Below are positions 1 to 46,731 of a stretch of DNA of 46,731 nt, piece after piece. Position 1 is the stretch's first letter, and the number at the start of each line of letters is the position of its first letter. The stretch covers positions 1 to 46,731 of the IMG/VR virus record IMGVR_UViG_3300046009_004019. One strand, 5' to 3'. The notes under the pieces are model-generated. The model was not told the DNA's origin and searched no databases. It saw only the letters and a program-made list of their open reading frames with translations. Source of the DNA: a virus (lineage: Duplodnaviria; Caudoviricetes). The position numbers were made by a program, and so were the translations under genes.

Positions 1-2
1 GA

Positions 3-401
3 GAAAGAGAAGGACCTAACACTTCGCCCTCACAAGGAAATAATGGCGGCGCAGGCGTTAATAACTTTCCTACTATTCGCGCTGGCGGTGGGGGTGGCGG
101 GGCTGCTGCAACTGGCACTGCCGCAAGTGGTACTGCTGGTTCTGGAGGAAACGGAACAGCGTCATCTATCTCTGGTTCGTCTGTAACTTACGCAGGCGGC
201 GGAGGCGGTGGCGCATCACCCGGAACTGCTGCATCTGGCGGTAATGGAGGTGGTGGTGCCGGAGGTTCTAGCGCGGGAGGAACTGCTGGAACTGCCAATA
301 CTGGTGGCGGCGGAGGCGGTGGCGGTTCAAGCGGTCCCGGTGTTGGGCCTGATGGCGGCGCTGGTGGTTCCGGTATCGTGATCCTAAAAGTAAACTATTA
401 A
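3..401 (+). CDS. Glycine-rich (polyglycine II) tail adhesin, 3' part only
   Basis: Frame 3 is open from the window edge to TAA 399-401: PNTSPSQGNNGG...SSISGSSVTYAGGGGGG...GTANTGGGGGG...GGSGIVILKVNY, the same domain as in 880-4011. Absent from the ORF track because it has no start codon. Confidence 0.85.
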   Translation, partial: EREGPNTSPSQGNNGGAGVNNFPTIRAGGGGGGAAATGTAASGTAGSGGNGTASSISGSSVTYAGGGGGGASPGTAASGGNGGGGAGGSSAGGTAGTANTGGGGGGGGSSGPGVGPDGGAGGSGIVILKVNY

Positions 402-418
402 AGGTTTGAGGTTTTGAA

Positions 419-880
419 ATGGCTAACGTAATCAATGCCCAAAACGGGATCGTATCGACCGCAGATTCAACGTCTGAGTTAAACATTCAGACAGGCGGTG
501 TTACGGCTATTTCAATTGGCTCAAGTCAGTCCGTTACTATCTCTAATCTAGCGGACTCTGCTGGCAGTCTTCGCAACATCCCATCAGCCGGTTCAGAGAA
601 AACAACGGCCTATACCCTTACCATCTCCGATATCGGTGAATACGTCACGGTCGGAACCAGCGGCAGTATCACGGTCGTTAATGATGTGTTCAGTGCGGGC
701 AACGCTGTCTCTATCTACAACAACACATCCGGTAACGTCACACTGACGATGACCATTACCACGGCTTACATCGCGGGAACCGATTCCGACAAAGCCACGA
801 TGACTCTGGCAACTCGGGGTCTGGCGACACTGCTATTCTTGTCTGCTTCAGCCGTGGTTGTTACGGGGAACGTCACCTAA
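419..880 (+). CDS. Putative tail fibre / adhesin-anchoring protein
   Basis: 153 aa, S/T/V/A-rich beta-type sequence (TTAYTLTISDIG...SITV...FSAGNAVSIYN). GAGG RBS, and TAATG coupling to the glycine-rich gene. Confidence 0.6.
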   Translation: MANVINAQNGIVSTADSTSELNIQTGGVTAISIGSSQSVTISNLADSAGSLRNIPSAGSEKTTAYTLTISDIGEYVTVGTSGSITVVNDVFSAGNAVSIYNNTSGNVTLTMTITTAYIAGTDSDKATMTLATRGLATLLFLSASAVVVTGNVT

Positions 881-3800
881 TGTCCGGCATCATGATGCTT
901 TTGCTGGCGCGTGTCGTCGGCACTAGATATGTTGAAGTCAAAACCTTCACGACTTCAGGCTCGTGGGTGTGTCCTACTGGCGTGACTGAGGTTGAATACC
1001 TTGTGGTTGCTGGTGGTGGTGGTGGAGGCGGAGCAGGAAGCACAGGTGCATCTAGCGGTGGTGGTGGTGCTGGTGGATTTCGTACTGGCACTGGGTTTGC
1101 TGTAACCGCTGGTACGGATTACACGATCACAGTTGGCGGAGGCGGAACAGGCTCTACTGCACCATCAATTACTTCAGGATCGTCCGGGTCAAATTCTGTA
1201 TTTAGCACTATTACATCTGCCGGTGGCGGAGGTGGCGGAGGTGGTGATCAATCCAACCCTGCTAATAACGCTAAGGCTGGTGGTTCTGGTGGTGGAGCAT
1301 ATGGTCAACCTTCGGGTGGCGCTGGCAATACACCTTCTGTTTCTCCATCTCAAGGCAACAACGGTGGAGTAAACGGAGGCGCTCCAAGTTATGGCGGCGG
1401 TGCTGGCGGCGGTGCTAGTGCTGTAGGTGGAAATGGTGGCACTACTACTGGCGGTGCAGGTGGTGCTGGTACAGCCTCTGCTGTCTCTGGTATTTCTACT
1501 TTTTACGCTGGTGGCGGTGGCGGTGGTGTATCTGCCCCTCCCTATACCCCATCACCGGGCACTGCTGGTGCAGGTGGAGCGGGTGGCGGCGCAACCGGTG
1601 GATACGGAACAAATGGAAATGCCGCTACAGCAAATACCGGCGGTGGCGGCGGCGGTGCTGGCATTGTTGGGCCTAGTGCAGTAAGTGGCGGCGCAGGCGG
1701 CTCTGGCATCGTCATTCTTCGCTACGCAGTCCCTGTCCAGACCGTAGTTCAGTCATTCACTGCATCCGGAATCTTTGTTCCGCCGACTGGTGTGAGCGAG
1801 GTTGAATATCTCGTGGTTGCAGGTGGCGGCGGTGGTGGTGGCGGTAATGCCTCTTATAACGGAGGTGGCGCTGGAGCGGGTGGATTTAGAACCGGCACTG
1901 GATTCTCTGTAACTGCTGGAACGTCCTATACGATTACTGTTGGTGCTGGTGGAGCAGCAAACGCTAACGGAGCAGATTCCGTATTTAGCACCATCACTTC
2001 AACAGGTGGTGGCAAAGGCGGCCAAAGCAATACTGTTGGCGCTGGGACTGGCGGTTCCGGAGGTGGTGGTGCATCGACGCAACCGGGTGCTAATGGCAAT
2101 ACCCCGTCAACTTCTCCGTCGCAAGGCAACAATGGCGGTTTGGGCCAAAGCGTAGGCCCGTTCGCTGCTGGCGGTGGCGGCGGTGCTTCAGAAGCCGGAA
2201 ACACAGACGGAAACGGCTACGGTGGTGATGGTACTGCGTCATCTATTTCTGGTGGCAGTGTGTTTTACGCTGGTGGCGGTGCTGGTTCGTCTAACGCTCC
2301 CGGCAGCAATTTGCCCGGTGGTGATGGCGGCGGCGGTGCTGGCGGTTATGGTTCTGGTACAACTACTGGAACGGCTGGTACAGCAAACACTGGTGGCGGA
2401 GGTGGTGGTGCTAATGGTGCGGCTGCTGCTGGCGCAGGCGGCTCCGGTATCGTCCTCATCAAGTACACACTGGGTTCTGCTTCGATCCTGACGTTCAACT
2501 CAACCACCAACTTTGTGATGCCTGCTGGCGTGACGAGCGTGGACTACCTCGTGGTTGCGGGTGGTGGTGGAGGGGGTACCGGCGATAAAGACGGTGGCGG
2601 TGGAGCAGGTGGTGGTGCTGGCGGTATGCGTACCGGAACGGGTTTAACCGTAACACCGGGCACTAACTACACCATTACGGTTGGCGCTGGCGGCAGCGGT
2701 TCTGGAAACAACTCTACATTCTCTACTGTTACAGCAGCCGGTGGTGGCGGTCCAAGCGCAAATGGCGGTTCCGGTGGCGGTGGTTTCGGTCGCGGATCAG
2801 GCGGTGGCACTGGCAATACTCCAGTTGTATATCCGTCTCAAGGAAATAACGGCGGCACTGGCGGTACTGGTACTGCTCCAAATAATTCCGGCGGAGGTGG
2901 CGGAGGCGGCGGTGCATCAGCCGTAGGTACAACTGTTGGTGCTTCTAATGCCGGTGGAAACGGAGGCGATGGTACAGCCTCATCTATCTCTGGTTCTTCT
3001 GTCACTTACGCAGGCGGCGGAGGGGGCGGCGGTAATAATAGCCCCGGTAGTTCTGGTGGCGCAGGCGGTGGTGGTGCTGGTGGATCAGGTGCAACTGGTA
3101 CTGCTGGAACTGCAAATACTGGCGGCGGAGGCGGAGGTGGCGCTGGACGTTCTGGCAGCGATAGAGGCGGTGCTGCTGGCGGCTCCGGCATAGTGATCCT
3201 GAAGTTAAACTTTGGGAACTACCTGCTTTACACCTTCACTTCGACGCAATCGTGGACGGCTCCGGCTGGTGCGGTGAGCGTGGATTATTTGGTTGTAGCC
3301 GGTGGTGGTGGAGGCGGCGGTGCTACTGCTGCTGCGGGTGGCGGAGCAGGAGGTTTTAGAACAGGAACGGGTCTTTCCATCACTGCTGGCACTTCTTATA
3401 CGATTACGGTTGGAGCAGGCGGCGCTGGCGGCCCCGGTGGTGGAGGTAGTACGCCATATCAAGGGACAACCGGCAGCAATTCCGTTTTTAGCACCATTAC
3501 TTCTGCTGGAGGCGGCGGTGGTGGTGGAGACGGCCCAGTTACGTCTGGATTAAATGGCGGTTCAGGCGGCGGCGCTGGCGGCTCCGGCACCGTTACGACC
3601 ACAGCGGGAAACGGAAACACCCCGTCTGTATCGCCAAGCCAAGGCAATAATGGCGGCAATAACGGCGGAAATATCGCTTCGCCATATCCTGCCGGAGGTG
3701 GTGGTGGCGCTGGAGCCGCTGGTGCTAACGGAACCCCGTCTGCTTCTGGAAGTGGTGGCAACGGCACTACATCTGCAATTTCCGGTAGTAGCGTAACTTA

Positions 3801-4011
3801 TGCTGGTGGTGGCGGGGGGTCATCAAATTACGGTGGTACGGTCGGCAGTGGAGGCGCTGGCGGCGGCGGTGCGGGTAACGCAAGTGGAACAGGAACTGCT
3901 GGAACTGCTAATACCGGTGGTGGAGGCGGAGGCGGATCAAGAATTACCCCAAGTTACGGAACAGGGGGTGCAGGTGGTTCAGGTATCGTAATTCTCAAGG
4001 TGAATTTCTAA
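880..4011 (+). CDS. Glycine-rich tail adhesin with four tandem glycine-rich domains
   Basis: 1043 aa. Four ~250-aa repeats, each with PxGVxxV(E/D)YLVVAGGGGG...RTGTG..YTITVG...SQGNNGG...ANTGGGGGG...GGSGIV. Resembles ALK/LTK-type and gp38-type polyglycine II domains. Confidence 0.85.
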   Translation: MSGIMMLLLARVVGTRYVEVKTFTTSGSWVCPTGVTEVEYLVVAGGGGGGGAGSTGASSGGGGAGGFRTGTGFAVTAGTDYTITVGGGGTGSTAPSITSGSSGSNSVFSTITSAGGGGGGGGDQSNPANNAKAGGSGGGAYGQPSGGAGNTPSVSPSQGNNGGVNGGAPSYGGGAGGGASAVGGNGGTTTGGAGGAGTASAVSGISTFYAGGGGGGVSAPPYTPSPGTAGAGGAGGGATGGYGTNGNAATANTGGGGGGAGIVGPSAVSGGAGGSGIVILRYAVPVQTVVQSFTASGIFVPPTGVSEVEYLVVAGGGGGGGGNASYNGGGAGAGGFRTGTGFSVTAGTSYTITVGAGGAANANGADSVFSTITSTGGGKGGQSNTVGAGTGGSGGGGASTQPGANGNTPSTSPSQGNNGGLGQSVGPFAAGGGGGASEAGNTDGNGYGGDGTASSISGGSVFYAGGGAGSSNAPGSNLPGGDGGGGAGGYGSGTTTGTAGTANTGGGGGGANGAAAAGAGGSGIVLIKYTLGSASILTFNSTTNFVMPAGVTSVDYLVVAGGGGGGTGDKDGGGGAGGGAGGMRTGTGLTVTPGTNYTITVGAGGSGSGNNSTFSTVTAAGGGGPSANGGSGGGGFGRGSGGGTGNTPVVYPSQGNNGGTGGTGTAPNNSGGGGGGGGASAVGTTVGASNAGGNGGDGTASSISGSSVTYAGGGGGGGNNSPGSSGGAGGGGAGGSGATGTAGTANTGGGGGGGAGRSGSDRGGAAGGSGIVILKLNFGNYLLYTFTSTQSWTAPAGAVSVDYLVVAGGGGGGGATAAAGGGAGGFRTGTGLSITAGTSYTITVGAGGAGGPGGGGSTPYQGTTGSNSVFSTITSAGGGGGGGDGPVTSGLNGGSGGGAGGSGTVTTTAGNGNTPSVSPSQGNNGGNNGGNIASPYPAGGGGGAGAAGANGTPSASGSGGNGTTSAISGSSVTYAGGGGGSSNYGGTVGSGGAGGGGAGNASGTGTAGTANTGGGGGGGSRITPSYGTGGAGGSGIVILKVNF

Positions 4012-4259
4012 TGAAAGCGTATCAAATCATGGGTATTGACACGGCGATGCATTTGCTTCGTCCGGGTGCGAAGTGGGAAATCAGCAATCGTGAGATCACG
4101 CGATGGGAAGATCCGCGTCCGAAACCCTCGTGGGAAGAGATCATGTTCACGATTGAAAAGATCAAAGAACTGGAAGATGCAGTTCCCACGATCCTGTTGC
4201 CCGAGCAGCAGAAAGCCTTTGATGATTATGTGAAGCAAATCGAACAGGCGGCTGCATGA
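4011..4259 (+). CDS. XkdW-like tail-associated protein
   Basis: 82 aa, IDTAMHLLRPGAKW...ITRWEDPRPKPSWEEI pattern typical of small proteins following tail fibres. Translationally coupled. Confidence 0.5.
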   Translation: MKAYQIMGIDTAMHLLRPGAKWEISNREITRWEDPRPKPSWEEIMFTIEKIKELEDAVPTILLPEQQKAFDDYVKQIEQAAA

Positions 4260-4861
4260 TTCTGCACGGGATATTCCCAACACCGGTTGCCCGGTTCAAC
4301 CTCGACCGTGAGTTCACGGAGCGGGAGTTGGAGTTTGTGCTGAAACAACCCCAGCACAACAACGAAGGCAACACCACGAGCGATGATAACTACGTCTTCA
4401 ACAACATTGAGTTGAAGGGCTTGAGCGATTTTTGTGAGGCTTCTGTTGCGACGTACTTGAAGGAGATCCATGCCCCGAGCAAGGATGTAAACCTTCGGAT
4501 TACGCAATCTTGGTTGAACTACACCAAGCCCGGACAGTGGCATCACAAACACGCTCATCCAAACTCTTTTGTCTCTGGTGTGCTGTACATCAAGGCCAAC
4601 AAAGAATCGGACAAGATCTATTTCTACAAGGACGGCTACAAGCAGATCAGCCTGCCGACCGAGAACTGGAACTTGTACAACTCCGAGTCTTGGTGGTTTG
4701 AAGCAGTTGCAAAAGAGTTGATCCTGTTCCCGTCTAGCCTCACGCACATGGTTCAGACCGTGCAGGGCGAAGACACCCGGATCAGTTTGTCGTTTAACAC
4801 GTTTCCTGTTGGTTACGTTGGGGATGAGAAGTCTCTAACCGGTTTACATTTGAGGGATTAA
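4256..4861 (+). CDS. 2OG-Fe(II) oxygenase (TIGR02466-like)
   Basis: ITQSWLN...HHKHAHPNSFVSGVLY...LILFPSSLTHMV...RISLSFN: HxH...H metal ligands and the RxS 2-oxoglutarate motif. Confidence 0.9.
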   Translation: MILHGIFPTPVARFNLDREFTERELEFVLKQPQHNNEGNTTSDDNYVFNNIELKGLSDFCEASVATYLKEIHAPSKDVNLRITQSWLNYTKPGQWHHKHAHPNSFVSGVLYIKANKESDKIYFYKDGYKQISLPTENWNLYNSESWWFEAVAKELILFPSSLTHMVQTVQGEDTRISLSFNTFPVGYVGDEKSLTGLHLRD

Positions 4862-4863
4862 AC

Positions 4864-5244
4864 ATGGCTCACTTTGCAGAGATTGATGAAAACAATGTTG
4901 TGCAGCGCGTGATTGTCGTAGCCAACAAGGATACGGCTGACGCTAACGGCAACGAAGTCGAGAGCATCGGCGTGGCGTTCTGCCAGCGTTTGCTGGGTGG
5001 GAACTGGAAACAGACTTCCTACAACGCAAACTTCCGCAAGAACTATGCAGGTATCGGCTTCACCTACGATGCTGGTATCGACGCATTTGTTCCGCCGAAG
5101 CCCTATCCGTCGTGGGTTCTGAACAGCAATACCGCGCAGTGGGAAGCCCCTGTACCGATGCCGCAAGATGGCAAGATGTACTCATGGGACGAAGCCACGC
5201 AGTCGTGGGTTGAAGTTCCGAGCGCAGGTTCGCTGACGATCTAA
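4864..5244 (+). CDS. Conserved phage tail-associated protein (MAHFAE family, possible fibre chaperone)
   Basis: MAHFAEIDENNVVQRVIVV...WKQTSYN..FRKNYAGIG.TYD...DAF.PPKPYPSW...WEAPVPMP...WDE; commonly found next to glycine-rich genes. Confidence 0.65.
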   Translation: MAHFAEIDENNVVQRVIVVANKDTADANGNEVESIGVAFCQRLLGGNWKQTSYNANFRKNYAGIGFTYDAGIDAFVPPKPYPSWVLNSNTAQWEAPVPMPQDGKMYSWDEATQSWVEVPSAGSLTI

Positions 5245-5248
5245 GCCG

Positions 5249-5938
5249 ATGCTCGGCTTTGTACCTCTTTCAGCAGCGCCATTCTCCGCACTGGGGGAAG
5301 GGGCGGTTGTTGTCACAGGGGTACAGGGCAATGGTTTTGTCGGTACGGTTCTTGTTGTCGCTGATGCCAACACCCTCGTTAATGGGGTCGAGGCTAACGG
5401 GCAGATTGGAACGGTCTTCGTCTTTGGTGAAGCCAATGTTCCCGTCACAGGAGTTGAAGCCAATGGGCAGACCGGCACCGTCGAGGTCACCGGAACTGCC
5501 ACGGTCTTCCTCACTGGGGTCGAGGCGACTGGCGAAGTTGGCACAGTTGCGGTTGCTGCGGATGCTAATGCTCCAGTTACAGGGGTTGAAGCCACTGGCG
5601 CGGTGGGAACCGTTGTCGCCACAGGCGCAGCCAATGTCACCCTTACCGGGGTTGAGGCAACAGGCGAACTTGGCAATGTCTCAATCTTTATTGAGATTGT
5701 TGTCCCGGTCACTGGGGTATCCGCCACAGGGCAGGTTGGTACAGTCACGGTCTCGGCTGGAGCCACTGTCTTCGTCACGGGCGTGTCGGCAGTGGGAACC
5801 GTGGGGCAAGTCACTGTTTGGGGTAAGATTATCCCCGGACCAACCGGGCCATGGACACCCATCCCTGATCCAGCAGCATCAACTTGGACACCAGTTAACA
5901 CGGGCGATTCAGATATCTGGACCCCGGTAGCAGCGTAG
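5249..5938 (+). CDS. Repetitive beta-rich virion structural protein
   Basis: About seven 25-aa repeats AxVx(V/L)TGVEA(N/T)Gx(V/L)GTVxV, N-terminal GF.P.S.APFS, C-terminal WTP repeats. Confidence 0.65.
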   Translation: MLGFVPLSAAPFSALGEGAVVVTGVQGNGFVGTVLVVADANTLVNGVEANGQIGTVFVFGEANVPVTGVEANGQTGTVEVTGTATVFLTGVEATGEVGTVAVAADANAPVTGVEATGAVGTVVATGAANVTLTGVEATGELGNVSIFIEIVVPVTGVSATGQVGTVTVSAGATVFVTGVSAVGTVGQVTVWGKIIPGPTGPWTPIPDPAASTWTPVNTGDSDIWTPVAA

Positions 5939-5948
5939 AGGTTTAAAC

Positions 5949-7244
5949 ATGCCTAGTACATATTCACCCAACCTCGCGTTGGAACTTATTGGAACCGGCG
6001 ATCAGGCGGGTACTTGGGGTAACACCACCAATACCAACTTGGGAACCCTGATTGAGCAGGCTATCAGCGGCTACGAGGTTCAGTCCCTGACCTCGGGAAC
6101 CACCCTAACCCTGACCATTCCCAATGGTGCATCTGGCGTAGCCCGAAACATGTACTTGGAGTTCACGGGTAACGGCAGCACGGTCATTGTCCCGTCCAAT
6201 AAAAAACTCTACTTCGTCTACAACAACTGCACCTCCGGCACGATCACAATGAAGGTCGCTGGCCAGACCGGTGTAACAATCCCCAATGGGGAAAGAATGG
6301 TTTTGGTTTCCAACGGAACCGATGTAGATGAAGCCATCACGATTGAATCCTTGACTGGCATCACCACTAGCACAGTCACCGCTTTTGGCAGTGGCGCTGG
6401 CGACAGTGTCACAAGCGCAACAGGCACTACCGCAATTGGAAAGAATGCCGGGACAGCGATTACAAGCGGCATTTCAAATACTTTCGTTGGTGAAGAAGCA
6501 GGATTAGTTTGCACCGATGGCATTCTGAATACGGCTATCGGGCTTGCTGCATTAAGTTCTTTAACAAGCGCAAGCGGCAATAGCGCAATCGGTTGGTTTG
6601 CTGGAGCCGGAATTACAACTGGCTTTAGAAATACTGCTATTGGTAGAAGCAGTATGTCTGCCTGTACGACGGGTGGGTTTAATACTGCGCTTGGAACCGA
6701 TGCGCTTGATAGCACCAATTACGATAATACAACTGGCGTTGGCTCAGGTTCGGCAGTAACAGGAGACAATCAAGTTCAATTAGGCGATTCAGCAACAACG
6801 ACTTACGCCTATGGCGCTGTTCAAAATCGTTCTGATTCGCGTGACAAGGCCGACATCCAAGACTCAAACCTTGGGCTTGCTTTTGTAATGCAGTTACAGC
6901 CGCGCATGTTCCGCTGGGATATGCGAGAAGATTACAAACCGCCTAAACCAGACGAAAATGCCTCCCCAGAAGAATGGAGCGCATGGAGTGAGGCTTGCAA
7001 ACTTGCCAATCTAACTCATGACGGAACACATAAACGCAGCCGCTTCCACTATGGCTTGGTGGCCCAAGAAGTCAAAGTCACGATGGATGCGATGGGCGTA
7101 GATTTTGGTGGTTATCAAGACCACAGCATCAAAGGTGGCGATGCCGTTTTATCGCTCGGCTACGAAGAGTTGATAGCCCCATTGATCAAGGCCATCCAAG
7201 AACTCAAAACCGAGTTCGATGAGTACAAGAGGACGCACCCATGA
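5949..7244 (+). CDS. Tail fibre/spike with C-terminal intramolecular chaperone (peptidase S74)
   Basis: MPSTYS..L.LELIGTG.QAGTWG..TNTNL N-terminus, NTA(I/L)G beta-roll repeats, and SDSRDK...GLVAQEV...LIAPLIKAIQELK S74 domain. Confidence 0.9.
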   Translation: MPSTYSPNLALELIGTGDQAGTWGNTTNTNLGTLIEQAISGYEVQSLTSGTTLTLTIPNGASGVARNMYLEFTGNGSTVIVPSNKKLYFVYNNCTSGTITMKVAGQTGVTIPNGERMVLVSNGTDVDEAITIESLTGITTSTVTAFGSGAGDSVTSATGTTAIGKNAGTAITSGISNTFVGEEAGLVCTDGILNTAIGLAALSSLTSASGNSAIGWFAGAGITTGFRNTAIGRSSMSACTTGGFNTALGTDALDSTNYDNTTGVGSGSAVTGDNQVQLGDSATTTYAYGAVQNRSDSRDKADIQDSNLGLAFVMQLQPRMFRWDMREDYKPPKPDENASPEEWSAWSEACKLANLTHDGTHKRSRFHYGLVAQEVKVTMDAMGVDFGGYQDHSIKGGDAVLSLGYEELIAPLIKAIQELKTEFDEYKRTHP

Positions 7245-7726
7245 TGACAATGGTTTCAACCTTCTTGTCTTTCCTCGCTGGTGGATTGCCCAAGATCCTG
7301 TCGATTTTTCAAGATAGACAGGACAAGAAGCATGAGTTGGCTCTGGTTGCAGCCCAGAAGGAGCGCGAACTTGCATTGGCAGAGCGTGGTTTTTTGGCTC
7401 AGGCGCGGGTTGAGGAAATCAAACTGGAGCAGATCCAGACCCAAACCGCAGCCGAGGAGCGTCAGGCTCTGTATCAGCACGACATCGAAATTGGCAAAGG
7501 CGCATCCCAGTGGATGATCAACCTTCGTGCCTCGGTGCGTCCGGTTGTGACCTATATCTTCGTGTTGGAACTGGTCGCCATCAATATCGCCGGAGTCTGG
7601 TATGCCTATAACACCGGGGTGCCGTTTGCCGCTGCGATGGCTGAAGTATTCTCTGATGACGAGATGCTAATCCTGTCTTCGATCATTGCGTTCTGGTTCG
7701 GAACACAGGCGTTCGGCAAGAAGTGA
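7241..7726 (+). CDS. Putative holin (3-TM type)
   Basis: Hydrophobic N-terminus, coiled coil, then RASVRPVVTY and two TM segments ending FWFG. Directly upstream of the lysozyme. Confidence 0.7.
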   Translation: MMTMVSTFLSFLAGGLPKILSIFQDRQDKKHELALVAAQKERELALAERGFLAQARVEEIKLEQIQTQTAAEERQALYQHDIEIGKGASQWMINLRASVRPVVTYIFVLELVAINIAGVWYAYNTGVPFAAAMAEVFSDDEMLILSSIIAFWFGTQAFGKK

Positions 7727-8211
7727 AAGTCTCCAAGGCTGCCATCGATATGATTAAACACCACGAGGGCGTAAGGACTAAGCCTTACCGCTGCCCTGCG
7801 TTGTTGTGGACTGTCGGTGTCGGCCATGTGATCGACTCAACCCATGCGACGGTGAAGTATGAGGAGCGTCGGAATCTACCGATACCCGAGGGATGGGATC
7901 GTACTCTCGCGATGGACGAGGTGGACCGGATACTTTCTCAAGACCTTAGCCGGTTTGAGCGTGGTGTGGTTCGACTTTGCCCTGCTGCTGTTGGCCGTCA
8001 GGGAGTCTTTGATGCTCTCGTATCTTTTGCCTTCAACGTGGGTCTCGGCAATCTCCAACGCTCTTCCCTTCGGATGAAGACCAATCGCGGGGAACTGGAA
8101 GAGGCTGCTGACGAGTTCCTGAAATGGACGAAAGCAGGTGGACGGGTATTGCCCGGACTGGTTAAACGGCGCAATGATGAACGTGCGTTGTATTTGTCTG
8201 GAGTAGCGTGA
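7723..8211 (+). CDS. Endolysin, GH24 lysozyme
   Basis: HEGVRTKPYRCPALLWTVGVGH (E-x8-C-x5-T triad), FDALVSFAFNVG, W.KAGGRVLPGLVKRR..E. Confidence 0.95.
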   Translation: MKVSKAAIDMIKHHEGVRTKPYRCPALLWTVGVGHVIDSTHATVKYEERRNLPIPEGWDRTLAMDEVDRILSQDLSRFERGVVRLCPAAVGRQGVFDALVSFAFNVGLGNLQRSSLRMKTNRGELEEAADEFLKWTKAGGRVLPGLVKRRNDERALYLSGVA

Positions 8212-10523
8212 TGCCGCTGTCCAAGGTTGTATTTAAGCCGGGTGTTAACCGAGAGACCACGAACTACGCCAACGAAGGTGGGTTCTTCTCGGTAGACAAG
8301 GTCCGGTTCCGGGGCGGGTATGCCCAGAAGATTGGCGGCTGGGTTAATCAGAGTTCCAACGGAGGATCATTTGAAGGCGTACCCCGTTCACTGTGGAACT
8401 GGGTGGCTATTGCTGGCCAGAACCTGTTGGGCGTTGGAACCAACCAGAAATACTATGTAGAACTGGGTGGCACTTACAACGACATTACCCCTCTCGCCAG
8501 CACGGTCAGCCTGACTCTGAATCCGTTCACGACCACCTCTGGTAGTCGGAGCATTGTTGTCAGATCAACTGCTCACGGAACCACTATCGGTTCTTATGTG
8601 ACATTTACTGGTGCCAGTTCCTTTGTTGTTGGTGCATCGACCCTGTTGGTCAATGGCCAGTACGAAGTTATTTCGGTTCCCGGTTCAGATACTTTTACTA
8701 TCTTCGGCCCATCTATTGCCGCTTCGACTGTAACCGGCGGTGGTTCCCACGTCATAGCCGCTTATCAGATTGATGCAGGTCCAGCCGTTTACACGACTCA
8801 GGTTGGCTGGGGTGGTCCTCCTTGGGGTTTTGGAGGTTGGGGGTCATCTGACCCACAAGGTGTTCCATTGCGCCTTTGGTCCCAGTTCAACTTTGGAGAT
8901 GACCTGATATTCGCTGAACGGCGCGGGTCAATCTATTACTGGACCATTGACACCACGACATGGGCTAGAGCCACGACTTTGGCTGACAAAGCCGACAGCA
9001 TTACCAAGTTTTCGACAGTGGCCACAGCAGCCTCTGGCGCAACCACTATTGTCGTAGCCGATGCGACTGGCATTAACACCGGATCGGTAGTATCTGGTAG
9101 CGGTATTGCTGCTGGAACCTATGTCACTACGTCATGGACCGGTGGACAGTCTGTCACTATCTCTGCAGCCACTACGTCTTCATTGACGCTGACTGCTGTT
9201 GATTTCAGTTACGCCGGTCGGCATGTTCCACCGCAAACCAACTTAGTGATCGGTTCTCCGCTGAACGATTTCACCATCGCTCTGGGTTCCAATCCATACA
9301 GCCCGGTGGATTTCACGACTGACTTTGATCCGCTGTTGGTTCGTTGGTCAGACCAAGAGAATCCATGGGAATGGGTTCCCGAAGTCACCAACCAATCTGG
9401 TGAGCGTCGCATATCCAGTGGATCTGAAATCGTTGCAGGTATCTCAACTCGTCAGGAAATCTTGGTGCTGACTGATACTGCTGTGTTCTCCATGCAGTAT
9501 CTGGGTCCGCCGTTTGTCTGGGGATTCAATCTCCTCGACCAAGACATTTCCATTGCGTCCCAGAACGCGATTGCATCCATCAACAACACCGTTTACTGGA
9601 TGGGAACCGATAAGTTCTTCGTCTACAACGGTCGCGTTGACACACTGCCTTGCACCATTCGACAGCACATCTTTAGCAACCTGAACCAAGATCAGATTGC
9701 TCAGGTGACCTGCGGTAACAACGAGGCGTTCAGTGAGGTGTGGTGGTTCTATCCATCCACCAATAGTTACGTCAATGACAGTTTCGCGGTGTTCAACTAC
9801 CTTGAAGGTGTCTGGACATACGGTAGTTTAAACCGCTCTGCATTTGCTCCTCAGACCATCCGCAAGTACGCGATGATGGCCTTTGGTATTCAGACTAGTT
9901 ATCTGGATACCGCTATCAATTCTTCTATCACGACTATCTCTCTCGTCAATGCATCGTCCTATCCCAATTCTGGAATCGTTCAGATCGATTCAGAGAAGAT
10001 CAGTTATACCGGTCTTAGTGGTAATACTCTTACCGGTTGTGTTCGCGGTGTTGGCGGTACAACTGCTGCTTCGCACACCATCGATACTGAGGTCTCGTTT
10101 GTCGCGCCGAATCAGGTGATGTTCCACGAAGTCGGCTGGGACGATGTTTCGACGGGAACCCCTGAGCCAATTGAATGCTTCATTCAGACTTCTGATTTTG
10201 ACATTGGAGACGGCGAGTCATTCCAGTTCCTTTCTCAGATCATCCCTGATGTGAAGTTCCTTGAGTCGGACACGGTAAGGAACCCAAACCCGTCTGTAAC
10301 GCTGGCTCTATATCCCAGAAACTATCCGGGTTCTCTGTATGGTGATCCGGATACAGGTGCTGTTACCGCGACGGTAGTTCTCCCTGTGGAGCAATACACC
10401 ACACAGGTCTACACCCGTGTTCGCGCAAGACAGATTGCGTTCCGAATTGCATCCACCGCACTGGGTGTGGCATGGCAGATGGGTGCGATGAGATTCGACA
10501 TTCGCCCGGATGGTAAACGGTAA
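8208..10523 (+). CDS. Tail nozzle / head-closure (tail tubular B / stabilisation-like) protein
   Basis: 771 aa, MPL.K..FKPG.NRE.T.Y..EGG....KVRFR N-terminus, propeller-like VRWSDQE, YWMG...F.VYNG and EVWWFYP motifs, C-terminal R.DIRPDG.R. Located just before the ejection genes. Confidence 0.7.
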   Translation: MMPLSKVVFKPGVNRETTNYANEGGFFSVDKVRFRGGYAQKIGGWVNQSSNGGSFEGVPRSLWNWVAIAGQNLLGVGTNQKYYVELGGTYNDITPLASTVSLTLNPFTTTSGSRSIVVRSTAHGTTIGSYVTFTGASSFVVGASTLLVNGQYEVISVPGSDTFTIFGPSIAASTVTGGGSHVIAAYQIDAGPAVYTTQVGWGGPPWGFGGWGSSDPQGVPLRLWSQFNFGDDLIFAERRGSIYYWTIDTTTWARATTLADKADSITKFSTVATAASGATTIVVADATGINTGSVVSGSGIAAGTYVTTSWTGGQSVTISAATTSSLTLTAVDFSYAGRHVPPQTNLVIGSPLNDFTIALGSNPYSPVDFTTDFDPLLVRWSDQENPWEWVPEVTNQSGERRISSGSEIVAGISTRQEILVLTDTAVFSMQYLGPPFVWGFNLLDQDISIASQNAIASINNTVYWMGTDKFFVYNGRVDTLPCTIRQHIFSNLNQDQIAQVTCGNNEAFSEVWWFYPSTNSYVNDSFAVFNYLEGVWTYGSLNRSAFAPQTIRKYAMMAFGIQTSYLDTAINSSITTISLVNASSYPNSGIVQIDSEKISYTGLSGNTLTGCVRGVGGTTAASHTIDTEVSFVAPNQVMFHEVGWDDVSTGTPEPIECFIQTSDFDIGDGESFQFLSQIIPDVKFLESDTVRNPNPSVTLALYPRNYPGSLYGDPDTGAVTATVVLPVEQYTTQVYTRVRARQIAFRIASTALGVAWQMGAMRFDIRPDGKR

Positions 10524-11122
10524 TGGGCGCACCTCGCGGACTAGCCCCTCCAAACCTTCCGGTCGCTGCTGAAAAATACGAGCGGCGATATCAGGATCAG
10601 TTCGCGAATGTGTTACGACTGTACTTTGCAGCCGTTTCAAACCGGCTGACATCACCTACAGCGCATGCCTCGTATTTCGACACCACTACCCAGACCAATC
10701 CGGTAGCGGATACTGTCAACCTGTTTACCTTTAACTCAGTTGAATCTGAGTTCCAGATTAAACGGGGTGTTCCCACATCCAAGATCTACGTCAATGACAC
10801 TGGTGTCTATAACTTCCAGTTCTCGGCACAGTTAGATAAGTCAGGTGGATCTGCCAGCGCCGTTTACATTTGGCCAAGAATTAACGGGGTCAATGTTTCA
10901 GATTCGGCTACCAAGATTGTTATTGACGGGCCAAACAATGAGATCGTCCCTGCGTGGAACTTCCTCCTAGTGATGGAGGGAGGAGACTATTTTGAACTGG
11001 CTTGGCAATCATCTGATACGGCAGTAATTGCTCCTTACTCAGCCCCAAGTGGGAACATCCCCGGTATTCCGTCCATCATCTTGACGGTCAACTGGGTGTC
11101 CAATTATGAGGCTAACGAGTGA
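10523..11122 (+). CDS. Putative small tail protein with C1q-like C-terminal domain
   Basis: PPNLP.A...Y....QDQF.NVLRLYF N-terminus and a GVYNFQFSAQL...GDYFELAW beta-sandwich pattern. Confidence 0.55.
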   Translation: MGAPRGLAPPNLPVAAEKYERRYQDQFANVLRLYFAAVSNRLTSPTAHASYFDTTTQTNPVADTVNLFTFNSVESEFQIKRGVPTSKIYVNDTGVYNFQFSAQLDKSGGSASAVYIWPRINGVNVSDSATKIVIDGPNNEIVPAWNFLLVMEGGDYFELAWQSSDTAVIAPYSAPSGNIPGIPSIILTVNWVSNYEANE

Positions 11123-11127
11123 TCTCA

Positions 11128-11156
11128 TTGAAATTTAAACGCTGTTACACCAGAAT
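11128..11156 (+). promoter_or_regulatory. Possible sigma70 promoter for the ejection-protein cluster
   Basis: TTGAAA-N17-CAGAAT in a 72-nt intergenic gap; ATTTAAAC overlaps the -35/spacer. Confidence 0.4.
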
Positions 11157-11194
11157 CGCGGGAACCGTGGCTCCCAGCAATCATAGGAGTTGCC

Positions 11195-12655
11195 ATGAAT
11201 AACATGCCATATCAGGGAGTTGCGAACGAACTTGCCAAGTACGGCAGATTCGGAGATTCTCAGTTAGTACATATGAACCCGATTGAGGTTCAGATGCTGG
11301 GGTCTTTGTCCCCCACCGGACAACTCACGATTAACCCGGTTACCGGTCAGCCTGAGGCGTTCCTTCCCTTCCTCGCCCCATTGCTTGGATCGTTCTTGGG
11401 AAGCAGCCTTTTAGGCGGTTCCACACTTGGCGGACTACTAACCACTGGCCTTAGTAAGGCAGCGGCAGGGGCCATTGGGTCTGGTCTTGCCACTACCGCA
11501 GCCACAGGCGATCTTAAGGAAGGCATCCTCTCTGGCATCACCGGTTTTGGTTTAGGCAAAGTCTTTGGCGCTATGGGCGGCGCAGACAAACTGGCTGGCG
11601 CTGCTGGATCAACGCCGACACCAGCCAATGTGGAAGGATTCTTCTCCCCGACTGGCGGCGGTGCCGCGCTTAATCAGGCTACCACTGCGACTGCTCCCAT
11701 CCTTGCTGGCGCTCCAACTTCCGCCCCTGTTGGTGGATTCTTTTCGCCAACTGGCGGGGCTGCTGCATTTAACCCGGTTAATGCGGCTCAGTCTGCAGCA
11801 GGCGCTGGTCCGGGTGGCATGAACTTTTCGGCTGGGCTTGAAGAACTGATGAAGCCCGGTACTTTCCTTCCCATCTATGCGGGAACCAGTGTCACTGAAG
11901 GCATTCGTCAGCAAGAAGAACTGGATCGCATCATGAAAGAGCAGGGACTCAGCGAGGAAGAAGCCAAGCGTAAGTACGAGGGAGATGCTCGTCGCGCTAT
12001 TGAAACCGCACAGCGGTTGTACCCGCAGATGCGTCCTCCCACTGGAATGGCGGCAGGCGGTCAAGTCGAAGGCTACTTCGACGGCGGCATGTTTACCGAT
12101 ATGCAATATCGTGGTCCCTTTGCCAATATGCAATCTAGTGGGCCAGATTCCGGCTTCTACGACACCGTATACGGTCGTAGCAGTCCGTCTGACATCCAAG
12201 GCCGACTCCGTGGAAACATCAGCGTTGCTGCCCCGTATGCCAGTTATGGCGCACTGGATGTAGGCGGTCGCGGATATCTTCCGGGTATCGCCCCGGAGTT
12301 CCAATACTTCCGTCAGCCTGAAGAAATCTATCCGCAGGCTCCGTCCATGCCCGGTGGCAAGGGGTCAGGTGGTCGTCGTGGCGGCAATTACGGCGGCTAT
12401 AACAGCATGCCCGGTGGTAAGGGTGGCGGCTATGGTGGTGGCTACGGCAACCAGTTCGGCGGCGGTTACGACTATGGGAACCCCTTCGGTGGTGGCTACG
12501 GCGGCGGCTATGGAAGCATGCCGGGCGGCAAGGGCGGTGGCTATAACACTGGTTATGGTGGCGGCTACGGCAATACGTTTGACCGATACAGCCAGCCTTA
12601 CAGCAACTATGGTGGAAGTTCCTTCGGTAACTTCAACCAGATCATGCCGTTTTGA
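11195..12655 (+). CDS. Internal virion (ejection-type) protein with G/Y-rich low-complexity C-terminus
   Basis: GRFGDSQLVHMNP.E...TINPVTG.PEAF motif, a Gly/Ala/Leu hydrophobic segment, and a SMPGGKG/GGGYG repeat tail. AGGAG RBS. Confidence 0.65.
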   Translation: MNNMPYQGVANELAKYGRFGDSQLVHMNPIEVQMLGSLSPTGQLTINPVTGQPEAFLPFLAPLLGSFLGSSLLGGSTLGGLLTTGLSKAAAGAIGSGLATTAATGDLKEGILSGITGFGLGKVFGAMGGADKLAGAAGSTPTPANVEGFFSPTGGGAALNQATTATAPILAGAPTSAPVGGFFSPTGGAAAFNPVNAAQSAAGAGPGGMNFSAGLEELMKPGTFLPIYAGTSVTEGIRQQEELDRIMKEQGLSEEEAKRKYEGDARRAIETAQRLYPQMRPPTGMAAGGQVEGYFDGGMFTDMQYRGPFANMQSSGPDSGFYDTVYGRSSPSDIQGRLRGNISVAAPYASYGALDVGGRGYLPGIAPEFQYFRQPEEIYPQAPSMPGGKGSGGRRGGNYGGYNSMPGGKGGGYGGGYGNQFGGGYDYGNPFGGGYGGGYGSMPGGKGGGYNTGYGGGYGNTFDRYSQPYSNYGGSSFGNFNQIMPF

Positions 12656-12664
12656 GGTACTGAC

Positions 12665-14191
12665 ATGAGTATGGGAAATAGAGCCAGTGCGCCTCCGAGT
12701 AAGGGAGGTGCTGTTCCGCCAACTAATCCTCAGGTGCCAAATCCTTATGGAGATCAGGGGTATCAGCCTCCGCAGCGATACTCCAACGACTACTTCCGCT
12801 ATCAACAAAGTGGAGAGCCGTTTAACCAGCCTGTAATGGGATATGGAACCTACGGTCAGATCTTTACTCCGCCTCCCCAGCGATTCCAACCTCAACCCAT
12901 AATGGGAGGTAAAGGTGGTATGGGGTATCGCCCATCTCCTCCAGTTCCGCCACCGGGTGGCAAAGGCGGTGGCATGAGCGATATGCAGTATCGTGGGCCG
13001 CAACAACCGCCAACCATAGGTGGCAAGGGTCAGCCGCAAAACCAAGGCCCATTCATGTCTTATCCGGGCGGTAGTGGTTATGGTGGTCTTACAGCAAGGC
13101 CGGGTAGCGGCCCTCCTCGCGTACCACGGACTCGTCAGTTAGGTTTGAATGAGCCTACTGGTCCGGGTCCAATGGATGTGCAGACGAATCCTTCTCCGCC
13201 CTTGATTACAGGCGGGGTTCCACAGGAATACGCCTATCCCACTAATCAGCAATCTATAATCATGCCGGGGCAGCAGGCTGCTCCTGCCACTACGGACGTT
13301 GGCATTAACCAAAGAAACCCTGCGTATCAACAGCAGCAAGCAGCCTCCAACATGAGTCCTTATCAAAGACTCATGATGCAAGATCAAATGCGCGACCAGT
13401 TCGGGTCAAATGATCTGGGTCTTGGTCTTGGCCCTATGCGAATGCCCAAGGCTAGTGACTTAGAGATCGCTAGATCATTAGGGTACACCGGAGGCCCCGG
13501 ACCTATTAGAGACATGCGGGCTAGGTTGCCTGAAGAATATGAGCGGGAAAACCAAGAAAATAATCGTCTTGCCAGAGATTATTTAAACAGCATTGGTTAC
13601 GGTCAGTCTGGTTTTGATTCTTCTAAATATGAAGTTAGGCCCACTCGCTCTGGGCCAATAAACTTTGGTGGCCTTGCTGCAGGCTTGGCTTTCCAAGAAG
13701 GCGGCGAAATTCCAAACTCCGCCCAAAACATGGAAATGATGTTGTCTGAAGCAGGCCCTGCTAATCCTCAGGCTGAAATGTCTGGCGAATATGACCGGCT
13801 TATTCAGATGACGATGCAGGCAGTGCTGGGTCAGGTTGAACAACCGGATGAAATCATCCAGATGTTCATCGATGAGTTCGGCGTGGATGCCTTCCGTCAG
13901 TTGCGTGATGCGGTCCTCAAGCAACAAGTTCCCAACGCCCAGACCGAAGGCATGGTCGATGGCAACGGCGGTGGCATGGATGATCAGGTGATGGGCATGA
14001 TCGGCGCACAGCGTCCGGTTGCCGTATCGCCCGGTGAGTACATCATCCCGGCTGATGTCGTGTCAGGCTTAGGCGATGGTAGTTCCAAGTCCGGTGCTGA
14101 CATCCTTGATGAACTGAGCCAAGCCGTTCGCATGACTCGCACGGGAACCACTGAGCAGCCCCGTCCCTTGATGGAGACGCTTAGTCAATGA
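12665..14191 (+). CDS. Internal virion protein, P/Q/G-rich with conserved C-terminal GEYIIPADVV motif
   Basis: Low-complexity N-terminus. C-terminal GMDD.V...I....PVAVSPGEYIIPADVVSGLGDGSS..GA..L motif, similar to that in tape-measure and ejection proteins. Confidence 0.6.
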   Translation: MSMGNRASAPPSKGGAVPPTNPQVPNPYGDQGYQPPQRYSNDYFRYQQSGEPFNQPVMGYGTYGQIFTPPPQRFQPQPIMGGKGGMGYRPSPPVPPPGGKGGGMSDMQYRGPQQPPTIGGKGQPQNQGPFMSYPGGSGYGGLTARPGSGPPRVPRTRQLGLNEPTGPGPMDVQTNPSPPLITGGVPQEYAYPTNQQSIIMPGQQAAPATTDVGINQRNPAYQQQQAASNMSPYQRLMMQDQMRDQFGSNDLGLGLGPMRMPKASDLEIARSLGYTGGPGPIRDMRARLPEEYERENQENNRLARDYLNSIGYGQSGFDSSKYEVRPTRSGPINFGGLAAGLAFQEGGEIPNSAQNMEMMLSEAGPANPQAEMSGEYDRLIQMTMQAVLGQVEQPDEIIQMFIDEFGVDAFRQLRDAVLKQQVPNAQTEGMVDGNGGGMDDQVMGMIGAQRPVAVSPGEYIIPADVVSGLGDGSSKSGADILDELSQAVRMTRTGTTEQPRPLMETLSQ

Positions 14192-14634
14192 ACGCTGCCG
14201 TTCAGGAAATGCAGACCTATGTGTCGCTAATTCCGTCAGCGCACATTGAGTATGCTTGGGCCGCCTTGGCTCCTATGCTGGAACCGGCTGTGGAGCGGTC
14301 TCATGGTCGTTGGACTATGGACCACATCATGGAATGGGCTATTCGAAACGAGAAACAGATTTGGATTGTGTTTGACGAGGACAAGACGATTCATTGTGTA
14401 GCCGTCACACAGAATGTCATCTACCCTACCAGCAAAATGCTCTCCATCGAATTTCTCGGTGGCGCTGGTTTGGATAAATGGGCATTTAAACTTCTTGATG
14501 TCCTGAACAATTGGGCGAAGGACAGCGGATGCAACGGTATCGAAGCCACCGCAAGGATCGGCTTCTGGAAATGGCTTGAGAAAGACGGTTTCGATAAAGC
14601 CTATACGGTGTTCGAAAAGAGGTTTGAACAATGA
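14188..14634 (+). CDS. GNAT-fold acetyltransferase-like virion assembly protein
   Basis: 148 aa, L.I.FLGG.GL..W...L..WAK..GC..IE...R.G.W.KWL...GF, typical of GNAT-like genes in podovirus ejection clusters. Confidence 0.7.
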   Translation: MNAAVQEMQTYVSLIPSAHIEYAWAALAPMLEPAVERSHGRWTMDHIMEWAIRNEKQIWIVFDEDKTIHCVAVTQNVIYPTSKMLSIEFLGGAGLDKWAFKLLDVLNNWAKDSGCNGIEATARIGFWKWLEKDGFDKAYTVFEKRFEQ

Positions 14635-16262
14635 GTAAGGGTAGTAAAGCGCCGTCCGGTACACAGAAGGTTGAACAAACAACTACCAGCCTTCCTCCCT
14701 ACGCTGAACCGTATTTTCGATCAGCCCTTGAACGAGGCATGTTCGAAAGTGCGCGTCCCTATGAACCGTTCTTGGGACAGCGCCTTGCACAGTTCGCCCC
14801 AGAAGAGACCTTTGCTCAGCGTCAAATCATGGGGCTGGGTCGCCCGACCCAGATCAACGAAGCGACTGACATCTTCCGTCAGATCGGTGGCATGCCGACT
14901 GGTGGCGGAGCGCAGATCGCGGGTCAGTTTAATCCGCAAGCCATCAGCCCGACTTATCGCGGCAGAGAGTTCCAAACTGGGTACGATCCAAGACAGTTCC
15001 AGTCTGGATATACCGCAGGCGGAATAGGTGATCTTTATCAGGCGGGAACTTATACCCCCGGATACACCCCCGGTCAGATCACCTCCGGCTATCAAGCCGG
15101 TCAGTTTGATCCCGGTTATCAGGCTGGTCGCCTTGGTGCGACATTCGAAGCCGGTAGCCTTGCTGCTCCGGGTGCCATCGAACAGTACATGTCTCCGTAC
15201 CAGCGCATGGTTACGGACGTGGAGAAACAGGCGGCTACCCGTGCCTCGCAGATGCAGGCTCAGGAGACCGGCGCTGCAGCAGCCCGTGCGGGAGCCAAGG
15301 GCGGTACTCGCGAGGCGTTACTTGAGGCTGAACGCCAGAAGAATCTGAGCGGACAGTTGGCGGGTATCGAAGCCCGTGGCGCACAGTCTGCCTTTGAACA
15401 GGCTCAGAGAGCCTTTGAAGCAGATCGTGCTGCCCGGTTGCAGCAGGGTCAATTCGGAGTCACTTCATTTCAAGCGCAAGAAGCAGCACGTCAGCGTCAG
15501 GCTGAAATGGGCTTTAGCGCACAGCAGGCTGGGGAACAAGCACGTCAAGAAGCAGCCCGTATGGGTATGACTGCCCAGCAGCAGAATCAAGCAGCATTGC
15601 AGGCGGCTGAAGAGTTCCGTTTGCGTGGCTTCCAAGCCGTTGAAGCGGCGCGTCAGCAGCAAACTCAGTTTGGTTTGGCTGGGTTCCAAGCCCAAGAAGG
15701 CGCTCGTCAACAGCAGCAGCAGTTGCAGTTCCAAGCGCAGAATGCGGCGGAACAAGCGCGACAAGAAGCGGCCCGTATGGGGCTAACAGCACAGCAGCAG
15801 AGCGATGCTGCCAACCGTGCTGCACAAGAGTTCTTGTCTCGTTCGCAAGAGTTCAACATCGAACAGCAGCGTCAGAGAGCGTTGCTCGGATTCCAAGGTA
15901 TGGAAGCCGACCGCGCTGGAATGGAGCAGCGACTTCGTGCCGCAGAACTTCTGCGTGGAACCGGTGGCATGCAGCAAGAATTGGATCTGCAAAGACTGCA
16001 GGCTCAGTTGGGTATCGGCGGACAGCGCCGCGATCTCATGCAGCGTGGCTTGGATATCGGCTACGAAGACTTCATGCGTCAGCAGGCGTTCCCGAGAGAG
16101 CAGTTGGCGTTCCTCAGCAACCTGTTGCAGGGTGTTCCGGTTCAACCGGGTTCCACCACCGCAAGTTTCGGACGTGTTCCGACACCGACCCAACAATTGC
16201 TTGGCGCGGGTCTGGGTGCTGCGGGTCTTTATAGAACCCTTGGCGGAGGACAACCGGGATGA
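14631..16262 (+). CDS. DNA ejection / pilot protein
   Basis: TTSLPPYAEPY N-terminus, YMSPYQ..V.D and GA.GG.R motifs, Q/A-rich helical repeats, and a C-terminal LLGAGLGAAGLY hydrophobic segment. Confidence 0.7.
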   Translation: MSKGSKAPSGTQKVEQTTTSLPPYAEPYFRSALERGMFESARPYEPFLGQRLAQFAPEETFAQRQIMGLGRPTQINEATDIFRQIGGMPTGGGAQIAGQFNPQAISPTYRGREFQTGYDPRQFQSGYTAGGIGDLYQAGTYTPGYTPGQITSGYQAGQFDPGYQAGRLGATFEAGSLAAPGAIEQYMSPYQRMVTDVEKQAATRASQMQAQETGAAAARAGAKGGTREALLEAERQKNLSGQLAGIEARGAQSAFEQAQRAFEADRAARLQQGQFGVTSFQAQEAARQRQAEMGFSAQQAGEQARQEAARMGMTAQQQNQAALQAAEEFRLRGFQAVEAARQQQTQFGLAGFQAQEGARQQQQQLQFQAQNAAEQARQEAARMGLTAQQQSDAANRAAQEFLSRSQEFNIEQQRQRALLGFQGMEADRAGMEQRLRAAELLRGTGGMQQELDLQRLQAQLGIGGQRRDLMQRGLDIGYEDFMRQQAFPREQLAFLSNLLQGVPVQPGSTTASFGRVPTPTQQLLGAGLGAAGLYRTLGGGQPG

Positions 16263-18634
16263 ACATCATAGAGATGGAGGACATGGTCAAGGGACTTCCC
16301 GACCAACTCCTCATGCAAGAAGCGCAGGCTCCTTCGGGTCGCATCCCGCAGTTCTTGGCGTTGTCGGAAGTGCAGCGCCGAAAGGACATGCGTGATCGCT
16401 TTCAGCAGCAGGCTCCGCAGCAGACTGTCAAGGACATGATCCTAGGGGGCACCGCTGGTCCGCCTTCACCCCAGCCACCGCCGATACCCGGTGGCACCCA
16501 ACCCGGCGGTGCCCCTCCTCAACCCGTGATGGCGTATGGCGGTGGCCGTATGCCGAACATGTACGCCGATGGCGGAAGCATCTCCGCTGGTCAGCAGGCT
16601 GAGGCAGTTAAGCAAGCATCTAGTGCTAAGGCTGGCTTACAAGATTTCTTCCGCCAGAACTTCGCTACCCCGCAAGGTCTGGGTCGATTGGCAGCAGGCG
16701 CACTAGGAACGGCTGTGGGCGGTCCTTTGGCTGGGTACGCTGCATCACAAGGGTTCAATCGTCTGTTCCCCATGGGGCCGTCTGCTTTGGAAAAGGCTGT
16801 CCAGAATGTGCAGACAGCCAACAATCCGTTTGGCATGTATGGCCAGAGTTTCTCTGATGCAGGCGCTGTCCGTCAGGCAGAAATGGATCATGCCGGTGCT
16901 ATGGCGTTAGGGAACCGCTATGAGGGTTACCTGAATCGAATGACCAATCCGTTCGCGGGAACTGGTTCCGGCATCGTCCGAGATGAACGTCTCGGTGATG
17001 ACAGTTTAAACATGGGTCTTGGCGCATTCACTGGCATGGCTGGTGGTGGGCATGTTCCCGGAACAATCTTCATGCAGTCGGGCAAGCAGGTTGACATTTA
17101 TAAGTTAGCCAACCTAAGCGCCACTGATCGGGAAAGAATTACTCGTCAATTTGAACGGCTGGGCATGAATGCGGATTTTGTCAGGCAGTATGCTATGAGT
17201 CCGCAAAATTTCGATGCTCTTCCGTTAGCGGAACGCAAACAGTTATTTGAAAGGCTTGCAGCAAATGAAGCGGGATCTCCGCAAGTCAATGCTCCTGCTC
17301 CGGGAAATCTGGAGCAATACACTGGAGCATACGGTCGCCTGCAAGGAACCCCAGATATTCGTTTGCTTATTGAGCAAGGCTCCCCTGATCAAATCAAAAC
17401 TGCGTTTGCTGAGTCGATTCAAGCCGGTGATGATCAGACTGCAAGCGTGATTCAGCGCATGGCTGTGGGTCGCGGCAAGGCGGATCAAGGAGAATTGCTT
17501 GATATCGGCAAACAACTTCGCCTGCTCCGTGGTCAACAGCAATCACAACTCAGAGCATCAGAAAGAGCGGCTGCTTCAGAGCAAGAGAAATTAGCGCAAC
17601 AAAATCGGGCTAATTATTTATTGACCGGACAACAGCCCCCTGCAGCGGCACCCCCGGTTGCCGCAACTGCGCCTCCGGCTGCTGCTCCGCCTGCTGCTCT
17701 GCCTGTTGCTGGCGCGACTTCCGGCCCTGTAGCCGGTTCTATGCCCAGCACTCAAAACGCTGGCGCAATGCTTGATGAAACAACCGCGCTTATTCCAAGT
17801 TCATACAATGTAATCGCAGGTCTTTTGGGAACTCCAGAAACCCCTGCATTACCTGCGGGTCCAACACAAGCGCCATTTATAGATTTTTCACCACTAACGA
17901 GCGCCGTTGAAAAAGGCGGTCAAGAAGCAGTGGCTAGATATGAAAAGTCAATTAAAGATATTGAGGAGCAGTTTAAGAAGGAAAGGCTTGGCGCTGTTCT
18001 GACCACGCTTGGTGCCAATCTTATGGCGGGTGAAGGTGCGCTTGGCCTTGAAAAGGCAGGCACTATTGCCCAGCAAATTGGTAAAGAGATGCGTCAGGAA
18101 GTGGGTACTGAGAAACGCGCACTTGAATCAGCGCGTCAAAGTACGCAAGATAAAATGCTTACCTTGCAACTTCAGGAGATCACTGACAAAGCCAGTGTTC
18201 AAAGAGACTTCCTCAAGCGGAAGGATGAGTTTGCTCAGTTTGCTTACAACGCTGAAGTTGCTAAGGGAGCCAGCCAACAAGCGGCAAAAGCATCTGCGCT
18301 CACTATTGCTGGGAATCTTGCGTCCAACACTGTTGGCCGCTTGAAGGCATTGGAAGAGCAGAACGCACTCAATATTCGTTCGTTCATTAACGCAATGGCA
18401 GATGAAAGCAAAACAGTTCTTGAATTGGTTAATTCCGCTGTCGGCTTAGACCCAACTCAAAAGATTAGTAAATACAATGAGTTAATGGAATCTAGAATCC
18501 GGGCTTACGGTGCGTTGTATCCAAACATCGATACTGCATCTGTCATTTCAGCATTTAAACAGTCACCAACTACTACCGCAGGAAACAACAGGCAAGGAGA
18601 AAGACCTCCATTGAGTGGTTTTCAAGGCAGTTGA
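16259..18634 (+). CDS. Internal virion / ejection protein
   Basis: 791 aa, LPDQ.L..E...PSG.IPQFLALSE.QRR..MR N-terminus, Ala/Pro linkers, helical C-terminus. Lies between the pilot and the giant internal protein. Confidence 0.6.
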   Translation: MNIIEMEDMVKGLPDQLLMQEAQAPSGRIPQFLALSEVQRRKDMRDRFQQQAPQQTVKDMILGGTAGPPSPQPPPIPGGTQPGGAPPQPVMAYGGGRMPNMYADGGSISAGQQAEAVKQASSAKAGLQDFFRQNFATPQGLGRLAAGALGTAVGGPLAGYAASQGFNRLFPMGPSALEKAVQNVQTANNPFGMYGQSFSDAGAVRQAEMDHAGAMALGNRYEGYLNRMTNPFAGTGSGIVRDERLGDDSLNMGLGAFTGMAGGGHVPGTIFMQSGKQVDIYKLANLSATDRERITRQFERLGMNADFVRQYAMSPQNFDALPLAERKQLFERLAANEAGSPQVNAPAPGNLEQYTGAYGRLQGTPDIRLLIEQGSPDQIKTAFAESIQAGDDQTASVIQRMAVGRGKADQGELLDIGKQLRLLRGQQQSQLRASERAAASEQEKLAQQNRANYLLTGQQPPAAAPPVAATAPPAAAPPAALPVAGATSGPVAGSMPSTQNAGAMLDETTALIPSSYNVIAGLLGTPETPALPAGPTQAPFIDFSPLTSAVEKGGQEAVARYEKSIKDIEEQFKKERLGAVLTTLGANLMAGEGALGLEKAGTIAQQIGKEMRQEVGTEKRALESARQSTQDKMLTLQLQEITDKASVQRDFLKRKDEFAQFAYNAEVAKGASQQAAKASALTIAGNLASNTVGRLKALEEQNALNIRSFINAMADESKTVLELVNSAVGLDPTQKISKYNELMESRIRAYGALYPNIDTASVISAFKQSPTTTAGNNRQGERPPLSGFQGS

Positions 18635-18644
18635 GATTTAACAC

Positions 18645-21600
18645 ATGGCATTTGATATTGTTGGCGCTAGAAAAGCCGGGTATTCAGATGATGAAATCGC
18701 CCAATATCTTTCTGAGCAGAAAAAGTTTGATTACTCTGGGGCTGTTGGGGCTGGGTATACCTCTTCTGAAATTTTAAATTTCCTTACGGAACCTGAGCGC
18801 ACAGTCCTTGGCCAAGTAGGCGAGACGTTTAAAGGCGCTGGCCGTGGGTTTGCTGGCGCGTTCCTGTCTGCTGGCGAAGGCTTGGCGGAACTAGCCGATG
18901 CCGCCACCAATGTGGTGGGCCTGAAAGATGCCATTGATTCAGGCAAAGAGAACGAACTTGTTAAGGCTTCTCGCGCTGGCCGAGACTGGATTAGCAACAG
19001 CGCACTGGGTGTAGATCCCAACTACGCCGATGCTTGGTGGACCAAGTTCGGCGAGGGTGTGGGATCGATGGCCTCGTTCCTGACCCCCACCGTGGGGCTT
19101 CGCGCACTGGGCGCAGCAGGCAAAGCCACCCGGCTTGGCATGGGAACCCGAGAGTTAGGTGCAGCAGCAACTCTTGCTACGGGAGCCGGTGCAGGCGAAC
19201 AAGCCCAGCGTGTAGACGCAGCACGGGCGCAAGGTATTGATGTCTCTGAAGGTCAAGAAGATGCCGCCGTTGCACTAGGTAGTTTGATTGGCGCATCTGA
19301 AATTGCCCCGATTGCTCAGATCCTAAAGCGGGTTCCCAGCAATATCACCCCGGCTGACAAGTCCCGCATCTTGGATCTTCTGCAGAAATCTATTCGTGGT
19401 GGTGCAGAAGAGGCCGTACAGGAATCCGGTGCAGGTCTCTTACAAGATCTGACTGAGCGCGGGATCTACAACGAGAACCTCCCGATTGGTCAGTCCTTCT
19501 GGGATGATCTGACCGTAGGCGGTGCAGTCGGTGCGTTCACCGATTTCGTGGTCAATGCTGCAGCCGGTCGCCGCAGTTTCTTGACCACCGAAGCCCAGCG
19601 CGAGTACGAGGCGAAAGCCCGTGAGCGCGAACAGTCCAACATTGAAAAGATTCGTGCTGCTCTGACCACTGAAGCCGAGCGTCGTGCGAATCGTCAGGCT
19701 GACCCTGCTGCATTCGGTAAGGCAGCAGAAGCCGCTCAGGCAGGCGCTGTTAACATCCCTGCTCCTACGGTGGATGGTGCCCCTGTAACGGCTGGGCAGG
19801 CTTATGCGCGGCTGATATCGCGGGAACTGGGGGAATTCTTCCCCACCAATACCAAGTTCGAAGTCAAAGAGACGGAACCCACTGTCACTGAGACAGGCGA
19901 ACGCATTCCCAACTATGTGGTGGTGGACTCCACTGGCAAGCAGTATGGCCAGCCAGTTCAAGATTACGAGCAGGCTGTTGGCCTGTCTTATGGTTTAAAC
20001 AATGAAGTGATCGATGGCCAGATCCGTGGTCAGATTCTCAACACCCTTGAGAATGCCGGTCAGTCATACGATCAGGTTACCACCGATACATTGACTCGTT
20101 ACGGGTATCAGATCCTGAACCCGGAAGCGAACATGATCACCTCGGCTGCACTCAACGAAGCAGCCGGTACGACAGCCGATAAAGGCTACGTTGAGAACTA
20201 TAGTTTCCAAACCATCCTTGATGGCCAAGAGGTCAAGGAAGATGGCAAGACTGTAGGCTATAAGATACAGGGGCCAAATCAGAAAGAGACCGTGGTTCCC
20301 GGCCTGACCCTCGCGCAAAAGATCAATCAGCAGCGCAAAGCCAAGGGCTTACCTGAAACCCAGACGTTCACCGTTGAAGAAGCCCGTGATGCATTAGGCG
20401 ATAAGTTTGAACGCCTGACCGATATCAATGTGCAGGCCATCCCCGATGGCATGACTTACACCGCGACCCTGATCGATGGTAAGCCGTCTGTGGTCAGCGA
20501 TGTGCAAGAAGTCTTTACCTCCCGCTTTGCTAACCAAGAAGACAGTGATGCGGCAGGCAAGAACGAGGACGGAACACCGAAGGTCAAGGTAGGCCAGAAG
20601 ATTGAACTGCAGTCTTTGGAAGATGCTCAGGCTTTTGCAGACCGCAAGAACCGTGAAGCGGCCAAGGGCCAAGGACTGTCAATCCAAGAGATCAATGCCC
20701 TGATGAAGGGCGAGAAGACCCTTACCAACGAAGTCACTCGTCTACTTAAAGCCAAGAACGTCGGATCAGAAATTGATACGCCGGAAGTCAAGGCACTGTT
20801 TAAATCTATTGTCGGCAAGGAATCGCTGGCTGACATGAACTTCGGCGAGCAGCGGTTGCTGTACGCACGTCTGCGTAATCTGCCGATGTTCGAAGCCACC
20901 ACGAAGTTGCCGCTCTTCGAAGCCAAGCCGTACACCCGCGAGAACTTTCTTCGTGCATCGAAGTTTGTACAGGATGCTAACGCGCTGGATCAGTCTGTCA
21001 CTGACGAACAGATTGCAGAGGCAGCAGGATTCCTGCCGGGTGATGAGCGTCTGCAGATCAAGGTCGATGCGATCAAGCAGGACCTGCAGAAGCAGGGGGT
21101 TCCCACAGTAAGAGCAGCCAAGCCTGTTCTTGCGCTGCCTGCCCCGACCGATACCACCGATACCTACAACTTCCTGCGTGAAGAGATCCGCAAGAAGATG
21201 AAAGGGTTCGGGCTGGATGATATCGCCACCCGCATTGATCAGACCCTGCTCAACTACGGCGACCCTGTCCGTTACATGCAGGAGGTGGGAGCCGAGACCG
21301 AGGGGTATTACAACCCGTTCCTGCGCGAGATCACCTTGGCTGTGGATCGTGTTGATCCCAACAAGACGCTGACCCCAGAGCAGCGGGTTAATGCATTGGT
21401 TGATGTCCTGAACCACGAGATCGTTCACCCTGCACGGGAACTGGATCTGTGGACCGGTCAAGAATGGGACACTCTGTCTAACGCTGCAGCCAAACTGAAG
21501 CGCCGCGACGATCAAGGTAACCCGATCAACGAGACCTATCTGCAATGGGCGCGTCGGACGTATGCCGATCAGAGTCCGTTGGTTCAGGAAGAAGAGGCCG

Positions 21601-24600
21601 TTGCTGATCTTAGCCGTCAGGCCAAGAAGTTTGGTGCCAAGGCTGTCGCTGGCAAGCCAAAAGTTCTTGTAGACAAACTGTTTAAATTCTTCGACAGGCT
21701 GGACAACTCGTTCCGTGGCGCTGGGTTCCAGAACTACAGCGACATCTTGGATCGTCTGCAGTCTGGCGAGATTGGTGCCCGTACCCGTGGTGAGATCAGA
21801 ACGCTTCGTGCGACTGAAGCAGAACTGGCACAGCAGGGCATACTGCCTGAGCGATTCGCAGACTATCAGCCGATCATTGCCACCCCGGTTGCGCGGAACC
21901 AAGAGCGCGAGAAGAAGAAGGTTCAGGTACAGCAACAGGTGCAAGAGAAAGCACCGGCTGGAACTGACTTCAATCCTGCGTTGCTGGAAAACGCAGCCAT
22001 TCGCGAGTCACGTCGCAGTATTGAGAGTGTGCCTGCCAACATTGAGGTGGCTGGCAGATTGAAGCCAACCTTGGACTCAGAAAACCGAGTCATTTACTCA
22101 GGCTATGAAGGGCCGGAGGTGTTCGGTATTCAGACCAAGCCTACACAAGAAGGTCTGCAGAACTTCTGGAACTGGTTTGGCGACAGCAAGACCACTGACA
22201 AGCAGGGCCGTCCGTTGGTGTTCTACCATGGAACCGCTGCTGATATCACTGCCTTCCGTCCCAAGCAGGCCGGGTCTGTGTTCGTTACCCGCAGCCCTGA
22301 GTTCGCAGAAGAGTTCGGATTCTTGTCTGACAACTACATGGTCAGCAACTTCCCAGACTTCATGTCTGATCAGCAAGTGCTGGAAGTTCTTGATGAGACT
22401 CTCGCCAACCCGGCTTCGTTCTCACCTAAGTACTACGAACAAGTGTCTGCTGCCAGAGAACAAGTGGCTGCAGATGTGCAAGCAGGCAAGGCGATTCGCC
22501 CTGCTGCATTGAAACCCATTAAAGAAATTGCAGCCGCTGGTCGCAGTTCCCGCTATCTGAATGCGATTCAGAAACGACTACCGTCCAGTGCCAACATGAT
22601 CCCGGTCTATGTCAAAGCGGAGAATCCGTTTGACTACGACAACAAGGAACATATCAACAGAGTTCTAAAGAAAGTCAGGGAAATTTCCCCGATTGATCTT
22701 GACTCAGGACAAATAGAGCAGTTTAAAAAGGGCGACTGGAAAACCATTGAAGGAGAGGATGGCAACTCCCCAATCCTTGATGCAATCCGAGAACTCGGCT
22801 TTGATTCCATGTATGTGGAAGAGCAAGGTGAGAAGAACCTTGCTGTCTTTGATCCGGGTCAAGTCAAGTCTGCCATTGGAAACAACGGCGACTTTAGCCC
22901 ATTGACCCCGAGCATTCGGGAGTCGCGTCGCGCAGCACCTGCTGGTGAATCGCCGAACGTAGTTTCTATTATGTCCAACGAGGAGTTGCCGCCAAGAAAG
23001 ATGGCTGGCAAGACTCAGGTCGCGCAGTTCCTGCAAGATCGTGCGTTGGAAAGACTGGGTCGTGTTCGTGATTTAAACAGCGAAGCAGACCGAGATGCCA
23101 TTGCCGATGATCTCGTAGAGGAAGCCCTCTATGAGATGGACGTGCAGAAGAATGCGTTGGAGTGGTACGACACCACCATTGAGCGCACCATCGAAATGCT
23201 TGCGCTCAAGCATCCGGAGATCAAGACTGATCCCAATGCGCGTACTGCATTCCTCACTGGCCTTGCCATTACTTCTCAGAACCTTGCGGTTCCGGATAAC
23301 CTCAAGTACGCCGAGGAAGTTTACAGTTACTTCAAGCGTACTGGCCGGTTCCCAGAAAAGGGATACGGATCAAAGGCTGGTTCCATCAAGAAGAATTTCC
23401 AGAAAGCAAACAAACTTATTGATCGATTGGGTTCCATGGAACTCTTCACGGAGTTTTTACAAACCAAGTTCCGCGCTGGAGATTTAAACGGAATTTTGAA
23501 AGACCATCTTGGCAAGGGCGCTAAGGTTGGCGGTGAACTGGTTGACGCTCCGGTCTACGGATCTGCTGTGTTCGGACCCAAGATTGGCAATGGGTTCTAT
23601 ACCAATCTGCGTGGCGACTTCAGCCCGGTCACCATTGACATGTGGTTCATGCGAACCATTGGCCGTTTGCGCGGCAAGTTAATGGACTTCGATGAAAAGA
23701 AGTTTGCCAAGCAATTGAATCGTCTTGCCAAAGCGGAAGGCATGGAGGGCGCGTCAACGGATGATCTTGTTGCCCGAGCAAATCAACTTTCGAAACAGCA
23801 CGAGAGCGACTTTAAGAAGTTCCGCTCAGAGTATGACGCTGGCATTCGCAAGAAGTCCGAAGCGACAAATGCTGCGATTACGATTGTCAAATCATTGAAG
23901 GCAACTCGGGATGCTCCTTCTACGGGAACTGAACGAGCGCAACTGCGTGATGTTGTGAATCGTGCAGTCAGCAAACTTAAAGATCGTACTGGTCAGGACA
24001 TCCCACCCGCTGCATTCCAAGCGTTGATATGGTATCCTGAGCAAGATCTATATAAGAAACTTGGTGTCAAGTTAAGACATGTCAGGCAGGACTATGCAAA
24101 CAGTACAAAACAATTCCTCCGTCAATCCGGAGTTGATGAACGAGCAGTCAAGCGAGCCGAGGATCGGGTTCGGGGCCGCAGACAACGTCGAGCAGAACGA
24201 GTTCGACAAGGAGCAATTGAGCCTATCGGAGGCGCAGTTGAACCAACAAGTAGCGAAGTTAGTGGAACTTTTTCGGAAGCAGAAACTGAACAAATAATTC
24301 GGGAGTCTCGCGCTCGTCCGAAAGAACAACTGGATCGTGCAGTCAAGAAAGCCGAGGAGAATATTGCCAAGGCTCCGACTGGTGCTATCCCGCTATACAA
24401 TTTAAACGCAACGCCTGAATCTATATACGTTGCACAGAATCCAGATGCTGGTGACAAACTGGATGCGAACGATTTCATTCGTTACTCGCGTCAGAATCAA
24501 CCTCAGTACAGTCCCGGTGTCGATCAGATCCTAGACAAGTTAGCGGTTGATCCTCCGAATCAAACGCCGGGACAGACTGTCATTCAGTCTATGCAGATGC

Positions 24601-27101
24601 CGAAGTATCGGGATCTCATTGACAAACTTCGCCAGCAGTTCATCTTTAACTACTCGCGTCTGGAGTACTACAACCAGAATCATCCGAGCCTGTTGCAAAA
24701 CTCTGCGGATGTAAACTCATTGGTTGGCGCTGAAATGGCAGATCGCCATCGTGCTATCAGCGCGGCTGCAGTAACAGACGGTGTACCTGTGTACCGCAAT
24801 GGCGTGACCAAAGTGGAGAAGTTCATCCACAATGGTCGCGAGTACAAGGGCCTGATCGATGTCATGGCCCCGCTGTATAGCAATCAGTACGGGAACCTTG
24901 AGCGGCTTGCTCAATCGTATGCCATTGCCCTGCGTGGTCGCCGTTTAACCGCTGAAGGAAAGTTAGCGCCGGGTGACCCTACAGATCTTCCGAGATTGGA
25001 AGCCGAGGTGGCAAGGTTCATCAATCCAAACACTGGCGACCCAATCATCAAGGAATGGTATGACGCATGGCAGGCGTACAACGGATACGTTGTCCAATTC
25101 CTGCGTGATACCGGAATGATCGACGATGCTGGCGCACAGTTGTGGCTGCAGCAATCGGATTACATTCCGTTTTATCGGGAAACAAAGGCGGGTACGGTTG
25201 CTCATCCGAAGATCTTTGGTGGATTGACTTCGACTACCCACATGAAGTCAGTGGGCAAGAGTTCTGAAGCCATTAACCTTCCGTTGCTGGATTCCATCCT
25301 GACCAATCTGGATGCAGCGATTGGCATGGGCATGAGGAACGTCGCCCAGCAGCGCATCGTTCGTGACATGGTGACCATTGGCATGGGACGCATGGCTCGT
25401 CCGGGCGAAGCACTGGAAGGATTGATGACTGCCACCTTCAAGGTGCAAGGCAAAAAGTACACCGCCATTCTGGAAGATCCGTTGATCTTTGAATCCATGC
25501 AGGCACTGCCTGATATGGGCGCGGCAGGTATTTTGGAGAGTGTATTCAGGGTTCCCGCAACAGTCCTTCGCGAACTGATCACACGGGAACCGGGCTACAT
25601 GGTTGCGAACATGCTTCGCGATACCGCCTCTGCAGCCCTCACTACGGGTGCCAACATTATCCCTGTCTACGATACTGTCAAGAACTTTGCTAGCGGTCTA
25701 GACAATCTGCGTCGGCTTGGTGTGGTTGGTGGGTACGACTTCGCCCGTGACCCAGAAGACATGACGGCATTCCTTGCTGATGAAGCTAAGAAGCGCGGTC
25801 ATAAAATACCCGCAGAGTTTGGGAAGTTAGATCAAATCACCCGATCTAAATACATGCGCCCGTTTAAATGGGCATGGGATGCGCTGGGTCAGGTGACTGA
25901 CAAAGCAGAAGCCTCAACCCGTCAAGCGGTATACGAAGACACCTTAAAGCGAACTGGCAACGAGGCCGAGGCTATTTATCAGGCGTTGTCGGTTATCAAC
26001 TATGGACGGCGTGGTCGCAACCCAAGCCTCCGTGCGTTGACGGCAGCGGTGCCGTTCTTGAATGCGCGTATCCAAGGTTTGGATAAGTTGTATCAGGCTG
26101 GCACCGGACAGGTCGGCGCTTTCAGGGATCGTCGCAAGAACTTCGCTCGGTTCGTGATGAGAGCCGGGTTTATGGTGGGATTGACTGGCTTGTATTACGC
26201 GCTTGTCTCGGACGATGACGAGTACAAGAACGCCAATCCGGAGACGATAGATAACTACTACATCCTGCCGACCCCGATGGACTTTGCGGTCAAGATCCCG
26301 ATTCCATTCGAAGTGGGTTTGTTGTTCAAGACCCTACCTGAACGAGCATTGCGTCGGTATCACGATGTGGATGTGGAGCGCGATACAGAGCAGTCATTGC
26401 TTCGTGCAGTCACGAGTACTCTGGCGTTTAACCCAGTTCCACAAGCAGTACTGCCGATTGCAGAAGTCATTGCCAACTACGATACGTTCACGGGCAGGGC
26501 GCTTATCCCGCCGTATATGGATGAGCGTATGGCTGCTGAGTATCAAGCCCGGTTCGGGACCAATGAGTTGGCTCGTATCCTTGGCGAAGCCACTGGCATG
26601 TCTCCCATCAAGATCGATCACTTGTTGAACGGTTACTTTGGCACCTTGGGAACCTACACGTTGGATGCTGTGGACCATGTCATGCGTGATGCAGATCGGA
26701 TGTATCCGTCGCGTGATCCGTATGAGTATCCGTTTGTACGTCGGTTCTTTGCTGATGCTAATCAGCCGGGACTGCAGTCTCAGTACTACGATCTCTACAA
26801 GGAAGTGGGTAAGGTCACCAACACCATCCGTCAGTTGCGTGAGGATGGTCGCGTCGATGAACTCAACGCTTACATCATGGAGAATCAGAACATCCTTGGC
26901 GTAAAGACCAGCGTGGATTATCTGAACAAAGTCATGAAGCGTTATCGCGACCAGAAGGAGGCGATCCTCAAGTCGCCGCTGGAGCCTGATGTCAAGAAGG
27001 AACTAATCGACCAAATGGATGCGGACATCAACAGGGCATTGCAGATTATCCCTGTCCTGAAACAGGCAGCGTTTAGTGAAGAAAGACAAACACTCCAGTA
27101 G
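18645..27101 (+). CDS. Large polyvalent (injected) protein: zincin metallopeptidase, ART-like, HhH-like and C-terminal LPD38-like domains
   Basis: 2818 aa. HEIVH...EEEAVAD (~21414-21608); GRPLVFYHGT...PVYVK..NPFD...GFDS...AVFDPGQVKSA; GPKIG..F..NL.G....VTID.W..R; C-terminal VPFLNARIQGLDK...KIPIPFE.G.LF...SP.KIDHL..GYFG.LG. Confidence 0.85.
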   Translation: MAFDIVGARKAGYSDDEIAQYLSEQKKFDYSGAVGAGYTSSEILNFLTEPERTVLGQVGETFKGAGRGFAGAFLSAGEGLAELADAATNVVGLKDAIDSGKENELVKASRAGRDWISNSALGVDPNYADAWWTKFGEGVGSMASFLTPTVGLRALGAAGKATRLGMGTRELGAAATLATGAGAGEQAQRVDAARAQGIDVSEGQEDAAVALGSLIGASEIAPIAQILKRVPSNITPADKSRILDLLQKSIRGGAEEAVQESGAGLLQDLTERGIYNENLPIGQSFWDDLTVGGAVGAFTDFVVNAAAGRRSFLTTEAQREYEAKAREREQSNIEKIRAALTTEAERRANRQADPAAFGKAAEAAQAGAVNIPAPTVDGAPVTAGQAYARLISRELGEFFPTNTKFEVKETEPTVTETGERIPNYVVVDSTGKQYGQPVQDYEQAVGLSYGLNNEVIDGQIRGQILNTLENAGQSYDQVTTDTLTRYGYQILNPEANMITSAALNEAAGTTADKGYVENYSFQTILDGQEVKEDGKTVGYKIQGPNQKETVVPGLTLAQKINQQRKAKGLPETQTFTVEEARDALGDKFERLTDINVQAIPDGMTYTATLIDGKPSVVSDVQEVFTSRFANQEDSDAAGKNEDGTPKVKVGQKIELQSLEDAQAFADRKNREAAKGQGLSIQEINALMKGEKTLTNEVTRLLKAKNVGSEIDTPEVKALFKSIVGKESLADMNFGEQRLLYARLRNLPMFEATTKLPLFEAKPYTRENFLRASKFVQDANALDQSVTDEQIAEAAGFLPGDERLQIKVDAIKQDLQKQGVPTVRAAKPVLALPAPTDTTDTYNFLREEIRKKMKGFGLDDIATRIDQTLLNYGDPVRYMQEVGAETEGYYNPFLREITLAVDRVDPNKTLTPEQRVNALVDVLNHEIVHPARELDLWTGQEWDTLSNAAAKLKRRDDQGNPINETYLQWARRTYADQSPLVQEEEAVADLSRQAKKFGAKAVAGKPKVLVDKLFKFFDRLDNSFRGAGFQNYSDILDRLQSGEIGARTRGEIRTLRATEAELAQQGILPERFADYQPIIATPVARNQEREKKKVQVQQQVQEKAPAGTDFNPALLENAAIRESRRSIESVPANIEVAGRLKPTLDSENRVIYSGYEGPEVFGIQTKPTQEGLQNFWNWFGDSKTTDKQGRPLVFYHGTAADITAFRPKQAGSVFVTRSPEFAEEFGFLSDNYMVSNFPDFMSDQQVLEVLDETLANPASFSPKYYEQVSAAREQVAADVQAGKAIRPAALKPIKEIAAAGRSSRYLNAIQKRLPSSANMIPVYVKAENPFDYDNKEHINRVLKKVREISPIDLDSGQIEQFKKGDWKTIEGEDGNSPILDAIRELGFDSMYVEEQGEKNLAVFDPGQVKSAIGNNGDFSPLTPSIRESRRAAPAGESPNVVSIMSNEELPPRKMAGKTQVAQFLQDRALERLGRVRDLNSEADRDAIADDLVEEALYEMDVQKNALEWYDTTIERTIEMLALKHPEIKTDPNARTAFLTGLAITSQNLAVPDNLKYAEEVYSYFKRTGRFPEKGYGSKAGSIKKNFQKANKLIDRLGSMELFTEFLQTKFRAGDLNGILKDHLGKGAKVGGELVDAPVYGSAVFGPKIGNGFYTNLRGDFSPVTIDMWFMRTIGRLRGKLMDFDEKKFAKQLNRLAKAEGMEGASTDDLVARANQLSKQHESDFKKFRSEYDAGIRKKSEATNAAITIVKSLKATRDAPSTGTERAQLRDVVNRAVSKLKDRTGQDIPPAAFQALIWYPEQDLYKKLGVKLRHVRQDYANSTKQFLRQSGVDERAVKRAEDRVRGRRQRRAERVRQGAIEPIGGAVEPTSSEVSGTFSEAETEQIIRESRARPKEQLDRAVKKAEENIAKAPTGAIPLYNLNATPESIYVAQNPDAGDKLDANDFIRYSRQNQPQYSPGVDQILDKLAVDPPNQTPGQTVIQSMQMPKYRDLIDKLRQQFIFNYSRLEYYNQNHPSLLQNSADVNSLVGAEMADRHRAISAAAVTDGVPVYRNGVTKVEKFIHNGREYKGLIDVMAPLYSNQYGNLERLAQSYAIALRGRRLTAEGKLAPGDPTDLPRLEAEVARFINPNTGDPIIKEWYDAWQAYNGYVVQFLRDTGMIDDAGAQLWLQQSDYIPFYRETKAGTVAHPKIFGGLTSTTHMKSVGKSSEAINLPLLDSILTNLDAAIGMGMRNVAQQRIVRDMVTIGMGRMARPGEALEGLMTATFKVQGKKYTAILEDPLIFESMQALPDMGAAGILESVFRVPATVLRELITREPGYMVANMLRDTASAALTTGANIIPVYDTVKNFASGLDNLRRLGVVGGYDFARDPEDMTAFLADEAKKRGHKIPAEFGKLDQITRSKYMRPFKWAWDALGQVTDKAEASTRQAVYEDTLKRTGNEAEAIYQALSVINYGRRGRNPSLRALTAAVPFLNARIQGLDKLYQAGTGQVGAFRDRRKNFARFVMRAGFMVGLTGLYYALVSDDDEYKNANPETIDNYYILPTPMDFAVKIPIPFEVGLLFKTLPERALRRYHDVDVERDTEQSLLRAVTSTLAFNPVPQAVLPIAEVIANYDTFTGRALIPPYMDERMAAEYQARFGTNELARILGEATGMSPIKIDHLLNGYFGTLGTYTLDAVDHVMRDADRMYPSRDPYEYPFVRRFFADANQPGLQSQYYDLYKEVGKVTNTIRQLREDGRVDELNAYIMENQNILGVKTSVDYLNKVMKRYRDQKEAILKSPLEPDVKKELIDQMDADINRALQIIPVLKQAAFSEERQTLQ

Positions 27102-27381
27102 TTACATGGGGCGGGTCAAAGAACTGGACTGCGCTCTCTGTACGATCTTGGGCCAGCCTCAAACTTCCGTAACCGAAGCGCATCACATCCGCACTGGGCA
27201 TGGGCTGGGCGACAGGGCCAGTGATTTCCTGACAGTCGCGCTATGCGTTGAGTGCCATCGCGGAACGCATGGGTTCCACGGAACCAAGGCTCTGATGAAG
27301 ATCGCCAAACTCAGTGAGATGGACTTGTTGGCCGAAACAATTAGAATGCTGGATCTCAAAAGTTTAAACTTAGAGAAATAA
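27076..27381 (+). CDS. Ref-like / DUF968-like HNH zinc nuclease
   Basis: CALC...EAHHIRTGHGLG.RASDF.TV.LC.ECHRG..GFHG. GTG start overlaps the previous gene; the true start could be ATG 27106. Confidence 0.75.
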   Translation: MKKDKHSSSYMGRVKELDCALCTILGQPQTSVTEAHHIRTGHGLGDRASDFLTVALCVECHRGTHGFHGTKALMKIAKLSEMDLLAETIRMLDLKSLNLEK

Positions 27382-27405
27382 ATCTGGTTTATATTTGGCC
27401 AAACG

Positions 27406-27651
27406 ATGAGGGCTTACATCGTGGCAAAGCGCAAAGACAAGTACATCCCTATTCAGATTGAAGAAGGGAAATGGTACAGAGTTAAGGGTTATACCCATTC
27501 CGAGTGTTGTGATTGCGCGTTAGTCCACCTTGAAGAATATCGTTTGGTTGATGGACATCTGGAATGGAGGGCTGTCAGGGATGACAAGACCACCAACGCC
27601 AGACGTAAACAACTAGGCATAAAGGTGGATCGTGCCAAGAAAGATCAGTGA
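27406..27651 (+). CDS. Hypothetical zinc-binding protein
   Basis: ECCDCALVH motif, 81 aa. Start may be GTG 27421 (GAGG RBS). Confidence 0.6.
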   Translation: MRAYIVAKRKDKYIPIQIEEGKWYRVKGYTHSECCDCALVHLEEYRLVDGHLEWRAVRDDKTTNARRKQLGIKVDRAKKDQ

Positions 27652-28630
27652 CGAAGATTTCATTGCATGCTGGCAGCGGTGTAACAACGCCAAGGAAGTC
27701 TCAAAAATTCTAGGGGTAAGTCAGCGTCAGGCTTTGTTGCGAAGACGAAGCATGGAGTCCCGATATGGGATTCAACTAAAGTCAAATACAGCCGTAGTTA
27801 ATTCGGCCAATAAAACTTTATCTTCCGCATTCAGGGCGGATGAACTAGCCCGTGAGCGCGTTACCCGATACGAAGATGAGATGCATGAAACCCTGATCGA
27901 CGGGGTTCTGATGGTGGGTTCCGATGCCCATTACTGGCCGGGTATCGTTAGCCCTGCACATGAGGCGTTCTGTCGGTTAGCCAAGGTACTTAATCCAAAG
28001 ATGGTTGTCCTCAACGGGGACATCATGGACGGTGCCCGGATCAGCCGCCATCCCAGAGCCTTGTGGCAGCAACTGCCGACCGTCAAGGATGAAGTCCATG
28101 CCATGCAGGATCGGTGCGCTGAGATCGAACGAGCAGCGCCCAGATCCACGCTGGTTCGGACTATCGGGAACCATGATGCAAGGTTTGAAAATTACCTTTG
28201 CTCTAACGCGCCTGAGTTTGAAGAGATGACAGGCACATCTCTGATCCATTACCTGCCAAGATGGAGAGCGGGATGGGCATTGCATTTAAACGCTAGCACA
28301 CATGGCTGGACGGTCATCAGGCATCGCCATGTCAGCGGCGGTATCCATTCAGCCTATGCGTCCACTGTCAGGGCCGGTGTTCATTACGTTCATGGTCATC
28401 TCCACAAACTGCAATGCGTCTCGTTTGGAGATTACCGAGGTCGCCGCTATGGGATAGACTGTGGAACTCTCGCTGATCCCAAGGGACCACAGTTCGCTTA
28501 TACCGAAGGTGGCCCACTCAACTGGTCTAGCGGGTTCTATGTTCTGACATTCAAAGGCGGCGTGTTGTTGCCGCCTGAACCCTGTTTGATTGATAGAGGT
28601 AAGGCATGGTTTCGCGGAGAGGAGATCTAA
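27632..28630 (+). CDS. Calcineurin-like metallophosphoesterase with N-terminal HTH-like region
   Basis: SDAH, NGDIMD, GNHD, H and GHLH motifs in canonical order. Confidence 0.9.
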   Translation: MPRKISDEDFIACWQRCNNAKEVSKILGVSQRQALLRRRSMESRYGIQLKSNTAVVNSANKTLSSAFRADELARERVTRYEDEMHETLIDGVLMVGSDAHYWPGIVSPAHEAFCRLAKVLNPKMVVLNGDIMDGARISRHPRALWQQLPTVKDEVHAMQDRCAEIERAAPRSTLVRTIGNHDARFENYLCSNAPEFEEMTGTSLIHYLPRWRAGWALHLNASTHGWTVIRHRHVSGGIHSAYASTVRAGVHYVHGHLHKLQCVSFGDYRGRRYGIDCGTLADPKGPQFAYTEGGPLNWSSGFYVLTFKGGVLLPPEPCLIDRGKAWFRGEEI

Positions 28631-28815
28631 ATAACCTACGCCCAGAGCCTTGCGTGTCTTGCGTTTGGTGTTGCCCTTGGAATGGAAAGGGCTGGGGCTG
28701 TGCCCACAAATCAGTTAAGGGATTGCTTCGCGGAACGGTTCCGTGTGGAGGCCAGCACTACAAAAAAGCGGGGGCCTTTTCGTGGCCCCCGAAGGATGGT
28801 CTTGCAGAAGCATAA
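28606..28815 (+). CDS. Small Cys-rich hypothetical protein
   Basis: CVSCVWCC...GCAH...PCGG, with GAGGT RBS upstream of the ATG. Its 3' part overlaps the minus-strand terminator. Confidence 0.4.
   Translation: MVSRRGDLNNLRPEPCVSCVWCCPWNGKGWGCAHKSVKGLLRGTVPCGGQHYKKAGAFSWPPKDGLAEA
28762..28791 (-). terminator. Rho-independent terminator of the minus-strand middle operon
   Basis: Minus strand CGGGGGCC-ACGAAAA-GGCCCCCG-C-TTTTTT. Confidence 0.85.
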
Positions 28816-28859
28816 CCCGACTGCGCCGCGAGAACAGGAGCGGCACCGACCCGTGCATA

Positions 28860-29186
28860 CTACTCAGGTTGATCTGACCACACAACATCGTGGTCGCTAC
28901 CGAATGACATGATCAGATCTAGCATGTCTGCCATCTCCTGCTTGGACATGCCAGAGGTAGGCTCACCGAGGTAGACCATCCCGCCTTCGATACCGGGAAC
29001 CATGCGCTGCTTACGGATAGCGGCAGTAAAGATCCACTTCCAATCCTTCTTCGACAATCTCTGCCCATGCCATTCAACCTGATCAGAGATGTCACCGAGC
29101 AGCGCCCACATCATGGAGTTCTGACTGACACTGCGACGGTTCTTTTTGATGACCTGTCCCAGCAATCTCTCTATGTTCTCTTCCAT
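28860..29186 (-). CDS. ninB: NinB/Orf-family recombination protein
   Basis: RS.SQN.MMWALL.DIS.QVEWHG.RL...DWK.IF.A...VPG..GG.V.LG..TS.MSK.EM. Start set at ATG 29186 after GAGG. Confidence 0.85.
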   Translation of the reverse strand: MEENIERLLGQVIKKNRRSVSQNSMMWALLGDISDQVEWHGQRLSKKDWKWIFTAAIRKQRMVPGIEGGMVYLGEPTSGMSKQEMADMLDLIMSFGSDHDVVWSDQPE

Positions 29187-29188
29187 GT

Positions 29189-29740
29189 TTAAACTTCCTC
29201 TGAACTGAAGTAGCCGGACTGTCTCTTCAGGAACTTCGGCCATGCAGGTTCAGCAAAAGACTTGTCCTTGATCAGGACATGGTTCGTGGGCTGGGCGGTG
29301 AACCTTCCGATGTCGTGCAAAGCAATGAAGTAGAACTCTTTGGATTGCTCTGGCTCTGCGCTAAACCCATCGCCAATCGGAGCAGCGGTAAATAGATACT
29401 CTCCTTCATGCTCGGACTTATTCTGGAGGCGTACACGGGCCTGCATCCCTGAAAGGAAGGGATACTCCAGTGTCGTGAATTGCCAGCCATAAGCGTCCCA
29501 TGTTGCTGCATCAGAGGGTTCCCAAGGTACGCATTGAGGAGACAATGACAACTGATGCAAGCCAAGGTTCCGATAAACCGCGCCACATTCCAGCATCACA
29601 TGGCATCCCCATGCTCGACCCGGCCATGCGGTTAAACCAAACCAGACACCCCGCATCCAACCATGTTCCCCACAAGCATTGGGTTCCACCCAAACATACT
29701 GGTGTTTAGGTAAAGCACCGGACCCGGTGTAAAGAGTCAT
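29189..29740 (-). CDS. Conserved hypothetical phage protein
   Basis: 183 aa, WFG....PGRA..CHVMLE.GAVYR...HQL...W.AY...GEYLFT...EQ.K...FI.L...G.F.AQP.N; coupled to neighbours. Confidence 0.75.
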   Translation of the reverse strand: MTLYTGSGALPKHQYVWVEPNACGEHGWMRGVWFGLTAWPGRAWGCHVMLECGAVYRNLGLHQLSLSPQCVPWEPSDAATWDAYGWQFTTLEYPFLSGMQARVRLQNKSEHEGEYLFTAAPIGDGFSAEPEQSKEFYFIALHDIGRFTAQPTNHVLIKDKSFAEPAWPKFLKRQSGYFSSEEV

Positions 29741-30177
29741 TCATTCCCCCTCGCACGAATGGCGGCGGCGCATCCCACAAGTGTCGGGATATGCGTCAAT
29801 GTCGTTGAGTCTTTTGGTATCGGACCGTCTTCACACAACTTCGCACACGCCTCCCGCTCATTCGCCACTGCTAGTTCCAGCAAATCGCAGTACTGCGTTG
29901 TTCGCTGGCCTGCAGCACATTGTCTCCAGCCTTCTGACTTCATGCGCTCTGTGATCTGCCATTCCAACTCCTTCAGCAAGTCTTCAATGGTGTCGCCGTG
30001 ACCGGTGGCATAACCTTTCTCAATCATCCATTGGGCTACCTTCTCCCGTTCGGCTTCGACAACAAGATCAGCAAAAACTAACAATCCAGCATCGTCATCT
30101 CCACCATTTAGTATTCCGTTACTATCAACCCAAAAGCCAGCCTCTTGCGCCAGTTGAATAATTTCATCTTTAGTCAT
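29737..30177 (-). CDS. Hypothetical protein (EREACA...AAAIRARG family)
   Basis: MTKDEII.LA.EAG...EREACAKLCE...CAAAIRARG; ATGA overlaps at both ends. Confidence 0.75.
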   Translation of the reverse strand: MTKDEIIQLAQEAGFWVDSNGILNGGDDDAGLLVFADLVVEAEREKVAQWMIEKGYATGHGDTIEDLLKELEWQITERMKSEGWRQCAAGQRTTQYCDLLELAVANEREACAKLCEDGPIPKDSTTLTHIPTLVGCAAAIRARGNE

Positions 30178-30386
30178 ACCTTCACCCCGTAGTATCTGCC
30201 AACCAGTTTAAATGCATCGATGTGCTGCTTTAATTCGGCTAGGTCTTTGTCTTTGTCGAAGTTAAAGATGGCAATATCTTTCCCTGCCTTACGATCCTTG
30301 TGATCTTTCTGAAGCGATTTCAATGTGCGTTGCAATTCTGCTGCTGCAATCTCTTCTAGTAAGTCAGAACTAATTTCAATCTTCAT
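30174..30386 (-). CDS. Hypothetical protein
   Basis: 70 aa, ATGA coupling, GAGG RBS. Confidence 0.7.
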   Translation of the reverse strand: MKIEISSDLLEEIAAAELQRTLKSLQKDHKDRKAGKDIAIFNFDKDKDLAELKQHIDAFKLVGRYYGVKV

Positions 30387-30580
30387 TTTGACTTCCTCTT
30401 GTATTCGCTGTTCTCTACTTTCTTGAGCCAGCCCCTGCCGGTCTCAACAAACCCCGCCATTGCCAGCGCCTCTAATGATCGGCAACCACCAAAGCCGTAG
30501 ATGTGCGCTCTGAAAGATTCGGGTGTTGCAAACTTACGTTTGCAGTCGGTGCATCGTCTTTCCTTTTTTACCACGCTCAC
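30383..30580 (-). CDS. Small zinc-finger protein
   Basis: CTDCKRKF.TPESFRAH......C (CxxC...FxxH...C), GTG start. Confidence 0.6.
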   Translation of the reverse strand: MSVVKKERRCTDCKRKFATPESFRAHIYGFGGCRSLEALAMAGFVETGRGWLKKVENSEYKRKSK

Positions 30581-30743
30581 GTTTCAACCTCGCCACTTCT
30601 TTACGCAGCCAAATGATCTCGTCCCTACATGCCCACAACACGCTGCCCACAGTCAGAAACTTCATCTCTGTTGTGGTAGATGTGTCGTTGATCTCACTTG
30701 GCAATGCCTGAATCAGATCAAGAATGTCATCTTCGATTTCCAC
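30534..30743 (-). CDS. Hypothetical protein
   Basis: DILD...ACRDEIIWLRKEV pattern, GGAG RBS before GTG. Confidence 0.6.
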   Translation of the reverse strand: MEIEDDILDLIQALPSEINDTSTTTEMKFLTVGSVLWACRDEIIWLRKEVARLKRERGKKGKTMHRLQT

Positions 30744-30969
30744 GAAGGCTCTCCAGTTCAGTCCTCAAAGTATTCAACTCTAACAAGAGGACTGTAGCCT
30801 CGTCGAACAGACCCGCCCTCCGAATATTCTGCAAGGATTGCTCGACGCGCTTCTGCTGACTTTGACCATATCCCCAAGGCGCAGCCTTCATCTCTTCTTT
30901 CCACGCGCCGGGTGGGGACAGGTTGTCTATTGTCAATGTTTCGACTTTCGGATTTGATTCGTTTGTCAT
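30727..30969 (-). CDS. Hypothetical protein
   Basis: MTNESNP...SPPGAWKEEM..APWGYGQ; GGGG RBS-like run upstream. Start trimmed relative to the track ORF 30727-31110. Confidence 0.55.
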   Translation of the reverse strand: MTNESNPKVETLTIDNLSPPGAWKEEMKAAPWGYGQSQQKRVEQSLQNIRRAGLFDEATVLLLELNTLRTELESLRGNRR

Positions 30970-31153
30970 ACTGTTTAATCCCCCTATACATGGCGGTTGC
31001 CATGTAGTATTGCGGAACCCCCCATTCCTCAACCAAGTCCTTGTACTTGATGCGCTCGTCCAATTCTCTAGCCTTCTTCTTCCGCTCAAGCAGAATCTTG
31101 TACTGCTCAAACGACAGCGTCAGGTTAAATCTAGTTGGTTTGGTGTACTTCAT
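30758..31153 (-). CDS. Hypothetical, possibly DNA-binding protein
   Basis: ATGA-coupled to the upstream gene. Basic helical N-terminal half (KYKDLVEEWGVPQYYM.TA..RG, HTH-like). The C-terminal half overlaps the next gene. Confidence 0.55.
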   Translation of the reverse strand: MKYTKPTRFNLTLSFEQYKILLERKKKARELDERIKYKDLVEEWGVPQYYMATAMYRGIKQYDKRIKSESRNIDNRQPVPTRRVERRDEGCALGIWSKSAEARRAILAEYSEGGSVRRGYSPLVRVEYFED

Positions 31154-31434
31154 TGACCTTCGTATTGCGCTCTGATCTTAGCCTCGGTCTCCTCCGCAAC
31201 AGCATTGCGAACGAGCGTGATCAACTTGCACATGACATGGCTCTCAGACTTCTCCTGATTCGCCTTGTGCAGTTCATCAAACTGAGCAGCCATACCCGTG
31301 ATCACTTCCCAATCGATGTACTCCAACTGGAGGTTGTCACCGATAGTCGCCCAGACCTTTTCCTGCGGCGGGATAAGAACCATGTCTTCTTTCTTCACGT
31401 CCAGATAGGACACGTCATCATCTAAGTTTTCCAT
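31150..31434 (-). CDS. Hypothetical protein
   Basis: 94 aa, acidic, coupled to neighbours. Confidence 0.65.
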   Translation of the reverse strand: MENLDDDVSYLDVKKEDMVLIPPQEKVWATIGDNLQLEYIDWEVITGMAAQFDELHKANQEKSESHVMCKLITLVRNAVAEETEAKIRAQYEGQ

Positions 31435-32602
31435 TTCTCATTTCCTTTAATGCTTTGGTGATGTCACGAACCTGATCGCCCCAAGGGGCGACCATGTTCT
31501 TGCGGTTAAACATGCGGACGCTGGGATACCACAGCGAACGATCTTCATCTTTGCCGTTCCAGTACCAGAGTTTGTTGGCATCGAACATCAGGACAGGCTT
31601 GCCCATACCGCCAGCGATATGGACGTTGGCATTGCTGCACGACACCACTACATCGCAACACTGCATGGTCGCAGCGATTCCTTCCAGATCGAAGAAGGTA
31701 TTGACGTGGGTTTGATCAACGCGCCTGCCCGTTCCCTTTTCAAACGGTTCGATCTGTTCCTTGTTCTTCCCGTACTGAAGATTCACGAACCGGGTGTTTG
31801 GAATATCGAACAGCGGCTCTAGTTCTTTCAGAGCAATGCTCTTGTGTTCGCCTACGCGAGGGGCTGTGCTAGCCCATGACAGACCGACAACGAACTCATC
31901 GCCACGAATCTTCAGTTGCTTGGAGATCGTCCCTGCATAGTCGTAGTTTGGAACCAAGAAATTGGTAGAACGATGCTTTGGAATATCATCGAAGGACTTG
32001 ATAAAGAACTCGCCGATACTGGCAATTGGAATCTGCGAGTCGTACTCAGAGTTCTTGACTCGTGCGTCATGCCTTAGGAACTGGATGTGTGGCAGACCGC
32101 GTTTAAATAGTTCGACAAGGCGGATGTCTAGCATGACCGTGACCTTATCGACCTGCTTGCTCAGTGCATCTAGCAACGAGCCATACAGAATCTGATCACC
32201 GATACCCTGCTCACACCAGACGAGGACGTTCTGGTATCCCTTGCCGGGTTCCCAACGAGGGAGTTTGGTCTTGAGTTTGGGAGACTTGAATGCATCGCTC
32301 TCCCATCGATGCTCGTAGAACTTCCAACCCGTATCGAATCGACCAAGTTGTAGGTTCATCAGACCCATCGTCCAGATCGCATCTGAACTATTCGGATCTA
32401 GTCGCATCAGCATTTCGAAATCGTGGAGAGCCTTGTCCCAGCGATTCATTTCCCAGTGGACACGGCCACGCAATGAGTAAGCCGATGCGACCAGCGAATG
32501 CAGTTTGATGATGATGTCTAGATTGTGGACGGCCTCATCGAACTTGTCCTTATCGACCAGATGGACTGAATCGTTGAACAAGTCTTGAATGGATTTACTC
32601 AC
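31418..32602 (-). CDS. TPR-repeat protein fused to a GT-B (GT9-like) glycosyltransferase
   Basis: N-terminal TPRs, then GW..YE.RW, VLVWCEQGIGDQI, VGLSW, FVNLQYG, DVVVS.SN..VH.AG..GKP and WYPSVR.F. Confidence 0.85.
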   Translation of the reverse strand: MSKSIQDLFNDSVHLVDKDKFDEAVHNLDIIIKLHSLVASAYSLRGRVHWEMNRWDKALHDFEMLMRLDPNSSDAIWTMGLMNLQLGRFDTGWKFYEHRWESDAFKSPKLKTKLPRWEPGKGYQNVLVWCEQGIGDQILYGSLLDALSKQVDKVTVMLDIRLVELFKRGLPHIQFLRHDARVKNSEYDSQIPIASIGEFFIKSFDDIPKHRSTNFLVPNYDYAGTISKQLKIRGDEFVVGLSWASTAPRVGEHKSIALKELEPLFDIPNTRFVNLQYGKNKEQIEPFEKGTGRRVDQTHVNTFFDLEGIAATMQCCDVVVSCSNANVHIAGGMGKPVLMFDANKLWYWNGKDEDRSLWYPSVRMFNRKNMVAPWGDQVRDITKALKEMRNGKLR

Positions 32603-32712
32603 CAGTAATCTCTCCCGCTGCGCTTGGCTGCCCAGTTGGGCGGTGGAACATGGACTCTTTCGTTTCGGTTATCTCGTAGAACCTTGAAGAACAGATCGAT
32701 GATCCATCTCAT
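32599..32712 (-). CDS. 37-aa hypothetical protein (not in ORF track)
   Basis: MRWIIDLFFKVLRDNRNERVHVPPPNWAAKRSGRDYW*. GGGG upstream; GTGA overlap with the TPR-GT start. Confidence 0.55.
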   Translation of the reverse strand: MRWIIDLFFKVLRDNRNERVHVPPPNWAAKRSGRDYW

Positions 32713-32726
32713 AAAGACCCCGTTTA

Positions 32727-32760
32727 AATCCCGGCGACACCATGTGATGCCGCCGGGTTT
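32727..32760 (-). other. Intergenic hairpin (attenuator or RNA processing site)
   Basis: Minus strand CCCGGCGGCATC-ACAT-GGTGTCGCCGGG, 12 bp with G-U pairs favouring the minus strand, followed by ATTTAAAC. Confidence 0.55.
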
Positions 32761-32763
32761 GGT

Positions 32764-32976
32764 TTACTTGAGAATCTTCTGAACGCTCTTGATGAACTCT
32801 CGTACCAGAGTCTCCAGAGAATCCTTCTTTGTTTTGTTGGTAACCTTTTTGTCACCACGACAAACGATATAAACCAACTGGTAACTGTACTTGGTCTTGG
32901 CCACGATCTCTCGCGGCGACAACCCCTTCGCTACCAGTTCCCGAATGTGTGCAGATTTAGAACGGGGTTTCTTCAT
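32764..32976 (-). CDS. Small HTH DNA-binding protein
   Basis: SKSAHIREL..KGLSPREI..KT..SYQLVY.V HTH pattern; GAGG RBS before ATG 32976. Confidence 0.7.
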   Translation of the reverse strand: MKKPRSKSAHIRELVAKGLSPREIVAKTKYSYQLVYIVCRGDKKVTNKTKKDSLETLVREFIKSVQKILK

Positions 32977-33232
32977 CAGCCTCTTCCTTCTTGTACTCAA
33001 CATACTTCTGTGCGGACAGGGAGATGTACTGGTTCCCGGCCTTGGAGGTGTTGTTCCATGCAGAGATGGACAACTTGATCGGGTTGCCAACCTTCGCCTC
33101 TTCGATCAACTCCTTCAGCAACGCCTTGGTCAGCGTCAGTTCTCCACGCAGGGCAGGGGACTTATCGTTCTTGCGAACCTTTGCTTTGAACAGCGCCCCG
33201 GTGCTGCGATCATCGCGGTTGTAATCAGCCAT
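32957..33232 (-). CDS. Putative single-stranded DNA-binding protein (short OB-fold)
   Basis: GALF...K.DKSP..RG...ISAW......G..YISLS with an acidic ...EETPF tail; follows the annealing protein. Confidence 0.7.
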   Translation of the reverse strand: MADYNRDDRSTGALFKAKVRKNDKSPALRGELTLTKALLKELIEEAKVGNPIKLSISAWNNTSKAGNQYISLSAQKYVEYKKEEADEETPF

Positions 33233-33932
33233 TGGTTGATGCTCCTTCCAGTTTTGTTTTCAACTCAGTAAACCCAGTCTTCAGCACCTCAAACTGCGCC
33301 TTGTAGTGGCTGTCCAAGATGTCGATGACCTGCTTGTTTTCGCCCCAGAACTTCCTGAGCGAATTGGTATCGCTGCAGAACTTGTTCGCGAACTCCAACA
33401 ACTTTTGAACGACCTCGGCTGCACCACCCTCATCAGGGATGTCAGTGAATCCCTGCTTGGCGGGAACAGCCTTCTTCGGTTTCTGTTTAACCGGGGTCTC
33501 ATCGATGAGCGGCGCTTCGGTCTCAGCATCGGGTGCTGTCACCGCAGCCACGTCCTCACCGGCATAGATCGCATGGCCCAAGCCGAACATCGCGAGGCAC
33601 TTGACGAGGCAGCGCATGCGGGTGTCGCTGATCTTTCGCGCATCCGGATTGCGGATGGCGTTGTTCTTGTAGTCCATGACCGGCAGCCACATCACTCGGT
33701 AGCAGCCACCGATAGTGACTTTACAAGTAATCGTGACAGTCCCGTCCTGATAGACCTCGCTGTCAAGGAAATGGTACTGAGCATCTGGGTAGTACTCCAT
33801 GAGTACGCCCCATGCCCATGCCCAACTCAGATAGGACAGGCCATTCTTTTTCTCAACATGCTTGGACACATCCACTTGGACGAGGGTGTTCCAGATTTCT
33901 TCATAACTCGGCGACGATGGTTGCTCTGACAT
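33225..33932 (-). CDS. Sak-type (DUF1071) single-strand annealing protein
   Basis: DVS.HVEKKNGLSYLSWAWAW...MWLPVMDY.N..I.NP.A..I....MRCLVK.LA.FGLG..IYAGED. Start at ATG 33932 after AGGAG. Confidence 0.85.
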   Translation of the reverse strand: MSEQPSSPSYEEIWNTLVQVDVSKHVEKKNGLSYLSWAWAWGVLMEYYPDAQYHFLDSEVYQDGTVTITCKVTIGGCYRVMWLPVMDYKNNAIRNPDARKISDTRMRCLVKCLAMFGLGHAIYAGEDVAAVTAPDAETEAPLIDETPVKQKPKKAVPAKQGFTDIPDEGGAAEVVQKLLEFANKFCSDTNSLRKFWGENKQVIDILDSHYKAQFEVLKTGFTELKTKLEGASTNG

Positions 33933-33956
33933 ACTGTTCTCCTGTTTAGTATTGTC

Positions 33957-33984
33957 ATTGTACATGATTGGTATTGATAAGCAA
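33957..33984 (-). promoter_or_regulatory. Possible sigma70 promoter
   Basis: TTGCTT-N16-TACAAT in the intergenic gap upstream of the Sak gene. Confidence 0.5.
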
Positions 33985-33988
33985 GCAA

Positions 33989-34867
33989 TCAATACCCTGC
34001 TTCGATGGCTTCACGCTCACGCTGGAATTGCGAACACCATGCGCTGACGCGGCACCAGTTGGCATTACAGCGGGTTGCTTCACCCCTCCTGAACTCCAAC
34101 TCCATCCCATCCGCAACGGCTGCACGGGCTTCTGCTTCGTTGTCAAACAACTTGACCGCCCTCTTCTGGCCCTTGCGCTTGAGTGCCCACTTGGATTCCT
34201 TGATCCAACGCTCCTGCTCAGAGCAGTCAGGCAGTTCCGCCCCAGTCAGTCGGTCGAACTCCGCCTTCTGGTGCAGTGCCACTCGCTCGTTTAAATACCC
34301 ATCCGCATCCATCTCACTCCACATGGGGATGTTGACTTCGACGATGGGGGCACGGGGATAGTCGGGTTTCTCCTCGGCATCACGCGCTCTCCAGTCACGC
34401 AGGATGGCAATGACCTTCAGGGCTTTGACCTTGGAACCCTTGGCCCTACGGACGAGTGCGGCATAGCAATTCAACTGCCGCTCCCATTCGATCTTGCCCA
34501 TGATCACTGACCACACAGAGGTCGTCTTGTAGTCCATGATCGTGACACCGTCGTCTTCGATCTTCTGGACATCGATAGCACCACTGACAACCCAGCCTTC
34601 GATCTCAGTGAAGATTCGCTCTTCGCTGATGTGCTTGTCATCGGCAGTCTCTTCGAACATCTTGTGAGCAGCAGTTCCCAACACAGCCCACATCTTTTCC
34701 GAAACATCTTCGGTCAGTTCATCCCAGTGTTCTTGCCGCAGAATGCGGACACGGGGTGAGTCGATGAGTTGTGTGATCGAACGATTGCTCTCGCCCTTGG
34801 TGTACTCACTGCGCGTCAATGCTTTGACGACAGGGTCTGGCAGTCCGAACTTGTTGGTTAGTTTCAT
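33989..34867 (-). CDS. PD-(D/E)XK (Cas4-like) exonuclease
   Basis: GTAAH..FE, E.R, SGAID, IMDYKTT, QLN.YA, and C-terminal C...RC..WC....WCSQ cysteines. Confidence 0.85.
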   Translation of the reverse strand: MKLTNKFGLPDPVVKALTRSEYTKGESNRSITQLIDSPRVRILRQEHWDELTEDVSEKMWAVLGTAAHKMFEETADDKHISEERIFTEIEGWVVSGAIDVQKIEDDGVTIMDYKTTSVWSVIMGKIEWERQLNCYAALVRRAKGSKVKALKVIAILRDWRARDAEEKPDYPRAPIVEVNIPMWSEMDADGYLNERVALHQKAEFDRLTGAELPDCSEQERWIKESKWALKRKGQKRAVKLFDNEAEARAAVADGMELEFRRGEATRCNANWCRVSAWCSQFQREREAIEAGY

Positions 34868-35103
34868 TTGCGCCAGATCCTCACGCCGCCTTTGTCTTTG
34901 CTGCTGCTGAACTTGTAATCCTTGTGCTTCGATGAGAATCTTGACAGTCTGACTCGCACCGAATGCAAGACGCGATCAATCTCCTCGTCACTGCAATCGA
35001 TCAGGATACTGTCACCGGGCCGCAATTCTTTGAGTGGTAGTGGCCCCACCGTAACCCTGTTCGCGATGCGCGAAGGCAGCGGAACATTTTTTTCAATCTT
35101 CAT
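34864..35103 (-). CDS. Small DNA-binding protein (KIEKNVPLP family)
   Basis: MKIEKNVPLP...PL.EL..GDSI...GVRIWR; GAGGAG RBS. Confidence 0.7.
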   Translation of the reverse strand: MKIEKNVPLPSRIANRVTVGPLPLKELRPGDSILIDCSDEEIDRVLHSVRVRLSRFSSKHKDYKFSSSKDKGGVRIWRK

Positions 35104-35134
35104 CAGGGTCTCCTCTTGGAAATCAACGAGTGAC

Positions 35135-35163
35135 AGTTTAGCATTGTGACTATGTCAAGTGAA
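35135..35163 (-). promoter_or_regulatory. Leftward promoter of the middle operon (divergent from rusA)
   Basis: Minus strand TTCACT-N17-TAAACT with extended -10 TG; a TTGACA lies nearby at non-canonical spacing. Confidence 0.45.
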
Positions 35164-35511
35164 GTATCTTTTGTAGTGTTTGGTGAGCCAGCAAGCAAGG
35201 CGAATAGTCGTAAACTTGTGCGTTTAAATGGTCGCCCTGCTTTTATCAAATCCCAGAAGGCTCGTGACTATCTCGCTGCGTTCCAACTGCAATGCAAAAA
35301 GGTTCTCCCGCTGATGACGGGCGATGTCTCCGTTGAGATCACGATCTGGTACGCAAGTCGTAGACCAGACCTTGACGAGAGTGTAATTTTAGATGCCATG
35401 CAGGGATTGATCTACGAGAACGATAGACAGGTGAAAGAAAAGCATGTGTTCCACCGTCTCGACAAAGACAATCCCCGCGCACAGATCACCGTTCGACCCT
35501 TGACCCCATAG
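35152..35511 (+). CDS. rusA: RusA-family Holliday junction resolvase
   Basis: GEPASKANSR...V.I.I.Y.SRRPDLD...LDA.QG..Y.NDRQV...DK.NPR..I.V. Confidence 0.9.
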   Translation: MSSEVSFVVFGEPASKANSRKLVRLNGRPAFIKSQKARDYLAAFQLQCKKVLPLMTGDVSVEITIWYASRRPDLDESVILDAMQGLIYENDRQVKEKHVFHRLDKDNPRAQITVRPLTP

Positions 35512-35608
35512 ATATATATAAATATATATCTAGATATATCTTTATAGATATATCTATAACTACCTGTAAAGGAATCTTATATATAAATATCTTTTTTTAT
35601 AATAACTA
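35509..35608. repeat. AT-rich palindromic AGATATAT repeat tract, putative replication origin
   Basis: Inverted repeat 35509-35532, perfect palindromes 35524-35539, 35532-35541 and 35542-35559; immediately upstream of the primase-helicase. Confidence 0.7.
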
Positions 35609-35620
35609 TTGGAGAACAGT

Positions 35621-37318
35621 ATGAATCTAGAACAGATTGTGTTATCGCAATCCGATAAAAGTCGAATCCGTTGTCCTGTCTGTGCAGAGGACAGAAAGAA
35701 GTCGTATATCAAAACGATGGGTGTTACGGTTGAGAATGACCGTGTCGTTTACCAATGCTTTCACTGCGGGGTTTCGGGTGCAGTGAGAAAGGATCGCTTC
35801 ATGTATCAAGTCAAGGAACTCAGCAAGAACGTCGCGCCTATTGATCCACCATCGGAGGTCAAGCCTGAGATCGTGGAGAACTTCTTGCGGAGCCGGGGCA
35901 TTGATCCTCAGTTGGTTCAGGACTACCCATTGGTTGGTGGGAACAAGTACTTTGCAGAAGGCGGCAAGCAAGATGCCATCGGGTTCATCTACGGTGACAC
36001 CCGCACACCTCAAGCGATCAAGTGGAGATCGGTCAGCGACAAAGCATTTACGCAGCAGGGTTCTGCTCGCTCGTTCTTTGGTTTAAACCAATTACCAAAA
36101 GACCTGACTGACCTTGTCATCTGCGAAGGTGAGATGGATGTCCTCGCACTGGCCGCAGCGGGTATCCCTGCCATCGGTTGCCCGAACGGTGCGCCGCAGA
36201 AGATCAGTGATCGCAAGGTAGACCCCAAGGAAGATGGCAAGTACTCGTTTGTGTGGGAGTCACGGGAACTGATTGAGTCTGTGCAGCGGGTGGTGTTCAT
36301 CCCAGACCAAGACGAGCCGGGTCAGGCGCTCGTTGAGGAACTGGCAAGACGTATCGGTCGCGCCAAGTGTTGGACGGTCACGCTCCCTGCTAAGGATGCG
36401 AACGAGACTCTCCAGAAACATGGCGCTGAGGCCATACGAGAGGCTTTCCTAGCCGCTAAACCCCTCCCACTAGAGGGTGTGTACTCCCCCGCTGATTTTG
36501 AGACTCAGATCCTCTCTCTGTACGACGATGGGGTGGTGAAGGGGGCAAGCACAGGCTTGGGAACCCTTGATCCTCTGTACACGGTGCTGCCGGGACAGTT
36601 GTCGGTGTTCACTGGACTGCCGGGTAGTGGTAAGTCCGAGTTGATCGACCATATCTGCGTCAACATTGCCATGCAAAAGGGATGGCGGTTTGCGATTGCG
36701 AGTTTTGAGAACCCGCCTCACATGCATATCGCTAAACTGGCTGAGAAGGTGGTCGGCAAACCGTTCTTCGGTGAGAACCGAATGGATGCAGACGAGCGCG
36801 ACTATGCACTGGCATTCCTGAACGAACACTTCGTGTTCCTGCAGTCACATGACGGCGCTCCGAGTACGGTGCAGTCCATCATCGACCGCACCAAGCAAGC
36901 GGTCATGCGTATGGGTGTGCGCGGCCTGATCATTGACCCGTACAACTACCTAGACATGAGCGGATCAGACTCCGAGCATCAGGCCATCAGCAAAATGCTC
37001 ACTGACATCGTGCTGTTCTGTAAATCGCATGAACTGCATGCATGGTTCGTTGCTCACCCGGCAAAGCAACTGCCAGACAGCGGCCCTCCAAAGGGACAGC
37101 ACATCTCAGGCAGTGCGGCATGGTTTGCGAAGGCAGACATGGGTGTGACGGTTCACCGAGCAGGGAACCAGACCGAGGTACATGTGTGGAAGTGCCGGTT
37201 TAAATGGGTCGGCAAGGTTGGCATGGTCGAATTGAATTACGACATCCCAACGGGGCGTTACTCAGACAAGGCTCACTTCGCTGCGCTCACCAACGAGTGG
37301 GATGACATCGACCTATGA
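35621..37318 (+). CDS. T7 gp4/Twinkle-like primase-helicase
   Basis: CPVC...CFHC zinc domain, TOPRIM ICEGEMD and DQD...KDANE, SF4 helicase GLPGSGKS, IIDPYN, VAHP, ISGS..WF.KAD, K.RF. GGAG RBS. Confidence 0.95.
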   Translation: MNLEQIVLSQSDKSRIRCPVCAEDRKKSYIKTMGVTVENDRVVYQCFHCGVSGAVRKDRFMYQVKELSKNVAPIDPPSEVKPEIVENFLRSRGIDPQLVQDYPLVGGNKYFAEGGKQDAIGFIYGDTRTPQAIKWRSVSDKAFTQQGSARSFFGLNQLPKDLTDLVICEGEMDVLALAAAGIPAIGCPNGAPQKISDRKVDPKEDGKYSFVWESRELIESVQRVVFIPDQDEPGQALVEELARRIGRAKCWTVTLPAKDANETLQKHGAEAIREAFLAAKPLPLEGVYSPADFETQILSLYDDGVVKGASTGLGTLDPLYTVLPGQLSVFTGLPGSGKSELIDHICVNIAMQKGWRFAIASFENPPHMHIAKLAEKVVGKPFFGENRMDADERDYALAFLNEHFVFLQSHDGAPSTVQSIIDRTKQAVMRMGVRGLIIDPYNYLDMSGSDSEHQAISKMLTDIVLFCKSHELHAWFVAHPAKQLPDSGPPKGQHISGSAAWFAKADMGVTVHRAGNQTEVHVWKCRFKWVGKVGMVELNYDIPTGRYSDKAHFAALTNEWDDIDL

Positions 37319-37779
37319 GCAGCCAAGATTGGGACGAGTCGTTCATCGAACGATTCAAGCAGAGTCACCAGACTGAGATGATTGTGGCTGTGTGGTTACT
37401 CAGTCGAGGCAACGAGGTGCGTGTTATGCCCAAGCACCTGAGGGAGAAATGGGAAGACCGTTTAAATCATGCGGACGAGGGGGATTTAATCGTCAACGGG
37501 AAGCGTTGCGAGGTGAAGGGACTCAGGCGTAAGTTTGAGATGGGCAAGTGGCCATTCCCTTACGCACTGGTCTGTAGCAAGTGGTCGTATGATCGTGCCG
37601 CTAAGAAGCCTGACGTATTCTTTTTGGTGAGCGGTGATCATTCCTGCACTGCGGTGGTGGACGTAATCAAAACCTGTCGGCAGTGGACAGTGGTGTCTCA
37701 GCAGGACTATGAACGCAACGAAACTTACGATGCGTATGCTATCGACCCATCATTGCTGCAATGGTACGAACTGAAATAA
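37315..37779 (+). CDS. Putative PD-(D/E)XK nuclease-like protein
   Basis: E...D.GDL......EVK motif; ATGA-coupled to the helicase. Confidence 0.6.
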   Translation: MSSQDWDESFIERFKQSHQTEMIVAVWLLSRGNEVRVMPKHLREKWEDRLNHADEGDLIVNGKRCEVKGLRRKFEMGKWPFPYALVCSKWSYDRAAKKPDVFFLVSGDHSCTAVVDVIKTCRQWTVVSQQDYERNETYDAYAIDPSLLQWYELK

Positions 37780-37811
37780 AAAAACCCCGGCGCTCTTGTG
37801 GAGGCCGGGGT
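37778..37811 (-). terminator. Rho-independent terminator at the convergence of early and replication operons
   Basis: Minus strand ACCCCGGC-12 nt-GCCGGGGT-TTTTTT. The plus side is followed by a pyrimidine-rich run, so it may be bidirectional. Confidence 0.85.
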
Positions 37812-37870
37812 CTCTTCCTTTGCCGCCGTCTTGCACTGACGGGATTGGACGGCGACTAGGGTGGATTACT

Positions 37871-38059
37871 TTAACGTACTCGGATACTCAACGGACAGAG
37901 TTCGTGCGCTCGGATAGTCCGAGTGTACTCACTGCCAAGGTAATCATAGAAGCACTGCTTGGTCATGCCAGTAACCTTCTCGCCAGTCAGGTACGCCGTA
38001 CCTGCATGAGCCGAAGCACTCGCCACTAACGCAGCCATCAACAGAATCAACTTCTTCAT
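37871..38059 (-). CDS. Small secreted/periplasmic protein
   Basis: Signal peptide MKKLILLMAALVASASAHA and two Cys (likely a disulfide). Confidence 0.75.
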   Translation of the reverse strand: MKKLILLMAALVASASAHAGTAYLTGEKVTGMTKQCFYDYLGSEYTRTIRAHELCPLSIRVR

Positions 38060-38202
38060 GCTATCACTCCTCTGGTAAAACTATTTGCCCAATCAATGCA
38101 TTCTTCACGGGAACCTTTCCAGTATTTAAACGCCTCGCCGTGGGTGAATGCGACCCATCGATCCTTCCAGATGCGGCCCGGACATGGGAACACCCAGACC
38201 AT
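38056..38202 (-). CDS. Hypothetical protein (start uncertain)
   Basis: Fills the gap and is ATGA-coupled at its 3' end; the frame stays open further upstream to 38304. Confidence 0.45.
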   Translation of the reverse strand: MVWVFPCPGRIWKDRWVAFTHGEAFKYWKGSREECIDWANSFTRGVIA

Positions 38203-38228
38203 GGGGTTCCCGTCCGAATCGGCAAAGG

Positions 38229-38558
38229 TCAGTGCTTGGTCATCGGTGCGTTCGACAATTTGTCCATCATGATTCGGGACACATAAGCCGCCACTGATCC
38301 GCATTCTTCCGCCTCCTCAGCATCATCTGTTTCCATGGCGCGGATCGCCAGAGTCCGTGCGAAGTCCGCGATCAGGCTGATCACGGCCACATCGGAGAAC
38401 TCCATGCGCTCCAAGTTTTCAGGGACAATATCGAAGGCGAGTCCACCCTCAATCGTCACTGCTTCAATGGCACAAGCCAGATCGATGTTTTGTTGGTGAT
38501 ACCAAGACTCGGGATAAATCTCCCCGTCCTGCGGGTTCAAAAAGAATCTGGTGTTCAT
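38229..38558 (-). CDS. Hypothetical protein
   Basis: 109 aa, acidic, GAGGT RBS. Confidence 0.7.
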   Translation of the reverse strand: MNTRFFLNPQDGEIYPESWYHQQNIDLACAIEAVTIEGGLAFDIVPENLERMEFSDVAVISLIADFARTLAIRAMETDDAEEAEECGSVAAYVSRIMMDKLSNAPMTKH

Positions 38559-38570
38559 CGTTTAAATACC

Positions 38571-38774
38571 TCAGAACGGGGGACCAATGGGTTCATCTTC
38601 CTCGCCACCCCATAACTGACTCTGATGCTCGGCCAGTACGGAGTCAATGCGATCAATTTTTTCCATCATCTTCGACAGGTCATGCTGTATCCGCATGATC
38701 GCGTATGCCACAGCGGGGTCAAGTCGAAGACCTTTGACCTCGCGCTCCAAGTATTCGATATCTGAAAGGTTCAT
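38571..38774 (-). CDS. Hypothetical protein
   Basis: 67 aa coiled coil with acidic ...PPF tail; AGGAG RBS. Confidence 0.7.
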   Translation of the reverse strand: MNLSDIEYLEREVKGLRLDPAVAYAIMRIQHDLSKMMEKIDRIDSVLAEHQSQLWGGEEDEPIGPPF

Positions 38775-38965
38775 GCTCTGCTCTCCTGCTTTGCTCGTTG
38801 TACTTCAAACCATTTGCGGGTGATGTCATCGGTCAGTTGTCGAGTCCGCATGTTGTACTGCTTCCGCAGCAATTCAAACTTGTTGACCTCGCGTTCTAGT
38901 TCCACCTTCAGCATGCGGTACTCAGCATCCAGTTGCTCAACGTAGGGGTCGGTCAATCGTTCCAT
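38771..38965 (-). CDS. Hypothetical coiled-coil protein
   Basis: MERLTDPYVEQ..., GGAGG RBS; start trimmed relative to the track ORF. Confidence 0.65.
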   Translation of the reverse strand: MERLTDPYVEQLDAEYRMLKVELEREVNKFELLRKQYNMRTRQLTDDITRKWFEVQRAKQESRA

Positions 38966-39048
38966 GTTGCGATCCTCCATGCGACGATCAGCATCAGGGG
39001 AATGAGTGCCATGCGCGGCAGGTAAAACAAGAAGTCTTCCCATGTCAT
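38953..39048 (-). CDS. 31-aa single-TM membrane peptide (not in ORF track)
   Basis: MTWEDFLFYLPRMALIPLMLIVAWRIATWND*, GAGGTG RBS, first ORF after a strong promoter. Confidence 0.6.
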   Translation of the reverse strand: MTWEDFLFYLPRMALIPLMLIVAWRIATWND

Positions 39049-39074
39049 GTTGCACCTCTGTTCTAATGTTGTGA

Positions 39075-39103
39075 AGTATAGTTGTTTAGATGTTAGTGTG
39101 CAA
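39075..39103 (-). promoter_or_regulatory. Sigma70 early promoter
   Basis: TTGCAC-N17-TATACT, followed by TCACAACA as in the 41536 promoter (TCGCAACA). Confidence 0.8.
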
Positions 39104-39107
39104 GGGG

Positions 39108-39887
39108 TCAGGCGGCAATCGCCGCCCTCTCCCAGAGTTGCTGCACGGTGCGGTTCGCACGATCCGGTGTTGCGTACTCACCGCCACTGATCACCGGGAT
39201 GGTGAGGTGGAACTCGTTGCACTCCTCTGCGTAGTGCGTCGAGTAACCGTACGAGGGAACATACTTCGGGGTCATGAACTCCAACACCCGAAAGAAGAAC
39301 CGTCGCAGCATGATCGGAGTCGCGAAGGCAAGACCAATCCGATCCATATCGACCGGCTCTTCGGGACGTTTAACCGTCACGCTCCAGATGAACTTGTCAT
39401 TGCCAGAGTAGCCGTGCTTGAAGGCGATCAGTTCCACGCGACGACCACTGAGTTGGATGCGGTCGATCAGTGTCACAATCGCAGCGCCGCGATTGACGAA
39501 CTCTTGCGCTTCGATACCGGCACTGCCCGACATGTTGACCGCGATCCGCACAATCGGCTGCGAGACCGGCGGTGCGTCTTCAGTCGCGACGAACATGTCT
39601 TCGGGGATACCCGCGGCGTAGGCCGGAATGCAGGGGAACGCGCCCACTGGGGCGACATCCCACAGCGGCTCCGGTGCGGAGGTCACCTTGACCGCGACTG
39701 ACTCCATGGCGGCACGGGCAACCGGGTGACCCTTGACTGCGTAGTCGAGGGCTTGATACCAAAAATCGCAGCCAGACCATGAGGCATTGTTTTCAGCCTC
39801 TGAACCGCCCATTTCCCAGTTGACCTTTCGGTTGCGAAGATCGTTTACGAACTCATCCCATGAGTCTGCGTTGTAGCGGTAAATCAT
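39108..39887 (-). CDS. vWA-like partner of MoxR ATPase (CobT-like)
   Basis: VGAFPCIPAY.AG.PE.M, VRIAVNMSGSAG (degenerate MIDAS), RGAAI..L.D.....G.RVEL, LRR.FF. Confidence 0.7.
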   Translation of the reverse strand: MIYRYNADSWDEFVNDLRNRKVNWEMGGSEAENNASWSGCDFWYQALDYAVKGHPVARAAMESVAVKVTSAPEPLWDVAPVGAFPCIPAYAAGIPEDMFVATEDAPPVSQPIVRIAVNMSGSAGIEAQEFVNRGAAIVTLIDRIQLSGRRVELIAFKHGYSGNDKFIWSVTVKRPEEPVDMDRIGLAFATPIMLRRFFFRVLEFMTPKYVPSYGYSTHYAEECNEFHLTIPVISGGEYATPDRANRTVQQLWERAAIAA

Positions 39888-40888
39888 GCGGCAATCCTCT
39901 TCGGTAAGTTGGAGCGAACCTTCTCAACGTCGAGCGGCGACATCCCGCGCAGCAGCAACATCTCTTCGACGCGATCCCACTTGAGACCGGCAGAGAGCAA
40001 CTTACCGCCCTTGATCGATGCGCGGGGCGAAACCACTGCGCGAATCTTCAACTCGCGGACAGTGCGACGGAATGCCTGAACATGGCGCGTCCACTCGTCA
40101 TTGGGCGAGATCGCCAGTTCCAGTCGCTCGTCGTAGTCCATCGACACGAACGCGAAGCGGTCGAGCGTGGCTGCGTCGAGTTGAGCGCGGCCAACGTACT
40201 GAGCATCAGCACCGCTGCCCCAAGTGTTCGCAGCGGCAATGATCACGAAGTCCGAATGGCGTTTAACCGTGCCGCAGGGGAATGCGGCGAGGTCATTGGC
40301 AGCGATGGCGTTGAAGGCAAGCAATGCTTGTGCAGACGACGCATCGATCTCATCGAACAGGAACACGCCGCCGCCGACATAGGCGCGGTACAAGTCAGTC
40401 ACCATGTACTTGCCTTCGGCGTTGATGAATCCCTGCAACTGGTACGCCATGCCGACAGCGCCAGTCGAGTAGAACGGCAAGCCCAGTGCTTCGGCGCACT
40501 GCGAGGCGAGGGTCGTCTTACCGGAACCGGCAGGGCCGACAAGGTAGACGTTCTCGCGAACGGACAGCGAGGCCAGTACATCCGGAAACACCGGGTGACG
40601 GTGACCATTCGGCAGGACTTTGATCTCAGCGCCCTGCTTGATTTCGATGCGAATCGGGCGGTGCTGTTCGACCGCAGCGACAGCGGCAGCGACGGCATCC
40701 TTGCGGATCGATTCGATGGTCGCAGCATCCAGAGCCGCAGCAGGAACTGGGGCAGGATCAACCCCGTTCCAGATCGACAGCAGGACATCGTCCGGTGCGT
40801 TCGGCGACTTGCCCTGTCGCACGGCATGCATCTTGAGGTACGAGCGGTCGCTGTCAGACAGCGGGAGCGAGAAGGTACGCTTGGACAT
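39884..40888 (-). CDS. MoxR/CbbQ/CobS-family AAA+ ATPase
   Basis: Walker A GPAGSGKT, Walker B FLFDEID, AAANT.G.G....YVGR..LD.ATLDRF, VSPR. GGAGG RBS at ATG 40888. Confidence 0.9.
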   Translation of the reverse strand: MSKRTFSLPLSDSDRSYLKMHAVRQGKSPNAPDDVLLSIWNGVDPAPVPAAALDAATIESIRKDAVAAAVAAVEQHRPIRIEIKQGAEIKVLPNGHRHPVFPDVLASLSVRENVYLVGPAGSGKTTLASQCAEALGLPFYSTGAVGMAYQLQGFINAEGKYMVTDLYRAYVGGGVFLFDEIDASSAQALLAFNAIAANDLAAFPCGTVKRHSDFVIIAAANTWGSGADAQYVGRAQLDAATLDRFAFVSMDYDERLELAISPNDEWTRHVQAFRRTVRELKIRAVVSPRASIKGGKLLSAGLKWDRVEEMLLLRGMSPLDVEKVRSNLPKRIAA

Positions 40889-40890
40889 GA

Positions 40891-41502
40891 TCAGCCCTCC
40901 ACGTTGAGTGAGTTGATGCTGCTGCAAACCGGGCAAGCCGAAGCAGCGTGTAAACGGTGCGCTTGCATGGCAGAGACACGAGCCGTCCAGTTGCAGGAAC
41001 CGCACTGCAGTTTCAGCAGCCGAGTGCCCTGCTTTTTACGGGCATTCGGGTCAACCTTCGCATGCGGGTACGAACCCAGTTGATCGACGATGCGTTCCAA
41101 CTTGCCGCGCAGTTCGGCACTGGGAACCGTTGCGGTCATGGGGCCGACAAGGCCAATGGCGCGACAGACACGGGCGAACTCGCCACGATGGCCGCACTGA
41201 ATCCCTGCCCAGACATGGGCGAGTTCATGAGCCAGAACCGCGATCACATCGACCGGCTTGTCGAGAATCGGGTTGATGAACACTTCGAACGTGCCGTCTG
41301 CAGAGATCGACGGGTCGAAGGCTTGGCCCAAGGTCACCTTGCCGGTGCGTGAGCCGCGATAGCCAATCGGGAAGCCGCAAGCGACCCGATACTTGCGTTG
41401 TTCCCATGACACCGCATCGACAGCGGCGACCGGGAAAATCTCGTGCTGCAGCATGACTGCAGCGGCGGCAAGCCATGACTCGCGTTCGTTGAATTTGACC
41501 AT
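40891..41502 (-). CDS. SprT-like zinc metalloprotease with C-terminal Zn ribbon
   Basis: LAHELAH......GH.GEF...C..IGL, then CGSC...CPVC; GGAG RBS. Confidence 0.85.
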   Translation of the reverse strand: MVKFNERESWLAAAAVMLQHEIFPVAAVDAVSWEQRKYRVACGFPIGYRGSRTGKVTLGQAFDPSISADGTFEVFINPILDKPVDVIAVLAHELAHVWAGIQCGHRGEFARVCRAIGLVGPMTATVPSAELRGKLERIVDQLGSYPHAKVDPNARKKQGTRLLKLQCGSCNWTARVSAMQAHRLHAASACPVCSSINSLNVEG

Positions 41503-41535
41503 GATTCTGTTCTCCATGTTGTCGGTATGTTGCGA

Positions 41536-41565
41536 AGTATAAACGCTGCGTTGTGTCGCAGTCAA
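41536..41565 (-). promoter_or_regulatory. Sigma70 early promoter
   Basis: TTGACT-N18-TATACT just downstream of the ribozyme. Confidence 0.75.
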
Positions 41566-41582
41566 CTTGTGTAAACGGTGAC

Positions 41583-41661
41583 GGTCTCGTCAGTACCCGC
41601 ATGACGGGCAGACATCCCGGCCTGTTGGCGATCAAGCCCGAAGGCGCGGGATGTTTCGACC
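41583..41661 (-). ncRNA. Hammerhead ribozyme, type II
   Basis: Minus strand: GGUC GAAA CAUCCCG [insert] CGGGAUG UC / UGCCCG UCAUG CGGGUA CUGACGA GACC. All core nucleotides and three stems are present; predicted cleavage after the C at 41611. Confidence 0.93.
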
Positions 41662-41669
41662 TAGAATTG

Positions 41670-41855
41670 CTACGCAATAATTTCCACGCCTTCTGCATCA
41701 ATTCGAAGGCGTTCGATTGGCTCATCCGTAACGTCAAACACTTCCCACCCTGTCACCTCACTGCCGATTAATTCGTCAAATTGCCACTTGACTGGGGGAT
41801 AAAAGTCTTCGCTTTCGTCCAGTTCGATATGAATCACAACTGCATACTTTTTCAT
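41670..41855 (-). CDS. Hypothetical acidic protein
   Basis: 61 aa, AGGAG RBS. Confidence 0.7.
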   Translation of the reverse strand: MKKYAVVIHIELDESEDFYPPVKWQFDELIGSEVTGWEVFDVTDEPIERLRIDAEGVEIIA

Positions 41856-41870
41856 GATTTTCTCCTGCGT

Positions 41871-42068
41871 TTAAATGCTGAACAGATAGTCATTCGAAAA
41901 ACCGGGGACTCGTACGTCCACTTGAACACCCATGCGGCGAATTTCCGTGAGGTTCTGGGCATCGAAGGTTTTCTGCTTCATCAGTGCAGCGAAGCGTGAT
42001 GCGAGTTCGTTGAGCGGGTAGTACTTGATCTGCCCGTAGATATGGCGCTGTTCGACTTGAATGATCAT
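41871..42068 (-). CDS. Hypothetical early protein
   Basis: I.V..R.IYG...YYP.N..A..FA.L...KTF....L..I..MG; ATGA-coupled, GAGGTG RBS. Confidence 0.75.
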   Translation of the reverse strand: MIIQVEQRHIYGQIKYYPLNELASRFAALMKQKTFDAQNLTEIRRMGVQVDVRVPGFSNDYLFSI

Positions 42069-42229
42069 GACTTGGACACCTCATTGGCTGAGAAAAGGCA
42101 AACGAGCGCGGCTGCTACCGCGATCAGCGAGGGGATGCCGACACCGCCAGACTCGGCGGCGATCAGAACGCCAAGACCCATCTGGATCATGGCGAGATAT
42201 TGGAAACAAGCGACGAGAATGATTTTCAT
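42065..42229 (-). CDS. 54-aa two-TM membrane protein (not in ORF track)
   Basis: MKIILVACFQYLAMIQMGLGVLIAAESGGVGIPSLIAVAAALVCLFSANEVSKS*; GGAG RBS; first gene of the early transcript. Confidence 0.7.
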   Translation of the reverse strand: MKIILVACFQYLAMIQMGLGVLIAAESGGVGIPSLIAVAAALVCLFSANEVSKS

Positions 42230-42250
42230 GCTGCTCTCCAGTGTTGTTGT

Positions 42251-42291
42251 GACTCAGTGCAGCGTCCTCGACGAGGGCGCTCTACTCAGTC
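42251..42291 (-). other. Long imperfect hairpin before the first early gene (RNase III-site-like)
   Basis: 19-nt arms GACTGAGTAGAGCGCCCTC / GAGGACGCTGCACTGAGTC with symmetric mismatches. Confidence 0.5.
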
Positions 42292-42292
42292 G

Positions 42293-42490
42293 AAGGTTTT
42301 TCCGGTTCGTTGGGCATCGTCAGACTTTCGGGCGGCTGCTGTACTTGCAGGTCATTGCCTTCAACCCTACGGCTTCACCGATGCTTTAGGCCGGGTTCCC
42401 CTTTCGGGAACCGCCGGGCTGCTTGCGCTCATCCGGCACCAGAACCTCTCTTATTCGCCTACCGGCTGCGGCTGTCTGGGGGCCGCTTGG
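42293..42490 (-). ncRNA. Putative structured leader RNA
   Basis: About 200 nt with no credible ORF; GNRA-capped hairpins at 42394-42412 and 42413-42437 plus enclosing helices. Confidence 0.5.
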
Positions 42491-42495
42491 TTCGT

Positions 42496-42525
42496 ATTAC
42501 ATTCGATTTCATGATCACTTGTCTA
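42496..42525 (-). promoter_or_regulatory. Probable first early promoter
   Basis: TAGACA-N18-TGTAAT with an upstream A-tract (UP-element-like). Confidence 0.55.
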
Positions 42526-42688
42526 CAACTTTTTTCGTTTACACGACCACAAATTACCTAAGTCACTGATTTTCGGTCGAATTTAGTTTGCGGTTAAACA
42601 GTCCAAAAGGTAGGATTCGGTGAGCGATCATGGTCTATACATGATCAAAGATTATCGAAACCACTGCAAAACAAGGGCAGAACGCACA

Positions 42689-43237
42689 ATGGCAGGCATG
42701 ACAGATGAATACGGGTTGACTGCAAAACAGCGTAAATTCTGCGAGAACGTGATCAGCGGCATGAATCTCGCGGAGGCATATCGCAATTCATACGATGCCG
42801 AGAACATGAAGCCAGCGTCAGTGCAGAAGCGCGCAGCGGAACTGATGGTGGACGGGAAGATCAAGGGGTGCCTGCAGGCTCTAGCAGCGGTCAGGAGGCA
42901 GCAGAGTGAGGCTCTGACGATCTCTGACAGAGACATGCTCGTCTCTCTGCTCCGCAAGTGGTCGAAGGGTGACGAGTCTGCTACCAGTTCCCAGTTGAGA
43001 GCCGCAGAGTTACTGGGCAAGGCATGCGGACTCTATCGGGACGTTGTCGAGGATCACCGTGAGCGCCCATCGACATTGGTAGCGGCTGAGTTGGAGGCGA
43101 GGCTAGCGTCTATGCTGCAGCCTTCGGTGCATCCTCAGGCTTCCGCAGCAGTTCCAGTGCAGGACGCAGCGCCTTTGGAGCGTGTAAACGTAGCCGATTC
43201 GCATGATGACGCTGCGAGTTCCAACGTAACTCATTGA
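42689..43237 (+). CDS. terS: Terminase small subunit
   Basis: LTAKQRKFC...ISG.N..EAYR.SY......ASV...A.EL...ELLGK; upstream of terL. Start uncertain (frame open from 42620). Confidence 0.85.
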   Translation: MAGMTDEYGLTAKQRKFCENVISGMNLAEAYRNSYDAENMKPASVQKRAAELMVDGKIKGCLQALAAVRRQQSEALTISDRDMLVSLLRKWSKGDESATSSQLRAAELLGKACGLYRDVVEDHRERPSTLVAAELEARLASMLQPSVHPQASAAVPVQDAAPLERVNVADSHDDAASSNVTH

Positions 43238-43516
43238 ATTTAAACGGGGTGTCGGGGTTAAGTCGCCGTCTAAACGAGGCGAAAAAGCCGATGCCGACCC
43301 CCCTTTTTGCAGCGTGACGCACCATGGCTGCTATACATGCGATTCCGCTCCCACGATGCTGTACTTTTGTAACGTGTTGCTTTCACGCAACACACCCCCT
43401 ACCCCTTGTTGTTCTATAGATCGGGGTAGTTCCAGTGGTTCCCCGGAGATTTTGATAGATAGTGGTGGGGGAGTCCCAGTCTGTAAAATTTTTTTATAAA
43501 AATTCCCATCTACATA

Positions 43517-43545
43517 TTGACTTTCGGGATTAAATATGCTAAAAT
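43517..43545 (+). promoter_or_regulatory. Sigma70 promoter upstream of terL
   Basis: TTGACT-N17-TAAAAT with extended -10 TG. Confidence 0.8.
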
Positions 43546-43719
43546 CGGAACAGTTTTTAGAGAAATGGATACACCCTGAGTTGGTCAGTGATGGGTAGGG
43601 ACACTCCGAAGGGTGTCCCCCCCGAGATAGGGTGGTGAGGAGTGAGGGGGCTGGGTGTAGAATGCTCCAGAATATGCTGAAACGGGGGCTATTGTCCCTG
43701 CATTTTGAGGTTTTCAGTC

Positions 43720-45219
43720 TTGAACATCACTCCCGAAATCCTGAATAAAGTCAAACAGTTACCGTTTGACCAGCAAAAAGAGATTCTGAAACTCCTAGAC
43801 GAGTACGAATCTGCTAAATCCAAGGAAGAGTGTCGGGAAAGGTTCATTCCGTTCGTGCAAAGGATGTGGCCGGGGTTCATTTCGGGTCGTCATCACCGGA
43901 TCATGGGTGAGAAGTTTGAGGAAATCGCCTCGGGTAAGTTGAAAAGGCTCATCATCTGCATGCCGCCTCGGCATACCAAGTCAGAATTCGGGTCTTATCT
44001 CTTTCCGTCATGGTTTTTGGGTAGGTTCCCACACAAAAAGGTCATTCAGACCTCGCACACTGCGGAACTCGCGGTAGGTTTTGGTAGAAAAGTCAGAAAC
44101 TTAGTGGATTCTGAGGACTACCACAGCGTTTTTCCGGATGTCGGACTCCGTGCTGACTCCAAAGCAGCCGGTCGCTGGAGTACATCCAAGGGTGGGGAGT
44201 ATTTCGCTATCGGTATCGGCGGTGCGGTGACCGGAAAGGGTGCCGATTTGCTGATCATCGACGATCCCCATGATGAACAGGAGGGTCAGTCCGCTGATCC
44301 GACCGTCTTTGACCATGCTTACGAGTGGTATACCTCCGGTCCTCGTCAGCGTCTCCAGCCGGGTGGGGCCATTGTCGTCATTTGTACCCGTTGGTCCAAA
44401 AGAGACTTGGTGGGTCAGGTCCTAAAAGCCTCTGCCATGCGAGAAGGGGTGGATGAATGGGAGGTGATTGAGTTCCCAGCGATCATGCCCTCAGGTCAAC
44501 CCCTCTGGCCCGAGTTCTGGCCCCTCCCAGAACTAGAAGCCATCCGCAACGAAATCCCAATTCACAAATGGCAGGCCCAGTACCAGCAAGATCCCACCTC
44601 CGAAGAAGGTGCGTTGATTAAACGCGAGTGGTGGAAGGTCTGGGAAGAGAGAAATCCCCCACAGTGTCAGTTTTTGATCCAGTCATGGGACACCGCCTTC
44701 TTAAAGAAGGAACGTGCCGACTACTCCGCCTGTACCACTTGGGGGGTTTTCTACCATCCAGACCAGAACGGGGCGATGCAACCGAATCTGATCCTGATGG
44801 ATGCCCTGAAGGAGAAGATGGAGTTCCCCACCCTGAAGAAACGGGCGTACGAACTCTATCAATACTGGAAACCCGAGACCTTGATCGTCGAAGCCAAGGC
44901 TGCTGGAACCCCTTTGATTTTTGAATTAAGGGCCATGGGCATACCGGTGGCTGAATACACCCCCTCTCGGGGTAACGACAAGATTGCTCGTGTGAATGCG
45001 GTGGCGGATCTTTTTGCGAGTGGCAAGATCTGGAGACCGCAGACCCGATTCGCTGAGGAAGTCGTAGAAGAATTTGCATCATTTCCCGCCGGGGAGCATG
45101 ATGACTATGTAGACTCAGGAACGCAGGCTCTTCTGAGATATCGGCGTGGAGGATTTATTTCTCTGCAGTCAGATGCTCAAGATGAACCCGTCTATAGACG
45201 CAAAGTGGAGTATTACTAA
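43720..45219 (+). CDS. terL: Terminase large subunit
   Basis: RLIICMPPRHTKSE, TGKGADLLIIDDP, QSWDTA, IVEAKAAG, FP.GEHDD.VDS. TTG start after GAGGT (track start 43705). Confidence 0.97.
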   Translation: MNITPEILNKVKQLPFDQQKEILKLLDEYESAKSKEECRERFIPFVQRMWPGFISGRHHRIMGEKFEEIASGKLKRLIICMPPRHTKSEFGSYLFPSWFLGRFPHKKVIQTSHTAELAVGFGRKVRNLVDSEDYHSVFPDVGLRADSKAAGRWSTSKGGEYFAIGIGGAVTGKGADLLIIDDPHDEQEGQSADPTVFDHAYEWYTSGPRQRLQPGGAIVVICTRWSKRDLVGQVLKASAMREGVDEWEVIEFPAIMPSGQPLWPEFWPLPELEAIRNEIPIHKWQAQYQQDPTSEEGALIKREWWKVWEERNPPQCQFLIQSWDTAFLKKERADYSACTTWGVFYHPDQNGAMQPNLILMDALKEKMEFPTLKKRAYELYQYWKPETLIVEAKAAGTPLIFELRAMGIPVAEYTPSRGNDKIARVNAVADLFASGKIWRPQTRFAEEVVEEFASFPAGEHDDYVDSGTQALLRYRRGGFISLQSDAQDEPVYRRKVEYY

Positions 45220-45443
45220 TGAAAGGTCGCACTGAAACGTCCGACAAGGCGATGGCTCCCAAGAGCCGCAAGCAGCCCAAGGACAAACTCAAAGGAAAGA
45301 TGTCGGGCATTGGTGAAGCGGCGATGGTCGCGGGTGCCAAGCGTCCGGTTAAGATGTACGGTGGCTCTATGGTTCCGGGAACCAAGGGCACCGCTCGCGG
45401 AATGGGCGCTGCCAAGAAAGGCGGCAAGTTCACCGATCTCTAA
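45219..45443 (+). CDS. Small basic protein (possible DNA-condensing internal protein)
   Basis: 74 aa, K-rich, ARGMGAAKKGGKF C-terminus; TAATG-coupled. Confidence 0.65.
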   Translation: MKGRTETSDKAMAPKSRKQPKDKLKGKMSGIGEAAMVAGAKRPVKMYGGSMVPGTKGTARGMGAAKKGGKFTDL

Positions 45444-45454
45444 GGAGATTCGAC

Positions 45455-46731
45455 GTGGCGGTTGATCGTGCATTGATGCCCTTCATAACCCAAGGGCAGG
45501 GGATGGAAATCTCGGTTCTCCCACCGGAGGACGATTCCATCATGGTGGAACTTCCCGATGGTGGGATGGAATTGCAACTCGGACCCGAGCAGCAAGCCGC
45601 CGCCCATGATGACAACCTAGCCCAGTACCTTGACGACAACACCCTATCGAACATAGCCACGGAACTCGTGGCCTTGTTTGATGCGGACAAAGATTCCCGT
45701 AAAGAATGGGAACAGACCTACATGAAAGGTCTGGATCTTCTTGGATTGAAGATCGAACAGCGAACTCAGCCATGGGACGGAGCCTGTGGCGTGTTCCACC
45801 CGATGCTCTCGGAAGCCGTCGTTCGCTTCCAAGCGCAGTCGATTCAGGAAATCTTTCCGGCTAAAGGCCCTGTTGAAACGAAGATCTTGGGTCAACAAAC
45901 CCCAGAGCGTATGCAACAGGCCATGCGCGTTCAGGACTATTTAAACTATCTCCTGACCGAGAACATGAGCGAGTATCGATCCGAAACGGAGAAGATGCTG
46001 TTCTCATTGGCGATTGCCGGATCGGCTTTCCGCAAAGCGTACTTTGATCCGAATCTCGGAAGACCCACTTCCATCTTCGTTCCCGCAGAGGATTTCGTGG
46101 TTTCTTATGGAACCCCGGATCTGTACACCTGCGAACGTGCTACGCATGTCATGAAGAAGACCCCCAATGAAGTTCGCAAACTTCAGGTGTCTGGCTTCTA
46201 TTTAGATGTGGAACTGGCGGAGCCGACTCCGGATATCAGCGATATCCAGAAGAAGTACGACAAGATGAATGGAGATGCGGCCATTGATCTAGATGGTCGC
46301 TACACGCTCCTTGAGATGATGATCGATTACGATCTTCCGGGATTTGAAGACACGATTGACGGGGAACCTTCGGGCATTGCGTTGCCCTATGTCATCACTA
46401 TCGACAAGGGTTCCCGCACGATTCTCTCCATTAGACGTAACTGGTACGAAGGCGATCCGCTCAAGAAGCGCCGCCAGCATTTCGTTCATTACGTTTATCT
46501 GCCGGGACTCGGCTTCTATGGTTTTGGTTTGGTCCACATCGTCGGTGGCTTGGCAAAATCCGCCACCTCCATCCTCCGCCAATTGGTCGATGCGGGAACC
46601 TTGTCTAACCTTCCGGGCGGATTGAAAACTCGCGGACTCCGGATCAAAGGCGACGACACACCCATCATGCCGGGTGAGTTCCGTGATGTGGACATTCCGT
46701 CCGGAACCCTACGCGAAAACATCACCTTCCT
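45455..46731 (+). CDS. Portal protein, 5' part (truncated by window end)
   Basis: GTG after AAGGAG; NLA.YL...D.DSRKEWE.TY.KGLDLLG...PW.GACGV.HP.L.EA.VRFQA...GFYG.GL...LRQLVDAGTLSNLPGG. Open to the window end. Confidence 0.92.
   Translation, partial: MAVDRALMPFITQGQGMEISVLPPEDDSIMVELPDGGMELQLGPEQQAAAHDDNLAQYLDDNTLSNIATELVALFDADKDSRKEWEQTYMKGLDLLGLKIEQRTQPWDGACGVFHPMLSEAVVRFQAQSIQEIFPAKGPVETKILGQQTPERMQQAMRVQDYLNYLLTENMSEYRSETEKMLFSLAIAGSAFRKAYFDPNLGRPTSIFVPAEDFVVSYGTPDLYTCERATHVMKKTPNEVRKLQVSGFYLDVELAEPTPDISDIQKKYDKMNGDAAIDLDGRYTLLEMMIDYDLPGFEDTIDGEPSGIALPYVITIDKGSRTILSIRRNWYEGDPLKKRRQHFVHYVYLPGLGFYGFGLVHIVGGLAKSATSILRQLVDAGTLSNLPGGLKTRGLRIKGDDTPIMPGEFRDVDIPSGTLRENITF

Follow-up and report, generated by a model that had tools for sequence, protein, structure and literature searches.

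A dispersed octamer array in a phage genome and its SprT-like protein as the candidate reader

The phage DNA analysed here, referred to as the window (46,731 nt, IMG/VR record IMGVR_UViG_3300046009_004019), carries 30 copies of the octamer GTTTAAAY, and the explanation that we favour, with moderate confidence, is that this array represents the operators of the phage's own SprT-like protein, acting as an autoregulated repressor and as a genome-wide block to transcription. The parts of this explanation are not equally firm. That is, comparison of sequences indicates that the SprT-like protein very probably binds the octamer directly, it is likely that it represses its own promoter, and the proposition that distant intragenic sites damp transcription is evenly balanced. 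New here are the SprT proteins without the Q-x-T-R element, which serve as negative cases, a natural knockout, the overlap of sites with the promoter, and the GTGTAAAC array in AZ/EH actinophages.

The octamer array

The sites identified in the window are the following:

5941..45946, no strand assigned: core array of 30 GTTTAAAY sites (motif counts, shuffles, retention in relatives)
Core site starts, first half: 5941, 9826, 11133, 13581, 14484, 17004, 18553, 19993, 20798, 21680, 23071, 23482, 24400, 25862, 27362
Core site starts, second half: 28284, 29187, 30206, 32101, 32722, 34289, 35222, 36081, 37198, 37460, 38124, 38560, 41869, 43238, 45939
2642..43189, no strand assigned: 16 one-mismatch family sites (11 GGTTAAAC, 5 GTGTAAAC; motif counts)

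When the window was recounted, every coordinate of the 30 copies given in the initial annotation was exact, the core being composed of 7 copies of GTTTAAAC and 23 of GTTTAAAT/ATTTAAAC, and no core site was located within positions 1-5940. The reported absence of ATTTAAAT was confirmed (0 copies), and 32 of the 33 TTTAAA hexamers are indeed flanked by G (or C), on one side or both. The octamer is an 8-bp quasi-palindrome whose flanks show no consensus. The excess over a chance expectation of about 2 copies also held: counted on both strands, the motif occurs 37 times, compared with a mean of 1.9 and a largest count of 7 in 100 dinucleotide shuffles, and its overrepresentation is about 12- to 19-fold. 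As had been stated for most copies, the sites are largely genic (23/30), and the genic enrichment persisted against 1000 synonymous-codon shuffles preserving both protein and codon usage (23 sites versus 1.98 +/- 1.34, maximum 8), ruling out dipeptide or codon bias as the cause of the array. The forced TTA and TTT-AAA codons noted earlier were both seen, but the frames used are only two, x-TTA-AAY (14 sites) and TTT-AAA (9 sites), because the third frame would contain a stop. Relative to the genes, the core sites of this window are oriented without strand bias (10 versus 7), and array sites are retained in related phages. Selection of the sites at the DNA level is thus supported, and the most likely reader is a dimeric protein; this much of the earlier interpretation stands, whereas the binders and roles that it proposed are not supported.

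The one-mismatch variants of GTTTAAAY named earlier were found again, and the related words GGTTAAAC (n=11), GTGTAAAC (n=5) and GATTAAAC (n=6) belong to the same motif family. Core and one-mismatch sites amount to 46, with a density that is doubled in the early region (1.55 versus 0.72 per kb, P=0.008). Gaps of 0.8-1.6 kb, described as the most frequent, account for 18 of the 29, and the spacing is more even than chance (gap CV 0.61 versus 0.95, P=0.0026), only 3 gaps below 600 bp being seen among the 30 core sites where 10 are expected (P=0.0004). Sites are more evenly spaced than random in Stuff, Yang, Percival, R5C, G001 and G006 as well as in this window (P 0.03 to <0.0001). With core sites alone, evenness was not significant in G001, G006 and G008; adding two variants made it significant in G001 and G006 but still not in G008. 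Venkman has its sites crowded into half of its genome (CV 1.85). Seven of the 30 core sites of the window are close to a gene start (P=0.11), and 10 of 20 sites in Yang and 10 of 16 in Percival lie at most 60 bp from one (P=0.001 and 0.0001, respectively). Orientation is balanced in Stuff (21 versus 21) and skewed in Emotion (15 versus 2), an example of a strand bias of AZ/EH phages that gives no verdict because one of the orientations holds a TAA that can fall in frame.

The SprT-like protein and its promoter

The inferred binder and its surroundings comprise the following features:

40891..41502, minus strand: SprT-like gene, inferred binder (zincin HELAH with a third His, followed by KKQGTR and a zinc ribbon with four Cys)
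41536..41565, minus strand: predicted sigma70-type promoter of the sprT operon (TTGACT - 18 bp - TATACT, 10/12)
41569..41576, no strand assigned: GTGTAAAC site upstream of the sprT promoter, whose -35 hexamer lies 3 bp from the end of the site
41537..41544, no strand assigned: GTATAAAC site over the -10 hexamer of the sprT promoter, the sole copy in the window
42537..42599, no strand assigned: two sites of the motif family, between terS and the divergently arranged leftward early genes
39108..41005, minus strand: genes for an AAA ATPase and a DUF7192 protein, lying downstream of sprT

The gene probably starts at the ATG at 41502 (residue numbers are counted from a query beginning at 41505). 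Residues H93, E94, H97 and H106, that is, HExxH and the downstream third His, are the same in all 52 close homologues compared, and therefore the protease presumably has a function beyond what repression requires. PHROG 6361 matches the protein (E=4e-32), and Pfam PF10263 scores 19 bits, the cut-off being 25.6. The best match of the predicted fold was SPRTN (Z 7.6, rmsd 3.4, 99 aligned; PDB 6mdx and 5xbn are the SPRTN/Wss1 entries), a Z value level with that of 4jiu and below 8, the tool's caution line, followed by Wss1 (Z 6.2); the Foldseek match had E=0.011. A sequence search of solved structures with the protein returned no match, and in an Atlas search with the zinc ribbon all scores were below 0.9. 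Modelling predicts a homodimer with the zincin domain as dimer core: the score was 0.72 compared with 0.00 for the best control, with contacts agreeing to at least 98% and pLDDT of at least 85; the mark was attained for 20 of the 30 dimers with solved structures and for one single chain in 23.

Of 106 loci compared, 36 have a site in the interval -30..150 relative to the sprT start (13.2 expected), and a predicted sprT promoter is overlapped by a site in 16 of 21 (7.8 expected), several of these coming from this phage's clade. Beside position 42537, a promoter-like leftward element was observed by eye.

Co-occurrence of the motif and the zinc ribbon

The number of sites tracks a short element of the zinc ribbon. 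Among 23 cultured phages, selected by us out of 164 records with a SprT match, all 15 with the Q-x-T-R zinc ribbon hold 4-42 GTKTAAAC sites and all 8 whose SprT lacks Q-x-T-R hold 0-1, loci within one lineage being non-independent in these counts. The last 12 of these phages, selected before counting, split 7/7 and 5/5, and loss of the element corresponds to 3 changes on the protease-domain tree (bootstrap 2-4). When new loci were chosen by peptide pattern as a forward test, all 79 carried at least one site. In the reverse direction, 66 distinct contigs were selected solely for a GTTTAAAC pair; SprT or the ribbon was found in 23 of the 29 contigs with at least 5 further sites, in 3 of 8 with 2-4 and in 0 of 29 with 0-1 (P=1e-10). 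Five of the 6 motif-rich contigs without sprT are 18-35% complete, and the other is complete, with 29% GC and 5 further sites compared with 1.4.

The densest arrays are found with dead-protease and stand-alone ribbon forms, and therefore DNA binding alone may be able to sustain an array. The GTGTAAAC array is present in temperate actinophages of clusters AZ and EH, and some phages have just 4-8 sites. Of the 52 window proteins, the SprT-like protein alone had a homologue in every one of the seven motif-rich cultured phages examined. TerS, the polyvalent protein and the small proteins at 30758, 32764 and 34864, put forward initially as binders, have no homologue in those seven phages. The AAA ATPase and DUF7192 genes are missing along with sprT from relative G007, and they were rejected as the binder because they are not shared with motif-rich phages of other families.

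A natural knockout among the relatives

G007 is complete, lacks sprT and is otherwise close (TerL 93% and primase 80% identical), which makes it a natural knockout. It has 16 sites in 60 kb, whereas the SprT-bearing relatives have 30-38 in 52-59 kb, and the sites at 35222, 36081 and 37198, kept by all six SprT-bearing relatives, are gone. However, its 16 residual sites still exceed the 2.4-3.6 expected, and it is also without other genes, including that of the small protein at 32764. In place of sprT, its early region has ArdC, a DNA-binding anti-restriction metallopeptidase (ArdcN plus MPTase-PolyVal); this substitution is weak evidence because the early region swaps genes freely.

Proposed function and alternatives

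In the favoured repressor model, the predicted SprT dimer would read GTKTAAAY through its two zinc-ribbon arms, occupation of the sites flanking the sprT promoter would give autorepression, and protein bound across the genome would block transcription. In the temperate clusters AZ and EH the SprT-like protein could then be the immunity repressor. AZ phages form homoimmune lysogens without a known repressor, according to the accessible part of PMC8758107, and Liebe, whose SprT is N-terminally truncated, gives clear plaques compared with the turbid ones of Maureen (10.1101/2025.05.26.655371, as far as its text is available), three further differences separating the two phages. For the phage of the window, early-gene shutdown or a silent carrier state would be more likely than immunity because a complete relative shows no integrase; in this relative, G006, neither integrase nor repressor was seen among the listed ORFs plus 14 scanned. 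The conserved protease site might, speculatively, be a release switch. Several observations speak against the repressor model: a block at the 7 sites deep inside the late 8.4-kb gene of the window would be costly for a lytic phage, few core sites lie near gene starts, R5C is described as lytic and without integrase (PMC5454422), and Bas97 encodes its own CI-like gene. To these are added the lack of integrase and repressor among those ORFs of G006, the invariant catalytic residues, the residual sites of G007 and the 6 of 29 motif-rich contigs without sprT.

A possible but rather unlikely alternative is that the array is an address label by which an active SPRTN/Wss1-like protease is tethered each 1-2 kb and cuts host proteins loading, scanning or trapped on phage DNA, autorepression merely setting the protein level. 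This is what survives, in altered form, of the self-marking role first suggested, and it is now the main rival. Even spacing in the seven genomes named above would fit coverage, and SPRTN and Wss1 as top fold matches, the invariant catalytic residues, ArdC taking the early-region place in G007 and a Pfam Antirestrict protein encoded next to sprT in CN1 all point the same way. Yet lineages whose protease is dead or missing retain dense arrays, the sites of Venkman are clumped, the ArdC swap occurs in a region that exchanges genes freely, and Bas97, with SprT and 6 sites, is highly sensitive to restriction-modification (PMC11990801, accessible part). Just as tentative is a combined view in which one zinc-ribbon-read octamer, kept across host phyla, parks an SPRTN-like protease per 1-2 kb, serving as lysogeny switch and as guard against host proteins on phage DNA. 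It is improbable that the protein binds the sites for a structural role, so as to bridge, compact or position phage DNA during replication rather than to regulate transcription. Even spacing, the lack of strand bias here and in Stuff, and a predicted dimer with two arms on linkers would suit such a role, but in several phages sites gather at the sprT promoter and close to the starts of genes, and as few as 4-8 sites are present in some.

Least probable of all is that a host protein, a methyltransferase or the packaging/ejection machinery reads the sites while SprT merely co-travels. The residual excess in G007 and the complete motif-rich contig without a sprT match argue for such a reader; against it, phages of Actinobacteria share the word with phages of several proteobacterial hosts, and its occurrence goes with a six-residue element in a single phage protein. 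Mimicry of a host nucleoid motif, as once suggested, is unlikely because phages infecting one and the same strain can have 16 sites (Percival) or none (Dismas), and in E. coli K-12, a host comparison for the relatives, CGTTTAAACG is not enriched (1 copy versus 12 of the reversed control). Similarly, the suggested role in packaging or ejection is unlikely because array-bearing genomes have unrelated terminases and differ in morphotype, presumably podo-, sipho- and myovirus-type judging from annotation. No methyltransferase family matched any of the 54 ORFs scanned in the incomplete genome of the window. A restriction-modification site was rejected on this ground and since the octamer is overrepresented, not avoided; a single AGCT in the window is what avoidance looks like here.

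Relation to known systems

SPRTN and Wss1 are structure-specific DNA-protein crosslink proteases and are not known as sequence readers. The phage protein resembles them in its predicted SprT-type zincin fold and C-terminal zinc-binding part, and differs in that a defined octamer co-varies with its zinc ribbon. KorB of IncP plasmids is a dimeric ParB-family HTH protein with a role in partition, and its palindromic operators are dispersed, certain of them lying directly before -35 boxes and others within genes. The array described here likewise combines a (predicted) dimeric protein with dispersed sites in intragenic and pre-35 positions, although no likeness of the SprT-like protein to KorB was seen. 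HIP1 and Chi-type octamers are also overrepresented in genes through DNA-level selection, but they are read by host enzymes (Chi-rich lambdoid phages exist), whereas the octamer here tracks a phage gene across host phyla.

The cluster A stoperators (L5 and TipsytheTRex repressors) number more than 20 dispersed sites and were proposed to block both initiation and elongation, as far as PMC9283540 is accessible; the array shares with them more than 20 genome-dispersed sites, at promoters and elsewhere (30 core, 46 with variants). Stoperators as described there are, however, asymmetric 13-mers oriented with transcription, placed in promoters or short intergenic gaps and bound by a monomeric HTH repressor, unlike unoriented 8-bp quasi-palindromes, 23 of 30 of them genic, with a predicted dimeric zincin-zinc-ribbon protein. 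ArdC, which binds single-stranded DNA (PMC7213743, accessible part), is likewise a zincin-domain protein of mobile elements, with the different domain set given above.

No paper linking SprT to a DNA site was found in the main texts searched, most subscription papers lying outside the search. Lizalica gp46, a SprT-like protease of Arthrobacter AZ and Microbacterium EH phages, was assigned a predicted SPRTN-like function in 10.1101/2025.05.26.655371, whose main text, so far as available, holds no SprT binding site and neither TAAAC nor TTTAC (0 times). PMC7302621 describes different repeats in Microbacterium phages, TAAAC, TTTAC and SprT each occurring 0 times in its main text, and in PMC12363180 SprT-like proteins appear solely as SPRTN look-alikes. 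If correct, the repressor model would provide a DNA target for a common phage family annotated merely as 'SprT-like protease', and an HTH-free repressor architecture made of a zincin dimer core and zinc-ribbon readers. It would also name the immunity repressor of two soil phage groups (clusters AZ and EH), a published question that becomes testable with the cultured pairs Liebe/Maureen and Percival/Dismas. Since the octamer is common to phages of Actinobacteria and Proteobacteria, cross-talk of unrelated phages within one cell is predicted.

Host and completeness of the window

Cultured phages gave no close nucleotide match to the window, and GTDB genomes no close prophage. The motif was counted in 201 genomes and SprT was sought in 401 genomes of one class (0 found, no positive control); as the genomes sampled are of 0.6-1.6 Mb, these surveys are no test of this phage's host. 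No motif enrichment was seen in three further genomes. The portal and capsid genes present in complete relatives are missing from the window, which is therefore an incomplete genome. The phage itself is of freshwater type.

Octamer array in the window

All 30 positions listed in the initial annotation for the octamer GTTTAAAY proved exact (7 GTTTAAAC and 23 GTTTAAAT/ATTTAAAC), and ATTTAAAT, said there to be missing, indeed has 0 copies in the window. Matches on both strands number 37 vs 1.9 in dinucleotide shuffles of the window. When synonymous codons were shuffled within genes, the 23 genic sites compared with 1.98 ± 1.34 (maximum 8 in 1000 shuffles), so that neither protein sequence nor codon usage explains the enrichment. 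In the window genes, 14 of 21 x-Leu-Asn contexts compatible with a site are filled, and 9 of the window's 22 Phe-Lys pairs carry one. The gaps, whose sizes had also been remarked upon, vary less than expected by chance (CV 0.61 vs 0.95, P = 0.0026), and one-mismatch words are frequent as well (GGTTAAAC 11, GATTAAAC 6, GTGTAAAC 5).

The uncultured window phage, probably a freshwater one judging by its gene content, has a T7-like primase-helicase and a TerL 54% identical to that of Pelagibacter phage HTVC027P; the portal and capsid genes lie outside the window, and complete relatives measure 59-60 kb. The octamer is present throughout the clade at ~70-97% primase identity and falls off below ~52%, with 32, 38 and 30 core sites in the whole records G001 (56 kb), G006 (59 kb) and G008 (53 kb). 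Consistent with the selected sites proposed initially, six relatives keep the core word at 11/15, 9/16, 5/12, 6/14, 6/13 and 7/13 aligned window sites, against a background of only 8-18% identical aligned 8-mers. Aligned sites alternate between the C and T forms, which argues for selection on the word and not on the local sequence.

Positions 1-5940 contain 0 core sites. The tail-fibre and 2OG-Fe(II) genes of this region are common to the sprT-less relative G007 and the near-identical G004 and mostly absent from G001 and G006, a distribution that suggests recent acquisition of this block. AGCT is nearly absent (1 copy in the window; 0 in G001, G006, G009, G011, G012 and G002) and common in G007 (213) and G008 (88), a pattern of strong, lineage-specific restriction-site avoidance that could aid host finding. 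GGGAACC/GGTTCCC words are over-represented across the window and in G006 and G012 (CGGGAACC, 21 vs 2.5).

Association of the octamer with a SprT-like protein

Two window genes are referred to here:
18645-27101, polyvalent protein of 2818 aa with ART-PolyVal and LPD38 domains and a middle part that differs between relatives
40891-41502 (-), sprT, SprT-like zincin with a C-terminal Q-x-T-R (KKQGTR) zinc ribbon; promoter TTGACT, 18 bp, TATACT

We firmly infer that the SprT-like protein binds the octamer. The complete relative G007 (TerL 93% and primase 80% identical to those of the window phage) has none of the sprT, AAA and DUF7192 genes and keeps 3 of 12 aligned window sites; its 16 core sites in 60 kb are still above the 2.4-3.6 expected, and it is without other genes as well. 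Sites 35222, 36081 and 37198 are lost in G007 and present in all six SprT-bearing relatives, four of which have a primase more distant from the window phage than that of G007. G002 and G010, both without sprT, have 0 and 5 core sites. The early region of G007 encodes an ArdC (ArdcN + MPTase-PolyVal; L185:3392-4264).

In the reverse direction, viral contigs were scanned for two GTTTAAAC 40-70 bp apart, giving 139 stretches in 5/64 parts of the collection, 80 of which were used (66 distinct contigs over 4 kb). Contigs with at least five further sites encode SprT or its ribbon in 23/29 cases, those with two to four in 3/8, and those with none or one in 0/29; since two of the 23 finds lay elsewhere on the record and the whole-record check covered 4/29 motif-poor contigs, the like-for-like count is 21/29 vs 0/29. 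A forward search by peptide pattern gave 599 stretches, 540 of them confirmed relatives (~940 estimated in the collection), and each of the 79 new loci kept, many of them close kin, had one site or more, in most cases many more than expected.

Among cultured phages, 164 records carry a SprT homologue, and 23 of these were examined.

GTKTAAAC sites in cultured phages with a SprT homologue
With Q-x-T-R before the ribbon
R5C, 17
Venkman, 35
Stuff, 42 (0.05 expected)
Bas97, 6
Persinger, 4
Yang, 20
Percival, 16
Alexa, 9 (first 40,000 of 40,237 bases)
Liebe, 17
Emotion, 17
Zeta1847, 22
LazerLemon, 41
Arya, 7
4A, 14
Honk, up to 33
Without Q-x-T-R
Dismas, 0
Epa43, 0
CN1, 1
Franklin22, 1
Vitas, 0
BAjuniper, 0
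Gack, 0
MW2, 1

The eight motif-negative proteins, which represent two groups (cluster EB-type and Mesyanzhinovviridae), all retain HExxH and have the Q-x-T-R stretch replaced. On the tree, presence or absence of Q-x-T-R needs 3 changes, 1 of them forced by well-supported branches. Actinophages use GTGTAAAC, other motif-rich phages mostly GTTTAAAC. Of the window proteins, SprT alone has homologues in each of the seven motif-rich genomes compared. CCTGGGC is strongly over-represented in the motif-negative Mesyanzhinovviridae Epa43 and CN1 (L249-L255; 143 vs 25 and 91 vs 23), an excess that may be codon-driven.

The AlphaFold model (pLDDT 87) shows a zincin domain joined by a linker to a small beta/zinc domain, with SPRTN, minigluzincins and Wss1 as nearest folds at modest scores. 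A homodimer model scored 0.72 vs 0.00 for the best control, a mark reached by 20/30 solved dimers and 1/23 single chains, this calibration being only rough with the alignment and zinc used here. The predicted interface covers residues 6-13, 40-51, 63-82 and 148-156, the last directly before KKQGTR.

Some of the highest site densities (23-38 further sites in 8-18 kb) occur with proteins that have lost HExxH or with a stand-alone 55-residue ribbon, and the interface motifs are retained in the dead-protease forms. Such stand-alone Q-x-T-R ribbons and HExxH-less SprT forms (L326, L332, L340; L275, L310, L316, L331) are accompanied by GTTTAAAC arrays of very high density, also have a site in the region of their own promoter, and are the simplest material for a binding assay.

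Sites at promoters and possible function

At the sprT promoter of the window, one site stops 3 bp short of the -35 box and another overlaps the -10 box; among other phages, sites occupy the spacer, cover the -10 box or sit close to the start. A site falls within -30..150 of the sprT start at 36/106 loci (13.2 expected) and, among loci that have a site as well as a promoter that could be scored, within -50..+15 at 16/21 (7.8 expected; 112 loci examined, a promoter-like element in 43). Sites on a gene's own promoter typically mark a DNA-binding protein that is autoregulated. Strong promoter-like elements bear a site in 6/12 cases in four SprT-bearing clade genomes (~1.2 expected) and in 0/6 in G007.

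Because of the promoter overlap, the arrays persisting without catalysis and the actinophage data, we read the function of the system as repression: the SprT-like protein would bind array sites and repress transcription. Cluster AZ lysogens are homoimmune without a known repressor (PMC8758107); in an AZ preprint, SprT is put forward as a candidate, and clear plaques are described for a truncated allele (10.1101/2025.05.26.655371). This truncation would delete part of the predicted dimer interface. Against repression, however, the window phage is apparently non-integrating, the majority of its sites lie far from promoters, R5C is lytic (PMC5454422) and Bas97 has a CI-like gene of its own. The same protein and sites could instead serve to anchor an active protease along the phage DNA, which would account for the even spacing, the invariant catalytic residues and the ArdC of G007, but fails to explain the dead-protease arrays or the restriction sensitivity of Bas97 (PMC11990801). 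Repression and a tethered protease may coexist.

Relation to known systems and other dispersed words

Judged by PMC9283540, the array works comparably to the stoperators of cluster A mycobacteriophages but fails three of their defining features, and is therefore not a member. In the openly accessible literature searched, supplements aside, no publication was found that connects a SprT protein with a DNA site; the octamer-SprT pairing makes a published open question directly testable.

Relatives at 62-68% TerL identity have another dispersed palindrome (AACAWTGTT core), in the early region only (L039:1273-8817, corresponding to G002:C1 about 44965-53826; L015; L022), with 17 copies in G002, which has no sprT and no GTTTAAAY. 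Further long palindromic repeats, each phage with its own word, lie upstream of terL (L021:127-8664, L037:1225-8953, L034:1242-2748), about every 1 kb in L021 and L037 and clustered in L034, and look like separate operator arrays. Other words are enriched in the primase relatives L105/L106 (G007), L128, L131 and L144 (AGGTGCAA, AGTTGCAC, AAATTTGG).
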